From Anthoceros angustus (taxonomy: Eukaryota > Plantae > Anthocerotophyta), in assembly GCA_010909165.1 (NCBI GenBank), contig MU008160.1, positions 1,860,001 to 1,924,000 of the forward strand: DNA of 64,000 bases, given 5' to 3'. Of this stretch, positions 1 through 64,000 are shown piece by piece. The notes under the pieces were generated by a model. That model ran no database searches. It saw nothing but the letters and a program-made list of their open reading frames with translations, and was not told the origin of the DNA. Position 1 is the stretch's first letter. Every line of letters starts with the position of its first letter. The position numbers and the translations under genes are program-made.

Positions 1-2592
1 GAGTGAAGCCTTTTCCTCATGGATGGGAGAAAGCATTGGATGGGGACTTGAAGGACTCAAGAATAATGCACATTTCACATCTAAGGGCTCTCCACATAGG
101 CATGGGTTTCCTGCAAAGTATGTTGCAGCAAATTTTGTACCAAGATCGGGAATGGGGCCACAAAGAGCATTACTTGATAAATCTAAATAATCTAAACTAG
201 AACCTGATATAGTTATTGTAGGTATCTCACCTATAAGATTATTATGAGATAGGTCTATTTGGCTGAAATTATTTGGTACATTAGGAATCTCTCCAGTAAA
301 ATGATTTCTTGATAGATTCAAAAGACTCAATCCAGATAGGTTAAATAATGATTGAGGTAAACTGCCTTGTAGATTGTTGCCAGACAAGTCTAGTACTGTG
401 AAAGAATATAAAAGCGTCTGAATGCGTGTCTTGACACCCTTAGAGAAGATAGTGAAAAAAATCATATTAGGGTTAAAACTTCTAGTAATGACATCATTGG
501 GATCTGAAGAAGGAAAGGGATGCTGCCATCTTTGTATTTGCCATATACTAGGAGGGATTGTCCCTTCCAATAAATTATCAGCCAATACCAGCATAAATAA
601 CATTGGAAACCTTTTAGCAATCCAAGAAGGAATAGTCCCATGAAACCTGTTTGACGCTAATAAGACAATGCTCATAAAGTTACTTGGCAGAACACGAAAT
701 ACTTGAGATAAATGTCCCTCCAATTGATTATTCTGTATATCCAATATTTGTAAGAATGAACAATTCATAAAAGACATAGGAAGCATGCCAACTAGTTGAT
801 TGGAGCTAGCACCAAACCACAGCAATGCAACCAAAGTACCCAAACTTTCAGGAATGGTACCCGAGAAATTATTCTGGCTCACGACTAACTGGGTGAGATA
901 TTCGAGTTCATTCCAACGCACTGCCGAAAGCGAACCTTCCAACCCGTTCCCTTGTACATAAAATACCTCTAGATTTGTGAGGTTGGCTATTTCAGCAGGA
1001 AGGCTCCCAACAAGTTGATTATTGCTCAAGGCAAGGCCCGTCAACGAGGAGCAATTTCCCAACGATGATGGAATTGTACCTGACAACCGCGTGTCCCATA
1101 AAACTAATTGTTTCAAACGGTTTAGTTGGCCAAGTTCCTTCGGAATGGATCCTGTAATATTAGCTGTCCAGATTTTAGAGACACTTGATCCGACCGTAAT
1201 CTGTTGCAAGTTCTGGCAAAACGCCAATTCAGGCGGGATGTTCCCCTCCATATCATCCTCCATAATGGTAAGCACCTCCAAGTTGGAAAAGTTGCCGATA
1301 GCTGAGGGAATGGGTCCGCTGAATCGGTTTCCAACTAGGTCTAGTTCTGCGAGTGAGCTGGGAAAGTCGATCGGAATATTCCCCGTGAACTGATTCAGGA
1401 CAAGGCCACAAAGCAGTAGAGCAGTAGCATTTGAAAACGACGGGATCTTCCCGTCCATTTGAGTGTATTCGATAATCAACTGTTGCAAGTTCTGCAGCTG
1501 CCCAAAGCTCTCCGGTATGCTTCCATTCAAACTGTTCGGGAAATAGGAGGCGCTCTGGTCGTCTGTCGGATACGTCACACCCAGGTTGGATGACATTCCT
1601 ACATAAAACTGTTGCAACTGAGAGCATGAACCCAGCTCCTCGGGAATAGGGCCGGTGAAGTCAGCAAACTGGATGGAGAGTAGCTCCAGGTTGCTCAAGT
1701 TGCCTATAGTCCTTGGAATCTCTCCGTCTAGAAAGTTTTGGTCCAAGTTCAGAATTGTTAAGGTCTTGAGGCTACCGATCTCCGCAGGGATGCTACCCTT
1801 CACTTGAGTTCCTGTGATGGTTAAGTCCTGCAGGGATGACATGTTACTGAAAATGGCCAAGGCCGCCTTTAAGCGGCCGCTTATCAAGCCCCTCCGATTG
1901 ACCTCTCGAGCGTTGGAAGTACCCACCGAAAAGGAAATGAGCTTGGTACATTTCCCGAGCTCCGCAGGCAACTCGCCTTCCAACCCAAAATTGTCCAGCA
2001 GGCTGAGGAAGACGAGGTTGGTTACATTTCCCAGCTGCGGGGGAATGCGTCCTGTGAAATCGTTGCTCGACAAGTCAAGCCACTCTAAGGTGGCAAGGTT
2101 GCCGATCGAAGCCGGGATGCCGCCATTGAAGAAGTTGGAACTGAGATCCAGAATCTGGAAACGTGTGCTGGTATTGTCGGGAAAGCTTCCGTACAAACTG
2201 TTCCCCGATAGATTCAAGTGTCTGAGAAATGGCATGGAGAAGAGAAGGGGCGTGACTGTACCCCTCAAGCTCAAATATGGGAGGTTCAGGTCAACCACTC
2301 GGTGTGTTCTAAATTCGCAAGTCACACCATGCCAATAGCAGAGAGGCAGTCTTGCCGTCCAACTTGCCAATGCGCCCTGGCCATCCTCCACAATCCCCTG
2401 CTTGAACGCAGTCAGAATCCGCCCTTCAACGGATGAGGATGCATCCGAATCCGACGGCGAGACGTTGGAAGCTTCAGCAAAGCTCGCAGTTGGTGGCCAC
2501 TGCCACTGCCGGCGAGTCGTGATGCTGCACAACATCATCCAAAGTAGAACAAGGTAGCATAGCCTGATGAGAGCCACAAAGCGAACCACCAT
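1..2592 (-). CDS. LRR receptor-like protein (RLP1), intronless, 3' end runs off the window (>=864 aa)
   Basis: Manual translation from ATG at 2592 (MVVRFVALIRLCYLVLLW signal peptide). It gives an LRRNT cap (LTAFKQGI...W...CYWHGVTC), many plant LRRs (LxxLxLxxNxLxGxIP), an island region and the LRRCT motif GNPCLCGEPL. I saw no stop down to base 1, which explains its absence from the ORF track. Confidence 0.9.
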   Translation of the reverse strand, partial: MVVRFVALIRLCYLVLLWMMLCSITTRRQWQWPPTASFAEASNVSPSDSDASSSVEGRILTAFKQGIVEDGQGALASWTARLPLCYWHGVTCEFRTHRVVDLNLPYLSLRGTVTPLLFSMPFLRHLNLSGNSLYGSFPDNTSTRFQILDLSSNFFNGGIPASIGNLATLEWLDLSSNDFTGRIPPQLGNVTNLVFLSLLDNFGLEGELPAELGKCTKLISFSVGTSNAREVNRRGLISGRLKAALAIFSNMSSLQDLTITGTQVKGSIPAEIGSLKTLTILNLDQNFLDGEIPRTIGNLSNLELLSIQFADFTGPIPEELGSCSQLQQFYVGMSSNLGVTYPTDDQSASYFPNSLNGSIPESFGQLQNLQQLIIEYTQMDGKIPSFSNATALLLCGLVLNQFTGNIPIDFPSSLAELDLVGNRFSGPIPSAIGNFSNLEVLTIMEDDMEGNIPPELAFCQNLQQITVGSSVSKIWTANITGSIPKELGQLNRLKQLVLWDTRLSGTIPSSLGNCSSLTGLALSNNQLVGSLPAEIANLTNLEVFYVQGNGLEGSLSAVRWNELEYLTQLVVSQNNFSGTIPESLGTLVALLWFGASSNQLVGMLPMSFMNCSFLQILDIQNNQLEGHLSQVFRVLPSNFMSIVLLASNRFHGTIPSWIAKRFPMLFMLVLADNLLEGTIPPSIWQIQRWQHPFPSSDPNDVITRSFNPNMIFFTIFSKGVKTRIQTLLYSFTVLDLSGNNLQGSLPQSLFNLSGLSLLNLSRNHFTGEIPNVPNNFSQIDLSHNNLIGEIPTITISGSSLDYLDLSSNALCGPIPDLGTKFAATYFAGNPCLCGEPLDVKCALFLSPSSPHPMLSPIHEEKASL

Positions 2593-2932
2593 GATGACTG
2601 AAGGGTAGGAAGGGCGCCCCAGCACCAAGGTCCGTCAACTGCAAGCTCACAAGCGAAGTTATGAGAATCAGAAGAACGTTCCACTGAAAGACTTCAGCAA
2701 GGAATGTTGCCGAGAGTCTTGATGCAGAAGTCCGGCATTATCGTTCCGAACTTGCCCTTGAAACACGAATGCGCGGCTGAGCCTGAATATCAGGTGGCCA
2801 GATGTGGGTCCCGTTGGTCAAAGAGAGTGTACCATGCGGCATTGGGAATGGTGCTCTTTGTCTCACACCGATGGATTTACCAATTCATCCACAGCCCAAT
2901 GACCAACCGACCAAATCGACCAACATTGACCA

Positions 2933-3030
2933 TGACCAACACAACGACAGCCACCTGACCAACACAACGACAGACACCTGACCAACACAACGACAACCAC
3001 TTGACCAACACAGCGACAACCACTTGACCA
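2933..3030. repeat. 23-bp tandem repeat, ~4 copies (TGACCAACACAACGACAGCCACC)
   Basis: Read directly, between the RLP1 start and the F-box1 stop. Confidence 0.85.
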
Positions 3031-3140
3031 GAATTGACAAACGTCTGATACTATCCACTTGGAGACACAACTGGCAAATCCTTGAAAAACCCCAAAGCGA
3101 AGTTCACTCTAAGCCGGAATATGCCCCCTTCCATACCGCC

Positions 3141-4316
3141 TTAAACGGGGGTGCTCAGGCCTAATTCAAAGGCACGAGGAGGGAAGACACCCCCAGCAGG
3201 CCCACGTGTGAAAGAATTGGGAACCAAGGTCCAAGGTCGCCACTGCCTCGTACTGGCATTGTAGGTAGCCATCACATCAATAATGATGCACAGCAAGGGG
3301 CCATGTGCGAAGCAGTTCCACAAACTACCTTGGCTGTGTATCCCGCGAAGCTGTGTCTCCCGCACCATCGCCCTCTGTGTAGGATCATACCTCTTTACCA
3401 CAACAAGAGGTTGCATACCGGCCTCAACCACAACCATGATACAAGAATTACACACCACCAGCTGTTTCGGTTCGTGGAAATCCTGCTCCAGTTGGCAAAG
3501 ACATCGCCAAGCCATAGCTTCAATATGAAAGCTTACCAAAAAGTAGGAGAACCCCGGGCCCCAATGTCGGGCCAGCCCAAAAACCTGTCTTTCACTGAAG
3601 ACACAGTTGCAACATAAGTCGCACAGGGTGAGATCTATGCTCTCCTCCCCCCCCTCCGAGTCCTCACACCGACTCGGCAACAGGGTCCAGGACGAAGCCC
3701 CTGAGCGATAAAGCAAAATCCTGGCAGGACCCGCCCCGAGATTGTCCCCTCCAGCCTTTCTTTGGCACACACCCAACAGAGTGTAGGACTGCCCATCGTC
3801 ATCAACCTCCAGAAATGCACTAGAGAAGGAGGCACTGTAACGCCCAGCCAGCTCCCTGTCACCTTTGATCAGCGACCTGAAACAAGGCAACCCTCGCACT
3901 GCCCCCGTCACAGGATTAATTACCCAGATCTCCTTGTACAAATCCAGGCACAGCAGGCCTTTGTGGCTCGCCAGACACGTGGAGAAAGAACGAAACATAG
4001 GAGCCGCTCTGGGCAAAGTTGGCAGCTTGTGCCACATGTCCAGTCCTATGTCCAAGCCCAAGCCGGGCAGTGCCTGTCGCAAGAACACGGCCGGGAAGCA
4101 TACCTTGTCGCATGCTGACAAGGTCCGGCTGCAGAGCTTGCTGAAGGACGGGGAGGACACTATATTCTGCCACTCTTTACACACCAATCCTGCCCGGATG
4201 GCGTCGTCTCTAGGCATGAGGGCCAACACCCTCGCCATCAGCTCCGAGTGCCGAACCCTTTCCACCAGCTCCGGCCACACGTTCCCGTCCATCAGCTCCT
4301 GCCGCAAGCCTTCCAT
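3141..4316 (-). CDS. F-box protein (F-box1), 391 aa, with a kelch/FBA-like C-terminal region
   Basis: Intact ORF. F-box motif ELMARVLALMPRDDAIRAGLVCKEWQNIVSSPSF, followed by GLLCL...WVINPVTG typical of plant F-box proteins. Confidence 0.9.
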   Translation of the reverse strand: MEGLRQELMDGNVWPELVERVRHSELMARVLALMPRDDAIRAGLVCKEWQNIVSSPSFSKLCSRTLSACDKVCFPAVFLRQALPGLGLDIGLDMWHKLPTLPRAAPMFRSFSTCLASHKGLLCLDLYKEIWVINPVTGAVRGLPCFRSLIKGDRELAGRYSASFSSAFLEVDDDGQSYTLLGVCQRKAGGDNLGAGPARILLYRSGASSWTLLPSRCEDSEGGEESIDLTLCDLCCNCVFSERQVFGLARHWGPGFSYFLVSFHIEAMAWRCLCQLEQDFHEPKQLVVCNSCIMVVVEAGMQPLVVVKRYDPTQRAMVRETQLRGIHSQGSLWNCFAHGPLLCIIIDVMATYNASTRQWRPWTLVPNSFTRGPAGGVFPPRAFELGLSTPV

Positions 4317-4545
4317 GTTCCCCGAATTCTATGTATGTAGCTGCTTGACCTGGAGAAGAATCCTGAGCCAGGCAACCTTGTTCCTCTCTTGAGGGCCTGG
4401 CTCACCACATCGGCATCACGGAACTTGAACTTGTCCACCACCATTCCCTGGATGACGAACAGCTGGATCCTCTAGACTGCTCATGCCTATCCTGCAGAAG
4501 GCACTGTGAAACCCTACGGGCCGATCAAGCTCACTGTTTGGCACT

Positions 4546-4900
4546 GTGATGAGAGAAAGCTGTGTCAAACAGAGTCTGGCAGAGCCCAGTCTCTGTTCGG
4601 CACTGTGTACAGCTAAGAAGGTTTTGGTTGTGGGCGACGAGTTCATGATCTGGGTGTCGAACTTGAGCACGAGTCGAATGCATACTTGGGGAACCATATC
4701 TTGCCCATGTATGTTTGTAAAGGTAGGCTAGAGGAGGCCATGGATTTGTTCACCAGGGTAGGCAAACCCGATGTTTTCACGGGGTCTTCCCTCATCTCTG
4801 CACATGCTGAACATGGGAAACCTAATTAAGGCTGTACAACTCTACCATGAGATCCGGAGGTCAGGAGTGAAGGCAAATGGTGACGCCTTTGTAGCTGCCC
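4546..4900 (+). pseudogene. PLS-class PPR gene fragment (L-S-P motifs)
   Basis: Manual translation across frameshifts and a stop: GRRVHDLGVELEHESNAYLGNHILPMYVCKGRLEEAMDLFTRVGKPDVFTGSSLISAHAEHGKPN*/KAVQLYHEIRRSGVKANGDAFVAA. This matches the PLS-PPR consensus. Confidence 0.8.
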
Positions 4901-4904
4901 AGCG

Positions 4905-5217
4905 TATGTGAGGAATCAGCACGTGCAACATCCAGCTGATGATACACAACAGGAAGGCCCTCAGCCACAAGCGTCTTGACAGATTCTTCCCCTCGCTTCA
5001 CGTCCCTTGAAGTCAGGACAGCGGTTATTCCTTTCTGTCTCACAATCTCAAACCCAATCCCTTTGTTTGCCCCGGTCACAATAGCCAAAGTATCTTCTAA
5101 CCACCATCTGCTCGCATCAGAAGAATCCAAACGGCAGCATAAGCACAAAGCCACAAACAATCCACTTGGAAACACGCCTCCAAACTTAAGCTCAAACCTG
5201 TCATTCTGAGGACCCAT
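4905..5217 (-). pseudogene. 5' fragment of an SDR gene (exon 1, intron 1, part of exon 2)
   Basis: MGPQNDR/WWLEDTLAIVTGANKGIGFEIVRQ-KGITAVLTSRD. Paralogue of 12784-13985; lacks LAQ and is truncated after YHQLDVA. Confidence 0.85.
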
Positions 5218-5540
5218 CGTGTAGTCCGAGCTGCAGTTGTCTGTCCACTGCCTCCTGCTTCCCATTTACGGAGCTTTATGTGCTGATCATGGTGGTCCTT
5301 TTCTGGGGACTTTGTAAGGAACCTTCCTCCATCTGCACGTCCTTCTGCAGGACCTTCTACATTTCGTCTGCAGTGACGATTACCGACTGGGACGATAGAG
5401 GACCTCCTCCCGTGGCACCCGTAAAACAACCTGCCCGCCGGTTTCTGGTCCCCACACTGATGGCCACAATATGTTTTCATGTGTCTCATGCCATCATCAA
5501 TCGATGCTTCTTCGCGCGCGATGCCCCCATGCCATCACTA

Positions 5541-5730
5541 AATCCATGCTCGATATGTCGGATAAATCCTATTGGATGATAACAAAATGACCTGCAAAGA
5601 GTTGCCGGAGAGCACATCTAATGCTTGAGATATAAGCCCGCCAACCAGTTGGTTGTTGCTGGCACTTCCATACCACAATGAAACTAAAGCACCCAATCTT
5701 GCAGGAATGGTACCTGACAGAAGATTTCGG
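5541..5730 (-). pseudogene. Internal LRR fragment of RLP2 (portion outside the inversion)
   Basis: RNLLSGTIPARLGALVSLWYGSASNNQLVG...VILLSSNRI aligns by eye to RLP1 NNFSGTIPESLGTLVALLWFGASSNQLVG...IVLLASNRF. Confidence 0.8.
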
Positions 5731-6328
5731 GTGATGTTGTGCAGCATCATGACTCGCCCGCAGTGGCAGTGGCAGTGTCCGCCAACTGCGAGCTTTGCTG
5801 AAGCTCCCAACATCTCACCATCGGATTCAGACGCCTCCTCATCCGTGCAAAGGCGGATCCTGACTGCGTTCAAGCAGGGGATTGTGGAGGATGGCGACGG
5901 CGCATTGGAAAGTTGGAGGGCAAGCCAGTGCCTATGCTCCCTGAATGGTGTGGGTTGCGCAAATGGAACATACCGAGTGGTTTACCTAAGCCTCCCATAT
6001 TCGGGCTTGCAGATACGGTCACGCCTCTTCTCTTCTCCATGCCATTTCTCACCCACTCGAATCTCTCGGGAAACAGTTTTGAAGGAAGCTTCCCCGACAA
6101 CACCAGCACAAGTTATGAGGTTTTAGACCTCAGTTCGAACTTCTTCAATGGCAGCATCCCGGCTTCGATCGGAAACCTTGCCAACTTACAGTGGCTTGAC
6201 TTGTCGGACAACGATTTCACAGGACGCATTCTCCCGAAGGTAGGGAATCCAACCAACCTCATCCACCTCAACCTGCTGGACAATGCGCGGTTGGAAGGGC
6301 AGTCGCCTCCGGAGCTCAGGGCATGTAC

Positions 6329-6526
6329 TATAGGAATTCAGACAGACATGAACTGTTAGGCATGCCGTTAGACCAACTCACCTGACTGAAGCGTTGTGTC
6401 CTTTGTACCCCAAGAGACACAAGCCTGCATACCAACAGCCCAAAGGCTGAGACAATAAGATGTACACACTTGACTGAATACGATTATCTGTTCCAATTAT
6501 CTCCATGTCCCAGCGTATGTTTTATA
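6329..6526 (+). repeat. 5' LTR of copia A
   Basis: Direct repeat of 11158-11355, immediately followed by the PBS. Confidence 0.95.
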
Positions 6527-6538
6527 TGGTATCAGAGC
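6527..6538 (+). promoter_or_regulatory. Primer binding site (tRNA-iMet) of copia A
   Basis: TGGTATCAGAGC abutting the LTR end. Confidence 0.92.
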
Positions 6539-6729
6539 TGGATCATCGATCCCACAGCCGGGCGTAGAATGCACTGCTACTTGAGTCAACTCCGCACAAA
6601 TGTTGAGTTGCTCAACAAAACAGCAGATGACAATTTTCAACCCGCTGCATCCAAAAAGGCTGAACCCTAGGAGCCATACCTGTCACCACTTGTACGTTTG
6701 CTTCCCGTAATCAGGCAAACTTCTGTGCG

Positions 6730-9700
6730 ATGGGGTCCTCCGACTCCGTCAGCAAATTGGTGAATTTCTTTGATGGGTCCAACTACCCATCTTGGAGCAG
6801 GAAGATTGAGGTGTTTCTCTTGCGAGAAGACCTTTTTAGTGTCGTTGATGGGAGCGAAAAGCGCCCTCTCACTCCACCTGCAACCCCAGGCGGTACGATA
6901 CACCACACACCTGCAAACGGACACGGCAGCAAATTAGACTGGGACCTTAAGGACAGAAAAGCTCGCGCAAATCTAATGCTCTACATGAGAGATGCTCAGA
7001 TGAACCTCGTGAGGCACCTACTGACTTCGAAGGAGGTCTGGGATAGCCTGAAGAGCAAGTATGTGTTTGACAATGCTGTCAACAAGGGCTACTTGACAAG
7101 AAAGTTCTACAATCTCCGCATGGCTGAGACCGAATCCGTTGAGCACTTCATAAACACCTTTATGAACGTCAAGGATGCGGTGGAACTTGCAGGCACCACT
7201 GTGTCTGACCATGATGCCTCGGTGCAGATGCTCCAATCCATGCCACCCTCGTGGTCTGCTTTGGTCATGACACAAACTGCTAACCCCAGGCCCCTGGATG
7301 AGACAATTGCGCTGTTAAAGCAAGAGGAACAGCGCCGCAAAGGAGGCGATCCCTCCATGTCTAAGGGCATAGCCCTCTACAGTAATGGCGCTGGAAGATC
7401 TGGCCACTTCAGAGGCCGTCCTTCGCGAGGCTTCCCCAACAGGGGTACACCCCCTCCGCAAAACCCTAACGAAAAGCGGAAGCAAGGGACTTGCTTCTAT
7501 TGTAAGTTACCTGGTCACCACATACGTGACTGTCGCAAGAGGCTTGCGGACATGAAGAATCAATCTTCCAGCAGCGCCACCCACGTTCCCCGCCTCTTCG
7601 TCGTTTGCTTGAATGTCACCTTGGATTCTTACACCTGGTTTATTGATTCTGGAGCGACCCAGCACATGACCGGACATAGAGAGTGGTTTGTCTCTTTTCA
7701 CCCTAACACTGTTGAGAGCTATGTGTATCTTGGTGATGATTCCCGGCGTGCAATCCGAGGCACAGGTACCGTTGCCATCACCTTACCTGATGCACAGGTG
7801 AGAGAGCTCCATGATGTTTTATATGTGCCTCATTTGAGCAAGAATCTCGTCTCTGTTGGGCAAGCACTTGAGGCTGGTTATACCATTGTGTTTGCTCCTA
7901 ACAAATGTACTCTGTTTGACCAATCTCGCCAACTTGTGGCCACATGCCACAGATTCGGCAGATTGTTTGTCTTAGGCACGAGTCCCATTTTTCATGAGCG
8001 AGATGTCCTCCAACAACCTGAAGTGGGTAGTTTGACTCATCCTAATACCTCGTTTAGCTCTTCTGTGTCCTCACCATCTAGCAACCTGTGGCATTTCCGG
8101 TTAGGGCATGCAGGTGCACAGAGGATGAGAGCTTTATCGCAACATGACTATGTGGTAGGTTTCCCGTTGAAGTCTGTTGCAGACCTTACTTTTTGCCGAA
8201 GCTGTGCCTTGGGCAAACAACAGAGGAAGAAATTCCCTGTTGGTTCTCATAGAAGTCCTGAACCCCTAGATCTCATTCATACAGACCTTCTAGGCCCCAT
8301 GCAAACCCCTTCCTTGCAGGGTTCGCTCTATCAGGTTACCTTTATTGACGACCACACCCGTTATGGATGGGTGTACTATCTGTCGGCCAAGTCAGATACA
8401 TTTTCTACTTTCTGCTCTTGGCAATCAGAAGTAGAAACTCAGTCTAATAGAAAGGTCAAGATGCTTAGAAGTGATGGTGGTGGGGAATTTAACAATGCTG
8501 CTTTTAACCATCATTGTTTGTCACATGGTATTATTAGATGCACCATCTCTACACTGAAAGCGTAACGAAGTCCGAAAGGCGCCATAGGACTCAAGTTGAG
8601 ATGGGTAGGTCTATGCTGAAGCACGCATCCCTCTCTAATCATTTCTGGGCTGAAGCTCTTAACACAGCAAACTACCTCTTGAATCGACTACCTACGAAGG
8701 CTGTCGAGGGTATGACCCCGTATGAAGCTTGGAGTAGTCGTAAGCCTAACCTTAACCATCTCCGTATTTTTGGATGTGAGGCCTATGTCCATGTTCCCAA
8801 GGCCCTTCGTAGGAAATTGGATTCTAAGTCTCAGGCTGGCATCTTACTCGGATATGGTGAGACTGTGAAGGCATACCGTATTTACTTGAAGGACTCCCAA
8901 CGTCTCGTCTTTGCTCGTGACGTTATTTTTAATGAGCAGCCGCTCTTAACCTCTCCTGCACTCGTGAAAGCATCTTCCTCAAGTGATGTATTTTCTCCAG
9001 ATTTTACTCAGGGGGATGACTCGAGCTCTGGTGCTTGGGGGGAGGATGAGTGGGAGCTTTTATCACCTAATCAAGCCCAGAGCTTGTTGTTGCCCACCGC
9101 CAACCTCCATTTTGCCTGCGCCACTGCGCCAATTCCTCCAGCTATGCCGCCTCCCCGCCTTGCCCGCAGTGGCTCCTCCTGCCACTCCACCAATTGTTCA
9201 ACCTCCTGACCCTGTTTTGCCATCCAGCTGTACTAGTGACACTATCGGTGATCAAGATGAACATGATTTCCCTTCTCAAGCTGAAGATGTTACACACCCC
9301 CCGGACTTGCCTTTACCGGTGGAAGAGCCTCCTGCGCCTCGACGTTCCACGAGGCTAAGACAACCAAGCTGGAAAGTCCGAGACAATCTTGAGCAGGCCT
9401 CATTTACTACTAACTTTATACATTCTCCTCCGGAGGAACAGGTTACCATAAGTCCTCATGATATGAGCGCCTTCCCAATGAAGCGCGAGGGTCTGTCTTA
9501 TGCAGAAGCACTCATGGCTACGCCGGACGTCCAGGAGCCATCAAGTTATAAGGAGGCTATGTCTGGCCCGCAAGCAGCCGAATGGAAAAAGGCCGTTGAC
9601 GACGAGTTTCAATCACTCAAGGACAATAAGACATGGCGTCTTTGTGAACTGCCTGAAGGCCGCACGGCCGTGGGGAGTAAGTGGACATTTAAAATTAAGT

Positions 9701-11136
9701 ATACAGCTGATGGCGCAATTGAGCGCTATAAGGCTCGCCTTGTCGCACAAGGGTACACCCAAAGAGCCGGTGCCGATTATGATGCGGACCACCTCTACTC
9801 TCCGGTTGTACAGATAAGTTCCCTTCGCACTATCTTGGCCTTAGCTACCATCCATGATTGGGAAGTTGTCCAATTAGATGTCAAGACGGCATTTTTGTAC
9901 GGCCGCCTCAAGGAAGAAATTTATATGCGTCAACCCGAGGCATACGAAGAGAAGGGCAAGGAGCACCTTGTCTGTCTACTCTTAGGGAGTATTTATGGTC
10001 TTAAGCAGTCCGCCATCAATTGGAATGAATTGATGAATGAGGTCCTCATTGAGTTTGGATTTGTTAAATGCCCATCTGATGGTAATGTCTATGTTCTTAG
10101 GTCTGGGACTGCGCTTGTCATCCTTGCTCTCTACGTTGATGACTGCATCTTAGCCAGCAATGATAAGTTGGGCCTGCTAGCTAAGACCATTGCCATGCTT
10201 AAGTCTAGATTTCGTATGGCCGATCTCGGGGATATACATTATTGTATAGGCATGAAAGTTACTCGAAATCGCCATGATAGGTGGTTGCATTTAAGTCAAA
10301 CTCAGTATATTAAAAATACACTAACCAAGTTTAATATGATCGAGTGTAAGCCCGCCACTACTCCTCTCGCTGTGGGAGCGTACTTAACTGCGGAACAAGC
10401 ACCCAAGGATGATGAAGAGCGGACGTATATGGAGTCGATCCCTTATCAAGAGGCCGTTGGTCGTATCAATTGGATACGCACCACTTTAAGGCCCGACATT
10501 AGCCACGCCGTCCGTGTTTTGGCCCAGCAAATGGCCAACCCAGGACCGGCTCACTGGTCGGCCCTCAAACGTACCCTGCGGTATCTTAAAGGTACTATGA
10601 CCCATGGGCTCCTGTACAGAGGGCCTGTGGACAAAGTTCCTCACAACCCTCAGCTATTCGCTTACACGGATGCCGATTGGGGGGGAGATGTGGACTCAAA
10701 GAAATCGACCTCCGGATTCGCGCTGATGTTGTGCAATGCAGCCATCGATTGGGGCTCTAAGAGGCAAACTGCCATAGCCCTGTCCTCTACGGAATCCGAA
10801 TACATGGCAGCTACTCAGGCCACTAAGCGCGTGGTTGATCGAGTTTGCTTATTGGAGGAGCTTGGTATGACACAAGCTAAGCCGGTGGTAATTAAGATTG
10901 ATAATCAATCTGCTCTGGCCTTGGCCGGGAACCCAAAATTCAGCTCAAGATCAAAACACATCGATTTGCAATATCACTATGTGCGTGAGAAGTGTGCGGC
11001 AGGAGAAATCAAGCTCAAATACTGCCCAACTGAACACATGGCCGCTGATGTCCTAACCAAGAGTTTGCCAAGGGATAAGCACTTAGCCTGTATGAAGTTA
11101 CTTGGAGTTCATCCTGTAGTTTTCCCCTCGGCCTAA
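6730..11136 (+). CDS. Copia A gag-pol polyprotein, split into three ORFs by frameshifts near 8540 and ~9100
   Basis: FDGSNYPSW, CCHC knuckle CFYCKLPGHHIRDC, protease WFIDSGAT, GAG-pre-integrase WHFRLGH, integrase LRSDGGGEF, RT LYVDD, RNase H YTDADWGG...HIDLQYHYVRE. Confidence 0.93.
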
Positions 11137-11157
11137 CACGTTATGTCTGAGGGGGAG

Positions 11158-11355
11158 TATAGGAATTCAGACAGACATGAACTGTTAGGCATGCCGTTAG
11201 ACCAACTCACCTGACTGAAGCGTTGTGTCCTTTGTACCCCAAGAGACACAAGCCTGCATACCAACAGCCCAAAGGCTGAGACAATAAGATGTACACACTT
11301 GACTGAATACGATTATCTGTTCCAATTATCTCCATGTCCCAGCGTATGTTTTATA
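11158..11355 (+). repeat. 3' LTR of copia A
   Basis: Direct repeat of 6329-6526, preceded by PPT AGGGGGAG (11150-11157). Confidence 0.95.
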
Positions 11356-11589
11356 TGTACCAAGGTCACTTTCTTTTGGGTGGGTGTTTCCGATGCTTTG
11401 TTTTCGGTCAGAGGAGCCTGATAAGAGGACCTTCAAAGGCGGCCTTTGCCATCTTCAGCAACATGTCATCCCTGCAGTCTGTAACCGTCCGAGGGACTCA
11501 TGTCAAGGGTAGCATCCCTGCGGGGATCGGCAGGCTCACTACCTTACGATATCTGAACCTGGACGAGAATTTATGACTCAATTGTTGCG

Positions 11590-11885
11590 CCCTCCAGCAC
11601 CAGGCCTGTCTGACAACTGCAATCTCAAGCTGAGTTCTGAGAATCAGAAAACTTGCCCCTGAAAGACCCTCATGAGAAAGAAATGCCAGCCCACACTCTG
11701 ACGCAGAAGTCCAGCATCTCACAATCTAAACTGATCCTGAAGCTTCATTGTCCTGAACCTGTGCTCTGAGAATCAGAAGAACTTGGCACTGAAAGAACTC
11801 ATCAGAAAGAAATGTCTGCCCACAGTCTGATGCAGAAGTCCAGAATCCATCAATCGGAACTGCTCCTGATGCGGGCTTGTCCTGA
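11590..11885 (-). promoter_or_regulatory. Orphaned RLP upstream region with a ~125-bp unit duplicated in tandem
   Basis: Similar to 2615-2765 upstream of the RLP1 ATG (ccagcacca...aactgcaa...tgagaatcagaa...gatgcagaagtcc). The unit occurs at ~11630 and ~11765. Confidence 0.6.
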
Positions 11886-12138
11886 AGCTTGCCCGACAGG
11901 TAGGAATGCGCTGCTATGAGAAAACTGCATGTCCTTGCAAGCGTCCGGGAAAAACATCAGCCTGCTGCGTGCGGATACGTTAGACCGTCGTGCACTCGTC
12001 GCCACACACGCCCCCTCTGAAAGGCCGACTGCATTCCAACTTTACAAAGGGAAGGTTGTTCTGAATTGACGTCGTTGCTCCGGAGGGGAGACACTGTCAA
12101 TAAACAGCTACAGAAACGCGGGACAGATTGCACCCTGT

Positions 12139-12695
12139 TTAGAGCACAAAGCTTGCATCTCCGCCTTGAACGGGAGTGTTCAGAACCCGTTCAATGGCAT
12201 AAGGATGCAAGCCACCACCAGCAGCCCCATCTGTCAAAAACATGGGAACCTCATGCCACTGCCTCCTCCTGGCATGGTAAGTAGCAATGAGATCAATTAT
12301 TATGCATAGCAAGGGGCCGTGTGCGAAGTAGTTCCAAAACTGAAGAAAGCTATAGTCGTGTATCACAGCAGGGTGTCTCTCCCACACCATCTTCTTCTGT
12401 TCAGGGTGACAATAAGAGGTAGCGTACCAAACAACCAGGAGTCTTGCAAATCTATCCAGGACTCAAGCACAACCATGATACAAGTATTACACACTATCAG
12501 CTCTTTCGGTGCGTAGAAATCTTGCTTCAGCTTGCAAACACACTTCCAAGTCATCGATTCAACATGAAAGCTCACCAGAAGATACCAGAACACCGGGCTC
12601 GATCTCGTGCCAGGCCAAAAACCTCACTGTCGCGTTTTCAGAGACAGAGATTAATTTTCACCTAATTCAGATCTCACGACCTCAGCAGCAACCGG
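12139..12695 (-). pseudogene. F-box2, 3' third only, frameshifted
   Basis: FWYLLVSFHVESMTWKCVCKLKQDFYAPKELIVCN and NYFAHGPLLCIIID match the F-box1 C-terminus. The paralogous stop TAA is changed to CAA. Confidence 0.85.
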
Positions 12696-12783
12696 ATGCT
12701 TTAGCACACACATGCTTTCTGCGCTAATTTGTCACCAGACAGTGATGCTCCTAGGTAGCTAGGTGGGAGCCGCAATTCTTGCA

Positions 12784-13985
12784 TCAGAAGGCAAGTTCGG
12801 CTCTTTCAGCAGAGAAAATGCCTGAGGGCATATCCCTGGCTGGTAACAATGTTTGCCACACACCATCTGCTGCTGCTTCTTCAGGGCCGCGCCACACATA
12901 TCCCTCAGGGAGAGGCTTGCCTCCAGACGGGCTTTGCAAAAAAACAGTCGCCATATCCGTGGTGGTGAACCCAGGGCAGAAGCTGTTTAAGTAGATCTCA
13001 TGTCCTGCTGGCCTTGCGGCCAGCTTCTTAGCCAAAACCCTTATATAAGCATTTGCAAACGCTTTTGACAGGCCGTAATTCGATCCCGTCCAGAGACTTT
13101 CTTTGTCGCCCTGGATTTCTGCGAAATACTCTTGCACCAATTCATCCAGCGCCTCCTCCGAAAGCTTGTCTACATTTTGTAGTGTCTGCCTTACAGAATC
13201 ATTGACAATATTCTGGAAAGAGCAAGCCACGTCCGAGGATAAGCTTCACAATACTTCTGCATCCAGCATGTGCAAGCATGGACGCAATGCGATATTAGCT
13301 ACGAGGCTCACCTGCACAAACCTCGTCTTGAGGTGACAGTAAGCACTCGTGCCCCGGCTTCAGATGCTCTCAGTAGAGGCAAGATTCTGCTTGTTACATG
13401 TTTCACACCGTAGTAGTTTGTGTTGAAGGACAATACAGCGGAGTCCTCTGGGTCAAAGACACCAGCATTGTTGATCTGTACAGAAGACAAGAACAGCATT
13501 AGCAAAACATGTACCGTCGTGCTTGATATAATCATGGACAGAGGACTAATACTAACAGGCGGAAACAACAGCAATGTACTTGTAATCAGGTGACAAGGTA
13601 AGGTCTGTACACCCACCAGAATATCCACACCCCCGTATTGCTCCTTCAACCAGTCCGCCAGTCTCTGTGCGGATTCAGCACTTGCAACATCCAGCTGATG
13701 ATACACAACAGGAAGGCTCTCAGCTACGAGCGTCTTGACAGCTTCTTCCCCTCGCTTCACGTCCCTTGAAGTCAGGACAGTGGTTATCCCTTTCTGTGCG
13801 AGCTGTCTCACAATCTCCAAGCCAATCCCTTTGTTTGCCCCGGTGACAACAGCCAAAGTATTTTCTGACCACCATCTGCTCGCATCAGAAGAATCCAAAC
13901 GACAGCGTAAGCAGAAAGCAACAACCCATCAACTTGGAAACTGGCTTCCAACTTTAAGCTCATACCTCTCACTTTGAGCACCCAT
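12784..13985 (-). CDS. Short-chain dehydrogenase/reductase (carbonyl reductase / neomenthol dehydrogenase-like), 4 exons: 13985-13966, 13875-13617, 13475-13312, 13212-12784
   Basis: GT-AG introns read manually. Motifs TGANKGIG, DIL/INNAG, NYYG, YGLSK and CPGFTTTDM are present. The exon 3/4 junction is 1 nt out of phase as assembled. Confidence 0.85.
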
Positions 13986-14364
13986 CGTGTAGCCCGAGCT
14001 GCTGTCCTTTGTCCACTGCCTCCTGCTCCCCCCGAACAGAGCTTTATATGCTGGTCATGGGTGGTCCTTTGAATTGCTGGGGAGTTTCTAGGGGACCTTC
14101 CTCGACTCTTCACGTGCATCTTCCCTGTCGCCAGTCGTCACTACAATCGAAAGGCAGCTCTTCTCCCGTGGCACTAACCTGCAAACCGGTTCCCGGTGTC
14201 CAACATGATGCCCATAGCGACATGTTTTCATCGACCCCATGCCATGCTTGTTTGGCATCTTAATCAAGCATTTTGTTGGGTCATCGTGTCAACTTAATGC
14301 TGTGAAAACTGGCAGTGAGCCAGAAGCAGGGTTGATGATGCAGTCCACCAGAGTTGGGGAGTCG

Positions 14365-14630
14365 GTGGATATTCTGACTGGTCTTCAACTGGTGCTGAAG
14401 AAGTCGTGGGCATGATGGACTAGCCCTAGCTATCCCGTGGTTTGCAGGAGGCCCCCAATCGCGAAGGTCATGGAAAACAATGTGGGGCAGCTTTGCAGGC
14501 ACCGCCAGCAGCGGACTGTGATCAGCTTGACTACGAGAAACCGGTGTTACAAGCTCTGTGCTCTTCAACAGGGCCATGCCAATTTCATTTTAGTGCTTGC
14601 AGGTTCCAAGAAACGCGGTGAATGGGGCCG
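14365..14630 (+). pseudogene. RPS12: Degenerate cytosolic 40S ribosomal protein S12 (eS12) fragment
   Basis: Across frameshifts: VDILTGLQLVLKKS / GHDGLA / RGLQEA / AKVMENNVGQLC / ADCDQLDYEKPVLQALC / KKRGEWG. This matches the plant eS12 pattern MDxxTALQLVLRKSxAHxGLxRGLHEAAKxIEKxxAQLCVLAEDCxQPDYVKLVxALC...LGEWAG. Confidence 0.75.
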
Positions 14631-14757
14631 AAGTGCAGGCCCTTGGGTGAGTGCCAGGGTAGAGTACTAGTGCTCATGGTGTAGAAGCAGGCCGTGTGTG
14701 GCAACTGGTGCAATCTGCCTTGCGTTTTTGTAGCGCTGTTTATTGACAGTGTTCTCT

Positions 14758-15866
14758 TTAAACAGGAGTGCTCAGACCCAGTTCGAAGGCACAAGGAGGA
14801 AAGACACCGCCAGCAGTCCCAAGTGTGAAAAGAATGGGAACCGAGGTCCAAGGCCCCCACTTCATCGTAGTGGTATCGAGCCACCCCCTCGGACTGCCAT
14901 CTTCCCACTCCCTCGTACTGCCATCTTCCCACTCCCTAGTACAGGCATTGAGCCACTTCCTCCTACCGGCATTGTTGATAGCCATAAGATCAACTATTAT
15001 TATGCATAGCAGGGGGCCATGTGCGAAGATCGCCTTCAGTGCAGGGGACAACCATGATACAAGAATCACACACCACCAGTTGTTTCGGTTCGTAGAAATC
15101 ATTCGCCAGCTCGCACACACATTTCCAAGTCATCGATTCAACATGAAAGGTTACCAAAAAGAACAGAACCCCGTGCCCCGATCTCGTGCCAGGCCAAAAA
15201 CCTGGCTGTCAAGAAAAGCGCAGTCGCGACATATGTCGCACAGGGTGAGATCTATACCCTCCGCCGCCTCCTCACATCGGCTTGGCTACAAGGTCCAAGA
15301 CGAAGAGCCTGATAGAGAGCGCACAATCCTGGCAGGACCTGCCGCGAGACTAGCCCCTCCTTTCTTTTGCACACACCCAACACGGTATACGACTGCCCAT
15401 CGTCATCAACCTCCAGAGATGCACTATACAAGAAGGAACTAAAACACCCAGCCAGCTCCTTGTCGCCTTTAATCAGCGACCTGAAACAAGGCAACTTTCT
15501 CACTTCCCCCGTCACAGGATCGGTTACCCAGATATCCTTGTCCAAACGCAGGCACAGCAATCCTTTGTGGCTCGCCAGACACCTGGATGGAACCCAGAAA
15601 TGGCAAACTTGGCAGCTTGTGCCACTTGTACTGTTACATGTCCAGGCCCAAGCCGGCCAGTGACCCCCACGAGATCATGGCCGGAAACCATACCTTGTCG
15701 AATGCTGACAAGGTAAGGTCCGGCTGCAGAGCTTGCTGAAGGACGGGGAGGACACTATATTCTGCCACTCGTGACACACCTTCTCCACCAGCTCCCGCCG
15801 CAGGACACTTTCCACCAGCTCCTGCCGCAAGTTCCTCTCCACCAGCTCCGGGCGAACATCTTCCAT
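14758..15866 (-). pseudogene. F-box3 pseudogene
   Basis: Collinear with F-box1 but with several frameshifts. The F-box core is deleted and replaced by short repeats (xELVE, 15785-15850), and there is a 24-bp duplication near 14893-14940. Confidence 0.85.
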
Positions 15867-16249
15867 GCTCCCCAACTCTATGTACGTAGGCCCTTGACCC
15901 GCAGAAGAATCCTGAGCCAGGCAGCCTTGTTCCTCTCTTGACTGCCTTGAGCCGCTCCTCGCGGGAGTTGCAGTCAGCTCACAGTCCATTTGCTGTCCCT
16001 TTATTCAACCAAAGCATCACCATTCTCAGGCTTGAGGTAATCGGGTTGCCAGGAGGCAAGGATAGCGCTGTGGAGGTTGGGCTCCTGGAAGCTGTGGCTG
16101 GCATGCTTCTCGGCAACACCAATTTGAAGGCCGCGGTGGTAACCACATTCCGTGACGCGCGGGTTGTGGGCACTGGCTCACGACATCGGCATCACGGAAC
16201 CTGAACTGGTCCACCACCAATTCCCTGGATGACGAGGAAGAGGAAGAAG

Positions 16250-16633
16250 ATGTCTATTATAGTCCACTTGGACGGAATGACTGAGGAAGAGGAGGAAGAA
16301 AATCCACTTGGACGGAATGATAAAGGAAGAGGAGGAAGAAGAATCCACTTGGACGGTATGATAAAGGAAGAGGAGGAAGAAGAATCCACTTGGACGGAAT
16401 GACGAGGAAGAAGAATCCACTGGGACGGAATGACGAGGAAGAAGAATCCACTTGGACGGAATGACGAGGAAGAAGAATCCACTTGGACGCAATGACGAGG
16501 AAGAAAATCCACTTGGACGGAATGACGAGAAAGAAGAATCCACTTGGACGGAATGACGAGGAAGAAGAATCCACTTGGACGGAATGACGACGAAGAAAAA
16601 AAAGAAGTCTATTATAGTCCACTTAGACGGAAT
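16250..16633. repeat. Minisatellite, ~11 copies of a 31-bp unit (ATCCACTTGGACGGAATGACGAGGAAGAAGA; first units 40-41 bp)
   Basis: Read directly. The two terminal units share TCTATTATAGTCCACTT. Confidence 0.9.
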
Positions 16634-17499
16634 TTATGTCATAGGACTATGCGTACAACTGGTACCAACATGTATTAGTTGTACCATTTTTGTACCTAAG
16701 CTACTTGCACCAAGGGCATCCACACCCTTTTTTAAGCACCCCATCTAAGTACTTTTCTAAGCGTAGAATGCTTAACAATAGTGTTCTTAAAAATATGTGT
16801 GTCCATTTGGCCTAAGCTAAATCTTCTATGCTCATGCCAATCCTGCAGCGGTGAATCAGGGTGCAAGTGATAACACTTACAGATTTCTGAAACCCTACGG
16901 GGCGAGCAAGGAGTAGGGACTTGTTCAGGGGTTGAAGCACGGAGCTCCAACAGCCAGCTCGAGCGGAGTAGAAGCTCTCACAAAGCTCAGAACCGCATGG
17001 ACTCTGACCTTTCCAATCCCGCTCCATCGCACCCAGAAGCCGAGAACAGCAGAAGCCCTAGAAGGTACAGCCCAGCTCCGCTTTACTCAAAAAAACCAAA
17101 GCTACGGTTCAGGCCCTCTCTTCACCATGATCCTAAACGACACAATGAAGAAACACAACCTGCTTGCACATCACTTCAAAACGAGACAAGGAAGAAACAT
17201 GGCGTGCTTCCCCTGACTTCCTGCTCGCAGCATCCAGCAGACAACTCTAAACCATGACACCACACAAATGCACACCAGAAAAACTGGTCGGACAATCTGA
17301 ACCGATAGTCCCTGTTCAGACGGACGTAATGTGCGGCATCTGTGACGGGACGGGGTTTTCTGTACAAAGTTGCAGAAAAAAATTAATAAAAGATTCCAAA
17401 GATACTGAAAATCAGATTTATAGCATGTGAAGAGTCCAGAGTACATATCCTTTAGGTTCTTCGAACCATCCATGTTCACACATAAATATTACATAGAAA

Positions 17500-18427
17500 G
17501 AAAAACCAGCACATTTATTTAGGAAGAACAAAAAAACTGCACAGATATAACAAAGAACTCGCACATCTTATGGAGAAGGCCATCCACGATATTAGTGAGG
17601 CTTTTTAATTACAGATTTGAGAAGTTATGGTAGGAGGGCTAAATGGGACCTAAGATTAAGAGATATTCTACATCTAAAGGTTGTCCACATATGCATGAAT
17701 TTCCCGCAAAGTGCATACTACTAAACTTTGTGGCAGCAGTAGGGATGGGCCCACTTGAAAAATCTAAATATTCTAAATTAGATCCAATTAAAGTTAATGC
17801 AGGTATACCACCAATAAGTTATTGTGAGAGAGATCTAATTGGATTGACTATTTAATACTGCAGGAATCACTACAGTAAAATAGTTATTAAATAGGTTCAA
17901 GACACTCAATTCAGATAGGTTAAATACTTCTTCAGGTATATTAGCTTGTAGGTTGTTGGTAGACAGGTCTAAAACTGTGAAGGAAAGTAAAAGGGTCTGA
18001 ATGGGCTATTTCACACCATTATATGAGATATAAAGCAATAAAAATTAGTGTTAAAGCTTCTAGTGACAATGGAATTAGGATTTGAAGAATGATAGGGTTG
18101 TTGCCAAGGAAAATGATTCATTTGCCATTATATATTAGGAGAAATTATACCTTCCAACGTATTTCCAGTCAATACTAAGATAAATAATTGACTGAACCAG
18201 AAGCAATAGGGAGAAATGGTCCCATGAAACCTGTTTGAAGCAAACAAAATGACTTGCAAGATGCCGAGGAGAACATCCAATGCTCGAAATATATTCCCCT
18301 CCAAAAGAATACTTCGCATATCCAAAATGACTAGCGATGAACAATTTATGACAGTGATTAGTGAGCACAGAAGGATGCTCCTTGGCCAGCCGACATAAGT
18401 AGCAGCGATGCCGGTGAAGCAAAAGAG
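17500..18427 (-). pseudogene. RLP3, C-terminal part with stops and frameshifts
   Basis: INCSSLVILDMRSILLEG...VILFASNRFHGTI, TLLLSFTVLDLSTNNLQ, GNSCICGQPL and an ISWMAFSI juxtamembrane remnant; paralogous to RLP1. Confidence 0.8.
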
Positions 18428-19013
18428 TGCACCGACGGCGAGCGGAGTAGATGCAGGTTTGCATTCTAGCATATTGTATCGGGTTAGAGTATTCTTAATG
18501 TATTGCATATGCATGAGGTGCAAGGTTCTAAGTGCACGATCGCGAGTAACTTTCATACCAATACAGTAATGAGCTAAACTTAGACTTCAGCATGAGAATG
18601 GTCTTGTGGAGAAGCCCATGCTTATCATTACTAGCAAGGATGCAATCATCCACGTAAAGGGCGAGGATGACAAGTGCATCCCCTGACCGGAGGATATAAA
18701 CGTTACCATTGGATGGGCACTTAGTGAATCCGCACGCCAAGAGGAATTCGTCCATGTAGACATTCCGCCTTTGATTGCTTAAGGTCAGAGTATATCATAG
18801 AAGCGTACATACAAGATGTTCACGGTCTTTCTCTTCATAACCTTGAGTTGACGACGATATCTCCTCTGCAAATTTTGAGTAAAGAAATGTCGTTTTGACA
18901 TCGAGCTGTACCACCTCCCACTCGTGATACGTAGCACAGGCGAGAATAACACGTAACGAACTAGTCTGGACGACGGGGGAGAAAAGATTATTTGCGTGAA
19001 GTCGCGGCCTCAT
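18428..19013 (-). mobile_element. Degraded copia RT fragment related to copia A
   Basis: SPVVQTSSLRV, WEVVQLDVKTTF, NGNVYILRSGDALVILALYVDDCILASNDKHGLL and QYIKNTL...CKPASTPLAVGA are all close to the copia A RT. Confidence 0.88.
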
Positions 19014-19516
19014 CTGGGGCCTCGACGCACTCGATTGATTTTTTTTCGGGGAGGTGGGGGTAGATTTCTAGGAAGAGAATTGACCAATTCGTCATTATTT
19101 TACTGAATACAGTAAAAATTCATTACAATAGAGTGGGAAACATGCCATGTGGGGTGAAAACGAATCACCATCAATGTTGAAAGCAGGGCAATAGGGTAGA
19201 AAAAAATGACCACCAAGTGAATACCAGGTACATCTAGATAGAAGCTCATTCTAGAAATCCCACCAAAATCGCTAATCTGGCAAAAACATATTCTGTTAAG
19301 TAATATTCATGCGGATCCAGGGTATACAAAAAACCGACAAAGAAACTATTCGGTCATGTTGCTTGCAATCCTTTCCTTGAGCTCCAGAGGCTGCTGATAC
19401 TTGGTGGCATTCTTCTCGAGCTGAAAGAGAGGGTGGGCGCCGGAGCCGGAGCGGAGCGAGAGCCGCTTCCACCCTCCTCGATGGACAAGCTCTCCAACTT
19501 CGTCTCCGCCACACTC

Positions 19517-22399
19517 TCACTCGCCATTTCCGTTCCATGCCATCATCGGTGCTGCAGTAATGGCATCCAATGGGACGAACTTCAGGAACTCTAACCCTGA
19601 TTCTGTTTCCCAATGAGGCGACGTTGAATACTGCTTGCTTCGGATTACGGTGACTAGCCCTCTGTCTAGTTTTTCCTCCCGAGTTATCTTGAACTGGTGC
19701 TGGAACGATAGATTGTTTAGTCTCCTTACCGCCGCGGTATACATTTGCCGACCTTCCCCTCTTCGAATGGGCCACACATATGTCCAAAAATCTGCAACTT
19801 CCGTCAACAGTTTCACTTCGGTGTGGGAGTGTACGCACCAACAAGAACATGGGTCAACTCATCCAATGTGTGTGCTTCCTTGTGTTTCAAGATTTTCGAG
19901 AAACACGAAAACATCTGATCAATCTGATCATGTGTGTGCCCAACTAGGAGGAAGCCCACCTTCACTTTCTGGAAAGTCCCCATGTCCACAAGCATATTTA
20001 AGTACGCAAATAATAGCTGGTTCTTATTCTCCCGGCATGTGTTGTCCAAATGCAAGTATAAAACTTTGGGCAAGACCCCCGGTAACTATGTATAACATCT
20101 TGGATAACCGCAATAGTCAAATTCGCGTCATTCCGAAGGTTAGCATAATGCAGGAAAATCCTGGCTTTATACGTGTAGTTGTGTATCAAGCACCCCACAA
20201 TATGAACTGCAATTCGGCTTTCCTCTTCAAGGTCCTTAGGCCACCTCAAAAAATGGGGTATTTCTGTTTTCTTCTGGTCCATGCCATCAATAGATAGTAA
20301 CATATACTTATGCGGTTCAACGTAACTTTTGCTGCGGTGTTTCGCCATCTTTGCACGCTCTGCATATAGTCGCTCTCGATGCTTGTCGAGGGCGGCCTGG
20401 TACTTGCCTGCAAACAACATCGGATAAAGATATTAGCGTTTGGCCTTTTCCGTTTCTAAACACCGCCTGCCACAGCACAGAAACCCAATCCACTGTCAAT
20501 GAACTTTTCTCCCCGCTCATTGAAGACGACAGTGAGGATGGCCGCCTTCACATCAAACTGGTGAGTGATTGCTGCGCTGCCACCGGCGCCAGTAACACCA
20601 TCCAATACACTCAAGTCATCTGGTACATGTGGAACCCCAAAGCACCCCACTTACGCGTACTCCAAGATAAGGGGCTGTCGCTGGGGAGGATGTTGTACCG
20701 GCGTCTATCAGCCTAGACTCCGGTTCAATATCCTCCACCTGTGGGCACCGGCCGGCCGGCCGCCCGACCAGATACTCGGTCCCCTTTCTTGGCGAATGTT
20801 CTAGAAGAGGAATGTTTATTGCAGTTCAAGCGCACCTTGATCCTCTTTGGAGGTGGTATTTCGTATTGTGGCTTTCAAGCCAGCGCACAGAGAGCACGTT
20901 GAAAATCTGTTGGACTTCGATATCTTCACTCTGCTGAAGTGTGTTTTCCACAATTTCAGGAACCACGCGTATGTTACAACCCGCATGCCCAATATCTCAC
21001 ATTGTCGCTTGTACTGAGCCCATATCTCCAACTTCGTGTATGTGTCGGGAAGATTGAAGACCTCCACGTTCGGCAGCCTCTCTGCCATGCACAAAAAAGC
21101 ATTGTCCATCCAAGCAATGGCCCCCTGTGTGTGGGCAGTCTTCGGTATGGGGTTGGCCTTCAAACTATCCCATGGTGCATTGCGGATGACCCTGCTCTTC
21201 AGTTCCTCATACCTTTTGTGACCAATGCAGTAAACTCTTCTAAATGCCCGTAAACAACATTTGATAGCAGCAGTACCCATGACATGAGGAACCACCCTGC
21301 CCTCCGCCTCATTCCCTCTTTGGACATGCATCAGGGTTTCCAGAAATGTCTCCTGTTCTTGTCTTCCCATGCGCAGTAAACGATAACGCTGCTCCTGAAA
21401 TTTTTCCTTCGTTAACCTATGCAGACACATGTCATTGCAACATGGTTTCCGAAACTCGGCCGCGATAACTGCCCCATCACTTTTCCTCAATGGCACACCT
21501 GACATCCGACGTCCTGGGCAAACCGAATCCGCAATGCTTCTAGACTGCAACGTTTCGCTCGAAGGTTTCGCATAAAACGAACGTTGGCCAAGCTCCTCTT
21601 CACATGTCATCTGGTTGGTGTCATCCTCTTCTTCTATAGCCTGCACAAGATGGTCTCGGGCGGGCGGCAATATGGCTCCATCATCCACATTGAACAATCC
21701 GCGTCTTGCAAAAGGAGACCTGGTCGGATGCTGGACATCCGCTCCTCTTGTCATGCGTGCTTCCTTTTTGCGTGCAGAAGGGCTTCCCTCCATGGCAGCG
21801 TACAAATTAAGATTGCGAGGAGTTTGTGGAACAGATCGTGGAAGAGTGGGTGATGGTGCTGGTCGCCGTAGCCGACGACACCTGTCAATGCCTGTGTCTG
21901 CACATTCACGGGCATTCACTGTATGTCACAAACGCCCAAACAATCAAAGGTCGTTATAGGAATACAATTCCCCTAGTCCCTTACCGACAATGTGAACCCT
22001 GCTTGCTTCCAATGTCGAAAGCACATGAGTCCGGTCGTCTGTTTCAGCCGACACGCGGTTCCTTATTTCCAATGGTCTGGTTCTCTCCCTTTCCCGTCCA
22101 AACATCATGGAATGAGAATGGTCCGGCAACTGGTTTACTCGGGCATAGGCTGGTCCGGCGCCATTGTTCAACATGTCCCTCCTTCTGCATATGTCCCCTT
22201 CGCGTCGAACTCGGAGATATTGAGATTGGTCTTGGCCTTCTTCATGGAGCGACTGTAGGAAAGAAGGTTGCCGACGACTGTGAGAAACAACCAACGAAGA
22301 GAAAGCGGACTGTGCAAAGTCATCGGCACCTACTTCATCGTCGGAATTTGTATGCATGCTCTCCAACATTGCGCCAGGCTGAGGGGACTCAGAACTCAC
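19517..22399 (-). CDS. DDE/D-type transposase, DUF7869-like (Sola-like motif pattern); introns 21984-21919 and 20835-20408; -1 frameshifts near 20075 and 19815
   Basis: Cys motifs CCNDMCL and FLKLWKTHFSRVKISKSNRFSTCSLC. Acidic triad in LSIDGMDQ, LHLDNTCRENKN and FLLVGHTHDQIDQMFS. The GT-AG introns join the ORFs in phase. The true start is uncertain and may lie as far upstream as 22910. Confidence 0.8.
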
Positions 22400-23403
22400 A
22401 GGCTGGAAGCGGTCACTGTGTTTCTCCCCTGCTCACCCTTCTGTCCCCGAACGATGAGTTCCAAGCTGGGAGAGTTAATCGGGGTCGCCAACTTATGCAC
22501 ACCGGAGCGGCAAGGCAGTAATTGCAACGGCCGCCCATTGAAGGCATCCGCCGCCTCCCAGCCGCCAAATCTAGAGTCGGATATCCTGTAGCATACGGAA
22601 TACACACCGTTTGACACCGTCACTTGATTGTGCCCTAAGTACACGGATTCATGGTATAATACGGGAACACATGGCAAACCCTAATATATTCAGAGTCAGG
22701 GTATACATAATGATCCGGGATTGAACCACCGTTCACCGTTCGCGAACGCGGGTTTAAGTCCGAGCGACCTTCCGGCTGGTTGGAGCATGCTTTGGAGGTC
22801 GCCCTTACGCCCCACAACCGGCAGTGAATTCCAAAGGAACTTTCCTTCATCCTTTGCCGGCGGAGACGAGGTTCGCTCCTTTCCAACTGCACGCTATTCG
22901 ATTTCCGCATCTCTTGAATGACCTGAGGTCTGTATTCTGGTTTCTGGCAGAAGAGGCAATGGCGATGGGAAGGCGAAGCAAGAAAGGAGAGGGTGAGCGA
23001 CGGCCTGACTGTGATCCGCCAGTACAGAAACCGAAGAAGGGAAAGAGCAGAGGAAAGGCATCAGGCTCTGAAGCTGGGGAGGAGCCTAGTGCGCCCCACA
23101 ACCGAGGATTACCAGCCCTCAATTCCGCTCCTGCGGTGGGGCCGCCCCAGCAATCAGGAGGTCCGGTAATTGGTCATGGAGGCGGGCACGCACGCTCTGT
23201 GAGCCACACGTCTGGGAAGGCAAGCACGACGAGAGGAGATGGCGGAGGTGAGCAGTTCCCAGAAGAAGAGTCTCAGCCTCTATCCAATCTCCTTATAGCT
23301 ATGAGGAAACAATGCACATCAAGCGTATTTCTGGGCAGCTTCAGCCAATTGTGGTTGTAGAGAAGGATTGGATGCTGGTGCAGGAAGAAGAACCGGGAAA
23401 TGA

Positions 23404-23664
23404 TGATGAAAATCACACACTAACTCCTTAAGCAAAAGATGCTTATATACAATTGATTTAATAGAAAGTACAAAGCCTATTTATAGGCGAGGTGGTTAGG
23501 TGGTTACAACCATAAGTAGTTGTAACCGCCTAGTAGTTGTAACTACTATAACTACTAACTACCTAGATCAACTAACTAGTAACTACTTAATGCCCTAGGC
23601 ATATAATAATGTTTAAGTTAGGGTGCCCTAATGAATAGTGCCATAACCTTAATATATTTTATCA
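23404..23664 (-). repeat. 3' LTR of copia B (261 bp)
   Basis: Direct repeat of 32384-32660. It differs by ~3 substitutions and has two fewer GGTGGTTA units. Confidence 0.93.
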
Positions 23665-23931
23665 CTTCCACTCACTATGAATGTAGGGGTGAAATCTAGC
23701 TTCAAAATGAGCCTAAGTATGCTAAGTAACTCCCACTAGATCAGAAGTTATTAGCCTAAGAGAAACTGACTTAAATCTAATGTTAAGCAGTTTAAACATG
23801 AAAGAAACAAAGAGCCTAAAAGTATTTAAATAAATGTAAATAGGTCCTTTAGTAAATTAAAAAGGAAACCAAAAAGAAAATTGAGTGGATAATGCGGGGG
23901 AGGTTTTAATTTGCCCCCTGGGCGAAGCCCG

Positions 23932-24948
23932 CTATCTTTTCGCCGCGCGCTGGAAGCGGTGTGCGCTCTCGGCAGTGCGCACGCGCCCACGCTGAGGCTG
24001 GCGCTGGCTGCGCGCGCAAAGGTGTGCACACACGCAGCGAGGCCGCATACGCGGCCGCTGCACGGTGGCATGCTGCCATACAGCGTAGCCGCCAATGCCT
24101 GCTGCAGTGATCTCGAGGTCGCCGAGGATGGGCGCTCCCACTGGTCCACAAATCCTTCCACAAATTGTTGGCCCGAGTTGCCGTGTGCCTGGGTGATGTT
24201 GTCGCCGCCTCCGGGATTTTGCCAATGGTGACATGTGTGAATCAGATGACGGTGTAGATGGAATCGTACCCGTCACCGAGGTTGATGAAGAGGTTGATGC
24301 AGATGTTGATGATGTTCCCCAAAGCTGGAAGGAAACCAAGTGGGAAGAGTCGATTCCTCCCGAGGCCAAGGAGGTTGCCTTCTCTTTGGTGTGAGGACAG
24401 ATGGTGCTGTCCGCCAAGGAGCATAAGTGATGACGACCGGAGGTGGCCACAATATTTGTCCTTGAGTCTTCTCCGACAAGGATATGATGCCTTTGTTGAT
24501 GGAAACTCCGAGGGTGACATGGTTGATATCGAGGCCGAGGAGGTGGAGGCCAAGGATTCAAGCCGATCTCAAGATGTTCTTCACAACCCAACTGTGAGGG
24601 AGCCCGAGGAGATCGCACTGTAGTTAATGGCGACTTTGCGGACTCCAAATGTTCTAACGCCCTCCATAAGTCGGCATCGTAAGTCATCCGTCGCATGCAT
24701 TCTACAAATTCATAGATAGTATGTAGACCAATGGGTTGAGCCATGTGTAGATCTAGGAGCTGGATGGCTTTGGCTAGGAGAGGCTGATGACACAAAAGGA
24801 AGACCAAAAACAAAAAGAAGATGATAGAAGAAAGTAGAAAGAAAAGTAAGTGGGGATAGGGTAGATGGTCCCTATATATGTAAACCAATAGTCTTCTTAT
24901 AAATAAAAGAATATTATGTGATTGCGGTGTGGACAAGTGTGTGGGCAC
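23932..24948 (-). CDS. Extra ORF (338 aa) between pol and the 3' LTR of copia B, unknown function
   Basis: ORF track. Same strand as pol, with a hydrophobic stretch LLFFLLSSIIFFLFLVFLLC and an S/T-rich segment. A frameshifted second copy lies at ~25650-26330. Confidence 0.4.
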   Translation of the reverse strand: MPTHLSTPQSHNILLFIRRLLVYIYRDHLPYPHLLFFLLSSIIFFLFLVFLLCHQPLLAKAIQLLDLHMAQPIGLHTIYEFVECMRRMTYDADLWRALEHLESAKSPLTTVRSPRAPSQLGCEEHLEIGLNPWPPPPRPRYQPCHPRSFHQQRHHILVGEDSRTNIVATSGRHHLCSLADSTICPHTKEKATSLASGGIDSSHLVSFQLWGTSSTSASTSSSTSVTGTIPSTPSSDSHMSPLAKSRRRRQHHPGTRQLGPTICGRICGPVGAPILGDLEITAAGIGGYAVWQHATVQRPRMRPRCVCAHLCARSQRQPQRGRVRTAESAHRFQRAAKR

Positions 24949-27050
24949 AGATCATCTAAGGATTGCTATCCCCCCACTAATGGTCCAAAAAGAGGCAAAA
25001 ACAGGACATGAGATACCTGGTGCCTATCTCCCTATGGGGAATCTCTTCAAAGCTACCCACTTAATTTGCCCATGTAGTCCTTGGGATTATAAAGTCCCAG
25101 CTGAATACATATGCCATAAGAAAGGAATCAAAATGTGTAGGCTGGAAGCTGCCCCATGTGCTGAGTATGAAGGTCATACTAAACACACATATAGTAAGTA
25201 CCCTTATGTCGCTAATGAGTTATTTTTTATTTATATTTATTTACATACTAAACAAGACTCCTAAATTTTTGTGAATAGGATTTATCGGAGGAAGCTAGAG
25301 TATTATGAGGACTACTTAGAAATAGAAGAGGAACTTGAGACTTTGGATAAACTTTGTGGTTTGTAATTAACCCTTAGTTTTCTAATCTTAAGTTCCTATA
25401 GCTAACTAAGTTAGGGTGATCTAGACTTGATATCAAGGATACCTAAACTCTTCATATGCTTGCTATGTAAATCACGACCTAATGACTTGGTCAATATATC
25501 ATGGATTTTCGTGAGTTTGAATATAATTTATGTTTATTGTTTTGTTTTCTAGCATCTCTCGGATATAGTGGTATTCAATCGCTATGTGCTTTGTTCGAGT
25601 GGAAGACAGGGGTTTCTAGCTAAGGCTATAGCTCCCCACATCGAACAAAGGTGTGGGATGTTGATGATGTTCCCAAAGTGGAGGAAACCAAGTGGGGAAG
25701 AGTCGATTCCTCCCGAGGCCAAGGAGGTTGCCTTCTCTTTGGTGTGAGGACAGATGGTGCTGTCCGCCAAGGAGCATAAGTGATGACGACCGGAGGTGGC
25801 CACAATATTTGTCCTTGAGTCTTCTCCCGAGCACAAGGATATGATGCCTTTGTTGATGGAAACTCGAGGGTGACATGGTTGATATCGAGGCCAAGGAGGT
25901 GGAGGCCGAAGGGATTCAAGCTGATCTCGAAGATGTTCTTCACAACCCAATTTGTGAGGGGAGCCCGAGCTGGAGATCGCACTCTGTAGTTAATGGCGAC
26001 TTTGCGGACTCCAAATGTTCTAACGCCCTCCATAAGCTGGCATCAGGTAAGTCATCCTGTCTGCATGCATTCTACAAATTCATAGATAGTATGTAGACCA
26101 ATGGGTTGAGCCATGTGTAGATCTAGGAGCTGGATGGCTTTGGCTAGGAGAGGCTGATGACACAAAAGGAAGACCAAAAAACAAAAAGAAGATGATAGAA
26201 GAAAGTAGAAAGAAAAGTAAGTGGGGATAGGGTAGATGGTCCCTATATATGTAAACCAATAGTCTTCTTATAAATAAAAAGAATATTATGTGATTGCAGG
26301 TGTGGACAAGTGTGTGGGCACAGATCATCTAAGGATTGCTATCCCCCCACTAATGGTCCAAAAAGAGGCAAAAACAGGACATGAGATACCTGGTGCCTAT
26401 CTCCCTATGGGGAATCTCTTCAAAGCTACCCACTTAATTTGCCCAGGTAGTCCTTGGGATTATAAAGTCCCAGCTGAATACATATGCCATAAGAAAGGAA
26501 TCAAAATGTGTAGGCTGGAAGCTGCCCCATGTGCTGAGTATGAAGGTCATACTAAACACACATATAGTAAGTACCCTTATGCTGCTAATGAGTTAACAGC
26601 TTTTTATTTATATTTATTTACATACTAAACAAGACTCCTAAATTTTTGTGAATAGGATCTGTTTGGGCACTGGAGCGGGAAGCTCAGGAGTATTATGAGG
26701 ACTACTTAGAAATAGAAGAGGAACTTGAGACTTTGGATAAACTTTGTGGTTTGTAATTAACCCTTAGTTTTCTAATCTTAAGTTCCTATAGCTAGCTGAG
26801 TTAGGGTGATCTAGACTTGATATCAAGGATACCTAAACTCTTCATATGCTTGCTATGTAAATCACGACCTAATGACTTGGTCAATATATCAGCCGGATTT
26901 TCGTGAGTTTGAATATAATTTATGTTTATTGTTTTGTTTTCTAGCATCTCTCGGATATAGTGGTATTCAACTGCTATGTGCTTTGTTCTGGAGTGGAAGA
27001 CAGGGTTTCTAGCTAAGGCTATAGCTCCCTGACTGTCACTGAACAAAGGT
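24300..27050. repeat. Tandem duplication of ~1.36 kb in copia B (24300-25655 and 25657-27050)
   Basis: Near-identical blocks, including the RNase H tail; junction at ~25657. Confidence 0.88.
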
Positions 27051-30000
27051 GTGGGTACTGGTTGAGGATGATTTAGCTCACTTAATGCTAATATGCTCCA
27101 AACTATATCTTTTGAGACTGAGGTTAGGACTCTGTACTCAGACTCAGTGCTTAACAAGGCAATAGTAGGTTGTTTCTTACTTGACCAAGATATAGGAGCT
27201 CCTCCCAGTAGTAGTACATAGCCAGATACAGATTTGCGGGTGTCAGGGTCGCCGGCATAGTCAGCAGCAGCATATGCTGTTAAAATTAGCTTAGGTATGC
27301 CGGGCTTGTGCTTGTACATCAATCCAGTATTCATAGTTCCCTTGAGGTCTCAAGATACGTTTGACTGATAGCCAGTGCTCTCTTCCTGGGTTCTCTAGGA
27401 ACTGTGAGCAAGCACTTACTTCAAAAGAAATGTCTGGTCTGGTGAAGTTGCTTAAGTAGATGAGAGTGCCTACTGCATGTCGGTATGGGACTGCTGCCAT
27501 CTCATGCTTTTCTGCATCTGTTTTAGGGCTCATATCAGTTGTGAGCCTAATGCCACTTGCAAATGGTGTAGTGTCTGGCTTAGCATTTTCAAGTCCAAAC
27601 TTAGCTAAGCTTTCCTTAATATACTTAGTCTGTACTAAGCTTAAGGTTTTATGCCTCTATCCCTTATAACATTGACGCCAAGGGCATAAGTCATCTCTCC
27701 TAAATCAGTCATCTCAAAATGACTTCTTAACCATGCCTTAGTTTCAGCTAGGAGAGGAAGTGAGGATGAGGCCATAAATAAGTCGTCAACATAAAGTAAG
27801 ATATATATGATATCACTTCCTGATATCAATATGTACATACTAGCATCGGCCTTGCTTTGTCTAAAGCCCCGATTAACTAGTTTATTATGTATGACGACAT
27901 TCCATTCTTTGCCTGATTGTTTCAGGCCGTACAGGCACTTTAATAAGTTTGCATACCCAATCTTCCTTTCCCTTGACCTCATAGCCCTCAGGCTGTCTCA
28001 TATAGATTTCTTCTTGTAGACGCCCATGCAAATATGCTGTTTTGACGTCCATCATATGGAGGTGTAGGTCATGTTGTGCGGTTAAGGCTAAGATAATTCT
28101 TAGGGAGGCAAACTTGGCAACTGGTGCATAGGTGGCCCAGGGTATAAAATCTAGACCAGGGATCTGGGTAAACCCTCTTGCCACTAGTCGTGCCTTGTAT
28201 CTCTCTTTGGAACCATCACCCTTTCTTTTTATTTTGAATACCCACTTGCTAGTCACTATTTTTCTTCCCTTAGGTGGTTTCACTAATTCCCATGTAGAAT
28301 TCTTAACTAAAGAGTCGTACTCAGAATCTACAGCGACCTTCCACAAGTGTTTCTCAGGAGAGGAAAATGCTTGTTTCAAGGTTAGCTTCTTCGGGATCAA
28401 CTGTGGCTTTGTATACTTGGTGATAAGGTGAAAAGGAGAGATGGGATCATCAATGGTAGCACGGTATCCTAGGGGTGGTTCCTTCCATCCTGCAGTCACG
28501 AAATATTAGGTCTAGTTCTCGGGTTGTACCTCGAGCGAGTTGTTGTGGTTGAATATTTTCTTCAATGTCGACCACTTCATGAGCTCTTGTGTTGGGAGTC
28601 GCTCATGTTCGCCTGCCTTCGAGCTCGTCCTCATTCACAAGTCGATCATCCGCGGGAATATCAAAATCATCCCTAAGGTAATATTGATCTTCTAAATGTA
28701 GAGGTTCTTGTGTGTCGGGATCTGGTGTAGTCGGTCGACGTGGAATATGCTCTAACTCCTCCTCCTCCTCCTGCAGAGTAGGTTCAACAAGAGGAAAACT
28801 CGTGGCAGGAAGGGGATGAAAAGTAACAAATTCATCATCGTCAAAAGACGAATGCTCCATGTGTGCAGGGAGAGGAACATCAGGAGTAAGAGGGGCAGGA
28901 GCTCCCACTGAAGGGGAAAGAATATGGGACTCATGAAAAGTCACGCTCTTGGCATATATGAGTTTTTTGGTAGAAGGGTCGAATAATTTGTATCCTTTTA
29001 TGCCTTCCGTATAGCCAATGAAAGTGTACTTGGCTGCCTTAGGATCGAACTTCTTGCGTTGTACTTTTGGAATAAATACATAAGCAGGTGATCCAAAAAT
29101 CCGAAGATGTCCAATAGAAGGCTTTCTACCAGTGAATGCTTCATAAGGTGTCATACCTTGGACTGCGGAGGTCGGCAGTCGGTTGATGAGATATGTGGCT
29201 GTTAATATGGCTTCAGCCCAATAGGTCTTGGATAGAGTAGATTGGGAGAGCAAGCAACTTATCTCTTGAAGGCGTAAATTCTTATTCTACGCCATTTTCT
29301 TTGAGGAGTGTACCACGAGTTGTTGTTGATGCCTTCAGCTCGACAAAAATCAGCAAAAGTATTGGATGTAAACTTTCCACCATTGTCGGAACGCAGGGTT
29401 TTGAGTTTCTTATCCGTAAGTCTCTCGGCCCACATCATATAATCCTTAAAAAACTGGAAAGCTTGGCTTTTGTGGCGGAGGATGTATGTGAGGACAAAGC
29501 AGAGAAAATCTGTGAAGGTTAAAAAGTATCTACAACCACTAAAGGAAGGCGCAGAAATGGGACCACAAATGTCTGTATGTACCAACTCAAGGGGGGCTTT
29601 AGCCCGCTGGGGAGATGGGTTATGAAAAGGAGCTTGGTGCCGTTTGGTGACAACACAGGCTTCACACCAAGACAGGGGTTCTATCTTGGGAAGGGAGGGA
29701 GTTCTATAAAAATTTCCCTTAGACATTTGGATGAGGTTTTGGCTATTAGGGTGACCTAAACAACAATGCCAAAGCATAGTATTGGAGGAGGGGATAGAAT
29801 ATTGGGAAGCTACATTGATGAGATGTGAGGGACCCACTTGGACTCAAAGTTTATATAGTCCATCTTCTAGTGTGCCTGAGCAGATTGTATGAAACTTACT
29901 TGTAAGATAAGAAAGTAAACAATTATCCGCTTGAAGGATGATTTGCATGCTATGTTCTGAACATAAGTTGGCGGCGGACACTAGGTTTTTACACATGGAT

Positions 30001-32177
30001 GGTACATGGAGGACATGAGAAAGTGAGAGAACTTGGCCTGTAGAGCATCTGAGAACAACTGAACCAACACCAGAGATAGTGAGGTTATGATCATCACCCA
30101 ATAGGACAGTTTGATGTCCTTTGGCGGGTGAGTAAGACTCAAAAGAGTTTATGTTGTGACAGATATGTGATGTTGCTCCACTGTCTAAATACCAATTTTG
30201 GTTTGAGGGCTTGGATGATGCCAAGCAGACAGTGAGAGCTGATGGTGTTGCTGAAGATTGTTTCTTCATAGCAACATGTGCTCCAGGGGCGGCCTCCTTC
30301 CTAGGCTCGCCGTTCTTCTTTTTTCTACAGTCCTTCTCCATATAATTTGTCATTCTGCACCAATTACATATAACTCCACTCTTCTTGTTACCTTTTGCAG
30401 AAGAAGAGTTTTCTCCAATCGGAGAATATTGACCAGGATTCGGCCTAGGAGGAAAGGGTCTGCCGCGTCCTCGGCCACGTCCTCTTCCTCTACCTTGTCC
30501 TGTAAACATCACCTGCTGCTTGGTGGATCTAGGATTCTCTTGGCGACGACTGGCATCCTCCTATATGATGGCTCCAATTAATTCAGTGACACTGATGTCC
30601 AGTGTGGCGGAGCCATTTGCTTTCTTCTCTTTCTGTGCGGCTCTAAGGACAGCATTTTGTGTTGTCATAAAGGCCCTATAGGAGGGTGGTAAGGAGGCAA
30701 GGAGAGCAATAAATGCTGCTTTCTCGGAGAGCTTCTCTTCAGATGACGCTTCAAAATTATTTTTGGCGACGCGGAAAGCAGTTATATGGCGATCAATGGA
30801 ATCATTCTCCTTCATTTTCAGGGTATGGAGATGGCGGGTAGCGGTCAATAAGCTCATTCCATCTTTGGGCGTATAATTGAGCTAGCGCTCCCACATATCA
30901 CAGGAGGTGTCCGGAAACTTTCGCACCAATTACATATAACTCCACTCTTCTTGTTACCTTTTGCGAAGAAGAGTTTTCTCCATCGGAGAATATTGAGGAT
31001 TGGCCTAGGAGGAAAGGGTCTTCCGCGCCTCGGCCACGCCCTCTTCCTCTACCTTGTCCCGTAAACATCACCGCCGGTGGATCTAGGATTCTCTTGTCGA
31101 CGATCGGCATCCTCGTATGATGGCTCCAATTAATTCATGACACGATGTCCAGGATGGAGCCATTTGCTTTCTTCTCTTTCTGCGGCTCTAAGGACAGCAT
31201 TTTGTGTTGTCACAAAGGCCCTATAGGAGGGTGGTAAGGAGGCAAGGAGAGCAATAAAGCCGCTTTCTGAGAGCTTCTCTTGGATGATGCTTCAAAATTA
31301 TTTTTAGCCAGGAAAGCTTGATATGATGATCAATGGAATCATTCTCCTTCATTTTCGTGGTATGGAGATGGCGGGTAGCGGTCAATAAGCTCATTCCATC
31401 TTTGGACGCGTATAATTGAGCTAGGCGCTCCCACATATCACAGGAGGTGTCTGCTTCGGAAACTTGTCGCACCATCGCTTCGGTAAGGCCACCAACTAAA
31501 ACATCTCGAGCTCTCTGGTCCTTTGCATCCCAAACATTATGTGCATCTGAGTCCCAAGCATGCGAGGCTCGGTGTGGCGATCTCCCACAAGTCACACTTG
31601 GCACTCCTTGGGCACGACTTTGACATACGTCATACCCTCTTCCATTGAATCTATCTTTGTCTTTGAAATTATCTGCTTGAACCACTAGGGTTTTTAAGTC
31701 AGATTTTCTTTTCGCTCTCTCCTTCTCCTTAATTTCTTCCAATTCTCTTTCCCATTTGGCTTGCTCGTCTTCGAGCCATTTAGCCTTTTGGTCAGCTAAG
31801 AACTTGGTCGGTCAAGAGTTCCGCCATTGCAGGTGAGTTTATTCATGCAGATTACGCCGTCTTTGACACGCCGTCTTCTCGAATGGTGTATCGAAGAAAA
31901 GGCGTGGGCAGAAACGGCATGATTTCATATTAAAATGAGCTGCATCATCATCAGAATCTATGCGAGCATAATTTATATTACTTACTCGATCTATAGATTT
32001 AGATACGAGGGCTTCTATGAGACAATACACTTGAGCTTCAACAACATCAATTTCAGGAGCGTTAAGATCAAAATCCTCCTCCTGTGTTGCAGATGATCTG
32101 ATGTGTTGTTGTCTCTTCTTCTTCGAAGCCTTGATCTTCTGCCTATACTCTTGTCTGCTAAGATTGGGGAAATCCAT
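26801..32177 (-). pseudogene. Copia B gag-pol, multiply frameshifted
   Basis: DRFNGRGYD, knuckle CNWCRMTNYMEKDC, WYLDSGAT, WHCCLGH, LRSDNGGKF, YKARLVARGF, LYVDD and YAAADYAG...HIAVEYHYIRE. Confidence 0.9.
30357..31470. repeat. Tandem duplication of ~560 bp in copia B gag
   Basis: MSLLTATRHLHT occurs twice. The junction near 30925 has GCACCA microhomology. Confidence 0.85.
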
Positions 32178-32383
32178 GGAGGGCAGACGAGAGATTGGTG
32201 CACAACAAGTGCATCCTTAAAGTATTAAGCTGATCACCAGTTGTTTGCTGCTCAAAACAAAATTTCCACGCTGCATGATCTTCGATAGAAGAGCTAAAAT
32301 AGCAGATGCATTGGGGAGGAGAGTGCCATGAGCATAAGCAAGCAAGAGTGGTCAAGCACGAGGAGCAGTGTGCTATGATACCA

Positions 32384-32660
32384 TGATGAAAATCACACAC
32401 TAACTCCTTAAGCAAAAGATGCTTATATACAATTGATTTAATAGAAAGTACAAAGCCTATTTATAGGCGAGGTGGTTAGGTGGTTAGGTGGTTAGGTGGT
32501 TACAACCATAAGTAGTTGTAACCGCCTAGTAGTTGTAACTACTATAACTCCTAACTACCTAGATCAACTAACTAGTAACTACTTAATGCCCTAGGCATAT
32601 AATAATGTTTAAGTTAGGGTGCCCTAATGAATAGTGCCCTAACCCTAATATATTTTATCA
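32384..32660 (-). repeat. 5' LTR of copia B (277 bp)
   Basis: Followed on the minus strand by the Met-type PBS. Confidence 0.93.
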
Positions 32661-34107
32661 AATGATGGCACACTATGGACGCCGCTATACAAGCTGTGGG
32701 TTATGGGGTATAAGGATGCCATGCCAAATCAAAGAGCCAGAGCGGGTTGGGTTATTTGGGCAACCCTGGATATGTCAAGAGGAGAACCTAAAGGCCACAT
32801 ACTGTGTGTCACTAAACCGCACGAGTTCGATACATTGCCACAGGAGGTGGACATGTACAAGACTTTCCACGTGAGCTTCAATGGTCTTGTCATAAAGAAA
32901 TGTGAGCCATCCAGACTGGTTCAATTGTTTCGAGATTTGTGGTGGGAGGTTCCCGCGACCCCCGGAACCCTCAGCCCTGTAGCGGCCACACTTATCCCAC
33001 TGTCGGTTCGTACAGTAGGTTTCGTTCCCACGAAGGAGTGGGGGAGCCCTTTCCCCGCTCGAATGGAGGGTGCGCCCCCGACCGACCTCTCGACTCACCG
33101 ACTCCCGTGACAGCGCCCGATCGACTAACCGCCTCCTACCGCCCACCGGTGACCCACCCCTCGGTAAGTCACACTACCCCACGCGATGACTCGTCGGCGC
33201 GGACTCCACGTCGAGAGGCACCGCCAATCTGCACTGCGACCTTGGGACCCCAAATCACCGCAGTGGGCAATCCTCCCAAAGCAGCTCCTACACCCTAAGA
33301 CCCTTCTCATGACAAATTTGGGGCCGCCCCTCAAGCTCTTATCACGACCCTTGAAATTTCACCTTCCCCTCTTTTCTAGGTTTCTTCCTCCTCTCTTCTC
33401 TTTTGTCTTTTCTCTTCTCTCTTGCTCCTTCCTTCTCCTCTCTTGCTCCCTATCCTCTCTAGCTCCTCTCTCTCTCGCCTCACTCTCGCCTCACTCTCTC
33501 GCCTCTCGCCTCTTTCTTTTCTCTTTTCTCTCTTTTCTCCTCTCTTCTCCTCTCTTCTCTAATCTACCTCTTCCACTCTTCCTAGCTAACTATCACCGGC
33601 GCCTCCCGGCCTCCCAAAGAATCGCCTCGATCATAGGGCATTGCCCTCACGGACCTAGGCGACATTTGGCCGCAGACGTCCGCGGCCGGATTTTGCTAGG
33701 GGTCTTCCTTCACCGCCTGCGCACCACATCGCAACCACAATGCCGCTCCCTCACCGCTCGAACACTACCCCACTGCCTCCAGAAGAAAGGTTTGGGCCCC
33801 GCCTCACCCCGGTCACCGCACCTCAAGACCCTACGACACCATGCACCCTCACACGGTCCAGACGCACGCTTGTGTAGCAAGACAAGCACACAGTCGAGAG
33901 CAAGGCATGACATTTTATTATGGGAGCTCCTCCCCTCTTATAGGAGCTCCCCAAACCCTAGCATTAATTAAGTCTGGTGGGGTAGGTGGGGTTGCTTACG
34001 GTTTTTAAGTAGGTGGCCTCTTAAAAGGTTCTTAACCTACCTCCTAACAATCCCACTAACCCCCTAGGGGTCTTAATGACCCATTCACTCCCCTACCAAC
34101 TATTTGC

Positions 34108-37100
34108 CTACTTCTTCTTGGGTGTTGGCATGGCCAGGCGCCCAACCACCGTCTTCCTCCTCTTGGCTTGGGGACTGTCCCCTGTCCGGATCTCTTCACT
34201 CGTCGTCGCGACAGGAACCTCCACACCTGTCTCGGCGATGTTGACTGTTGAGGCAGCTGGAACGCCACCCCCTCTTGCAGGGCGCTCTTGTAGAGGCACT
34301 GGCCTCTCTGTAGCCATCTGTACAGCCGCCGCTGCAATTACCTCCAGGCGGTTGGGTGTGGCTCACATCCTGTGACACCCCCACCAACTCTACCGGCTGG
34401 AAATCTCTTCCTCTTCCATTGGCTCCTCCCACATTGAGCCTTGCATCCATTCACTCTCCAAGTCCCGAATCTCAGTTGAGGTGCAATTCTTCAAAATCTC
34501 CACATCGTCATCGTGGGGACCCAACAACTTCCTTGTCAACAAGGAACGCATCTCCTTGGCAAACTTGTTGACCCTAGCATGTAAGTGGACTGCATCTCCG
34601 GCCCTTCAAACAAATCTCATCAAATTCCTCGGGCCACTCTCACGAGGCTATCTTACCATAAGCATCCCTCTCAAGCGTCACCTCACTCAAGCGGTAAGTG
34701 ACATTCTCGGCGCATCTCTTCCATGCCTCCAGTATCCCTTGCTGCCATGCATAATCAGCCTGGAAGCGTTGCTTCCTGACGACCAGCATGCGATGCATCA
34801 TTTTCCTCCGGTGGGCTACCTCTTCCTTCCACCGTTGGTCACCTCCGTTGCTTGCTTTAGGAGCTCCTCACGCTCCTTGCTCCATGTGGCTGTCCTCCTC
34901 CGGCTCCTTGAGCTTGGCCTCGATTCTTGGCTTGGCCTCGGCCTCCAGGCGGTTGGGTTGGTGCAACTCCTGCCCCGCCGCCAGACACCCCCACCAACTC
35001 TACCGGCTCTTGGAAATCTCTTCCTCTTCCATTGGCTCCTCCCACATTGAGCCTTGCATCCATTCACTCTCCAAGTCCCGAATCTCTGAAGTTGAGGGTC
35101 GCAATTCTTCCAAAATCTCCCTGTCGTCATCGTGGGGACCCAACAACTTCCTTGTCAACAAGGAACGCATCTCCTTGGCAAACTTGTTGACCCTAGCATG
35201 TAAGTGGACCTGCATCTCCTGGCCCTTCAAGCAAATCTCATCAAATTCCTCAGGCCACTCTCCTGAGGCTATCTTACTTCGCAACGCATCCCTCTCAAGC
35301 GTCACCTCACTCAAACGGTAGAGTGACATTCTCGGCGGCATCTCTCTTCCATGCCTCCAAGATCCCTTGCCATGCATCAGCCGAAGCGTTGCTTCTGACG
35401 ACCAAGATGCGATGCATCATTTTCTCCGTGGCTACCTCTTCCTTCCACCGTTGGCCCGTTGCTTGCTTTAGGAGCTCCTCACGCTCCTTGCTCCATGTGG
35501 CTGTCCTCCTCCAGCTCCTTGAGCTTGGCCTCAGCCTCGATTCTTGGCTTGGCACCTCGGGGCCCTATCCCTATTCTCTTTCTTCTCGGCTGAAGTGAGA
35601 GAAGCTTCTCCTCCTTCCCACACGGTCTCCTCAATCTTACGATTGAGGTAGCCACTTCCTTCATTCGCTCCCTACTTTCTTGTCTCGGCCTTTGTTCTTC
35701 AATCTTGCCGAGCCCCAACCTTCTCTCAGTCAACTAGGCGCCTTTGCGCCATGCATAATCAGCCTGAAGCGTTGCTTCCCGACGACCAAGATGCGATGCA
35801 TCATTTTCTCCTGGGCTACCTCTTCCTTCCACCGCTGGTCACCTCCGTTGCTTGCTTTAGGAGCTCCTCACGCTCCTTGCTCCATGTGGCTGTCCTCCTC
35901 CGGCTCCTTGAGCTTGGCCTCGATTCTTGGCTTGGCCTCGGCCTCCAGGCGGTTGGGTTGGTGCAACTCCTGCCCCGCCGCCAGACACCCCCACCAACTC
36001 TACCGGCTCTTGGAAATCTCTTCCTCTTCCATTGGCTCCTCCCACATTGAGCCTTGCATCCATTTCACTCTCCAAGTCCCGAATCAAGTTGAGGTCGCAA
36101 TTCTTCCAAAATCTCGTCATCGTGGGGACCCAACAACTTCCTTGTCAACAAGGAACGCATCTCCTTGGCAAACTTGTTGACCCTAGCATGTAAGTGGACC
36201 CGCATCTCCGGCCCTTCAAGCAAATCTCATCAAATTCCTCGTGCCACTCTCCGAGGCTATCTTACTGCAACGCATCCCTCTCAAGCGTCACCTCACTCAA
36301 ACGGTCAGAGTGACATTCTCGGCGCATCTCTTCCATGCCTCCAAGATCCCTTGCCATGCATCAGCCGAAGCGTTGCTTCTGACGACCAAGATGCGATGCA
36401 TCATTTTCTCCGTGGCTACCTCTTCCTTCCACCGTTGGCCCGTTGCTTGCTTTAGGAGCTCCTCACGCTCCTTGCTCCATGTGGCTGTCCTCCTCCAGCT
36501 CCTTGAGCTTGGCCTCAGCCTCGATTCTTGGCTTGGCACCTCGGGGCCCTATCCCTATTCTCTTTCTTCTCGGCTGAAGTGAGAGAAGCTTCTCCTCCTT
36601 CCCACACGGTCTCCTCAATCTTACGATTGAGGTAGCCACTTCCTTCATTCGCTCCCTACTTTCTTGTCTCGGCCTTTGTTCTTCAATCTTGCCGAGCCCC
36701 AACCTTCTCTCAGTCAACTAGGCGCCTTGCTAACGCCATCTCCTTGATAGCCTTGCTATCCTTCTCCCACATTGTAGGGTCGCTTGGTCACGGCGGCTCT
36801 CACCTCAACTCCTCTACTTCTGTAAGGCTTGCTTCACTAATGGAGTGTCAATTAGGGCGGATGGTCCATCCTTCAAAGCCTTTGTCTTCTCATTCCCCTC
36901 ACAGTCGACTCATGCCTTTCTCTTGGTGGCGGTCTCTCCACTCCCCATCGATGTTGGGTGGAACTCCTGACTCGGTCATCTCACAGGGTGGGTTACATCC
37001 ACCACCACTGCTCCATGGGGTTGCCTCACAGCACATGGTGGCACCGCCACCTCTTCCTCTTGTGCCCTTTCTCCCCACAGACGGAGGCACTTCTCTTCCT

Positions 37101-39111
37101 TGGCGTCGCAGGGTGGTCTCATCATCCAATCACCACGAGGTGAAGCACTCCTTGCTCCACCTTGGGTTCCTCCTCCGCCTTCTTCACCTTCTTAGGAGGG
37201 ACCCTGTCATCCCTCGGAGGACCACTTCAAATGGTGGTAAGATTCCTCCAGCTCTTCTTGTCGATAACCCATGTGCCCCCACAAGCGGTAAGTACTCAAA
37301 TGGTGTGCCTCGCCCCTCATTATCCACAATGTTTGGCCTCGTGACTTGTCTCGGTGATGCTCATAGGCATGACATGGTTGTCCCCAGTCGGTGAGCTCCT
37401 TGACTTCCACATGAAATGAAAGAATGCCTTCTTGAAGTAGGTGGTTGTTGTGTGGTCGGCCCAAAACTATCCTTGTAAAAGCTTCCACTTGAGGTCGCAA
37501 TCTTATCCTCCGGCCATTCCGTCTTGGCGTCTATCCCTCCGATGAGCATCTTTGAGAGCTTCCTCGGAAGGTCGACCACCACTCTCTTTCCATCTTCATT
37601 CCTCTCGTGGGAGCCACCCCATCACTCTCGGTTTCGGCCTCCCATACACCTTTCGAATGTCTTTGGGACGGTCCATCCCTTGGATCATCCGCACGTTCCT
37701 CTCCGTCAGTCTCTGTTTCTCCCTCCGTCGATTCGGTGCTGTAGCAAGACTCAACCAATTCCACATTAGAATAGGCCCAATGTATTAAACCCAGGCTGCA
37801 CATTTTAGGTATTGTCGAAAATCCCATAAGTCTCTGGAGGAGACTTGCATGGCTACAAAAATCCGGCCCCTCCTTCTCCCCACTGACCAGAGGGGTACTT
37901 GCCTCGGCCCCGACGGCCTCCTCACCTCCAACCTCCACCTGTAAGGCTTGCTTCACTAATGGAGTGTCAATTAGTCGGATGGTCGCAGATCCTTCAAAGC
38001 CTTTGTCTTCTCATTCCTCCCCGGGTGCACTGACGCCTTTCTCTTGGTGAGCGCCTCCACTCCCGACCCGATGTTGGGTGGAACTCCGTGACTCGGTCAT
38101 CTCCTGGGTGGGTTACATCCACCACCCCGCTCCATGGGGTTGCCTCAGACACATGGTGGCACCGCCACCTCTTCCTCTTGTGCCACCTGCCTCCCCTCGG
38201 ACGACGTGCACTTCTCCTTCCTTGGCCGAGGGGTGGTCTCATCATCCAATCACCACGAGGTGAAGCACTTTGCTCCACCTTGGGTTCCTCCTCCTGCCTT
38301 CTTCACCTTCTTAGGAGAGGGACCCTGCATCTGCCCCTCGGAGGACCACTTCAAATGGCTGGTAAGACTCCTCCAGCTCTTCTTCCGTCAGTAACCCATG
38401 TGCCCCCCACAACTGCACAAGGTAAGTACTCAAATGGCGGTGCCTCGCCCCCTCATTATCCACAATGTTTGGCCTCAGCAGCTTGTCTCGGTGATGCTCA
38501 TAGGTCACAAGATGGTTGTCCCCCAGTCAGGCCGAGCTCCTTGCTTCAGCTTCCACATGAAATGAAAGAATGCACTGCTGAAGTAGGTGGTTCGGCAGTC
38601 ACCCAAAACTATCCTTGTAAAAGCTTCCACTTGAGGTCGCAATCTTATCTGCCTCCGCCATTCCGCCTTCGCCTATCCCTCCGATGAGCATGCCGAGAGC
38701 TTCCTCGTGAAGGTCACCACCACGCTCTTTCCATCTTCATTCCTTTCCGTGGAGCCACCCCATCACTCTCGGCCTCCCATACACCTTTCGAATGCCGATA
38801 CCATCCTTCGGATCTGCCCGCACGTTCCTCTCAGTCCTCTGTTTCTCCCTCCGTCGAGTGCAGTAGCAAGACTCAACCAATTCCACATTAGAATAGGCCC
38901 AATGCCCATCAGAAACCCTCGAGCTGCATTTCGCGAGCATCGAAAATCCCATAAGTCTCGGAGGAGACTTGCACGCAAACACAAAAATCCGGCCCCTCCT
39001 TCTCAGTCCCGCCTCCTTCACCGCTTTTCTTCTTCTTCTCCTTTTGTGAGCTCCTCCCTCCTTCTTTGGGCGCCTTGCGCACTCCTCCGGGCATTCGTCT
39101 TCATCTTCCAT
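34108..39111 (-). pseudogene. Protein-coding region inside the gypsy 3' LTR (roughly 800 aa non-redundant; charged N-terminus, W-rich middle, coiled-coil C-terminus)
   Basis: Fragments MEDEDEC..., WAYSNVELVESCY, MLIGGIDAKTEWPEDKIATSSGSFYKDSFG, TLERDALRSKIASGEWPEEFDEICLKGQEMQVHLHARVNKFAKEMRSLL and ...AKRRKTV..AMPTPKKK*. Confidence 0.65.
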
Positions 39112-39259
39112 ACGCCTTGGGCGGTCTAACTTCTCCAAAAATCCTTCTGTCTGTGATTTTCTCCTCGAATTCTTCTAAGTGTTCTCAGTGCATCCTCCAG
39201 GCCTCCGTCCTCCGTCCTTGAGTCCTCGACCAACTCAAATGAGCTAAACACTCCCCTCT

Positions 39260-39430
39260 ACTTACATATATAGGGTGAGGAGGATTTTCCACACCCAAAG
39301 GCCAAGGACAGAAATTTCCCTGTCCAAAGGCCAAGGACCTTTTCCCTTGGGCGTTAGGAATTCCTCAACCGAAGGCCAAGGAAGAAATTTTCCATGTTCA
39401 CCAATTGCAAAGCCCAAGGAAAAATCAGCG
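39260..39430 (-). promoter_or_regulatory. Gypsy LTR promoter: CCTTGGCCTT repeats followed by TATA box CCCTATATATGTAAG
   Basis: Four CCTTGG(C/G)CTT motifs, then TATA at ~39272-39265. Equivalent copies lie at ~55005-55170 and ~55575-55735. Confidence 0.6.
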
Positions 39431-40079
39431 AGACATGCAAAGGTCGACCCGCCACGTCATGACCCTAACCCTTGCCCGTCTTCCTTTGTGAAACCCTCAG
39501 AAGAAGGAATGCTGATTTCCTCCTCCGGCGCCAAGGATGATTTCTCTATATGCTTGCATCGCTCCTCCTTAGTGTTTATTGCCTCTTCCTTCCTCTCGCC
39601 TTTGTCGTCGCTCGCGCACCTCAACCTCGCGCTCTGAATTTGCGCGACCGCAACGCGAGCCTCTCTGCGCGTCTTCGGTGGAGTAAGAACCTTACTCCCG
39701 GCGCATGTCGGGCGGGAGTGACTGGCGCCGCCATACTGGGCCGGCACCAACCCTCCTTTTTGAGTTCGGCCCTTGCGAACCTCCCTCTCGCGGCGTAAAC
39801 TTTCCGGACCTCTCCGGACCTCAAATCCTTACGTTGGACCCATTTTGAATCCGTTTTCCTCCTTTACCGTCGATCGGGGGCAAATCTGTCGCCCGCTTCT
39901 CCACTCACTCCTTGTTGTCTTCCGTCGATGTTGGAGAAAAGAAAAGAAAAATAAAACCTAACTAATATGAACAAAACTAAGAGGCATCCGCCCTCTTCTA
40001 ACCGTGGACCCAAAATTTGGCGTTCCACATGCCCCCTTCCACTTGTTTGCGTCCACGCAAACAACGGGACTCAAAAAAA

Positions 40080-43000
40080 ATACTTCTTGACCTTCCGCCA
40101 TTCACTCGCGTTAGGAGGTCTCCATCAAGACTCGCGGTGGGACCCATTCTCTCACCTCCTCAACCTTGTAGGGTCCCATCCACCTCAATCTCAACTTTCA
40201 CGGAAAATCTAAGTATCGGCATCATCTGCACCAAATCTCCAGCCACAATCACTTCTCTCTTTGAAGCTTCCGTCATGTCGATGCTTCCGTTGTTCTTGGA
40301 TCTTGTAGGTCTCCTCAAGTGCCTCTTCTCGGTCCTCCTCATAAGTGAAAGCCTCCAATCCTTGTTGATCCTCCACGGTCATCCTTCGTCCTCCATGATT
40401 CGATGTGTTGGAATCTCAAACTCAATTGGTAACACTGGTGACATCCGTAGGTCGGATAGTAGGCGTTCGTTTATGGTTACCTTCTCGGTCCGATATGCCC
40501 AAAGTCTTTGAATGAAGCTTCTGTCGATCATACATGTGTGTGGATCACCTTAGTCAAAATGGTACCCACAATCCGTTGGTCTTCTCGTGAGGCCATTTGC
40601 CTTGGGTTGTAAGGCGTTGTCTTGCGGTGTCGTATGTTGAAGTAGTGGTCAGCGACTCAATGGCGATGTTCGAAGTGAGTTCTCGGTCACTCACCAACTC
40701 AAGGGACAACCATACTGTGATGATGTTCTCAAACAAAAATTTTACTATCGGGCGTCATCCTTCCTTGTCGCCTCCGCCTCTACCATCTTGGTCGATGTCG
40801 GTGGCCACCAATATGTATTGCTTAGTCCACAGGTGGCGATCAATAACAAAGTCGATTCCCACTTCTCAAAAAGGCGAGTGGCGAGAATGTAGGTCGATGG
40901 CCCTTGTGTGGGCGGTCGGCCTCCCTACACCGACACGCGTCGCATCTCCTAATAGAATCCCAAACATCACGTTGCATGGTAGTCCACCAAAAGCTGTATC
41001 CAAAATCTTCTTAATCGTGACTGCAGGTAATGACCCCCTCCTCCATGTAAAGCCTCAATCACCAAAAGCGCCTCTCAGGGCTCCAGACACCGCCGTATCT
41101 TCTCATCCGCCCCATCTTGTACAAGATTCCATTCCTCAAGCGATGAGGCTACCTTATGAAGAAAAAGCGCTCGTCCTTCCTACTCAATCCATTGGGCATG
41201 ATTCCTAACTCCGAGAATCTTGAACTTCTCCATTAGCGCGCCTTGCAGTGGCCCTTCTCTATCCCTTGAAAACGCGGCGTTGCGCCCTTGTGGAAACCAC
41301 GGCTCCTTGCTGATCTTGGTTGAGGACTCATGGCACGTCCTCCACGATTCGCACTGCTGCGCTATCGCCGTTAGCGTCTCTCCGTCATTGTCCACGAAGT
41401 CGATCGAACTCCCCCGGCTTGATCCGGGCGGTGGACCACACACCCTCGTACAGCGCTGCTCTTCTGCAGGGCTCACTTCGACCCTACATTGTAACTTCCT
41501 CTTCATCCTCAGTGAATCGCGACCAACTCCTCGTCGAAACCTATCGTCCGTCTCCGGACCTTTCCGATTGTTCTCAACCTCGAGATGAAATCCGCGTTGA
41601 TGTGTCTCTTACCGCTCGCGTCTCAACATCAAAATCAAACTCTTGCGGCAAAAGAATCCATCGAGCAATTCTTCCCGACAAATCCGGCTTGTTCACTAGG
41701 TACTTGCCAAAATGATCAGCGTGGAAGGTTACCTTGCGAGGCCAAGAGGTAGTGGCGAAACTTCTTGCATGCGTAGATGATTCCCAACGCCTCCCTCTCG
41801 ATCGTGAGTAATTTCTCTCGCGTCGATCAATACGCCGCGTAGAAGATAGGATGATCCCTCTTCTCTTCGTCCTTACGGCTCGAATAGCCCCAAGCGCATC
41901 TGTGAGACATCACGTTGCATGGTAGTCCACCAAAAGCTGTATCCAAAATCTTCTTAATCGTGACTGCAGTAATGACCCCCTCCTCCGCATGTAAAGCCTC
42001 AATCACCAAAAGCGCCTCTCAGGGCTCCAGTTATCTTCTCATCCGCCCCATCTTGTACAAGATTCCATTCCTCAAGCGATGAGGCTACCTTATGAAGAAA
42101 AAGCGCTCGTCCTTCCCTACTCAATCCATTGGGCATGATTCCTAACTCCGAATCTTGAACTTCTCCATTAGCGCCTTGCGGTGCCTTCTCTATCCCGAAA
42201 ATGGCGGCGTTGCGCCTTGAGAAACGGCTCCTTGCTGATCTTGGTTGAGGACTCATGGCACGTCCTCCCTGATTCTCGCAGTCTGCTGCTGCTATCTCGC
42301 CGTTAGGCGTCTCTCCGTCATTGTCCACGAAGTCGATCGAACTTCCCTCTGCCGGCGATTAGGATCCAGTGGGACCACACACCCTCGGCCCCATTGCTCT
42401 TACATGCAGGGCTCCTACGTAACTTCCTCTTCATCCTCTGGTCGGACTGTCGCGACCAACTCCTCGTCAGGAAACCTATCGTCTCTCCGGACCTTTCCGA
42501 TTGTTCTCAACCTCGAGATGAAATCCAGCGTTGATGTGTCTCTTACCGCTCGCGTCTCAACATCAAAATCAAACTCTTGCAGCAAAAGAATCCATCGAGC
42601 AATTCTTCCCGACAAATCCGGCTTGTTCACTAGGTACTTCAGCAAAATGATCAACGTGGAAGGTTACCTTGCAGGCCAAGAGGTAGTGGCGAAACTTCTT
42701 GCATGCGTAGATGATTCCCAACGCCTCCCTCTCGATCGTGAGTAATTTCTCTCGCGTCGATCAAGCCGCGTAGAAGATAGGATGATCCCTCTTCTCTTTC
42801 CCCGGCTCGAATAGCCCCAAGCGCATCTGCTTGAACACATCCGTACACGTGAAATGGCTGTTCCCAATTTGGTGGTCTCAAGGTGGGTGCCTCCACCAAC
42901 TCCTCTTTAGTTGTTGGCTTCTTCTCTTTCCATCCACTCAAATGCTCGTCCTTCTTTGTGAGTGGGTTAGGACGGCTGCCTTCTTTGCAAAATCTTTGTG

Positions 43001-46000
43001 AATCTCCTGTAATAGCCGACTAACCCTATAGCTCGGCACCTTTGTTGTCAGGTGCATCCATCTCTGCGATCACCTTGACTTTCTCCATGTCCACTTGGAG
43101 TCCTCGTCTTTGAAACTCGATGGCGAGGAGAATCCCTCCGTCATCCGAAAAACACTTCCTGGGTGAAGTTTTAGGTTGGTCTCACGCAGCGTTGAAAACA
43201 CCGCCCGGATGTTCCCAATGTGAGTGTTGCCTCCCAAAGACACAAAATCGTCAAGAAACACTTCCATGAACTTGCGAAGAAAATCTCTAAAGATCTGTTT
43301 ACCACTCGTTGGAAAGTTGCGGGGCATTGCAGTCCGAATGGAAGCTTGGCGTGAGCAAAGCGTCCCCCAATCCGTGGTGAAAGTGGTCTTGTCTTGATCC
43401 TCCTTGCGTGGCGTGATTTGATTGTAACGAATAGCCATCTAGGAAGCTGTACATTTCATGACCCGCCACCGTGTCCAAAAGCTATCCATGAAGGGTAGTG
43501 GATGGTGGTCCTTCTTCGTCCGTTGAGCCTCACGAAATCTTGACAAACACGAACCTTGCCTTGTTGCTTCTTGGGAACCACCACGATGGGCGCCACCCAT
43601 TCTGGTGAGAACCGGATAAATCACCCCGCCTCTAAGTCTTGGTCCAATTGGTCCTTCACAACCATGGAGTACTTGGGATTGAGGCAGTCTTGCTTCACTC
43701 GAGCGTGCTTCCCTCCTTGAGGTCAATCACGATGGATTCCTAGCTCTTGAGAATCCCAAACATCACGTTGCATGGTAGTCCACCAAAAGCTGTATCCAAA
43801 ATCTTCTTAATCGTGACTGCACCGAGTAATGACCCCTGCCTCCTCCGCATGTAAAGCCTCAATCACCAAAAGCGCCTGGGCTCCGGACACCTTCGTATCT
43901 TCTCATCCGCCCCATCTTGTACAAGATTCCATTCCTCAAGCGATGAGGCTACCTTATGAAGAAAAGCGCTCGTCCTTCCCTACTCAATCCATTGGGCATG
44001 ATTCCTAACTCCGGGAATCTTGAACTTCTCCATTAGCAAGCGCCTTGCGCACGGCCGCCTTCTCTATCCCTTGAAACCGGCGCGTTGCCTTGTGGAGCCA
44101 CGGCTCCTTGCTGATCTTGGTTGAGGACTCATGGCACGTCCTCCACGATTCTCGCACCCTGCTATCTCGCCGTTAGGCGTCTCTCCGTCATTGTCCACGA
44201 AGTCGATCGAACTTCCTCCCGCCGGATGATCCGGTGTTGGACCACTGTACACCCTCGACCCGCCTGCTTCCTCTCTGGGGCTCACCGTCCGCTCGTAACT
44301 TCCTCTTCATCCTCCTCGGTGGTTGTCGCGACCAACTCCTCGTCGAAACCTATCGTCTCCTCCGGACCTTTCGATTGTTCTCAACCTCGAGATGAAATCC
44401 GCGTTGATGTGTCTCTTACCGCTCGCGTCTCAACATCAAAATCAAACTCTTGCGAAAAGAATCCATCGAGCAATTCTTCCCGACAAATCCGGCTTGTTCA
44501 CTAGGTACTTGCGCAAAATGATCAACGTGGAAGGTTACCTTGCGGGCCAAGAGGTAGTGGCGAAACTTCTTGCATGCGTAGATGATTCCCAACGCCTCCC
44601 TCTCGAGAATTTCTCTCGCGTCCAAGCCCGCGTAGAAGATAGGATGATCCCTCTTCTCTTCCTTCCGGCTCGAATAGCCCCAAGCGCATACACACATCAC
44701 CATACGTGAAATGGCTGTTCCCAATTTGGTGGTCTCAAGGTGGGTGCCTCCACCAACTCCTCTTTAGTTGTTGAAACGCTTCTTCTCTTCCATTGTCCAC
44801 TCAAATGCTCGTCCTTCTTTGTGAGTGGGTTAGGACGGCTGCCTTCTTTGCAAAATCTTTGTGAATCTCCTGTAATAGCCGACTAACCCTATGAAAGCTC
44901 GACCGCCTACCGTCCGAGGTGCATCCATCTCTGCGATCACCTTGACTTTCTCCATGTCCACTTGGAGTCCTCGTCTTTGAAACTCGATGAGCGAGGAGAA
45001 TCCCTCCGTCATCCGAAAAACACTGGTGAAGTTTTAGGTTGGTCTCACGCAACGTTGAAAACACCGCCGGATGTTCCCAATGTGAGTGTTGCCTCCCAAA
45101 GACACAAAATCGTCAAGAAACACTTCCATGAACTTGAAGAAAATCTCTAAAGATCTGTTTACCACTCGTTGGAAAGTTGCGGGGCATTGCAGTCCGAATG
45201 GAAGCTTGGCGTGAGCAAAGCGTCCCCCAATCCGTGGTGAAAGTGGTCTTGTCTTGATCCTCCTTGCGTGGCGTGATTTGATTGTAACGAATAGCCATCT
45301 AGGAAGCTGTACATTTCATGACCCGCCACCGTGTCCAAAAGCTATCCATGAAGGGTAGTGGATGGTGGTCCTTCTTCGTCCGTTGAGCCTCACGAAATCT
45401 TGACAAACACGAACCTTGCCTTGTTGCTTCTTGGGAACCACCACGATGGGCGCCACCCATTGGTGAGCGGATAAATCACCCCGCCTCTAAGTCTTGGTCC
45501 AATTGGTCCTTCACAACCATGGAGTACTTGGGATTGAGGCAGTCTTGCTTCACTCGAGCGTGCTTCCCTCCTTGAGGTCAATGCGATGGATTCCTAGCTC
45601 TTGAGAATCCCAGTCATATCGATGACCTTAAAGGCAAATACATCTATGTACTTCCTTAGTAAGGCCTTCAACTCCTCTTCTCGTCGGTGAGATACTTGGA
45701 AACTTTCACACTTTTGCGGCTTCAACTCCATGTCCTCCTGCGTCGGTCTACATAAACTCCCTCGCCCACACTCGTGCCTGATCCTTCCTCTGGAAAGTCA
45801 TGATCATAGGCATGACCCTTCCAAAAGGCAGCACCCTCTCGATGCTCCTCATCCTCCTGTAAATCTTCTTCCTCCAGTACGTCAGTATGGAAACATGGGA
45901 TCCCCTGTCCCCCATACACCATCTCCACTGCTTTGGCTGGTCCTTGGTAAGCCAAATTACTCCCGGACGAACTTCCGCCCGTGCTCCCTGAAGTGTATCC

Positions 46001-48900
46001 TGTCGTCGGAGACTCAGTCTCCAATTCGTAAGGTGATCTGCTCCACGATCTGTTGTCTTTGCGGGACTGTCACCTCGACACAAGTAACTCCACGCCTCCC
46101 AAAATCAAAGATGCATGTCCCTGATACGGCCTCCCAAGAAGTACCTTGTACCCCAAGTCCGTGGTCTCATCACAATGTAGGTCATTGAAGGTAATACCTC
46201 CAATCACCGTGGGGATGTTCTGCACCCCAAAGGCTTTCTCTTGTCAGTCCGCCATTCGTGAAGACACAACTGGGACTGAATTTCGTAAACCCAAGTCGAT
46301 GTGTTGTCTCTTCGGTCATCAAATTCACTCCAAATCCCGTGTCCAAAGGGACATCTGGCACTAAACATCCTGCTATCTCAATCTCAATCTCGGGGGCTCC
46401 ACAATCAACCAGCTCCACCGCGTTAACTTCCACTTGCATGCTCCTTACCTCTAGTGGCTCTGGTATCCCCCGTATCGCCTCCTTCACGATCTTCCTCGAT
46501 CTTGGACTCACCGCCAAGAGCTGTCTCAAGCTCACTACAAACTCTTGATCAAGTAGCGCATCAGCAAAGCTAGAAATCTTTGATGCTAGAACCCCTCTTG
46601 CGGTCTCACTACTCACGAGAGGCGCAGCAATGCCCTCTCTTGGTTGTTCCTCACTTGGCGCCTCTCCTTCGCTTGCTCCTTGCCCTCCACCGGGTCACTC
46701 ACTGCAGATTCAGCAAAAGAAACCTTTTTCGATCGCTGAGTCAGCCTCCTCAGTTCATCTTCCAACATCACGAACTTCCTTGCGATGTCTGAAGCGTGGT
46801 CTCCACCTCCCTCATGAGTGGTTGATCTCCTCTCGCCTCGTAACCTCTTGGACTCTCCTTCCGTCATCATCCTCCTCCAACACCGGATTAGGTGTCCCTT
46901 GTCTCGTCTCGGTGGCCAAGGTGAATCCTCGCGCACCTTCCTCTTCTTCTTATCATCTTCTCCTTGAGTCGGTCTACCCGTTCCTTCTCTCGCCTTCGGA
47001 TCGTGTGGTGACCCTAGCCACCAAGGGATCTTCTCCATCACTTACTTCTCCTGCATATCCCTCCTCCACAATCCACAGTAGACACCAAAGCCTCTTGTGG
47101 TTCTTCTTCTTCTTAGCCTCCACCGTCAACCCGTGTTAGCTACGCGATGGCGTCTCGTGTTGATGGGGATTGTCTCCGTTCTTTGGTTGGTGATTACGAC
47201 TCCTGGCCGTATAGGCACAGTACGTAACACTCCTGGGCACCTTGGATCTCCCACTTTGTGCCCCAATTCTTTGCATACACAGCGAGAAGGGCACATAGCC
47301 TACCCGTCGAGGTTCGGGCGATGCAGCGCGCATAGTGACTGGCATTCCACGGTTAAAACAACATCACGAGAGGCATTGGGCGTTGTGAAGGATCCGGCCT
47401 CCACGGTCTGGTGGCGGTCGTGAACTATAGCGCATCCACTGAAGGCGCCGGTTGGTAAGTTGGCCTCATTGACTGCGGTGGTCGTCCTCCTGTCACCGCT
47501 TGTACTTGGTAAGCTTCATCAACATACCAGTAGTCACCTGGTGTGTAGGCTTCTACCTGGTTGACTGCATGTCTTGGCGCTTTGACACACTCTCGATTCG
47601 TATGGCCTGATTGGTGACAGATCGAACAATACACTAACTGTCTGCCAGGCGAAGGAGATCTCCTAGGCGCCTGGTTGCGAACTGCTTTGACCTCCAATTC
47701 AGTCAATCTCCTTGTCAAAGCCTCAATTTGGTTGTTTAGACCTCCACCACTGTCTGTTGCTCCTCTCCATTCGGTGCGCTCCTTTACCCTTCTTGTCTTT
47801 CTCGCTTGGCGCTCGGCCTCTTCTTGTCTTAAGAATCTTCTCCAAATCCTTCTTCATTCTCCTTCGTAGGCTCTGTCGACTCCTCATCCGTGGGTGACTC
47901 GATGCGGCACTTCCTTGTTCCGTGTCGGTGAAGAGGCGAAGAATGAGAGACGAGGAGTGGAGGATCTGCCTCCCTTATGCTTCCCATGCTCCCTCACTTC
48001 TTCCTTCGACGACCAAGCTCCGCTGCCTCGTAATCTTCAGCCAACTTCAATGCTCCTTGCAGCGTAGTCGTTCCTCTCCGACAGTAAACATCCATCTTAG
48101 TGGGCAACCCACTTACAAACCAATCTAACGCCTGCTCATCTGAATAGCCTTGTGGTAGGACCTCCTGGAACAACTGGTCTACACCTTGGAACGCGATCCA
48201 AGTAACTGTAGAACCTCTCCACGTAATCATACAACGTTTCCTTCTTTCTCCTGCGGAGAGTCCTCAATCTCGCCAATGTATGATGTCCGTGACTCAACCC
48301 TCTGAACCTTGTTAGGAACTCTGATTTGAAGTCTTCCCAATCGTCGGTGGTGCAGTCCCATACGTCCTACTGTACCACTGTTGTGCGTGTCCTCTTAACA
48401 AACCCGGAAAAATTAAAGCGGTCCGCTGAATCCTCTAAATTAGCATGAGAGACATGCTCAAGCGTGCGAATAAAAGCCTCGCATCGTCTCCCTTCTTCTT
48501 GTCTCCAAACTTCACATCTGCATCGACTATGTGGCGCAATGAGCCACCTCCTCCTACCGTGGTGCCTCCGCACCAACTCCACTCATGTTGGGCCTGTTGT
48601 GTCGGGTGTTGCACCCCTTGCGCTGCTCCCAACCTTGGTGTGTGGACACCACCCACAGGTGTCTGCTCTCAGCAGTGGCGCCGCGACCTTCCGTTGGTAC
48701 ACCTAGCGTGTACGCCTCCACGGAATGTCGTCGATTCTTGTCTTGGGGACTTAGGCTCCTCTCAATGTCGCCTCCGTACTTCGGATCATTTTTTGTCCCT
48801 TCTTGGTTCTTCCAACTCTTCACCTTCAACATGAAGTGCAAAATCTTCTTCTTCAAGTGCGTCGGTGAAGGCACAAAATCCTCTTCCTCCCCTCGTAGCG
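40080..48900 (-). pseudogene. Gypsy gag-pol, heavily frameshifted, with RT/RH/INT-N segments repeated 2-3 times
   Basis: gag LDWFVSGLP, knuckle CSICHQSGHTNREC, protease LDTGFGVNLM, RT YNQI..DQDKTTFTTDWG and FMEVFLDDF, GRIARWILLLQEFDF, integrase zinc-finger region, and GPY motif near 40170. Confidence 0.9.
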
Positions 48901-49086
48901 TCGTTCTCTCGGACTTCTTTTCTGATTGATTCCTCCGTGTCGCTCGCAACTCTCTTGGTGAAATATATGGAGATGACCTTCCTCCGGATGCTCTTAGTTC
49001 ACCACGTCCTCCGGTCATCGGCGTACATCTTCACACTCTCCATTCGAACAAAGAAAAACACAACCCACTCCCGACAGCGCCAAAAA

Positions 49087-52000
49087 TGTGGTGGGAGGTT
49101 CCGGGACCCCGGAACCTCTCAGCAGCACACTTATCCCACTTTGTCGGTTCGTGCAGTGGGTTTCGTTCCACGAAGGAGTGGGGAGCCCTTCCTTCGGATG
49201 GAGGTGCGCCCTCCTGGCCCGGCCTCTCGACTCTCGGCTCCCGTCGGGCGCTAGCGCCCCTCCTACGGCCACACTTATCCCAATCGGTTCGACAAGAGGG
49301 TTTCGTTCCACGAAGGAGTGGGGAGCCCTTCCCCGCAATGGAGGTGCGCCCTCCACGACCTCTCGACTCTCACGACTCTGCAGCGCGCCCGACGACTAAC
49401 GCCTCCTACCGCCGCCGGTGACCCACCCTCGGTAAGTCACACTACCCTCGCGCGATGACTCGTCGGTAGCGGACCTCGTCATGAGCACCAATCTGCGTGG
49501 CGACCTTGGGACCCCAAATCACCGTCTGATGGGCAATCCTCCCACCAGCAGTTCCTACACTCCCTAAGACCCTTCTCATGACAAATTTGGGGCCGCCCCT
49601 CAAGCTCTTGTCACTTGAAATTTCACCTTCCCTCTCTTTTCTAGGTTTCTTCCTCCTCTCTTCTCTTTTGTCTTTTCTCTTTTCTCTCTTGCTCCTTCCT
49701 TCTCCTCTCTTGCTCCCTATCCTCTCTAGCTCCTCTCTCGTCCTCTCTCGCTCTCCTCTCTCGCTCTCTCTCGCTCTCTCTCTCTTTTCTTTCTCTTTTC
49801 TCTCTTTTCTCCTCTCTTCTCCTCTCTTCTCTAATCTACCTCTTCCACTCTTCCTAGCTAACTTCTCGTACAGCCCTCCAGCCTCCCAGCGCCTCGGATC
49901 ATAGGGCATTGCCCTCACGGACCTAGGCGGACATTTGGCTGGCGTCACGCGTCTTTGGATTTTGCTAGGGGTCTTCCTTACCGATCTGTCGCGTCGCAAC
50001 CACAATGCGCTCCTCACGCTCGAGCACTGCCTGCTACCTCCGGAAAGAAAGGTTTGGGCCCGCCCTCACCACAGTCACCGCACCTCAAGACCCTACGGAC
50101 ACCATGCACCCTCACACGGTGCACATGCGCTTGTGTAGCAAGACAAGCACCTGCAGTCGGAGAGCAAGGCATGACATTTTATTATGGGAGCTCCTCCCCT
50201 CTTATAGGAGCTCCCCAAACCCTAGCATTAATTAAGTCGGTGGGGTAGGTGGGGTTGCTTACGGTTTTAAGTAGGTGGCCTCTTAAAGGTTCTTAACCTA
50301 CCTCCTAACAATCCCACTAACCCCTAGGGGTCTTAATGACCCATTCACTCCCCTACCAACTATCGCCTACTTCTTCTTGGGTGTTGGCATGGCCACCGTC
50401 TTCCTCCTCTTGGCTTGGGACTCCTGTCCGGATCTCTTCACTCGTCGTCGACGGGAACCTCCACACTGTCTCGGCGATCTTGGCTGTTGGTGGGCACCCC
50501 TCTTGCAGGCGCTCTTGTAGAGCACGGCCTCTCTATCCATCTGTCTGCCGCGCAATTACCTCCAGGCGGTTGGGTGCGTGCTCACATCTGCGGACACCCC
50601 ACCAACTCTACGGCAAATCTCCTCTTCTTCTATTAGCTCCTCCCACATTGAGCCTTCTGCATCCATTTCACTCTCCAAGTCCTGAATCTCCGAAGCAGAG
50701 GGTCGCAATTCCTCCAAAATCTCCCTGTCGTCATCGTGGGGACCCAACAACTTCCTTGTAAACAAGAACGCATCTCCTTGGCAAACTTGTTGACCCTGGC
50801 ATGTAAGTGGACCTGCATCTCCTGGCCCTTCAAGCAAATCTCATCAAATTCCTCAGGCCACTCTCCACGAGGCTATCTTACCATAGCATCCCTCTCAAGC
50901 GTCACCTCACTCAAGCAGGCGTAAGTGACATTCTCGGCATCTCTCTTCCATGCCTCCGGATCCCTTGCCGCCATGCATAATCGGCTGGGCGTTGCTTCTG
51001 ACGACCGACATCGATGCATCATTTTCCTCCGGTGGGCTACCTCTTCCTTCCACCGTTGGTCGGCCTCCGTTGCTTGCTTTGAGCTCCTCACGCTCCTTGC
51101 TCCATGTGGCTGTCCTCCCCTCCGGCTCCTTGAGCTTGGCCTCGATTTCATTCTTGGCTTGGGGCTCCCTCAGGATCTCTTCACTCGTCGTGTGACGGGA
51201 ACCTCCACACTGTCTCGGCGATCTTGGTTGAGGCGGTGGCCACCCCTCTTGCGGCGCTCTTGTAGAGGCAGGCCTCTCTATAGCCATCATCTTGCTGCAA
51301 TTACCTCCAGGCGGTTGGGTGTTGGTGCAGCTCACATCTGTGCCAGACACCCCACCAACTCTCGGCTGGAAATCTCTTCCTCTTCCATTGGCTCCTCCCA
51401 CATTGAGCCTTACATCCATTTCACTCTCAAGTCCAATCTCGAGGCGGGGTGCAATTCTTCAAAATCTCCACACGTCATCGTGGGGACCCAACAACTTCCT
51501 TGTCAACAAGGAGCATCTCCTTGGAACTTGTTGACCCTAGCATGTAAGTGGACTGCATCTCCGGCCCTTCAAACAAATCTCATCAAATTCCTCGGGCCAC
51601 TCTCCGAGGCTATCTTACCATAGCATCCCTCTCAAGCGTCACCTCACTCAAGCAGGCTGTGAGTGACATTCTCGGCATCTCTCTTCCATGCCTCCGGTAT
51701 CCTTGTCGCCATGCATAATCGGCTGGGCGTTGCTTCTGACGACCGATCGATGCATCATTTTCCTCCGGTGGGCTACCTCTTCCACCGTTGGTATCGGCCT
51801 CCGTTGCTTTGAGCTCCTCACGCTCCTTGCTCCATGTGGCTGTCCTCCCCTCCAGGCTCCTTGAGCTTGGCCTCCGATTCTTCATTCTTGGCTTGGCGGC
51901 CTCGGCCTCCCAGGGCAGTCTTGATCGTCCCTATTCTCTTTCTTCTCGGCTGAAGTGAGAAATCTTCTTCCACTCCTTCCACATCAGACGGTCTCCTCAA

Positions 52001-55000
52001 TCTTTGATTGAGGTAGCCACTTCCTTCATTCGCTCCCTACTTTCTTGTCTCGACCTTTGTTCTTCAATCTTCTTTGAGCCCCAACCTTCTCTCCAGTCAA
52101 CTAGGCGCCCTTTGCAGCCATCTCCTTGATAGCCTTGCTATCCTTCTCCCCACCGACAGAGGGTCGCTTGGCCCCGACGGCCTCTCACCTCCAACTCCTC
52201 TACTTCTGTAAGGCTTGCTTCACTAATGGAGTGTCAATTAGGCGTGCGGATGGTGACATCCTTCAAAGCCTTTGTCTTCTCATTCCCCTCCACAGGTCGA
52301 CTCACGCCTTTCTCTTGGTGGCGGTCTCTCCACTCGACGCCGATGTTGGGTGGAACTCACTGACTCGGTCATCTCACAGGGTGGGTTACATCCACCACCA
52401 CTGCTCCATGGGGTTGCCTCCTGTACACATGGTGGCAGCCACCTCTTCCTCTTGTGCCTTGTCTCCCCACAGGCGGGCACTTCTCTTCCTTCCACCGTTG
52501 GTCGACCTCCGTTGCTTGCTTAGGAGCTCCTCACGCTCCTTGCTCCATGTGGCTGTCCTCCCTCCAGCTCCTTGAGCTTGGCCTCGATTCTTCATTCTTG
52601 GCTTGCCTCGGCCTCCCAGGGCAGTCTTGATCGTCCCTATTCTCTTCTTCTCGGCTGAAGAATGAAATTTCTTGCTCCTTCCACATCGGAGTCTCCTCAA
52701 TTTTACGGTTGAGGTAGCCACTTCCTTCATTCGCTCCCTACTTTCTTGTCTCGACCTTTGTTCTTCAATCTTGAGCCCCAACCTTCTCTCGGGTCAACTA
52801 GGCCCTTTGCCAGCATCTCTCCTTGATAGCCTTGCTATCCTTCTCCCCACACAGTAGGGCAATCGCTTGCTTGGGCTCTCACCTCCTCCTCTTTCAAATG
52901 GAGTGTGTGAGATGGTGGATCCTTCAAAGCCTTTGTCTTCTCATTCCCCTCACAGGGTCGACTACACGCCTTTCTCTTGGTGGCGGTCTCTCCACTCTGG
53001 CCATCGATGTTGGGTGGAACTCCGTGACTCGGTCATCTCACAGGGTGGGTTACATCCACCACCACTGCTCCATGGGGTTGCCTCCTGTACACATGGTGGC
53101 CGCCACCTCTTCCTCTTGTGCCCTCCCCACAGACAGGCACTTCTCCTTCCTTGGCGTCGGGTGGTCTCATCATCCAAGATCACCACGAGGTGAAGCACTT
53201 GCTCCACCTTGGGTTCCTCCTCTGCCTTCTTCACCTTCTTAGGAGAGGGACCCTGTCATCCCTCGGAGGACCACTTCAAATTTGGTAAGACTCCTCCGGC
53301 TCTTCTTGGTCGATAACCCATGTGCCCCCACAAGCACAAGGTAAGTACTCAAATGGTGCCTCGCCCCTCATTGTCCACAATGTTTGGCCTCGTGACTTGT
53401 CTCGGTGATGCTCATAGGCCCTTGACATGGTTGTCCCCGGTCGGTGAGCTCCTTGCTTGACTTCCACATGAAATGAAAGAATGCCTTCTTGAAGTAGGTG
53501 GTTGACGGTCAAAAACTATCCTTGTAAAAGCTTCCACTTGAGGTCGGCAATCTTATCATCCTCCATTCGCGTCTTGGCGTCTATCCCTCCGATGAGCATC
53601 TTTGAGAGCTTCCTCGGGAAGGTCGACCACCTCTTTCCATCTTCATTCCTCTCGTGAGCCACACCATCACTCTCGGTTTCGGCCTCCCATACACCTTACG
53701 AATGTCTTTGGGCGGTCCATCCCTTGGATCATCACGTTCCTCTCCGTCAGTCTCTGTTTCTCCCTCCGTCGATTCACATGTAGCAAGACTCAACCAATTC
53801 CACATTAGAATAGGCCCAATGCCTATCGTAAACCTTTGGGCGCACATTTTTTGACCTATCGAAAATCCCATAAGTCTGGAGGAGACTTGCGCTGGCTACA
53901 AAATCCTGGCCCCTCCTTCTCGGATCCTTCTCGACTTCTCCTTCCTTGGCCGACGGGTGGTCTCATCATCCAATCACCACCGAGGTGAAGCACTCCTTGC
54001 TCCACCTTGGGTTCCTCCGCCTTCTTCACCTTCTTAGGGAGAGGGACCCTGCATCTCCCCTCGAGGGACCACTTCAAATGGCTGGTAAGATTCCTCCAGC
54101 TCTTCTTCCACAAGAACCCATGTGCCCCCACAAGCACAAGGTAAGTACTCAAATGGCTGCCCCCTCATTATCCACAATGTTTGGCCTCGTTGTCTCTTGA
54201 TGCTCATAGGCCAAGATGGTTGTCCCCAGTCGAGCTCCTTGCACTTCCACATGAAATGAAAGAATGCACTCAAGTAGTGGTTCACGACGGTCAGCCCCAA
54301 AACTATCCTTGTAAAAAGCTTCCACTTGAGGTCGCAATCTTATCTCCCTCCACCCCATTCCGCGTCTTGGCGTCTATCCCTCCGATGAGCATGCCGAGAG
54401 CTTCCTCGTGAAGGTCGCCCACCAACGCTCTTTCCATCTTCATTCCTTCCGTGGAGCCACCCATCACTCTCGGTTCGGCCTCCCATACACCTTTCGAATG
54501 TCCGGATACCCATCCTTCGGACCGTCCGCACGCTCCTCTCCAGTCCTCTGCTTTCTCCCTCCGTCGTGAGCTGTAGCAAGACTCAACCAATTCCACATTA
54601 GAATAGGCCCAATGCCTATCGTGAAACCCATCGAGCTGCACATTTTCGTCCACCGAAAATCCCATAAGTCTCGGAGGAGACTTGTCAAACACAAAAATCT
54701 CGGCCCCTCCTTCCGATCCCTCGGCTTCTCCTTCACACTCTTCTTCTTCTCCTTGTGTGGGCTCGCTCCCTCCTTCTTCTGGGCCTTGCGCACTCCTCCG
54801 GGCATTTGCGTCTTCATCTTCCACGCCTTACGGGCGGTCGATCTTCTCAAAATCCTTCATCATCGGTGATTTTCTCCAAAAATCCTTCCTGCTTTATCGA
54901 TTTTCTCCTCAATTCTTCTAAGTGTTCTCAGTGTCTCCGACAATGCCTCCGTCCTCCGTCCTTGATCCTCGACCAACTCAAATGAGCTAAACACTCCCCT

Positions 55001-56373
55001 CTACTTACATATATAGGGTGAGGAGGATTTTCCACACCCAAAGGCCAAGGACGAAAATTTCCCTGTCCAAAGGCCAAGGACCTTTTCCTTGAGCGTTAGA
55101 ATTCCTCAACCACGAAGGCCAAGGAAGAAATTTCTCCATTGTTCACCAATTGCAAAGCCCAAGGAAGAAAAATCAGCGAGACATGCAAAAATTGACCCGC
55201 CACGTCATGACCCTAACCCGCCTTGTCGTCTTCCGCTTCGAAACCCTCAGAAGGCCAAGGCGCTGATTTCCTCCTCCGGCGCCGATGATTCTCTATATAT
55301 GCTTGCATCGCTCCCTCCTTAGTCTTTATTGCCTCTTCTTCCTCTCAGCCGCATCGCTCGCGCACCACCTCCAACCTCGCGCTCTGAATTTGCGCGCAAC
55401 TCGCGAGGCCTCTCGCGCGTCTTCATCTTCCACCTGACAGATCTTCTCCAAAAATCCTTCCCTGCTGATTTTCTCCTTGAATTCTTCTAAGTGTTCTCAC
55501 CCTCCGACAGCCGCCCGCCGCCCGCCTCCGGCCCTCCTCGACCAACTCAAATGAGCTAAACACTCCCCTCTACTTACATATAGGGTGAGGAGGGATTTTC
55601 CACACCCAAAGGCCAAGGACGAAATTTCCCGTCCAAAGGCCAAGGACCTTTTCCCTTCGACGTTAGAAATTCCTCAACCACCGAAGGCCAAGGAAGAAAT
55701 TCTCCGCTGTTCACCAATTCCCAAAGTCCAAGGAAGAAAAATCAGCAGACATGCAAAAGGGTCAGCCCGCCGCCACGTCGCAGCCCTAACCCGCCGCCGG
55801 TTCGTCTTCCGCCTGTCCGAAACCCTCCGAAGGCCAAGGACAGCGCCCGATTTCCTCCTCCGAGCGCCAAGGATGATTTCTCTATATATGCTTGCATGCG
55901 CTCCCTCCTTGGTGCTGTTGCGCCTCTTCTTCCTCTCGCTACTGCCCGCTCCACGCCACCTCCAACCGCCACTGTCGGAATTTGCGCTGACCACACGAGG
56001 GGCCTCTCTCGCTGCGTCTTCCGGTGGGAAGAACCTTACTCTGCATTTGTCTGGCAGGCGGAGTGACTGCGCCGCCACTAGGCCGGCACCAACCCTCCTT
56101 TTGCGGGTTCGGCCTTCCGAACCTCCCTCGTTAAACTTTCCGGACCTCGTCAGGACCTCAAAATCCTTTCGAGTTGGACCCATTTTGAATCCGTTTTCCT
56201 CCTTTACATCCGTCCAGGGGTGCAAATCTGTCCTTGCTTCTCACTCACTCTTGTTGTCTTCCGTCGATGTCTGTTGGTGAGAAAAAGAAAAAGAAAAATA
56301 AAACCTAACTAATATGAACAAAACTAGAGGCATCCGCCCCTCTTCTAGTGGACCCAAAATTTGGCGTTCCACA
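49087..56373 (-). repeat. 5' LTR of the gypsy element (7287 bp as assembled, internally duplicated)
   Basis: Followed on the minus strand by TTTT and the PBS. Confidence 0.88.
50367..54824 (-). pseudogene. Second copy of the LTR-embedded coding region, in the 5' LTR
   Basis: Same peptides (WAYSNVELVESCY, EMQVHLHARVNKFAKEMRS, AMPTPKKK*). Confidence 0.65.
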
Positions 56374-57218
56374 AGATTGCAGACGAGAGCAAACGGTAAG
56401 GTTTCGGATTTTAGCGACAATGCATTGTGTCATCTTCCTCTTAGCAATGTTGACGCATAACCCTTTTTTATGTAATGTACATTACATTTTGCGGCTGCCC
56501 AAGTAGGAAGAGCTTTCATGTTACGTATGCGGAGATTCACGATCATCTTTGAGCACAGGAGGTTATGTAAGACAGTCGCTCACCACCAAGATGAGGATGA
56601 CCCACCGGCACGAAGGGAGTGAATTGGGTCGAAGATGAGGATGATGGGCGATTCGGATGTTCTTGGTCATTCGGATGATGATTTGGAAGAGTCTATACAG
56701 GGCGAAGGGATGCGAGATATCTTTTCGACTACGATATGCAGGCGATCCATGGAGGTCGGTATGATCCTCATCGAGGAGGCGCCGGGCGCCTCCAAAGGTG
56801 TCGGGACATGGTGACACCTAATCCGTGGTTTGTCCAGTTCCCAAATGTTGGGTTGGGCGCCGGCCGGCGCCCTCAGCCTCGGCGGGCCCAAGCGGTGAGC
56901 TGCCCCACGGCTGTGAGCGGCGATGAAGGGGCGGCGCCGGCCGGCGGCGCCTCCAGTGAGCGTTGTCTTGGGAAGCGGGCGATCCGGATCAGGTGGGGTC
57001 GCGGTGAGGAGATGAACAGAGGCAGGGAAAAGGAGAAGAGGCGGAAAGGCGCACGGCGATGGGCGGTGTCTTGACATCCGACGGTTCATGTCGACGGACG
57101 AGGAGACTAGAGACGCTATCCGGATGAGGACCGGCCGCATCGGGGGAATGCCCTCAAGAAGGTTGCGAGATAGTTCTTGTGAAGTTGGAGAATTTCGTCT
57201 GCGTCGCACCTAACGGCT

Positions 57219-57580
57219 CAAATAAGAAGGGTGGACGAAGCATGGACAAACTATTTGGCACGGGTGATATCGAAAGGAAGAATTGAAGAAGGAGTTTTAC
57301 CCCTGCTGTGCATGATTGATCCGACGGAATGCTCTGAGCTCGCCACTCTAGACTGGAAGAAATTCAGGGCAAAGACATATGTCATGGGTGTCCTGGGTTG
57401 TAACCACATATATGCAGCAATGAAACATTTGGCAGACATCTCACCTGGGAAAAAACGCTTCCAATATGTGGAGGCACATGTGTACTGTGGCCTCACTGTG
57501 CAGGAGATGAGAGTACTCGCCACCGATCACAACATTATGTCGGACAAGCGGAGGAAGATGTCTTTTATAGAGCAAGTCGA
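57219..57580 (+). CDS. ParB/Srx-like domain of the cargo gene
   Basis: QIRRVDEAWTNYLARVISKG...LPLLCMID...MGVLGCNHIYAAMKHL...VEAHVYCGLTVQEMRVLATDHN...RRKMSFIEQ follows the ParB pattern R..L..SI..G..P..V....IxGxxRxxA....V.....A..EN..R..L..IE. Recognised by eye only. Confidence 0.62.
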
Positions 57581-58569
57581 CCTCGGGGATGAACTATTGA
57601 TTTGGCGAAGGGGTTCAAATGGCGATGACTTGGAAATTCAACTTATACAAGGTTAGGACTTATTGAGGATGATGAGGCCCGTAACGACGATACAAACAAA
57701 ACAAGGTGGACAACAGACTCATATCTTATGCATAGCGAAGCGAGGGCAAAGTGTGGGAGAATAGACAAGATCTTCTCAAAGTGGGAAGTCTGTGACCTGC
57801 CAGAGGCGGAAGAGGCACGCGTGGGCACAAACAAGAAGGAAAAGGAAGCGAAGGTGAAGAGTCGAAGAAAGTGGATGCAACGTATGTAAAGCCGAAGACA
57901 TGTTGGCGAAGCCACGAAGTCGTTCAAGGTATTCCAGTGGTGATTGTGGGCAGCATTCTCTCATTTCCGAGAAGGTTTTGGCGTGGCCTAATAGATTTGA
58001 AAGGGATGGATGACGACATTACCTTGCGAAGAAATTCCACGTCATCCAAGTTGCTATGGCCAAACACTTGGGATGCTCATCGTTCGAGGAAGTCCGCTAG
58101 AATATCCACATCACTCACGACAAAATGCTTGCCGGTTTGCACTCAATTCGCGGAAAGGTATGTGTCGGTTGTGTTTTGTGTTTTCCTCCGTATGCAAATG
58201 TTTGAGAATGGGAATGGTAGGGTGGGGAGGGCGTGGCCGGCCTCCCCCACCTCCTTCCCACAAATGAGAATGGCGGTCGCTCCTAACCCCTTGGGTTGTG
58301 GAGTGGGGGTGGCGGGCCGGCCACGCTGAGCATGGGACGTCGTTCTAATGCCTTTTTGTTGGCGGCGAAGGATGTGGACAACCTCACAAAACTACGATTT
58401 CCAACATTTATATTGAGTGAACAATTGGAAGGGCTTGAAAATGAGCAAAGAGATTTGGCCGACAAAGATCAGCCGGGCTTTTGTATTCAATGTCCCCAAA
58501 ACATATAACAGTTCGATCAAGTCGAGAAAGCGAAATGTGGATATGCGGGGTTATTTGAGAGGACGAAAC

Positions 58570-59168
58570 TATGCCATTGATCATGGATGTCCCCGAGGTT
58601 TTGATATAGGATCTATGGACAAAAGGATGGACATCACAAGTATGAATCTGATGTTCCGAGCTTCGAGAAAACTACATGCGAAGAGTTCCGGATTATCGTT
58701 ATGCATGGTGTGGAGGAAGCTCATATAGTGAGAGAGTCTATGAGGAAGTGGTGCAGGAAAGGAGGCATGGTTTCATTTGTATGGGACAAGACAAACATGA
58801 GCAATGACAAAGGAGGGTTTGAAACCGTGGAGTACGTGACTGTAGGGTGGTGTGTGAAGGACGGGTGTTCCAAGGATAGGGCCACGATGATGCCGAATGC
58901 CATGGATGGAATGTTTAACAATGGGAGGTCGGTCATAGCATATGACACTGTGGTGAAAAAGCAGGTTTACCTCTCTAACGACAAGCTGGTGGTATGCCCG
59001 TACCAAAGGCCTCTGGGCCTTATGATGAAGCTCATAAAGACATTTTCGAAGGAAGGGGACTGGGTGCTTGATGCATGCTCTGGAAGCGGAGCGACCATTT
59101 TGGCAGCCTTGCTTTGTGGCGTCCATGTCGCCATAGGCGGACTTGAGGTGTGCGAGCTATATTCATAG
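58570..59168 (+). CDS. Beta-class amino-methyltransferase domain (N6_N4_Mtase-like)
   Basis: FVWDKTN (IIWxK motif), ETVEYVTVGW, then CPYQRPLGLMMKLIKTFSKEGDWVLDACSGSGATILAALLCG. The latter matches HPxQKPxxLxxxLIxxxSxxGDxVLDPFxGSGTTxxAAxxxG. A motif-IV-like LIMDVP lies upstream in an overlapping frame (DVP at 58586-58594). Confidence 0.85.
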
Positions 59169-60000
59169 CGCATCCATGGGCACGAGGTCTACAGGGCCAA
59201 AGAAGAGCTCACTTCGAGCCTCATCGGAGGCCCCTCCCAGTTTTGGGCGAAGGAAGTATGCATCAGTGAGAAGGATGGTTTAAAGGCTCAGGTGGTTCCC
59301 TTCACTGCGAAACGAATGATGAGAACAACTGGAGAGCTTTTAGACGTGGGACAGCAGACTTTGAATGTTGTTTGGGAGCACTCTAGTGGGGGAGCGGAGT
59401 CCAAGGGTGACGGAGACGAGTGCGACAGAGCCTAGAAAACGACAGTTTCGACGAGGAGGAGATGGAGCAGGCGCAATGTCGTTGGATTCGATGTCGGCTC
59501 GAGCGGATGAGTCGCGGCCACCGTCACATTTCTCCGATTTAGAGTAGGAATGTTGAAACTATAGGTCCTACTTAGGATGCATCAAGTTTTCTTGTTGTAC
59601 AATCAGCCAGCCAGTGGTTCGGGACATTGAAGTCCATGGCTTTGGATATTGAAATGGACCTGACAGGGGGCCGGCCGGCCGGCGCCCTAACAGAACAATG
59701 AAATGAAAACTATGTTCATGGCATGTCGTGTGCCACTGTATGAAGTTCTGAATTTCCCCGCTGTTTTCAATATAATGTCGAGGCGGTTTCGAGCAGGTGC
59801 ATATGCAAGAGGTCCGACCCCAAACGAAGAGGGTTTGTATATTCACCCCCTTGCAAAATTAGATGCATGCCATGCATCTACTGACAGGCTGAAAACTGAA
59901 AAGACAGCAGATACCAAAAGACATACAACTAAGCAACAAAACGGCGAAATACATGAGGAACCGCGTTAAACCAAGCCCGTGACCGCACAGAGGAGCAACG

Positions 60001-60416
60001 CCTTGACCTTTAATCTAACATAGACCTTGGCCTTCAGTGCCGGAAAACACCTTGAACTTCGAACTAGGCACCACACTTGGAGCAACAGCACCTTGCCCTT
60101 CGGACAGAGAGACACCCTTGGCCTTCGGAACAGAACATTCGAAAAAGAGCAACAAAACAACCTTGGCCTTCAAAACAGAGCATGAGATTAACCTTGGCCT
60201 TCGAACAAAAGCTGGAGAAAGGCCTTAGCCTTCGGAGCAGACCCTGAAAGAACCTTGGCCTTCGAAAAAGACTGGACAAAGGCCTTAGCCTTCCGAGCAC
60301 AGCATGAAAGAACCTTGACCTTCGAAAACAAAAGACTGGACAAAGCACTATGCCTTCGGAGCAGAGCGCGGCACCTTGGCCTTCGAAATACAGCATAAAA
60401 AAAGACCTTGGGCTTT
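60001..60416 (+). repeat. Array of ~14 CCTTGGCCTTC-like motifs at ~30-bp spacing (partly a 61-bp super-period)
   Basis: Read directly; followed by TTTATATAGG at ~60427 and the telo-box-like AAACCCTAG at ~60442. Confidence 0.85.
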
Positions 60417-61814
60417 GGACAAGCCGTTTATATAGGCGAGCAAACCCTAGTCGTTCTCGCTCTGTCGGCGCCGCCATTCTCTCTCTACCAAACCACATTT
60501 GAATTTACCAAACCTAAAATACTGAGCCGAACTCCAAACCTACCTAGGTTCGTGATTCGTTTGCCGCCGCCGCCCTCCTCACCCAAACCTAGTTTCCTAG
60601 TTCCAAACCTAGCCTACCTCCACCAAACTTAATCTCTGAACCCCAAAGTGGCAGGGTGTAACACGAACCTGCCGCCCAATCCCAAGCTGCCACGCACACA
60701 CCAGCCGCGAACCATCTAGAACCCTAAAACTTCAGTACTTAAGCAACTTTCACCCTAAACTAATCGCGCGCCACCGCCCACCAAGCCGCCAGGCTCTCAC
60801 TCTGCTTTTGTGGCTAGCATTTTTGAGAGGTTGGCGCTGGACCACCTGCAGCTCGAGCAAATTCTGACAACGCCGCCAGGCTCTTACTGCATCTTCATCC
60901 CTGGCATCCTCTGGGAGGTTCTTGCATCCTCAGCGACGCTCTCTTTACGTTCAGAGTTGCAACTGCCCACCACGCCAGCAGTGATCATGTGTTTCAGCTG
61001 AAGAGATTACATTCTGGCGGAAGAGTTCTTGGTGCGACTAGCAAAAAAGGTTTGAGAGTGCAAGTTCTTGGTAGATGTGCAATCGCGTGGGTGACAACTA
61101 AGTTTTGACCCCTGTCATGTCTACAAACAGTCTTGTCTACCTTCTTATGTTGCTCACCTTTTATGTCTATGGCTTGTTGACCGCAGAAGGCCATCACCAA
61201 GGAGGTGCTATGCTCTGCCAGGTCCGTTTCAGAAACAAAACACCTGTTTTCTTTTTGTTTCAAGTAATTTGCATGTGTAGGCTCTTGCACTCGATCTGTT
61301 GTTGTCCAAGGGTCTGTAGAAACGTGATACGTTGGTTTGTTGCTATCTGTATGCGTATGCTTTCGCCAAACGGCATGTGCAGTGGTTCCTCTGCCATGTC
61401 TACTAGTTTGTTATCACTGTAAAGCTTCTTCAGCTTTGGTCAAAAGCCACTAATCAAGAAACGTCCTTATGAGTCTGGCTGCCTTTGCAGAATAAGTAAT
61501 AGCCCATGAATGATTTTGATAATCTGCCTACCCTATACAATCGATCGCCGATCTCTTCAGGCAAAGACTAGTGGTCGCTCAAAGATCCAAATACCGCGAC
61601 GCACTTCAACAAAAGCAAGGTAATGTGCAAAAAGGTTCAAAGAAATTGCTGCCGCCCTCCCGATGGAAATCGATCCGACCGTGTAGGCAAAGCTTGATGT
61701 AAAATTCAGCAAGTCGCTTGGTCATCTCCACTAAGTTCGTCAAGCCTGAGGGCGCGCCCATCGGCATCGCCGCGTTATCCCTGACACCTGCAAGAACCTT
61801 ATGTTCTGTTTACA

Positions 61815-63975
61815 GGAAGCCAGAACCTACAACGATGGACGAACATAAGGTCTTTTGAAGTTCTATTTAGTTTAAGAGTCTTCTCTTACCTATCAGAAGC
61901 ATGCAAAGCATACCATTATGCGGCACGCAGGCATGCGAGTGCAAGCCTGATGATCTTTTTGTTCAGTGGAAAATGATCGTGCATGCACACTGACATGCGC
62001 CCAGCATGCGTTTACATTTAGGCTGCTACGACATCGGCTGACATCACGATGTATAACATCTTCTGCCGAGCGGAAAATGATCTGTCCAAAAGTTCAACCA
62101 ATTGAAAGCGAGTAGGTAGGGTGTGCGCGAATCCTCGTATCGCCAGCAATGTGCCTTTTTCTTAATGGTACCTAGAATGAAAGCAACGATGAAATGGTCG
62201 ATATCGAAGAAGGTAATGATCTTTTCTTCATTTGACTATTAAATAGCCGTTTCGTTGAAATCAATGTCTAAAATGATTGTTTCTATAGAAAGCGACCACA
62301 GGAGTAGAGAGCCAACGAATATTGACAGCTTGCGGTCAGACAATTATGTTCCCACCCACGGGGATCCAGGATATGGCGACAGACCGGAGTTTGAAATCCC
62401 ACTCCTTGAAATACGGAAGATAGTTGAAAAAGGTACTACATTTCAGTATTCTGGTTTGAATTTTCTGAGGCAACTAATTGAATGTATGTTTTCTAGTCCT
62501 CTTAGAGCACATTATGTTCACATCCATGGACAAACAAGACTTGCAACTCCTTTGCAAGGTGCCTGCACAATTGGACAAATTTAAAAAGGTAAAGATTCTT
62601 GGTCCCACATTCTTATAGACTGTAGGACTGTAGAATTGTTGTTAGCATGCTTACAATGTCAATCCAATTTAATGTATTTGCAGGATATTAAAAAGAATCT
62701 CCGAACAACAGCTCAGTTAGAGTTGGAGACCATGACTCTAGTGAGAAGGTTCAACGGACATCAAATCTCGATTCAATCTATACCCGAGGTAAACCAACAA
62801 ATGCCTTCATACCATTTTTTAGTTTAGTTCTAATTATTCATCAATTTGTTTGCAGAGTGCTACAGAACAAGCAGCTGTTGCTAAGGAAATCAAAGACAAA
62901 ATACACGCATTTGACGAGAAAATTGACAACACAGACATCTCACATCAGGTTGCTCAAAGTCATCATTGAGCATTTTTATGTGAGAATTTATAAATTACAC
63001 TAATTTCTGCAATTCTTTAGGGAAAAAAGAGGAAAATAGAAGACTTTGAAGATAATGGACCAACTTATGGCCCTTCTAAAGAATTTACAGAATTTGGCAA
63101 ATGGATGAATAACTTCCAGTATCCACAAATATTCCAAGATTTTAAGAATAAATATGTTCCCATTTGGGAGCATAGTCTTAAAGACCCAGTGCAACCAATC
63201 CCCCATGAAGATGGGTCTACACCAACTCTACAGCAGCACATGGAGATTCAAAAAAGTAAGATCTTTGGGTTGTTTATTTTATGTAGTGAATTATATGTTT
63301 TGATATATTGCATATTGTTAATGTAGAGATATCAGAAGCCATTCAAAATAAGGAGCTGAAAACTACAAACTAGTTGTCCCTCACGGAAGGTCCGGAAACA
63401 ACAAAAAACATCCAAAAAGTATATTCATTTTAAGTTGATTTATCAGAGAAAATGAAAATTCTAACATTTGTCTCTCTTCCAGAACTTAAAATCACACTTC
63501 TGCAGTGTGGGAAATCTTCACAGCACCTGCCTAACGTTAGTCAGAAAGGTATTTACCGAGCAGGATCTACTTCGATTTGAAATGGAGGTAAATGATTAAC
63601 TTATTTGTACCTTCGTTTGTAGTTATCGAAGAATCAAAAGGAGTTGTTTGCAGTGTTTGAGGTTAGTATATGATATTGTCAGTGTTGAAGTTTTAGAAGT
63701 GAAATTTCTGACAATTAATATTGCATGTAGAAATATTCGCGTTTGGACGAGATCTTTCAGATGATAAATTTTCTATCTGGACCGTATAACGAACAGAAAA
63801 GAAGACATTACTCTGAAGACATGATACCACCAAAATCACCCGTCTATACCTCATCGACACGAGTAGAATACGCTTAGAAAGTATTCTACCAGATAACTAT
63901 GAAGGTTCGGAAAACTGTGAAACCGTGAAACTGCTGGGACAATTACTAAGAAGTGCAAAAGCAGAAATGATAACG
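61815..63975 (+). CDS. Unidentified multi-exon gene with ~70-bp introns; continues beyond the window
   Basis: A series of GT-AG introns joins exons in phase from ~62180 to 63230 (NESNDEMVDIEE/ESDHR...IVEK/VLLEHIMF...KFKK/DIKKNL...SIPE/SATEQ...SHQ/GKKRKIEDF...EIQK). A few frameshifts follow. The 5' exons are not resolved and no family was recognised. Confidence 0.6.
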
Positions 63976-64000
63976 TAAATTTTACACTAAAGAGAGAGAA

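Follow-up and report, generated by a model that had tools for sequence, protein, structure and literature searches.

A relic of a Sola1-type DNA transposon with a DNA methyltransferase gene of its own in the genome of Anthoceros angustus

The occurrence of a transposase gene close to a gene for a bacterial-type DNA methyltransferase in a plant genome raises the question whether the two belong to a single mobile element, and whether such an element could mark its own DNA. To our knowledge, few transposons encode a DNA-modifying enzyme of their own, and functional tests have been made on none of them. The locus considered here lies in a stretch of 64,000 nucleotides of Anthoceros angustus (contig MU008160.1, positions 1,860,001 to 1,924,000 of assembly GCA_010909165.1), hereafter called the window. 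We are confident that the region is what remains of a cut-and-paste DNA transposon of the Sola1 type, now dead and truncated, in which two LTR retrotransposons inserted later, and that its intact relatives carry a transposase gene and a divergently oriented accessory gene encoding a ParB-like/methyltransferase protein. The window copy once had a bacterial-type DNA methyltransferase gene of its own aboard. Both genes are now non-working, and the methyltransferase encoded here cannot write any mark.

The transposase gene (19517-21919, minus strand) is a real gene but broken by frameshifts. Its assignment to DUF7869 in the preliminary description was confirmed, since two open reading frames match Pfam PF25273: 19813-20073 covers the second half of the catalytic core (LDNTCRENKN ... 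VGHTHDQIDQMFSCF; E 1.9e-33) and 19998-20420 the first half (DGMDQKKT; E 5.2e-6). The halves connect only via a frameshift near 20040-20073, where tblastn matches occur in two frames. The best reference for comparison is L002, an intact 8.9-kb JGI metagenome contig with the same divergent gene pair, whose methyltransferase gene is an open reading frame, as is each of the two coding blocks of its transposase. The second half of the core is 62% identical to the L002 transposase, and core identities between the window and the copies in L002 and Chara are 41-62%. Upstream of the core, a gap at 20421-20815 is a probable intron, as suggested by a similar split in L002 (2120-2377), and beyond it lies the N-terminal region (20816-21919), in which 260 aa can be aligned with the N-terminal reading frame of L002 at 22% identity (E 1e-11). 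The segment 3' of the core (19517-19816) is an open reading frame that lies in a different frame from 19813-20073; homology to the L002 transposase stops near 19831, and the C-terminal part of about 300 aa of the L002 protein is absent from the window.

For an intact relative, AlphaFold gives an RNase H-like fold of the transposase core (pLDDT 92.8), and the Foldseek matches of this model are the cores of integrase, IstA, MuA and Sleeping Beauty. Among 39 sequences, D127 and D169 never vary and D44 hardly does, and in the model these residues occupy the canonical RNase H positions (beta1, beta4 and the following helix). The enzyme is thus predicted to be a DDD transposase; the window copy still retains DGMDQ, LDN and HTHDQID. 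The motifs DNT..ENKN and VGHTH..IDQ.FSCF are common to this transposase and that of the published Ectocarpus element Sola1-1_Ec32, which reads VDNTVAENKN...VGHTHIQIDQIFSCF and MDGANQS, a comparison made by eye and not scored. The Ectocarpus transposase was assigned by best blastp match to Repbase Sola1-1_PPa (PMC12477816). The analysis shows that the widespread Pfam domain DUF7869 is the Sola1 transposase core.

The long distance between the two genes had been explained by introns of a spliced plus-strand gene, an interpretation that has to be abandoned. The first supposed intron (23404-32660, minus strand) is an LTR retrotransposon of the copia type: it contains the domains RVT_2, Pol SH3 and Pol_BBD, and it has TG..CA ends, LTRs of 93% identity (23403-23664 and 32383-32660) and a 5-bp target site duplication (TSD; AATGA/AATGA). 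The second (32938-56373) is a 23.4-kb LTR-like element, also with TG..CA ends and a TSD (AGATT/AGATT), of which the ends are direct repeats of about 7 kb (32983-40029 versus 49266-56373, about 85% identity) that themselves contain internal repeats of about 1 kb; no coding domains were found among the reading frames tested in it. The coordinates at which excision of both segments had been proposed turned out to be exact. What is left of the original element around the insertions is the left part of the divergent intergenic or 5' region (21920-23403) and a 272-bp piece between the two retrotransposons (32666-32937). After de-nesting, an open reading frame of 183 aa spans both insertion joints, but for neither this frame nor the one at 22824-23360 could any similarity be detected, whether with L002 orf272 or with the N-termini of the Chara proteins, so a single spliced gene with its start around 22.9 kb is at best putative. 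Removal of both retrotransposons leaves a remnant of 7.3 kb, in which the genes are 2.6 kb apart, similar to the 2.9 kb found in intact L002.

The broken methyltransferase gene (57231-59168, plus strand) is composed of a conserved N-terminal domain, a middle region and a C-terminal part that belongs to the beta-class DNA methyltransferases of PF01555. The N-terminal block (57231-57656) gives tblastn matches, borne out by alignment, to full-length homologous proteins of Ginkgo, Chara and the metagenome (E 1e-7 to 1e-14). The middle region (57657-58700) is colinear in length with the relatives, and it is disrupted by frameshifts and by in-frame stops near 58506, 58578 and 58602; within it, a degenerate catalytic motif IV (58470-58509) gives FVFNVPKTYN when translated in one frame and, in the other, CIQCPQNI followed by a stop. 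The C-terminal half of the methyltransferase domain (58701-59168), with W-x-K, PYQ[KR]P and the SGSG AdoMet motif and a premature stop at its end, matches PF01555 N6_N4_Mtase (E 2.6e-9; 37.8 bits against a gathering cut-off of 26.7) and is 37% identical to Ginkgo protein P0005. The strings on which the beta-class signature was originally recognized, including VWDK... and PYQRPLGLMMKLIKTFSKEGDWVLDACSGSG, are indeed present. Over the methyltransferase blocks, the window shares about 30% identity with L002 and Chara. With their frameshifts, in-frame stops and degenerate motif IV, both window genes are pseudogenes.

The N-terminal domain had been described as ParB-like. Its conservation in Ginkgo, Chara and the metagenome upholds the existence of a domain at this place, whereas the label itself gave no significant match by Pfam, NCBIfam, PDB phmmer, PDB profile search or hhalign against one ParB_N sequence. 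The Pfam search returned a single weak match, to DUF6551 (E 0.004, in one of ten members), and an AlphaFold model built with 10 sequences reached a pLDDT of 54, at which the Foldseek matches are noise and carry no meaning. The label is based on motif resemblance and on protein-language-model neighbours: for two domains with 28% mutual identity, 42-43 out of 100 neighbours were ParB_N and 24-25 were DUF6551. A ParB/Srx-like fold is therefore probable. The combination recalls the ParB-methyltransferase fusions of phages and plasmids (ParB_N plus N6_N4_Mtase), with which the family would share two domain types; in the one bacterial match that has both domains, P0111, the ParB domain is C-terminal, unlike the N-terminal position in the family, and a sequence comparison with the N-terminal domain of the family gave no significant match.

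For the intact proteins, the question is whether the methyltransferase domain is active, and on which base. In the relatives motif IV precedes PYQKP and SGSGT, and it reads D-[FI]-P-[YHC]-G-Y-N. The canonical form (D/N/S)-P-P-(Y/F/W/H) is absent both from the window (N-V-P-K or Q-C-P-Q, depending on the frame) and from the intact relatives, which are one proline short. It could be argued that the accessory protein is a DNA-binding or transposition co-factor without DNA methyltransferase activity, the fold serving as a binding module. Besides the missing second proline and the variability of the motif (DFPY, DFPC, DIPH), this would agree with scores against curated adenine-methyltransferase models that are far under their cut-offs, and inactive methyltransferase domains are known to be carried by the transposon DIRS1 (PMC4738411). 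On the other hand, the AdoMet motif (F/C)SGSGT, PYQKP and W-x-KPN hardly vary across the family, and between two intact lineages the methyltransferase domain has a pN of 0.15 against a saturated pS, indicating purifying selection. We regard a non-catalytic role as rather unlikely, although it is the strongest of the alternatives.

A second alternative, considerably less probable, is that the element carries an N4-cytosine writer akin to Marchantia DN4MT1 and forms a reservoir for host domestication, a possibility raised in the preliminary description. PF01555 includes N4-cytosine as well as N6-adenine enzymes, and N4-cytosine methyltransferase structures are among the weaker profile matches (E 4e-4). 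The best matches to solved or curated enzymes, however, are the adenine methyltransferases DpnA, CcrM, MboIIA and RsrI, and motif IV of the family has D instead of the S of MpDN4MT1 (TSPPY). Judged from these residues, motif IV appears to be of the adenine type, and the proposed link to DN4MT1 is not borne out. MpDN4MT1a/b and bdelloid N4CMT resemble the family in that these eukaryotic genes, too, derive from bacterial beta-class amino-methyltransferases, but they are host genes with TSPPY for N4-cytosine, where the family has D-x-P-aromatic. We know of no reported transposase link or ParB domain for them.

Evidence that transposase and methyltransferase genes are parts of one mobile element is provided by the intact relatives. 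The linkage recurs elsewhere: apart from L002, the divergent pair was found in Chara braunii at L004, L005 and L008, with the same orientation and similar spacing. Like the window, L002 and the Chara copies (e.g. CBR_g2668/CBR_g2669) have two genes in divergent orientation; they differ in that their source records have no transposon annotation and in that the L002 genes are open. In L002, inverted repeats 28 nt or more in length, which by eye can be extended to about 47 nt, are located near both contig ends; a TSD is unreadable there because the left repeat runs to the contig edge. Transposase and methyltransferase genes are both under strong purifying selection between two intact lineages, where the overall pN/pS is about 0.19 and that of the ParB-like domain about 0.10, with synonymous sites saturated. 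Because the pair recurs and both genes are selected, the methyltransferase gene is a genuine transposon accessory gene. That it is a host gene which by chance lies beside an unrelated transposase is highly improbable and largely refuted: the window has no detected element ends and three of six Chara loci have no transposase within 10 kb, but orientation and similar spacing recur at at least four loci in two other organisms, the methyltransferase gene is multi-copy in Chara (at least 15 paralogues, next to many DUF7869 paralogues), and the decay of both window genes resembles that of transposon remnants.

The notion of a DNA transposon with its own methyltransferase thus holds as far as a single mobile element is concerned, but not for the copy in the window, which is dead and writes no mark. 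A blastn comparison of the flanks (1-20000 and 59100-64000) gave no inverted repeats, and terminal inverted repeats (TIRs) or a TSD of the DNA transposon were not found in the window; the copy is probably truncated. On its left side the remnant adjoins a copia reverse transcriptase fragment; the other half of that copia element was sought on the far side of the methyltransferase gene, at the right, but not found.

Contrary to what was initially supposed, the architecture has been described before. The 21.5-kb Ectocarpus element Sola1-1_Ec32, with long TIRs and a 4-bp TSD, carries on the strand opposite to the transposase an accessory gene for a protein of 1104 aa with ParB-like DNA-binding and N4C/N6A DNA methyltransferase domains (Genome Biol 2025, PMC12477816). 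It shares with the window the transposase signature motifs and, by description, the type of accessory gene on the opposite strand, an arrangement kept in L002 and at the three Chara loci named above. It differs in being an element of a brown alga, whereas the window copy is dead and without detected ends. Related accessory genes, PAG2/PAG3, are reported from red-algal Plavaka elements of Bostrychia; they encode a PF01555 methylase and a ParB-like protein, and inverted-repeat arrays adjoin the ParB gene (bioRxiv 2025.02.11.637652). Plavaka belongs to another transposase superfamily, and there the domains are on separate proteins, as methylase-SET and ParB-2OG oxygenase fusions (bioRxiv 2025.02.11.637652). 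Since the gene pairing was already published for a brown alga, what is new here is the copy and its host lineage and not the kind of element. The pairing reaches the streptophytes: it occurs in Chara, in a relative known from uncultured material and in the genome of A. angustus, to which Ginkgo adds a homologue of the methyltransferase protein. Being dead, the window copy contributes nothing functional; L002 and the Chara copies are the intact candidates for the question whether a transposon writes a non-5mC mark on itself.

In such intact elements, the DDD transposase with its RNase H-like core would excise and reinsert the element. Its partner, the accessory protein, has a probable ParB/Srx-like DNA-binding domain at its N-terminus and a beta-class amino-methyltransferase at its C-terminus; it could grip the element DNA through the former, possibly at palindrome arrays that are specific to the family and lie upstream of the accessory gene itself, and methylate adenine at N6 or, less likely, cytosine at N4, by which the element may be marked or protected. 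As a tentative extension, to which we attach low confidence, the pairing of Sola1 with a ParB-like/methyltransferase protein can be envisaged as ancient, maintained by selection in charophytes and land plants alike and perhaps also in brown algae, and acting as a self-marking system in which the lineage-specific, parS-like array upstream of each accessory gene recruits the ParB-like domain and leads to 6mA on the element's own DNA.

In one DNA sequencing run the transposase core, and that core only, is represented by numerous diverged contigs, and no sequencing runs were listed for the methyltransferase region. With two Logan contigs (L006 and L007) the family has the methyltransferase domain alone in common. 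Chara L008 has a palindrome array at 9217-9341. In the window, three GC-rich palindromes of putative function, at a spacing of about 78 bp (56775-56951), lie upstream of the ParB-like block; their core, GGCGCCGGCCGGCGCC, gives two matches against 0.01 expected and occurs nowhere else in the window.

The combination of a transposase with a ParB-like and methyltransferase gene, of which the preliminary description knew no earlier account, has already been reported for Sola1-1_Ec32, a transposon of the brown alga Ectocarpus; there the gene lies on the strand opposite the transposase, and the authors of the survey propose that its product binds and modifies its own element (PMC12477816). Since this accessory gene is described there, the kind of element was already known, and the copy in the window is a new, dead member of it in another lineage. 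The comparative results widen the known picture without changing it: the pairing is conserved in streptophytes, both genes are under purifying selection, DUF7869 is the core of the Sola1 transposase, and motif IV is of the adenine type.

The two stretches previously read as introns are both nested retrotransposon insertions, as indicated by their repeats, TG..CA ends and TSDs, and the excision coordinates proposed for them proved exact, matching the retrotransposon ends and TSDs. The borders were set by self-comparison of the window and inspection of the ends. The copia-type element at 23404-32660, with pol domains on the minus strand, has LTRs that are 93% identical and the TSD AATGA/AATGA, and the 23.4-kb LTR-like element at 32938-56373 has terminal direct repeats of about 7 kb that are about 85% identical and the TSD AGATT/AGATT. 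The latter repeats are made of tandem units of about 1 kb, the strand skew of the element is strongly C-rich, and none of its tested ORFs contained a recognisable coding domain. Removal of both retrotransposons leaves a remnant of about 7.3 kb, in which the transposase N-terminus and the N-domain block are 2.6 kb apart, as compared to 2.9 kb in L002, an intact relative from a JGI metagenome. An ORF of 183 aa, for which no homologue was detectable, spans both insertion joints.

The transposase gene, on the minus strand, consists of pieces in different reading frames: DUF7869 matches at 19813-20073 (Pfam E 1.9e-33) and 19998-20420 (E 5.2e-6), and an N-terminal part at 20816-21919 with similarity to the N-terminal ORF of the L002 transposase. 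The 400-nt gap at 20421-20815 is probably an intron; the L002 transposase is split similarly. Because the similarity to L002 ends near 19831, the last 300 or so residues are absent from the window. A copia reverse-transcriptase fragment (18128-19013, minus strand) adjoins this truncated end, and contigs of sequencing run X1 switch partner near 19440-19450, suggestive of a repeat boundary at that position.

On the plus strand, an N-domain block conserved in relatives (57231-57656) is followed by an N6_N4_Mtase match (PF01555, E 2.6e-9) in the ORF at 58701-59168, where the methyltransferase motifs noted earlier are indeed present. The two blocks are in one frame and colinear in length with the relatives. 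The sequence that separates them changes frame and contains three or more in-frame stops, the motif IV site (58470-58509) reads NVPK or QCPQ depending on the frame, and the ORF ends prematurely at 59166; this gene is a pseudogene. A 60-bp tandem repeat (3.3 copies, 60161-60367) about 1 kb downstream could represent subterminal repeats of the transposon or be unrelated.

An exhaustive phmmer search found no close relative of the methyltransferase fragment, the best match being 41% identical. Both conserved blocks occur in three long proteins: Ginkgo Gb_37443 (P0005), Chara braunii CBR_g41648 (P0011) and the JGI metagenome protein P0014. The last of these is encoded on L002, a contig of 8915 bp with the complete two-gene arrangement: a DUF7869 transposase in two ORFs on the minus strand, a 789-aa N-domain and methyltransferase protein on the plus strand, and inverted repeats, 28 nt or longer (about 47 nt by eye), near both contig ends. 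The methyltransferase has at least 15 paralogues in Chara. A divergent upstream DUF7869 transposase is present at three of the six Chara loci fetched (L004, L005, L008) but absent within 10 kb at the other three (L001, L003, L009). A low-coverage DNA run yielded many diverged short transposase-core contigs, as expected for a repeat family. CBR_g41648, in L001 (BFEA01000570.1), is annotated as an 1825-aa gene covering 29.5 kb, contains two complete N-domain and methyltransferase units (10115-12168 and 36058-38094), and is probably a gene model fusing two transposon copies.

Selection was assessed by comparing two intact metagenome lineages, with protein identities of 76% for the methyltransferase gene and 72% for the transposase. 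Synonymous sites are saturated (pS 0.75-0.9), whereas pN is only 0.17 for the transposase and 0.15 for the methyltransferase gene, whose N-domain has 0.09; purifying selection therefore keeps both genes. This speaks for the methyltransferase gene as a functional accessory gene of the element.

Multi-copy DUF7869 proteins occur in Chara, a prasinophyte, bivalves, cnidarians, echinoderms and amphioxus. In an alignment of 39 sequences, D127 and D169 are invariant and D44 and E166 nearly so, and an AlphaFold model (pLDDT 92.8) has the RNase H-like order beta1-3/alpha/beta4/alpha/beta5/alpha with these residues canonically placed. Its Foldseek matches (retroviral integrase cores, IstA, MuA, TnsB, Sleeping Beauty) have E-values of only about 1e-3, yet all come from the same superfamily. 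The transposase of Sola1-1_Ec32, which was classified via Repbase Sola1-1_PPa (PMC12477816), shares the motifs MDGxxQS, DNTxxENKN and VGHTHxxIDQxFSCF with DUF7869. The modelled fold, the catalytic residues and these common motifs identify DUF7869 as the Sola1 transposase core. Sola elements were reportedly defined by Bao et al. in 2009 by DDD transposases and 4-bp TSDs. A 4-bp TSD is listed for Sola1-1_Ec32 in the Ectocarpus table (PMC12477816).

Motif IV of the accessory family is D-[FI]-P-[YHC]-G-Y-N, followed by W-x-KPN, PYQKP and (F/C)SGSGT, an order that is beta-class. Since motif IV carries D, which under the D-versus-S rule bears on the target base (PMC4738411), and the Marchantia N4C methyltransferase MpDN4MT1 has TSPPY, we infer that N6-adenine is the more likely target. 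The top matches in a PDB profile search are the adenine enzymes DpnA, CcrM, MboIIA and RsrI (E 1e-6 to 1e-4), with N4C enzymes weaker, and the nearest NCBIfam models are CcrM-type, with scores far under their cut-offs. The N-domain has the pattern ...Y.I.vLGGGHSREAR...vYVGLT..EAR..gH.HN, which we take to resemble the ParB GxxR..A box and the sulfiredoxin GGCHR motif. No statistical test of a ParB match (Pfam, PDB sequence and profile searches, hhalign) was significant, and the quality of the fold model did not permit its use. The sole positive evidence comes from the language-model neighbours of the P0014 domain and of the 28%-identical Ginkgo domain, which belong mostly to ParB_N and DUF6551 clusters; the ParB-like label given earlier is probably right.

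Three palindromes sharing the core GGCGCCGGCCGGCGCC and spaced about 78 bp apart lie in front of the N-domain block, at 56775-56951, to which this core is confined within the window (2 matches, against 0.01 expected). At Chara locus L008, a different palindrome, AGTTATAGGCCTATAACT, is present three times some 0.9 kb upstream of the gene (9217-9341); Chara locus L005 has a 50-nt palindrome (12968-13017), and L002 an inverted-repeat array directly upstream (5661-5941). Such arrays of palindromes or inverted repeats are present in several element lineages and are lineage-specific. Similar arrays adjoin a ParB-like gene of red-algal transposons (Petroll et al.). The arrays described here may, speculatively, be candidate parS-like binding sites.

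The entire window is a pile of transposons without an obvious host gene. More nested LTR retrotransposons lie in 1-16000, with a polyprotein at 6730-11136 (plus strand); direct repeats of 200 bp occur at 6329 and 11158, and inverted arms of 315 bp at 1946 and 6014.
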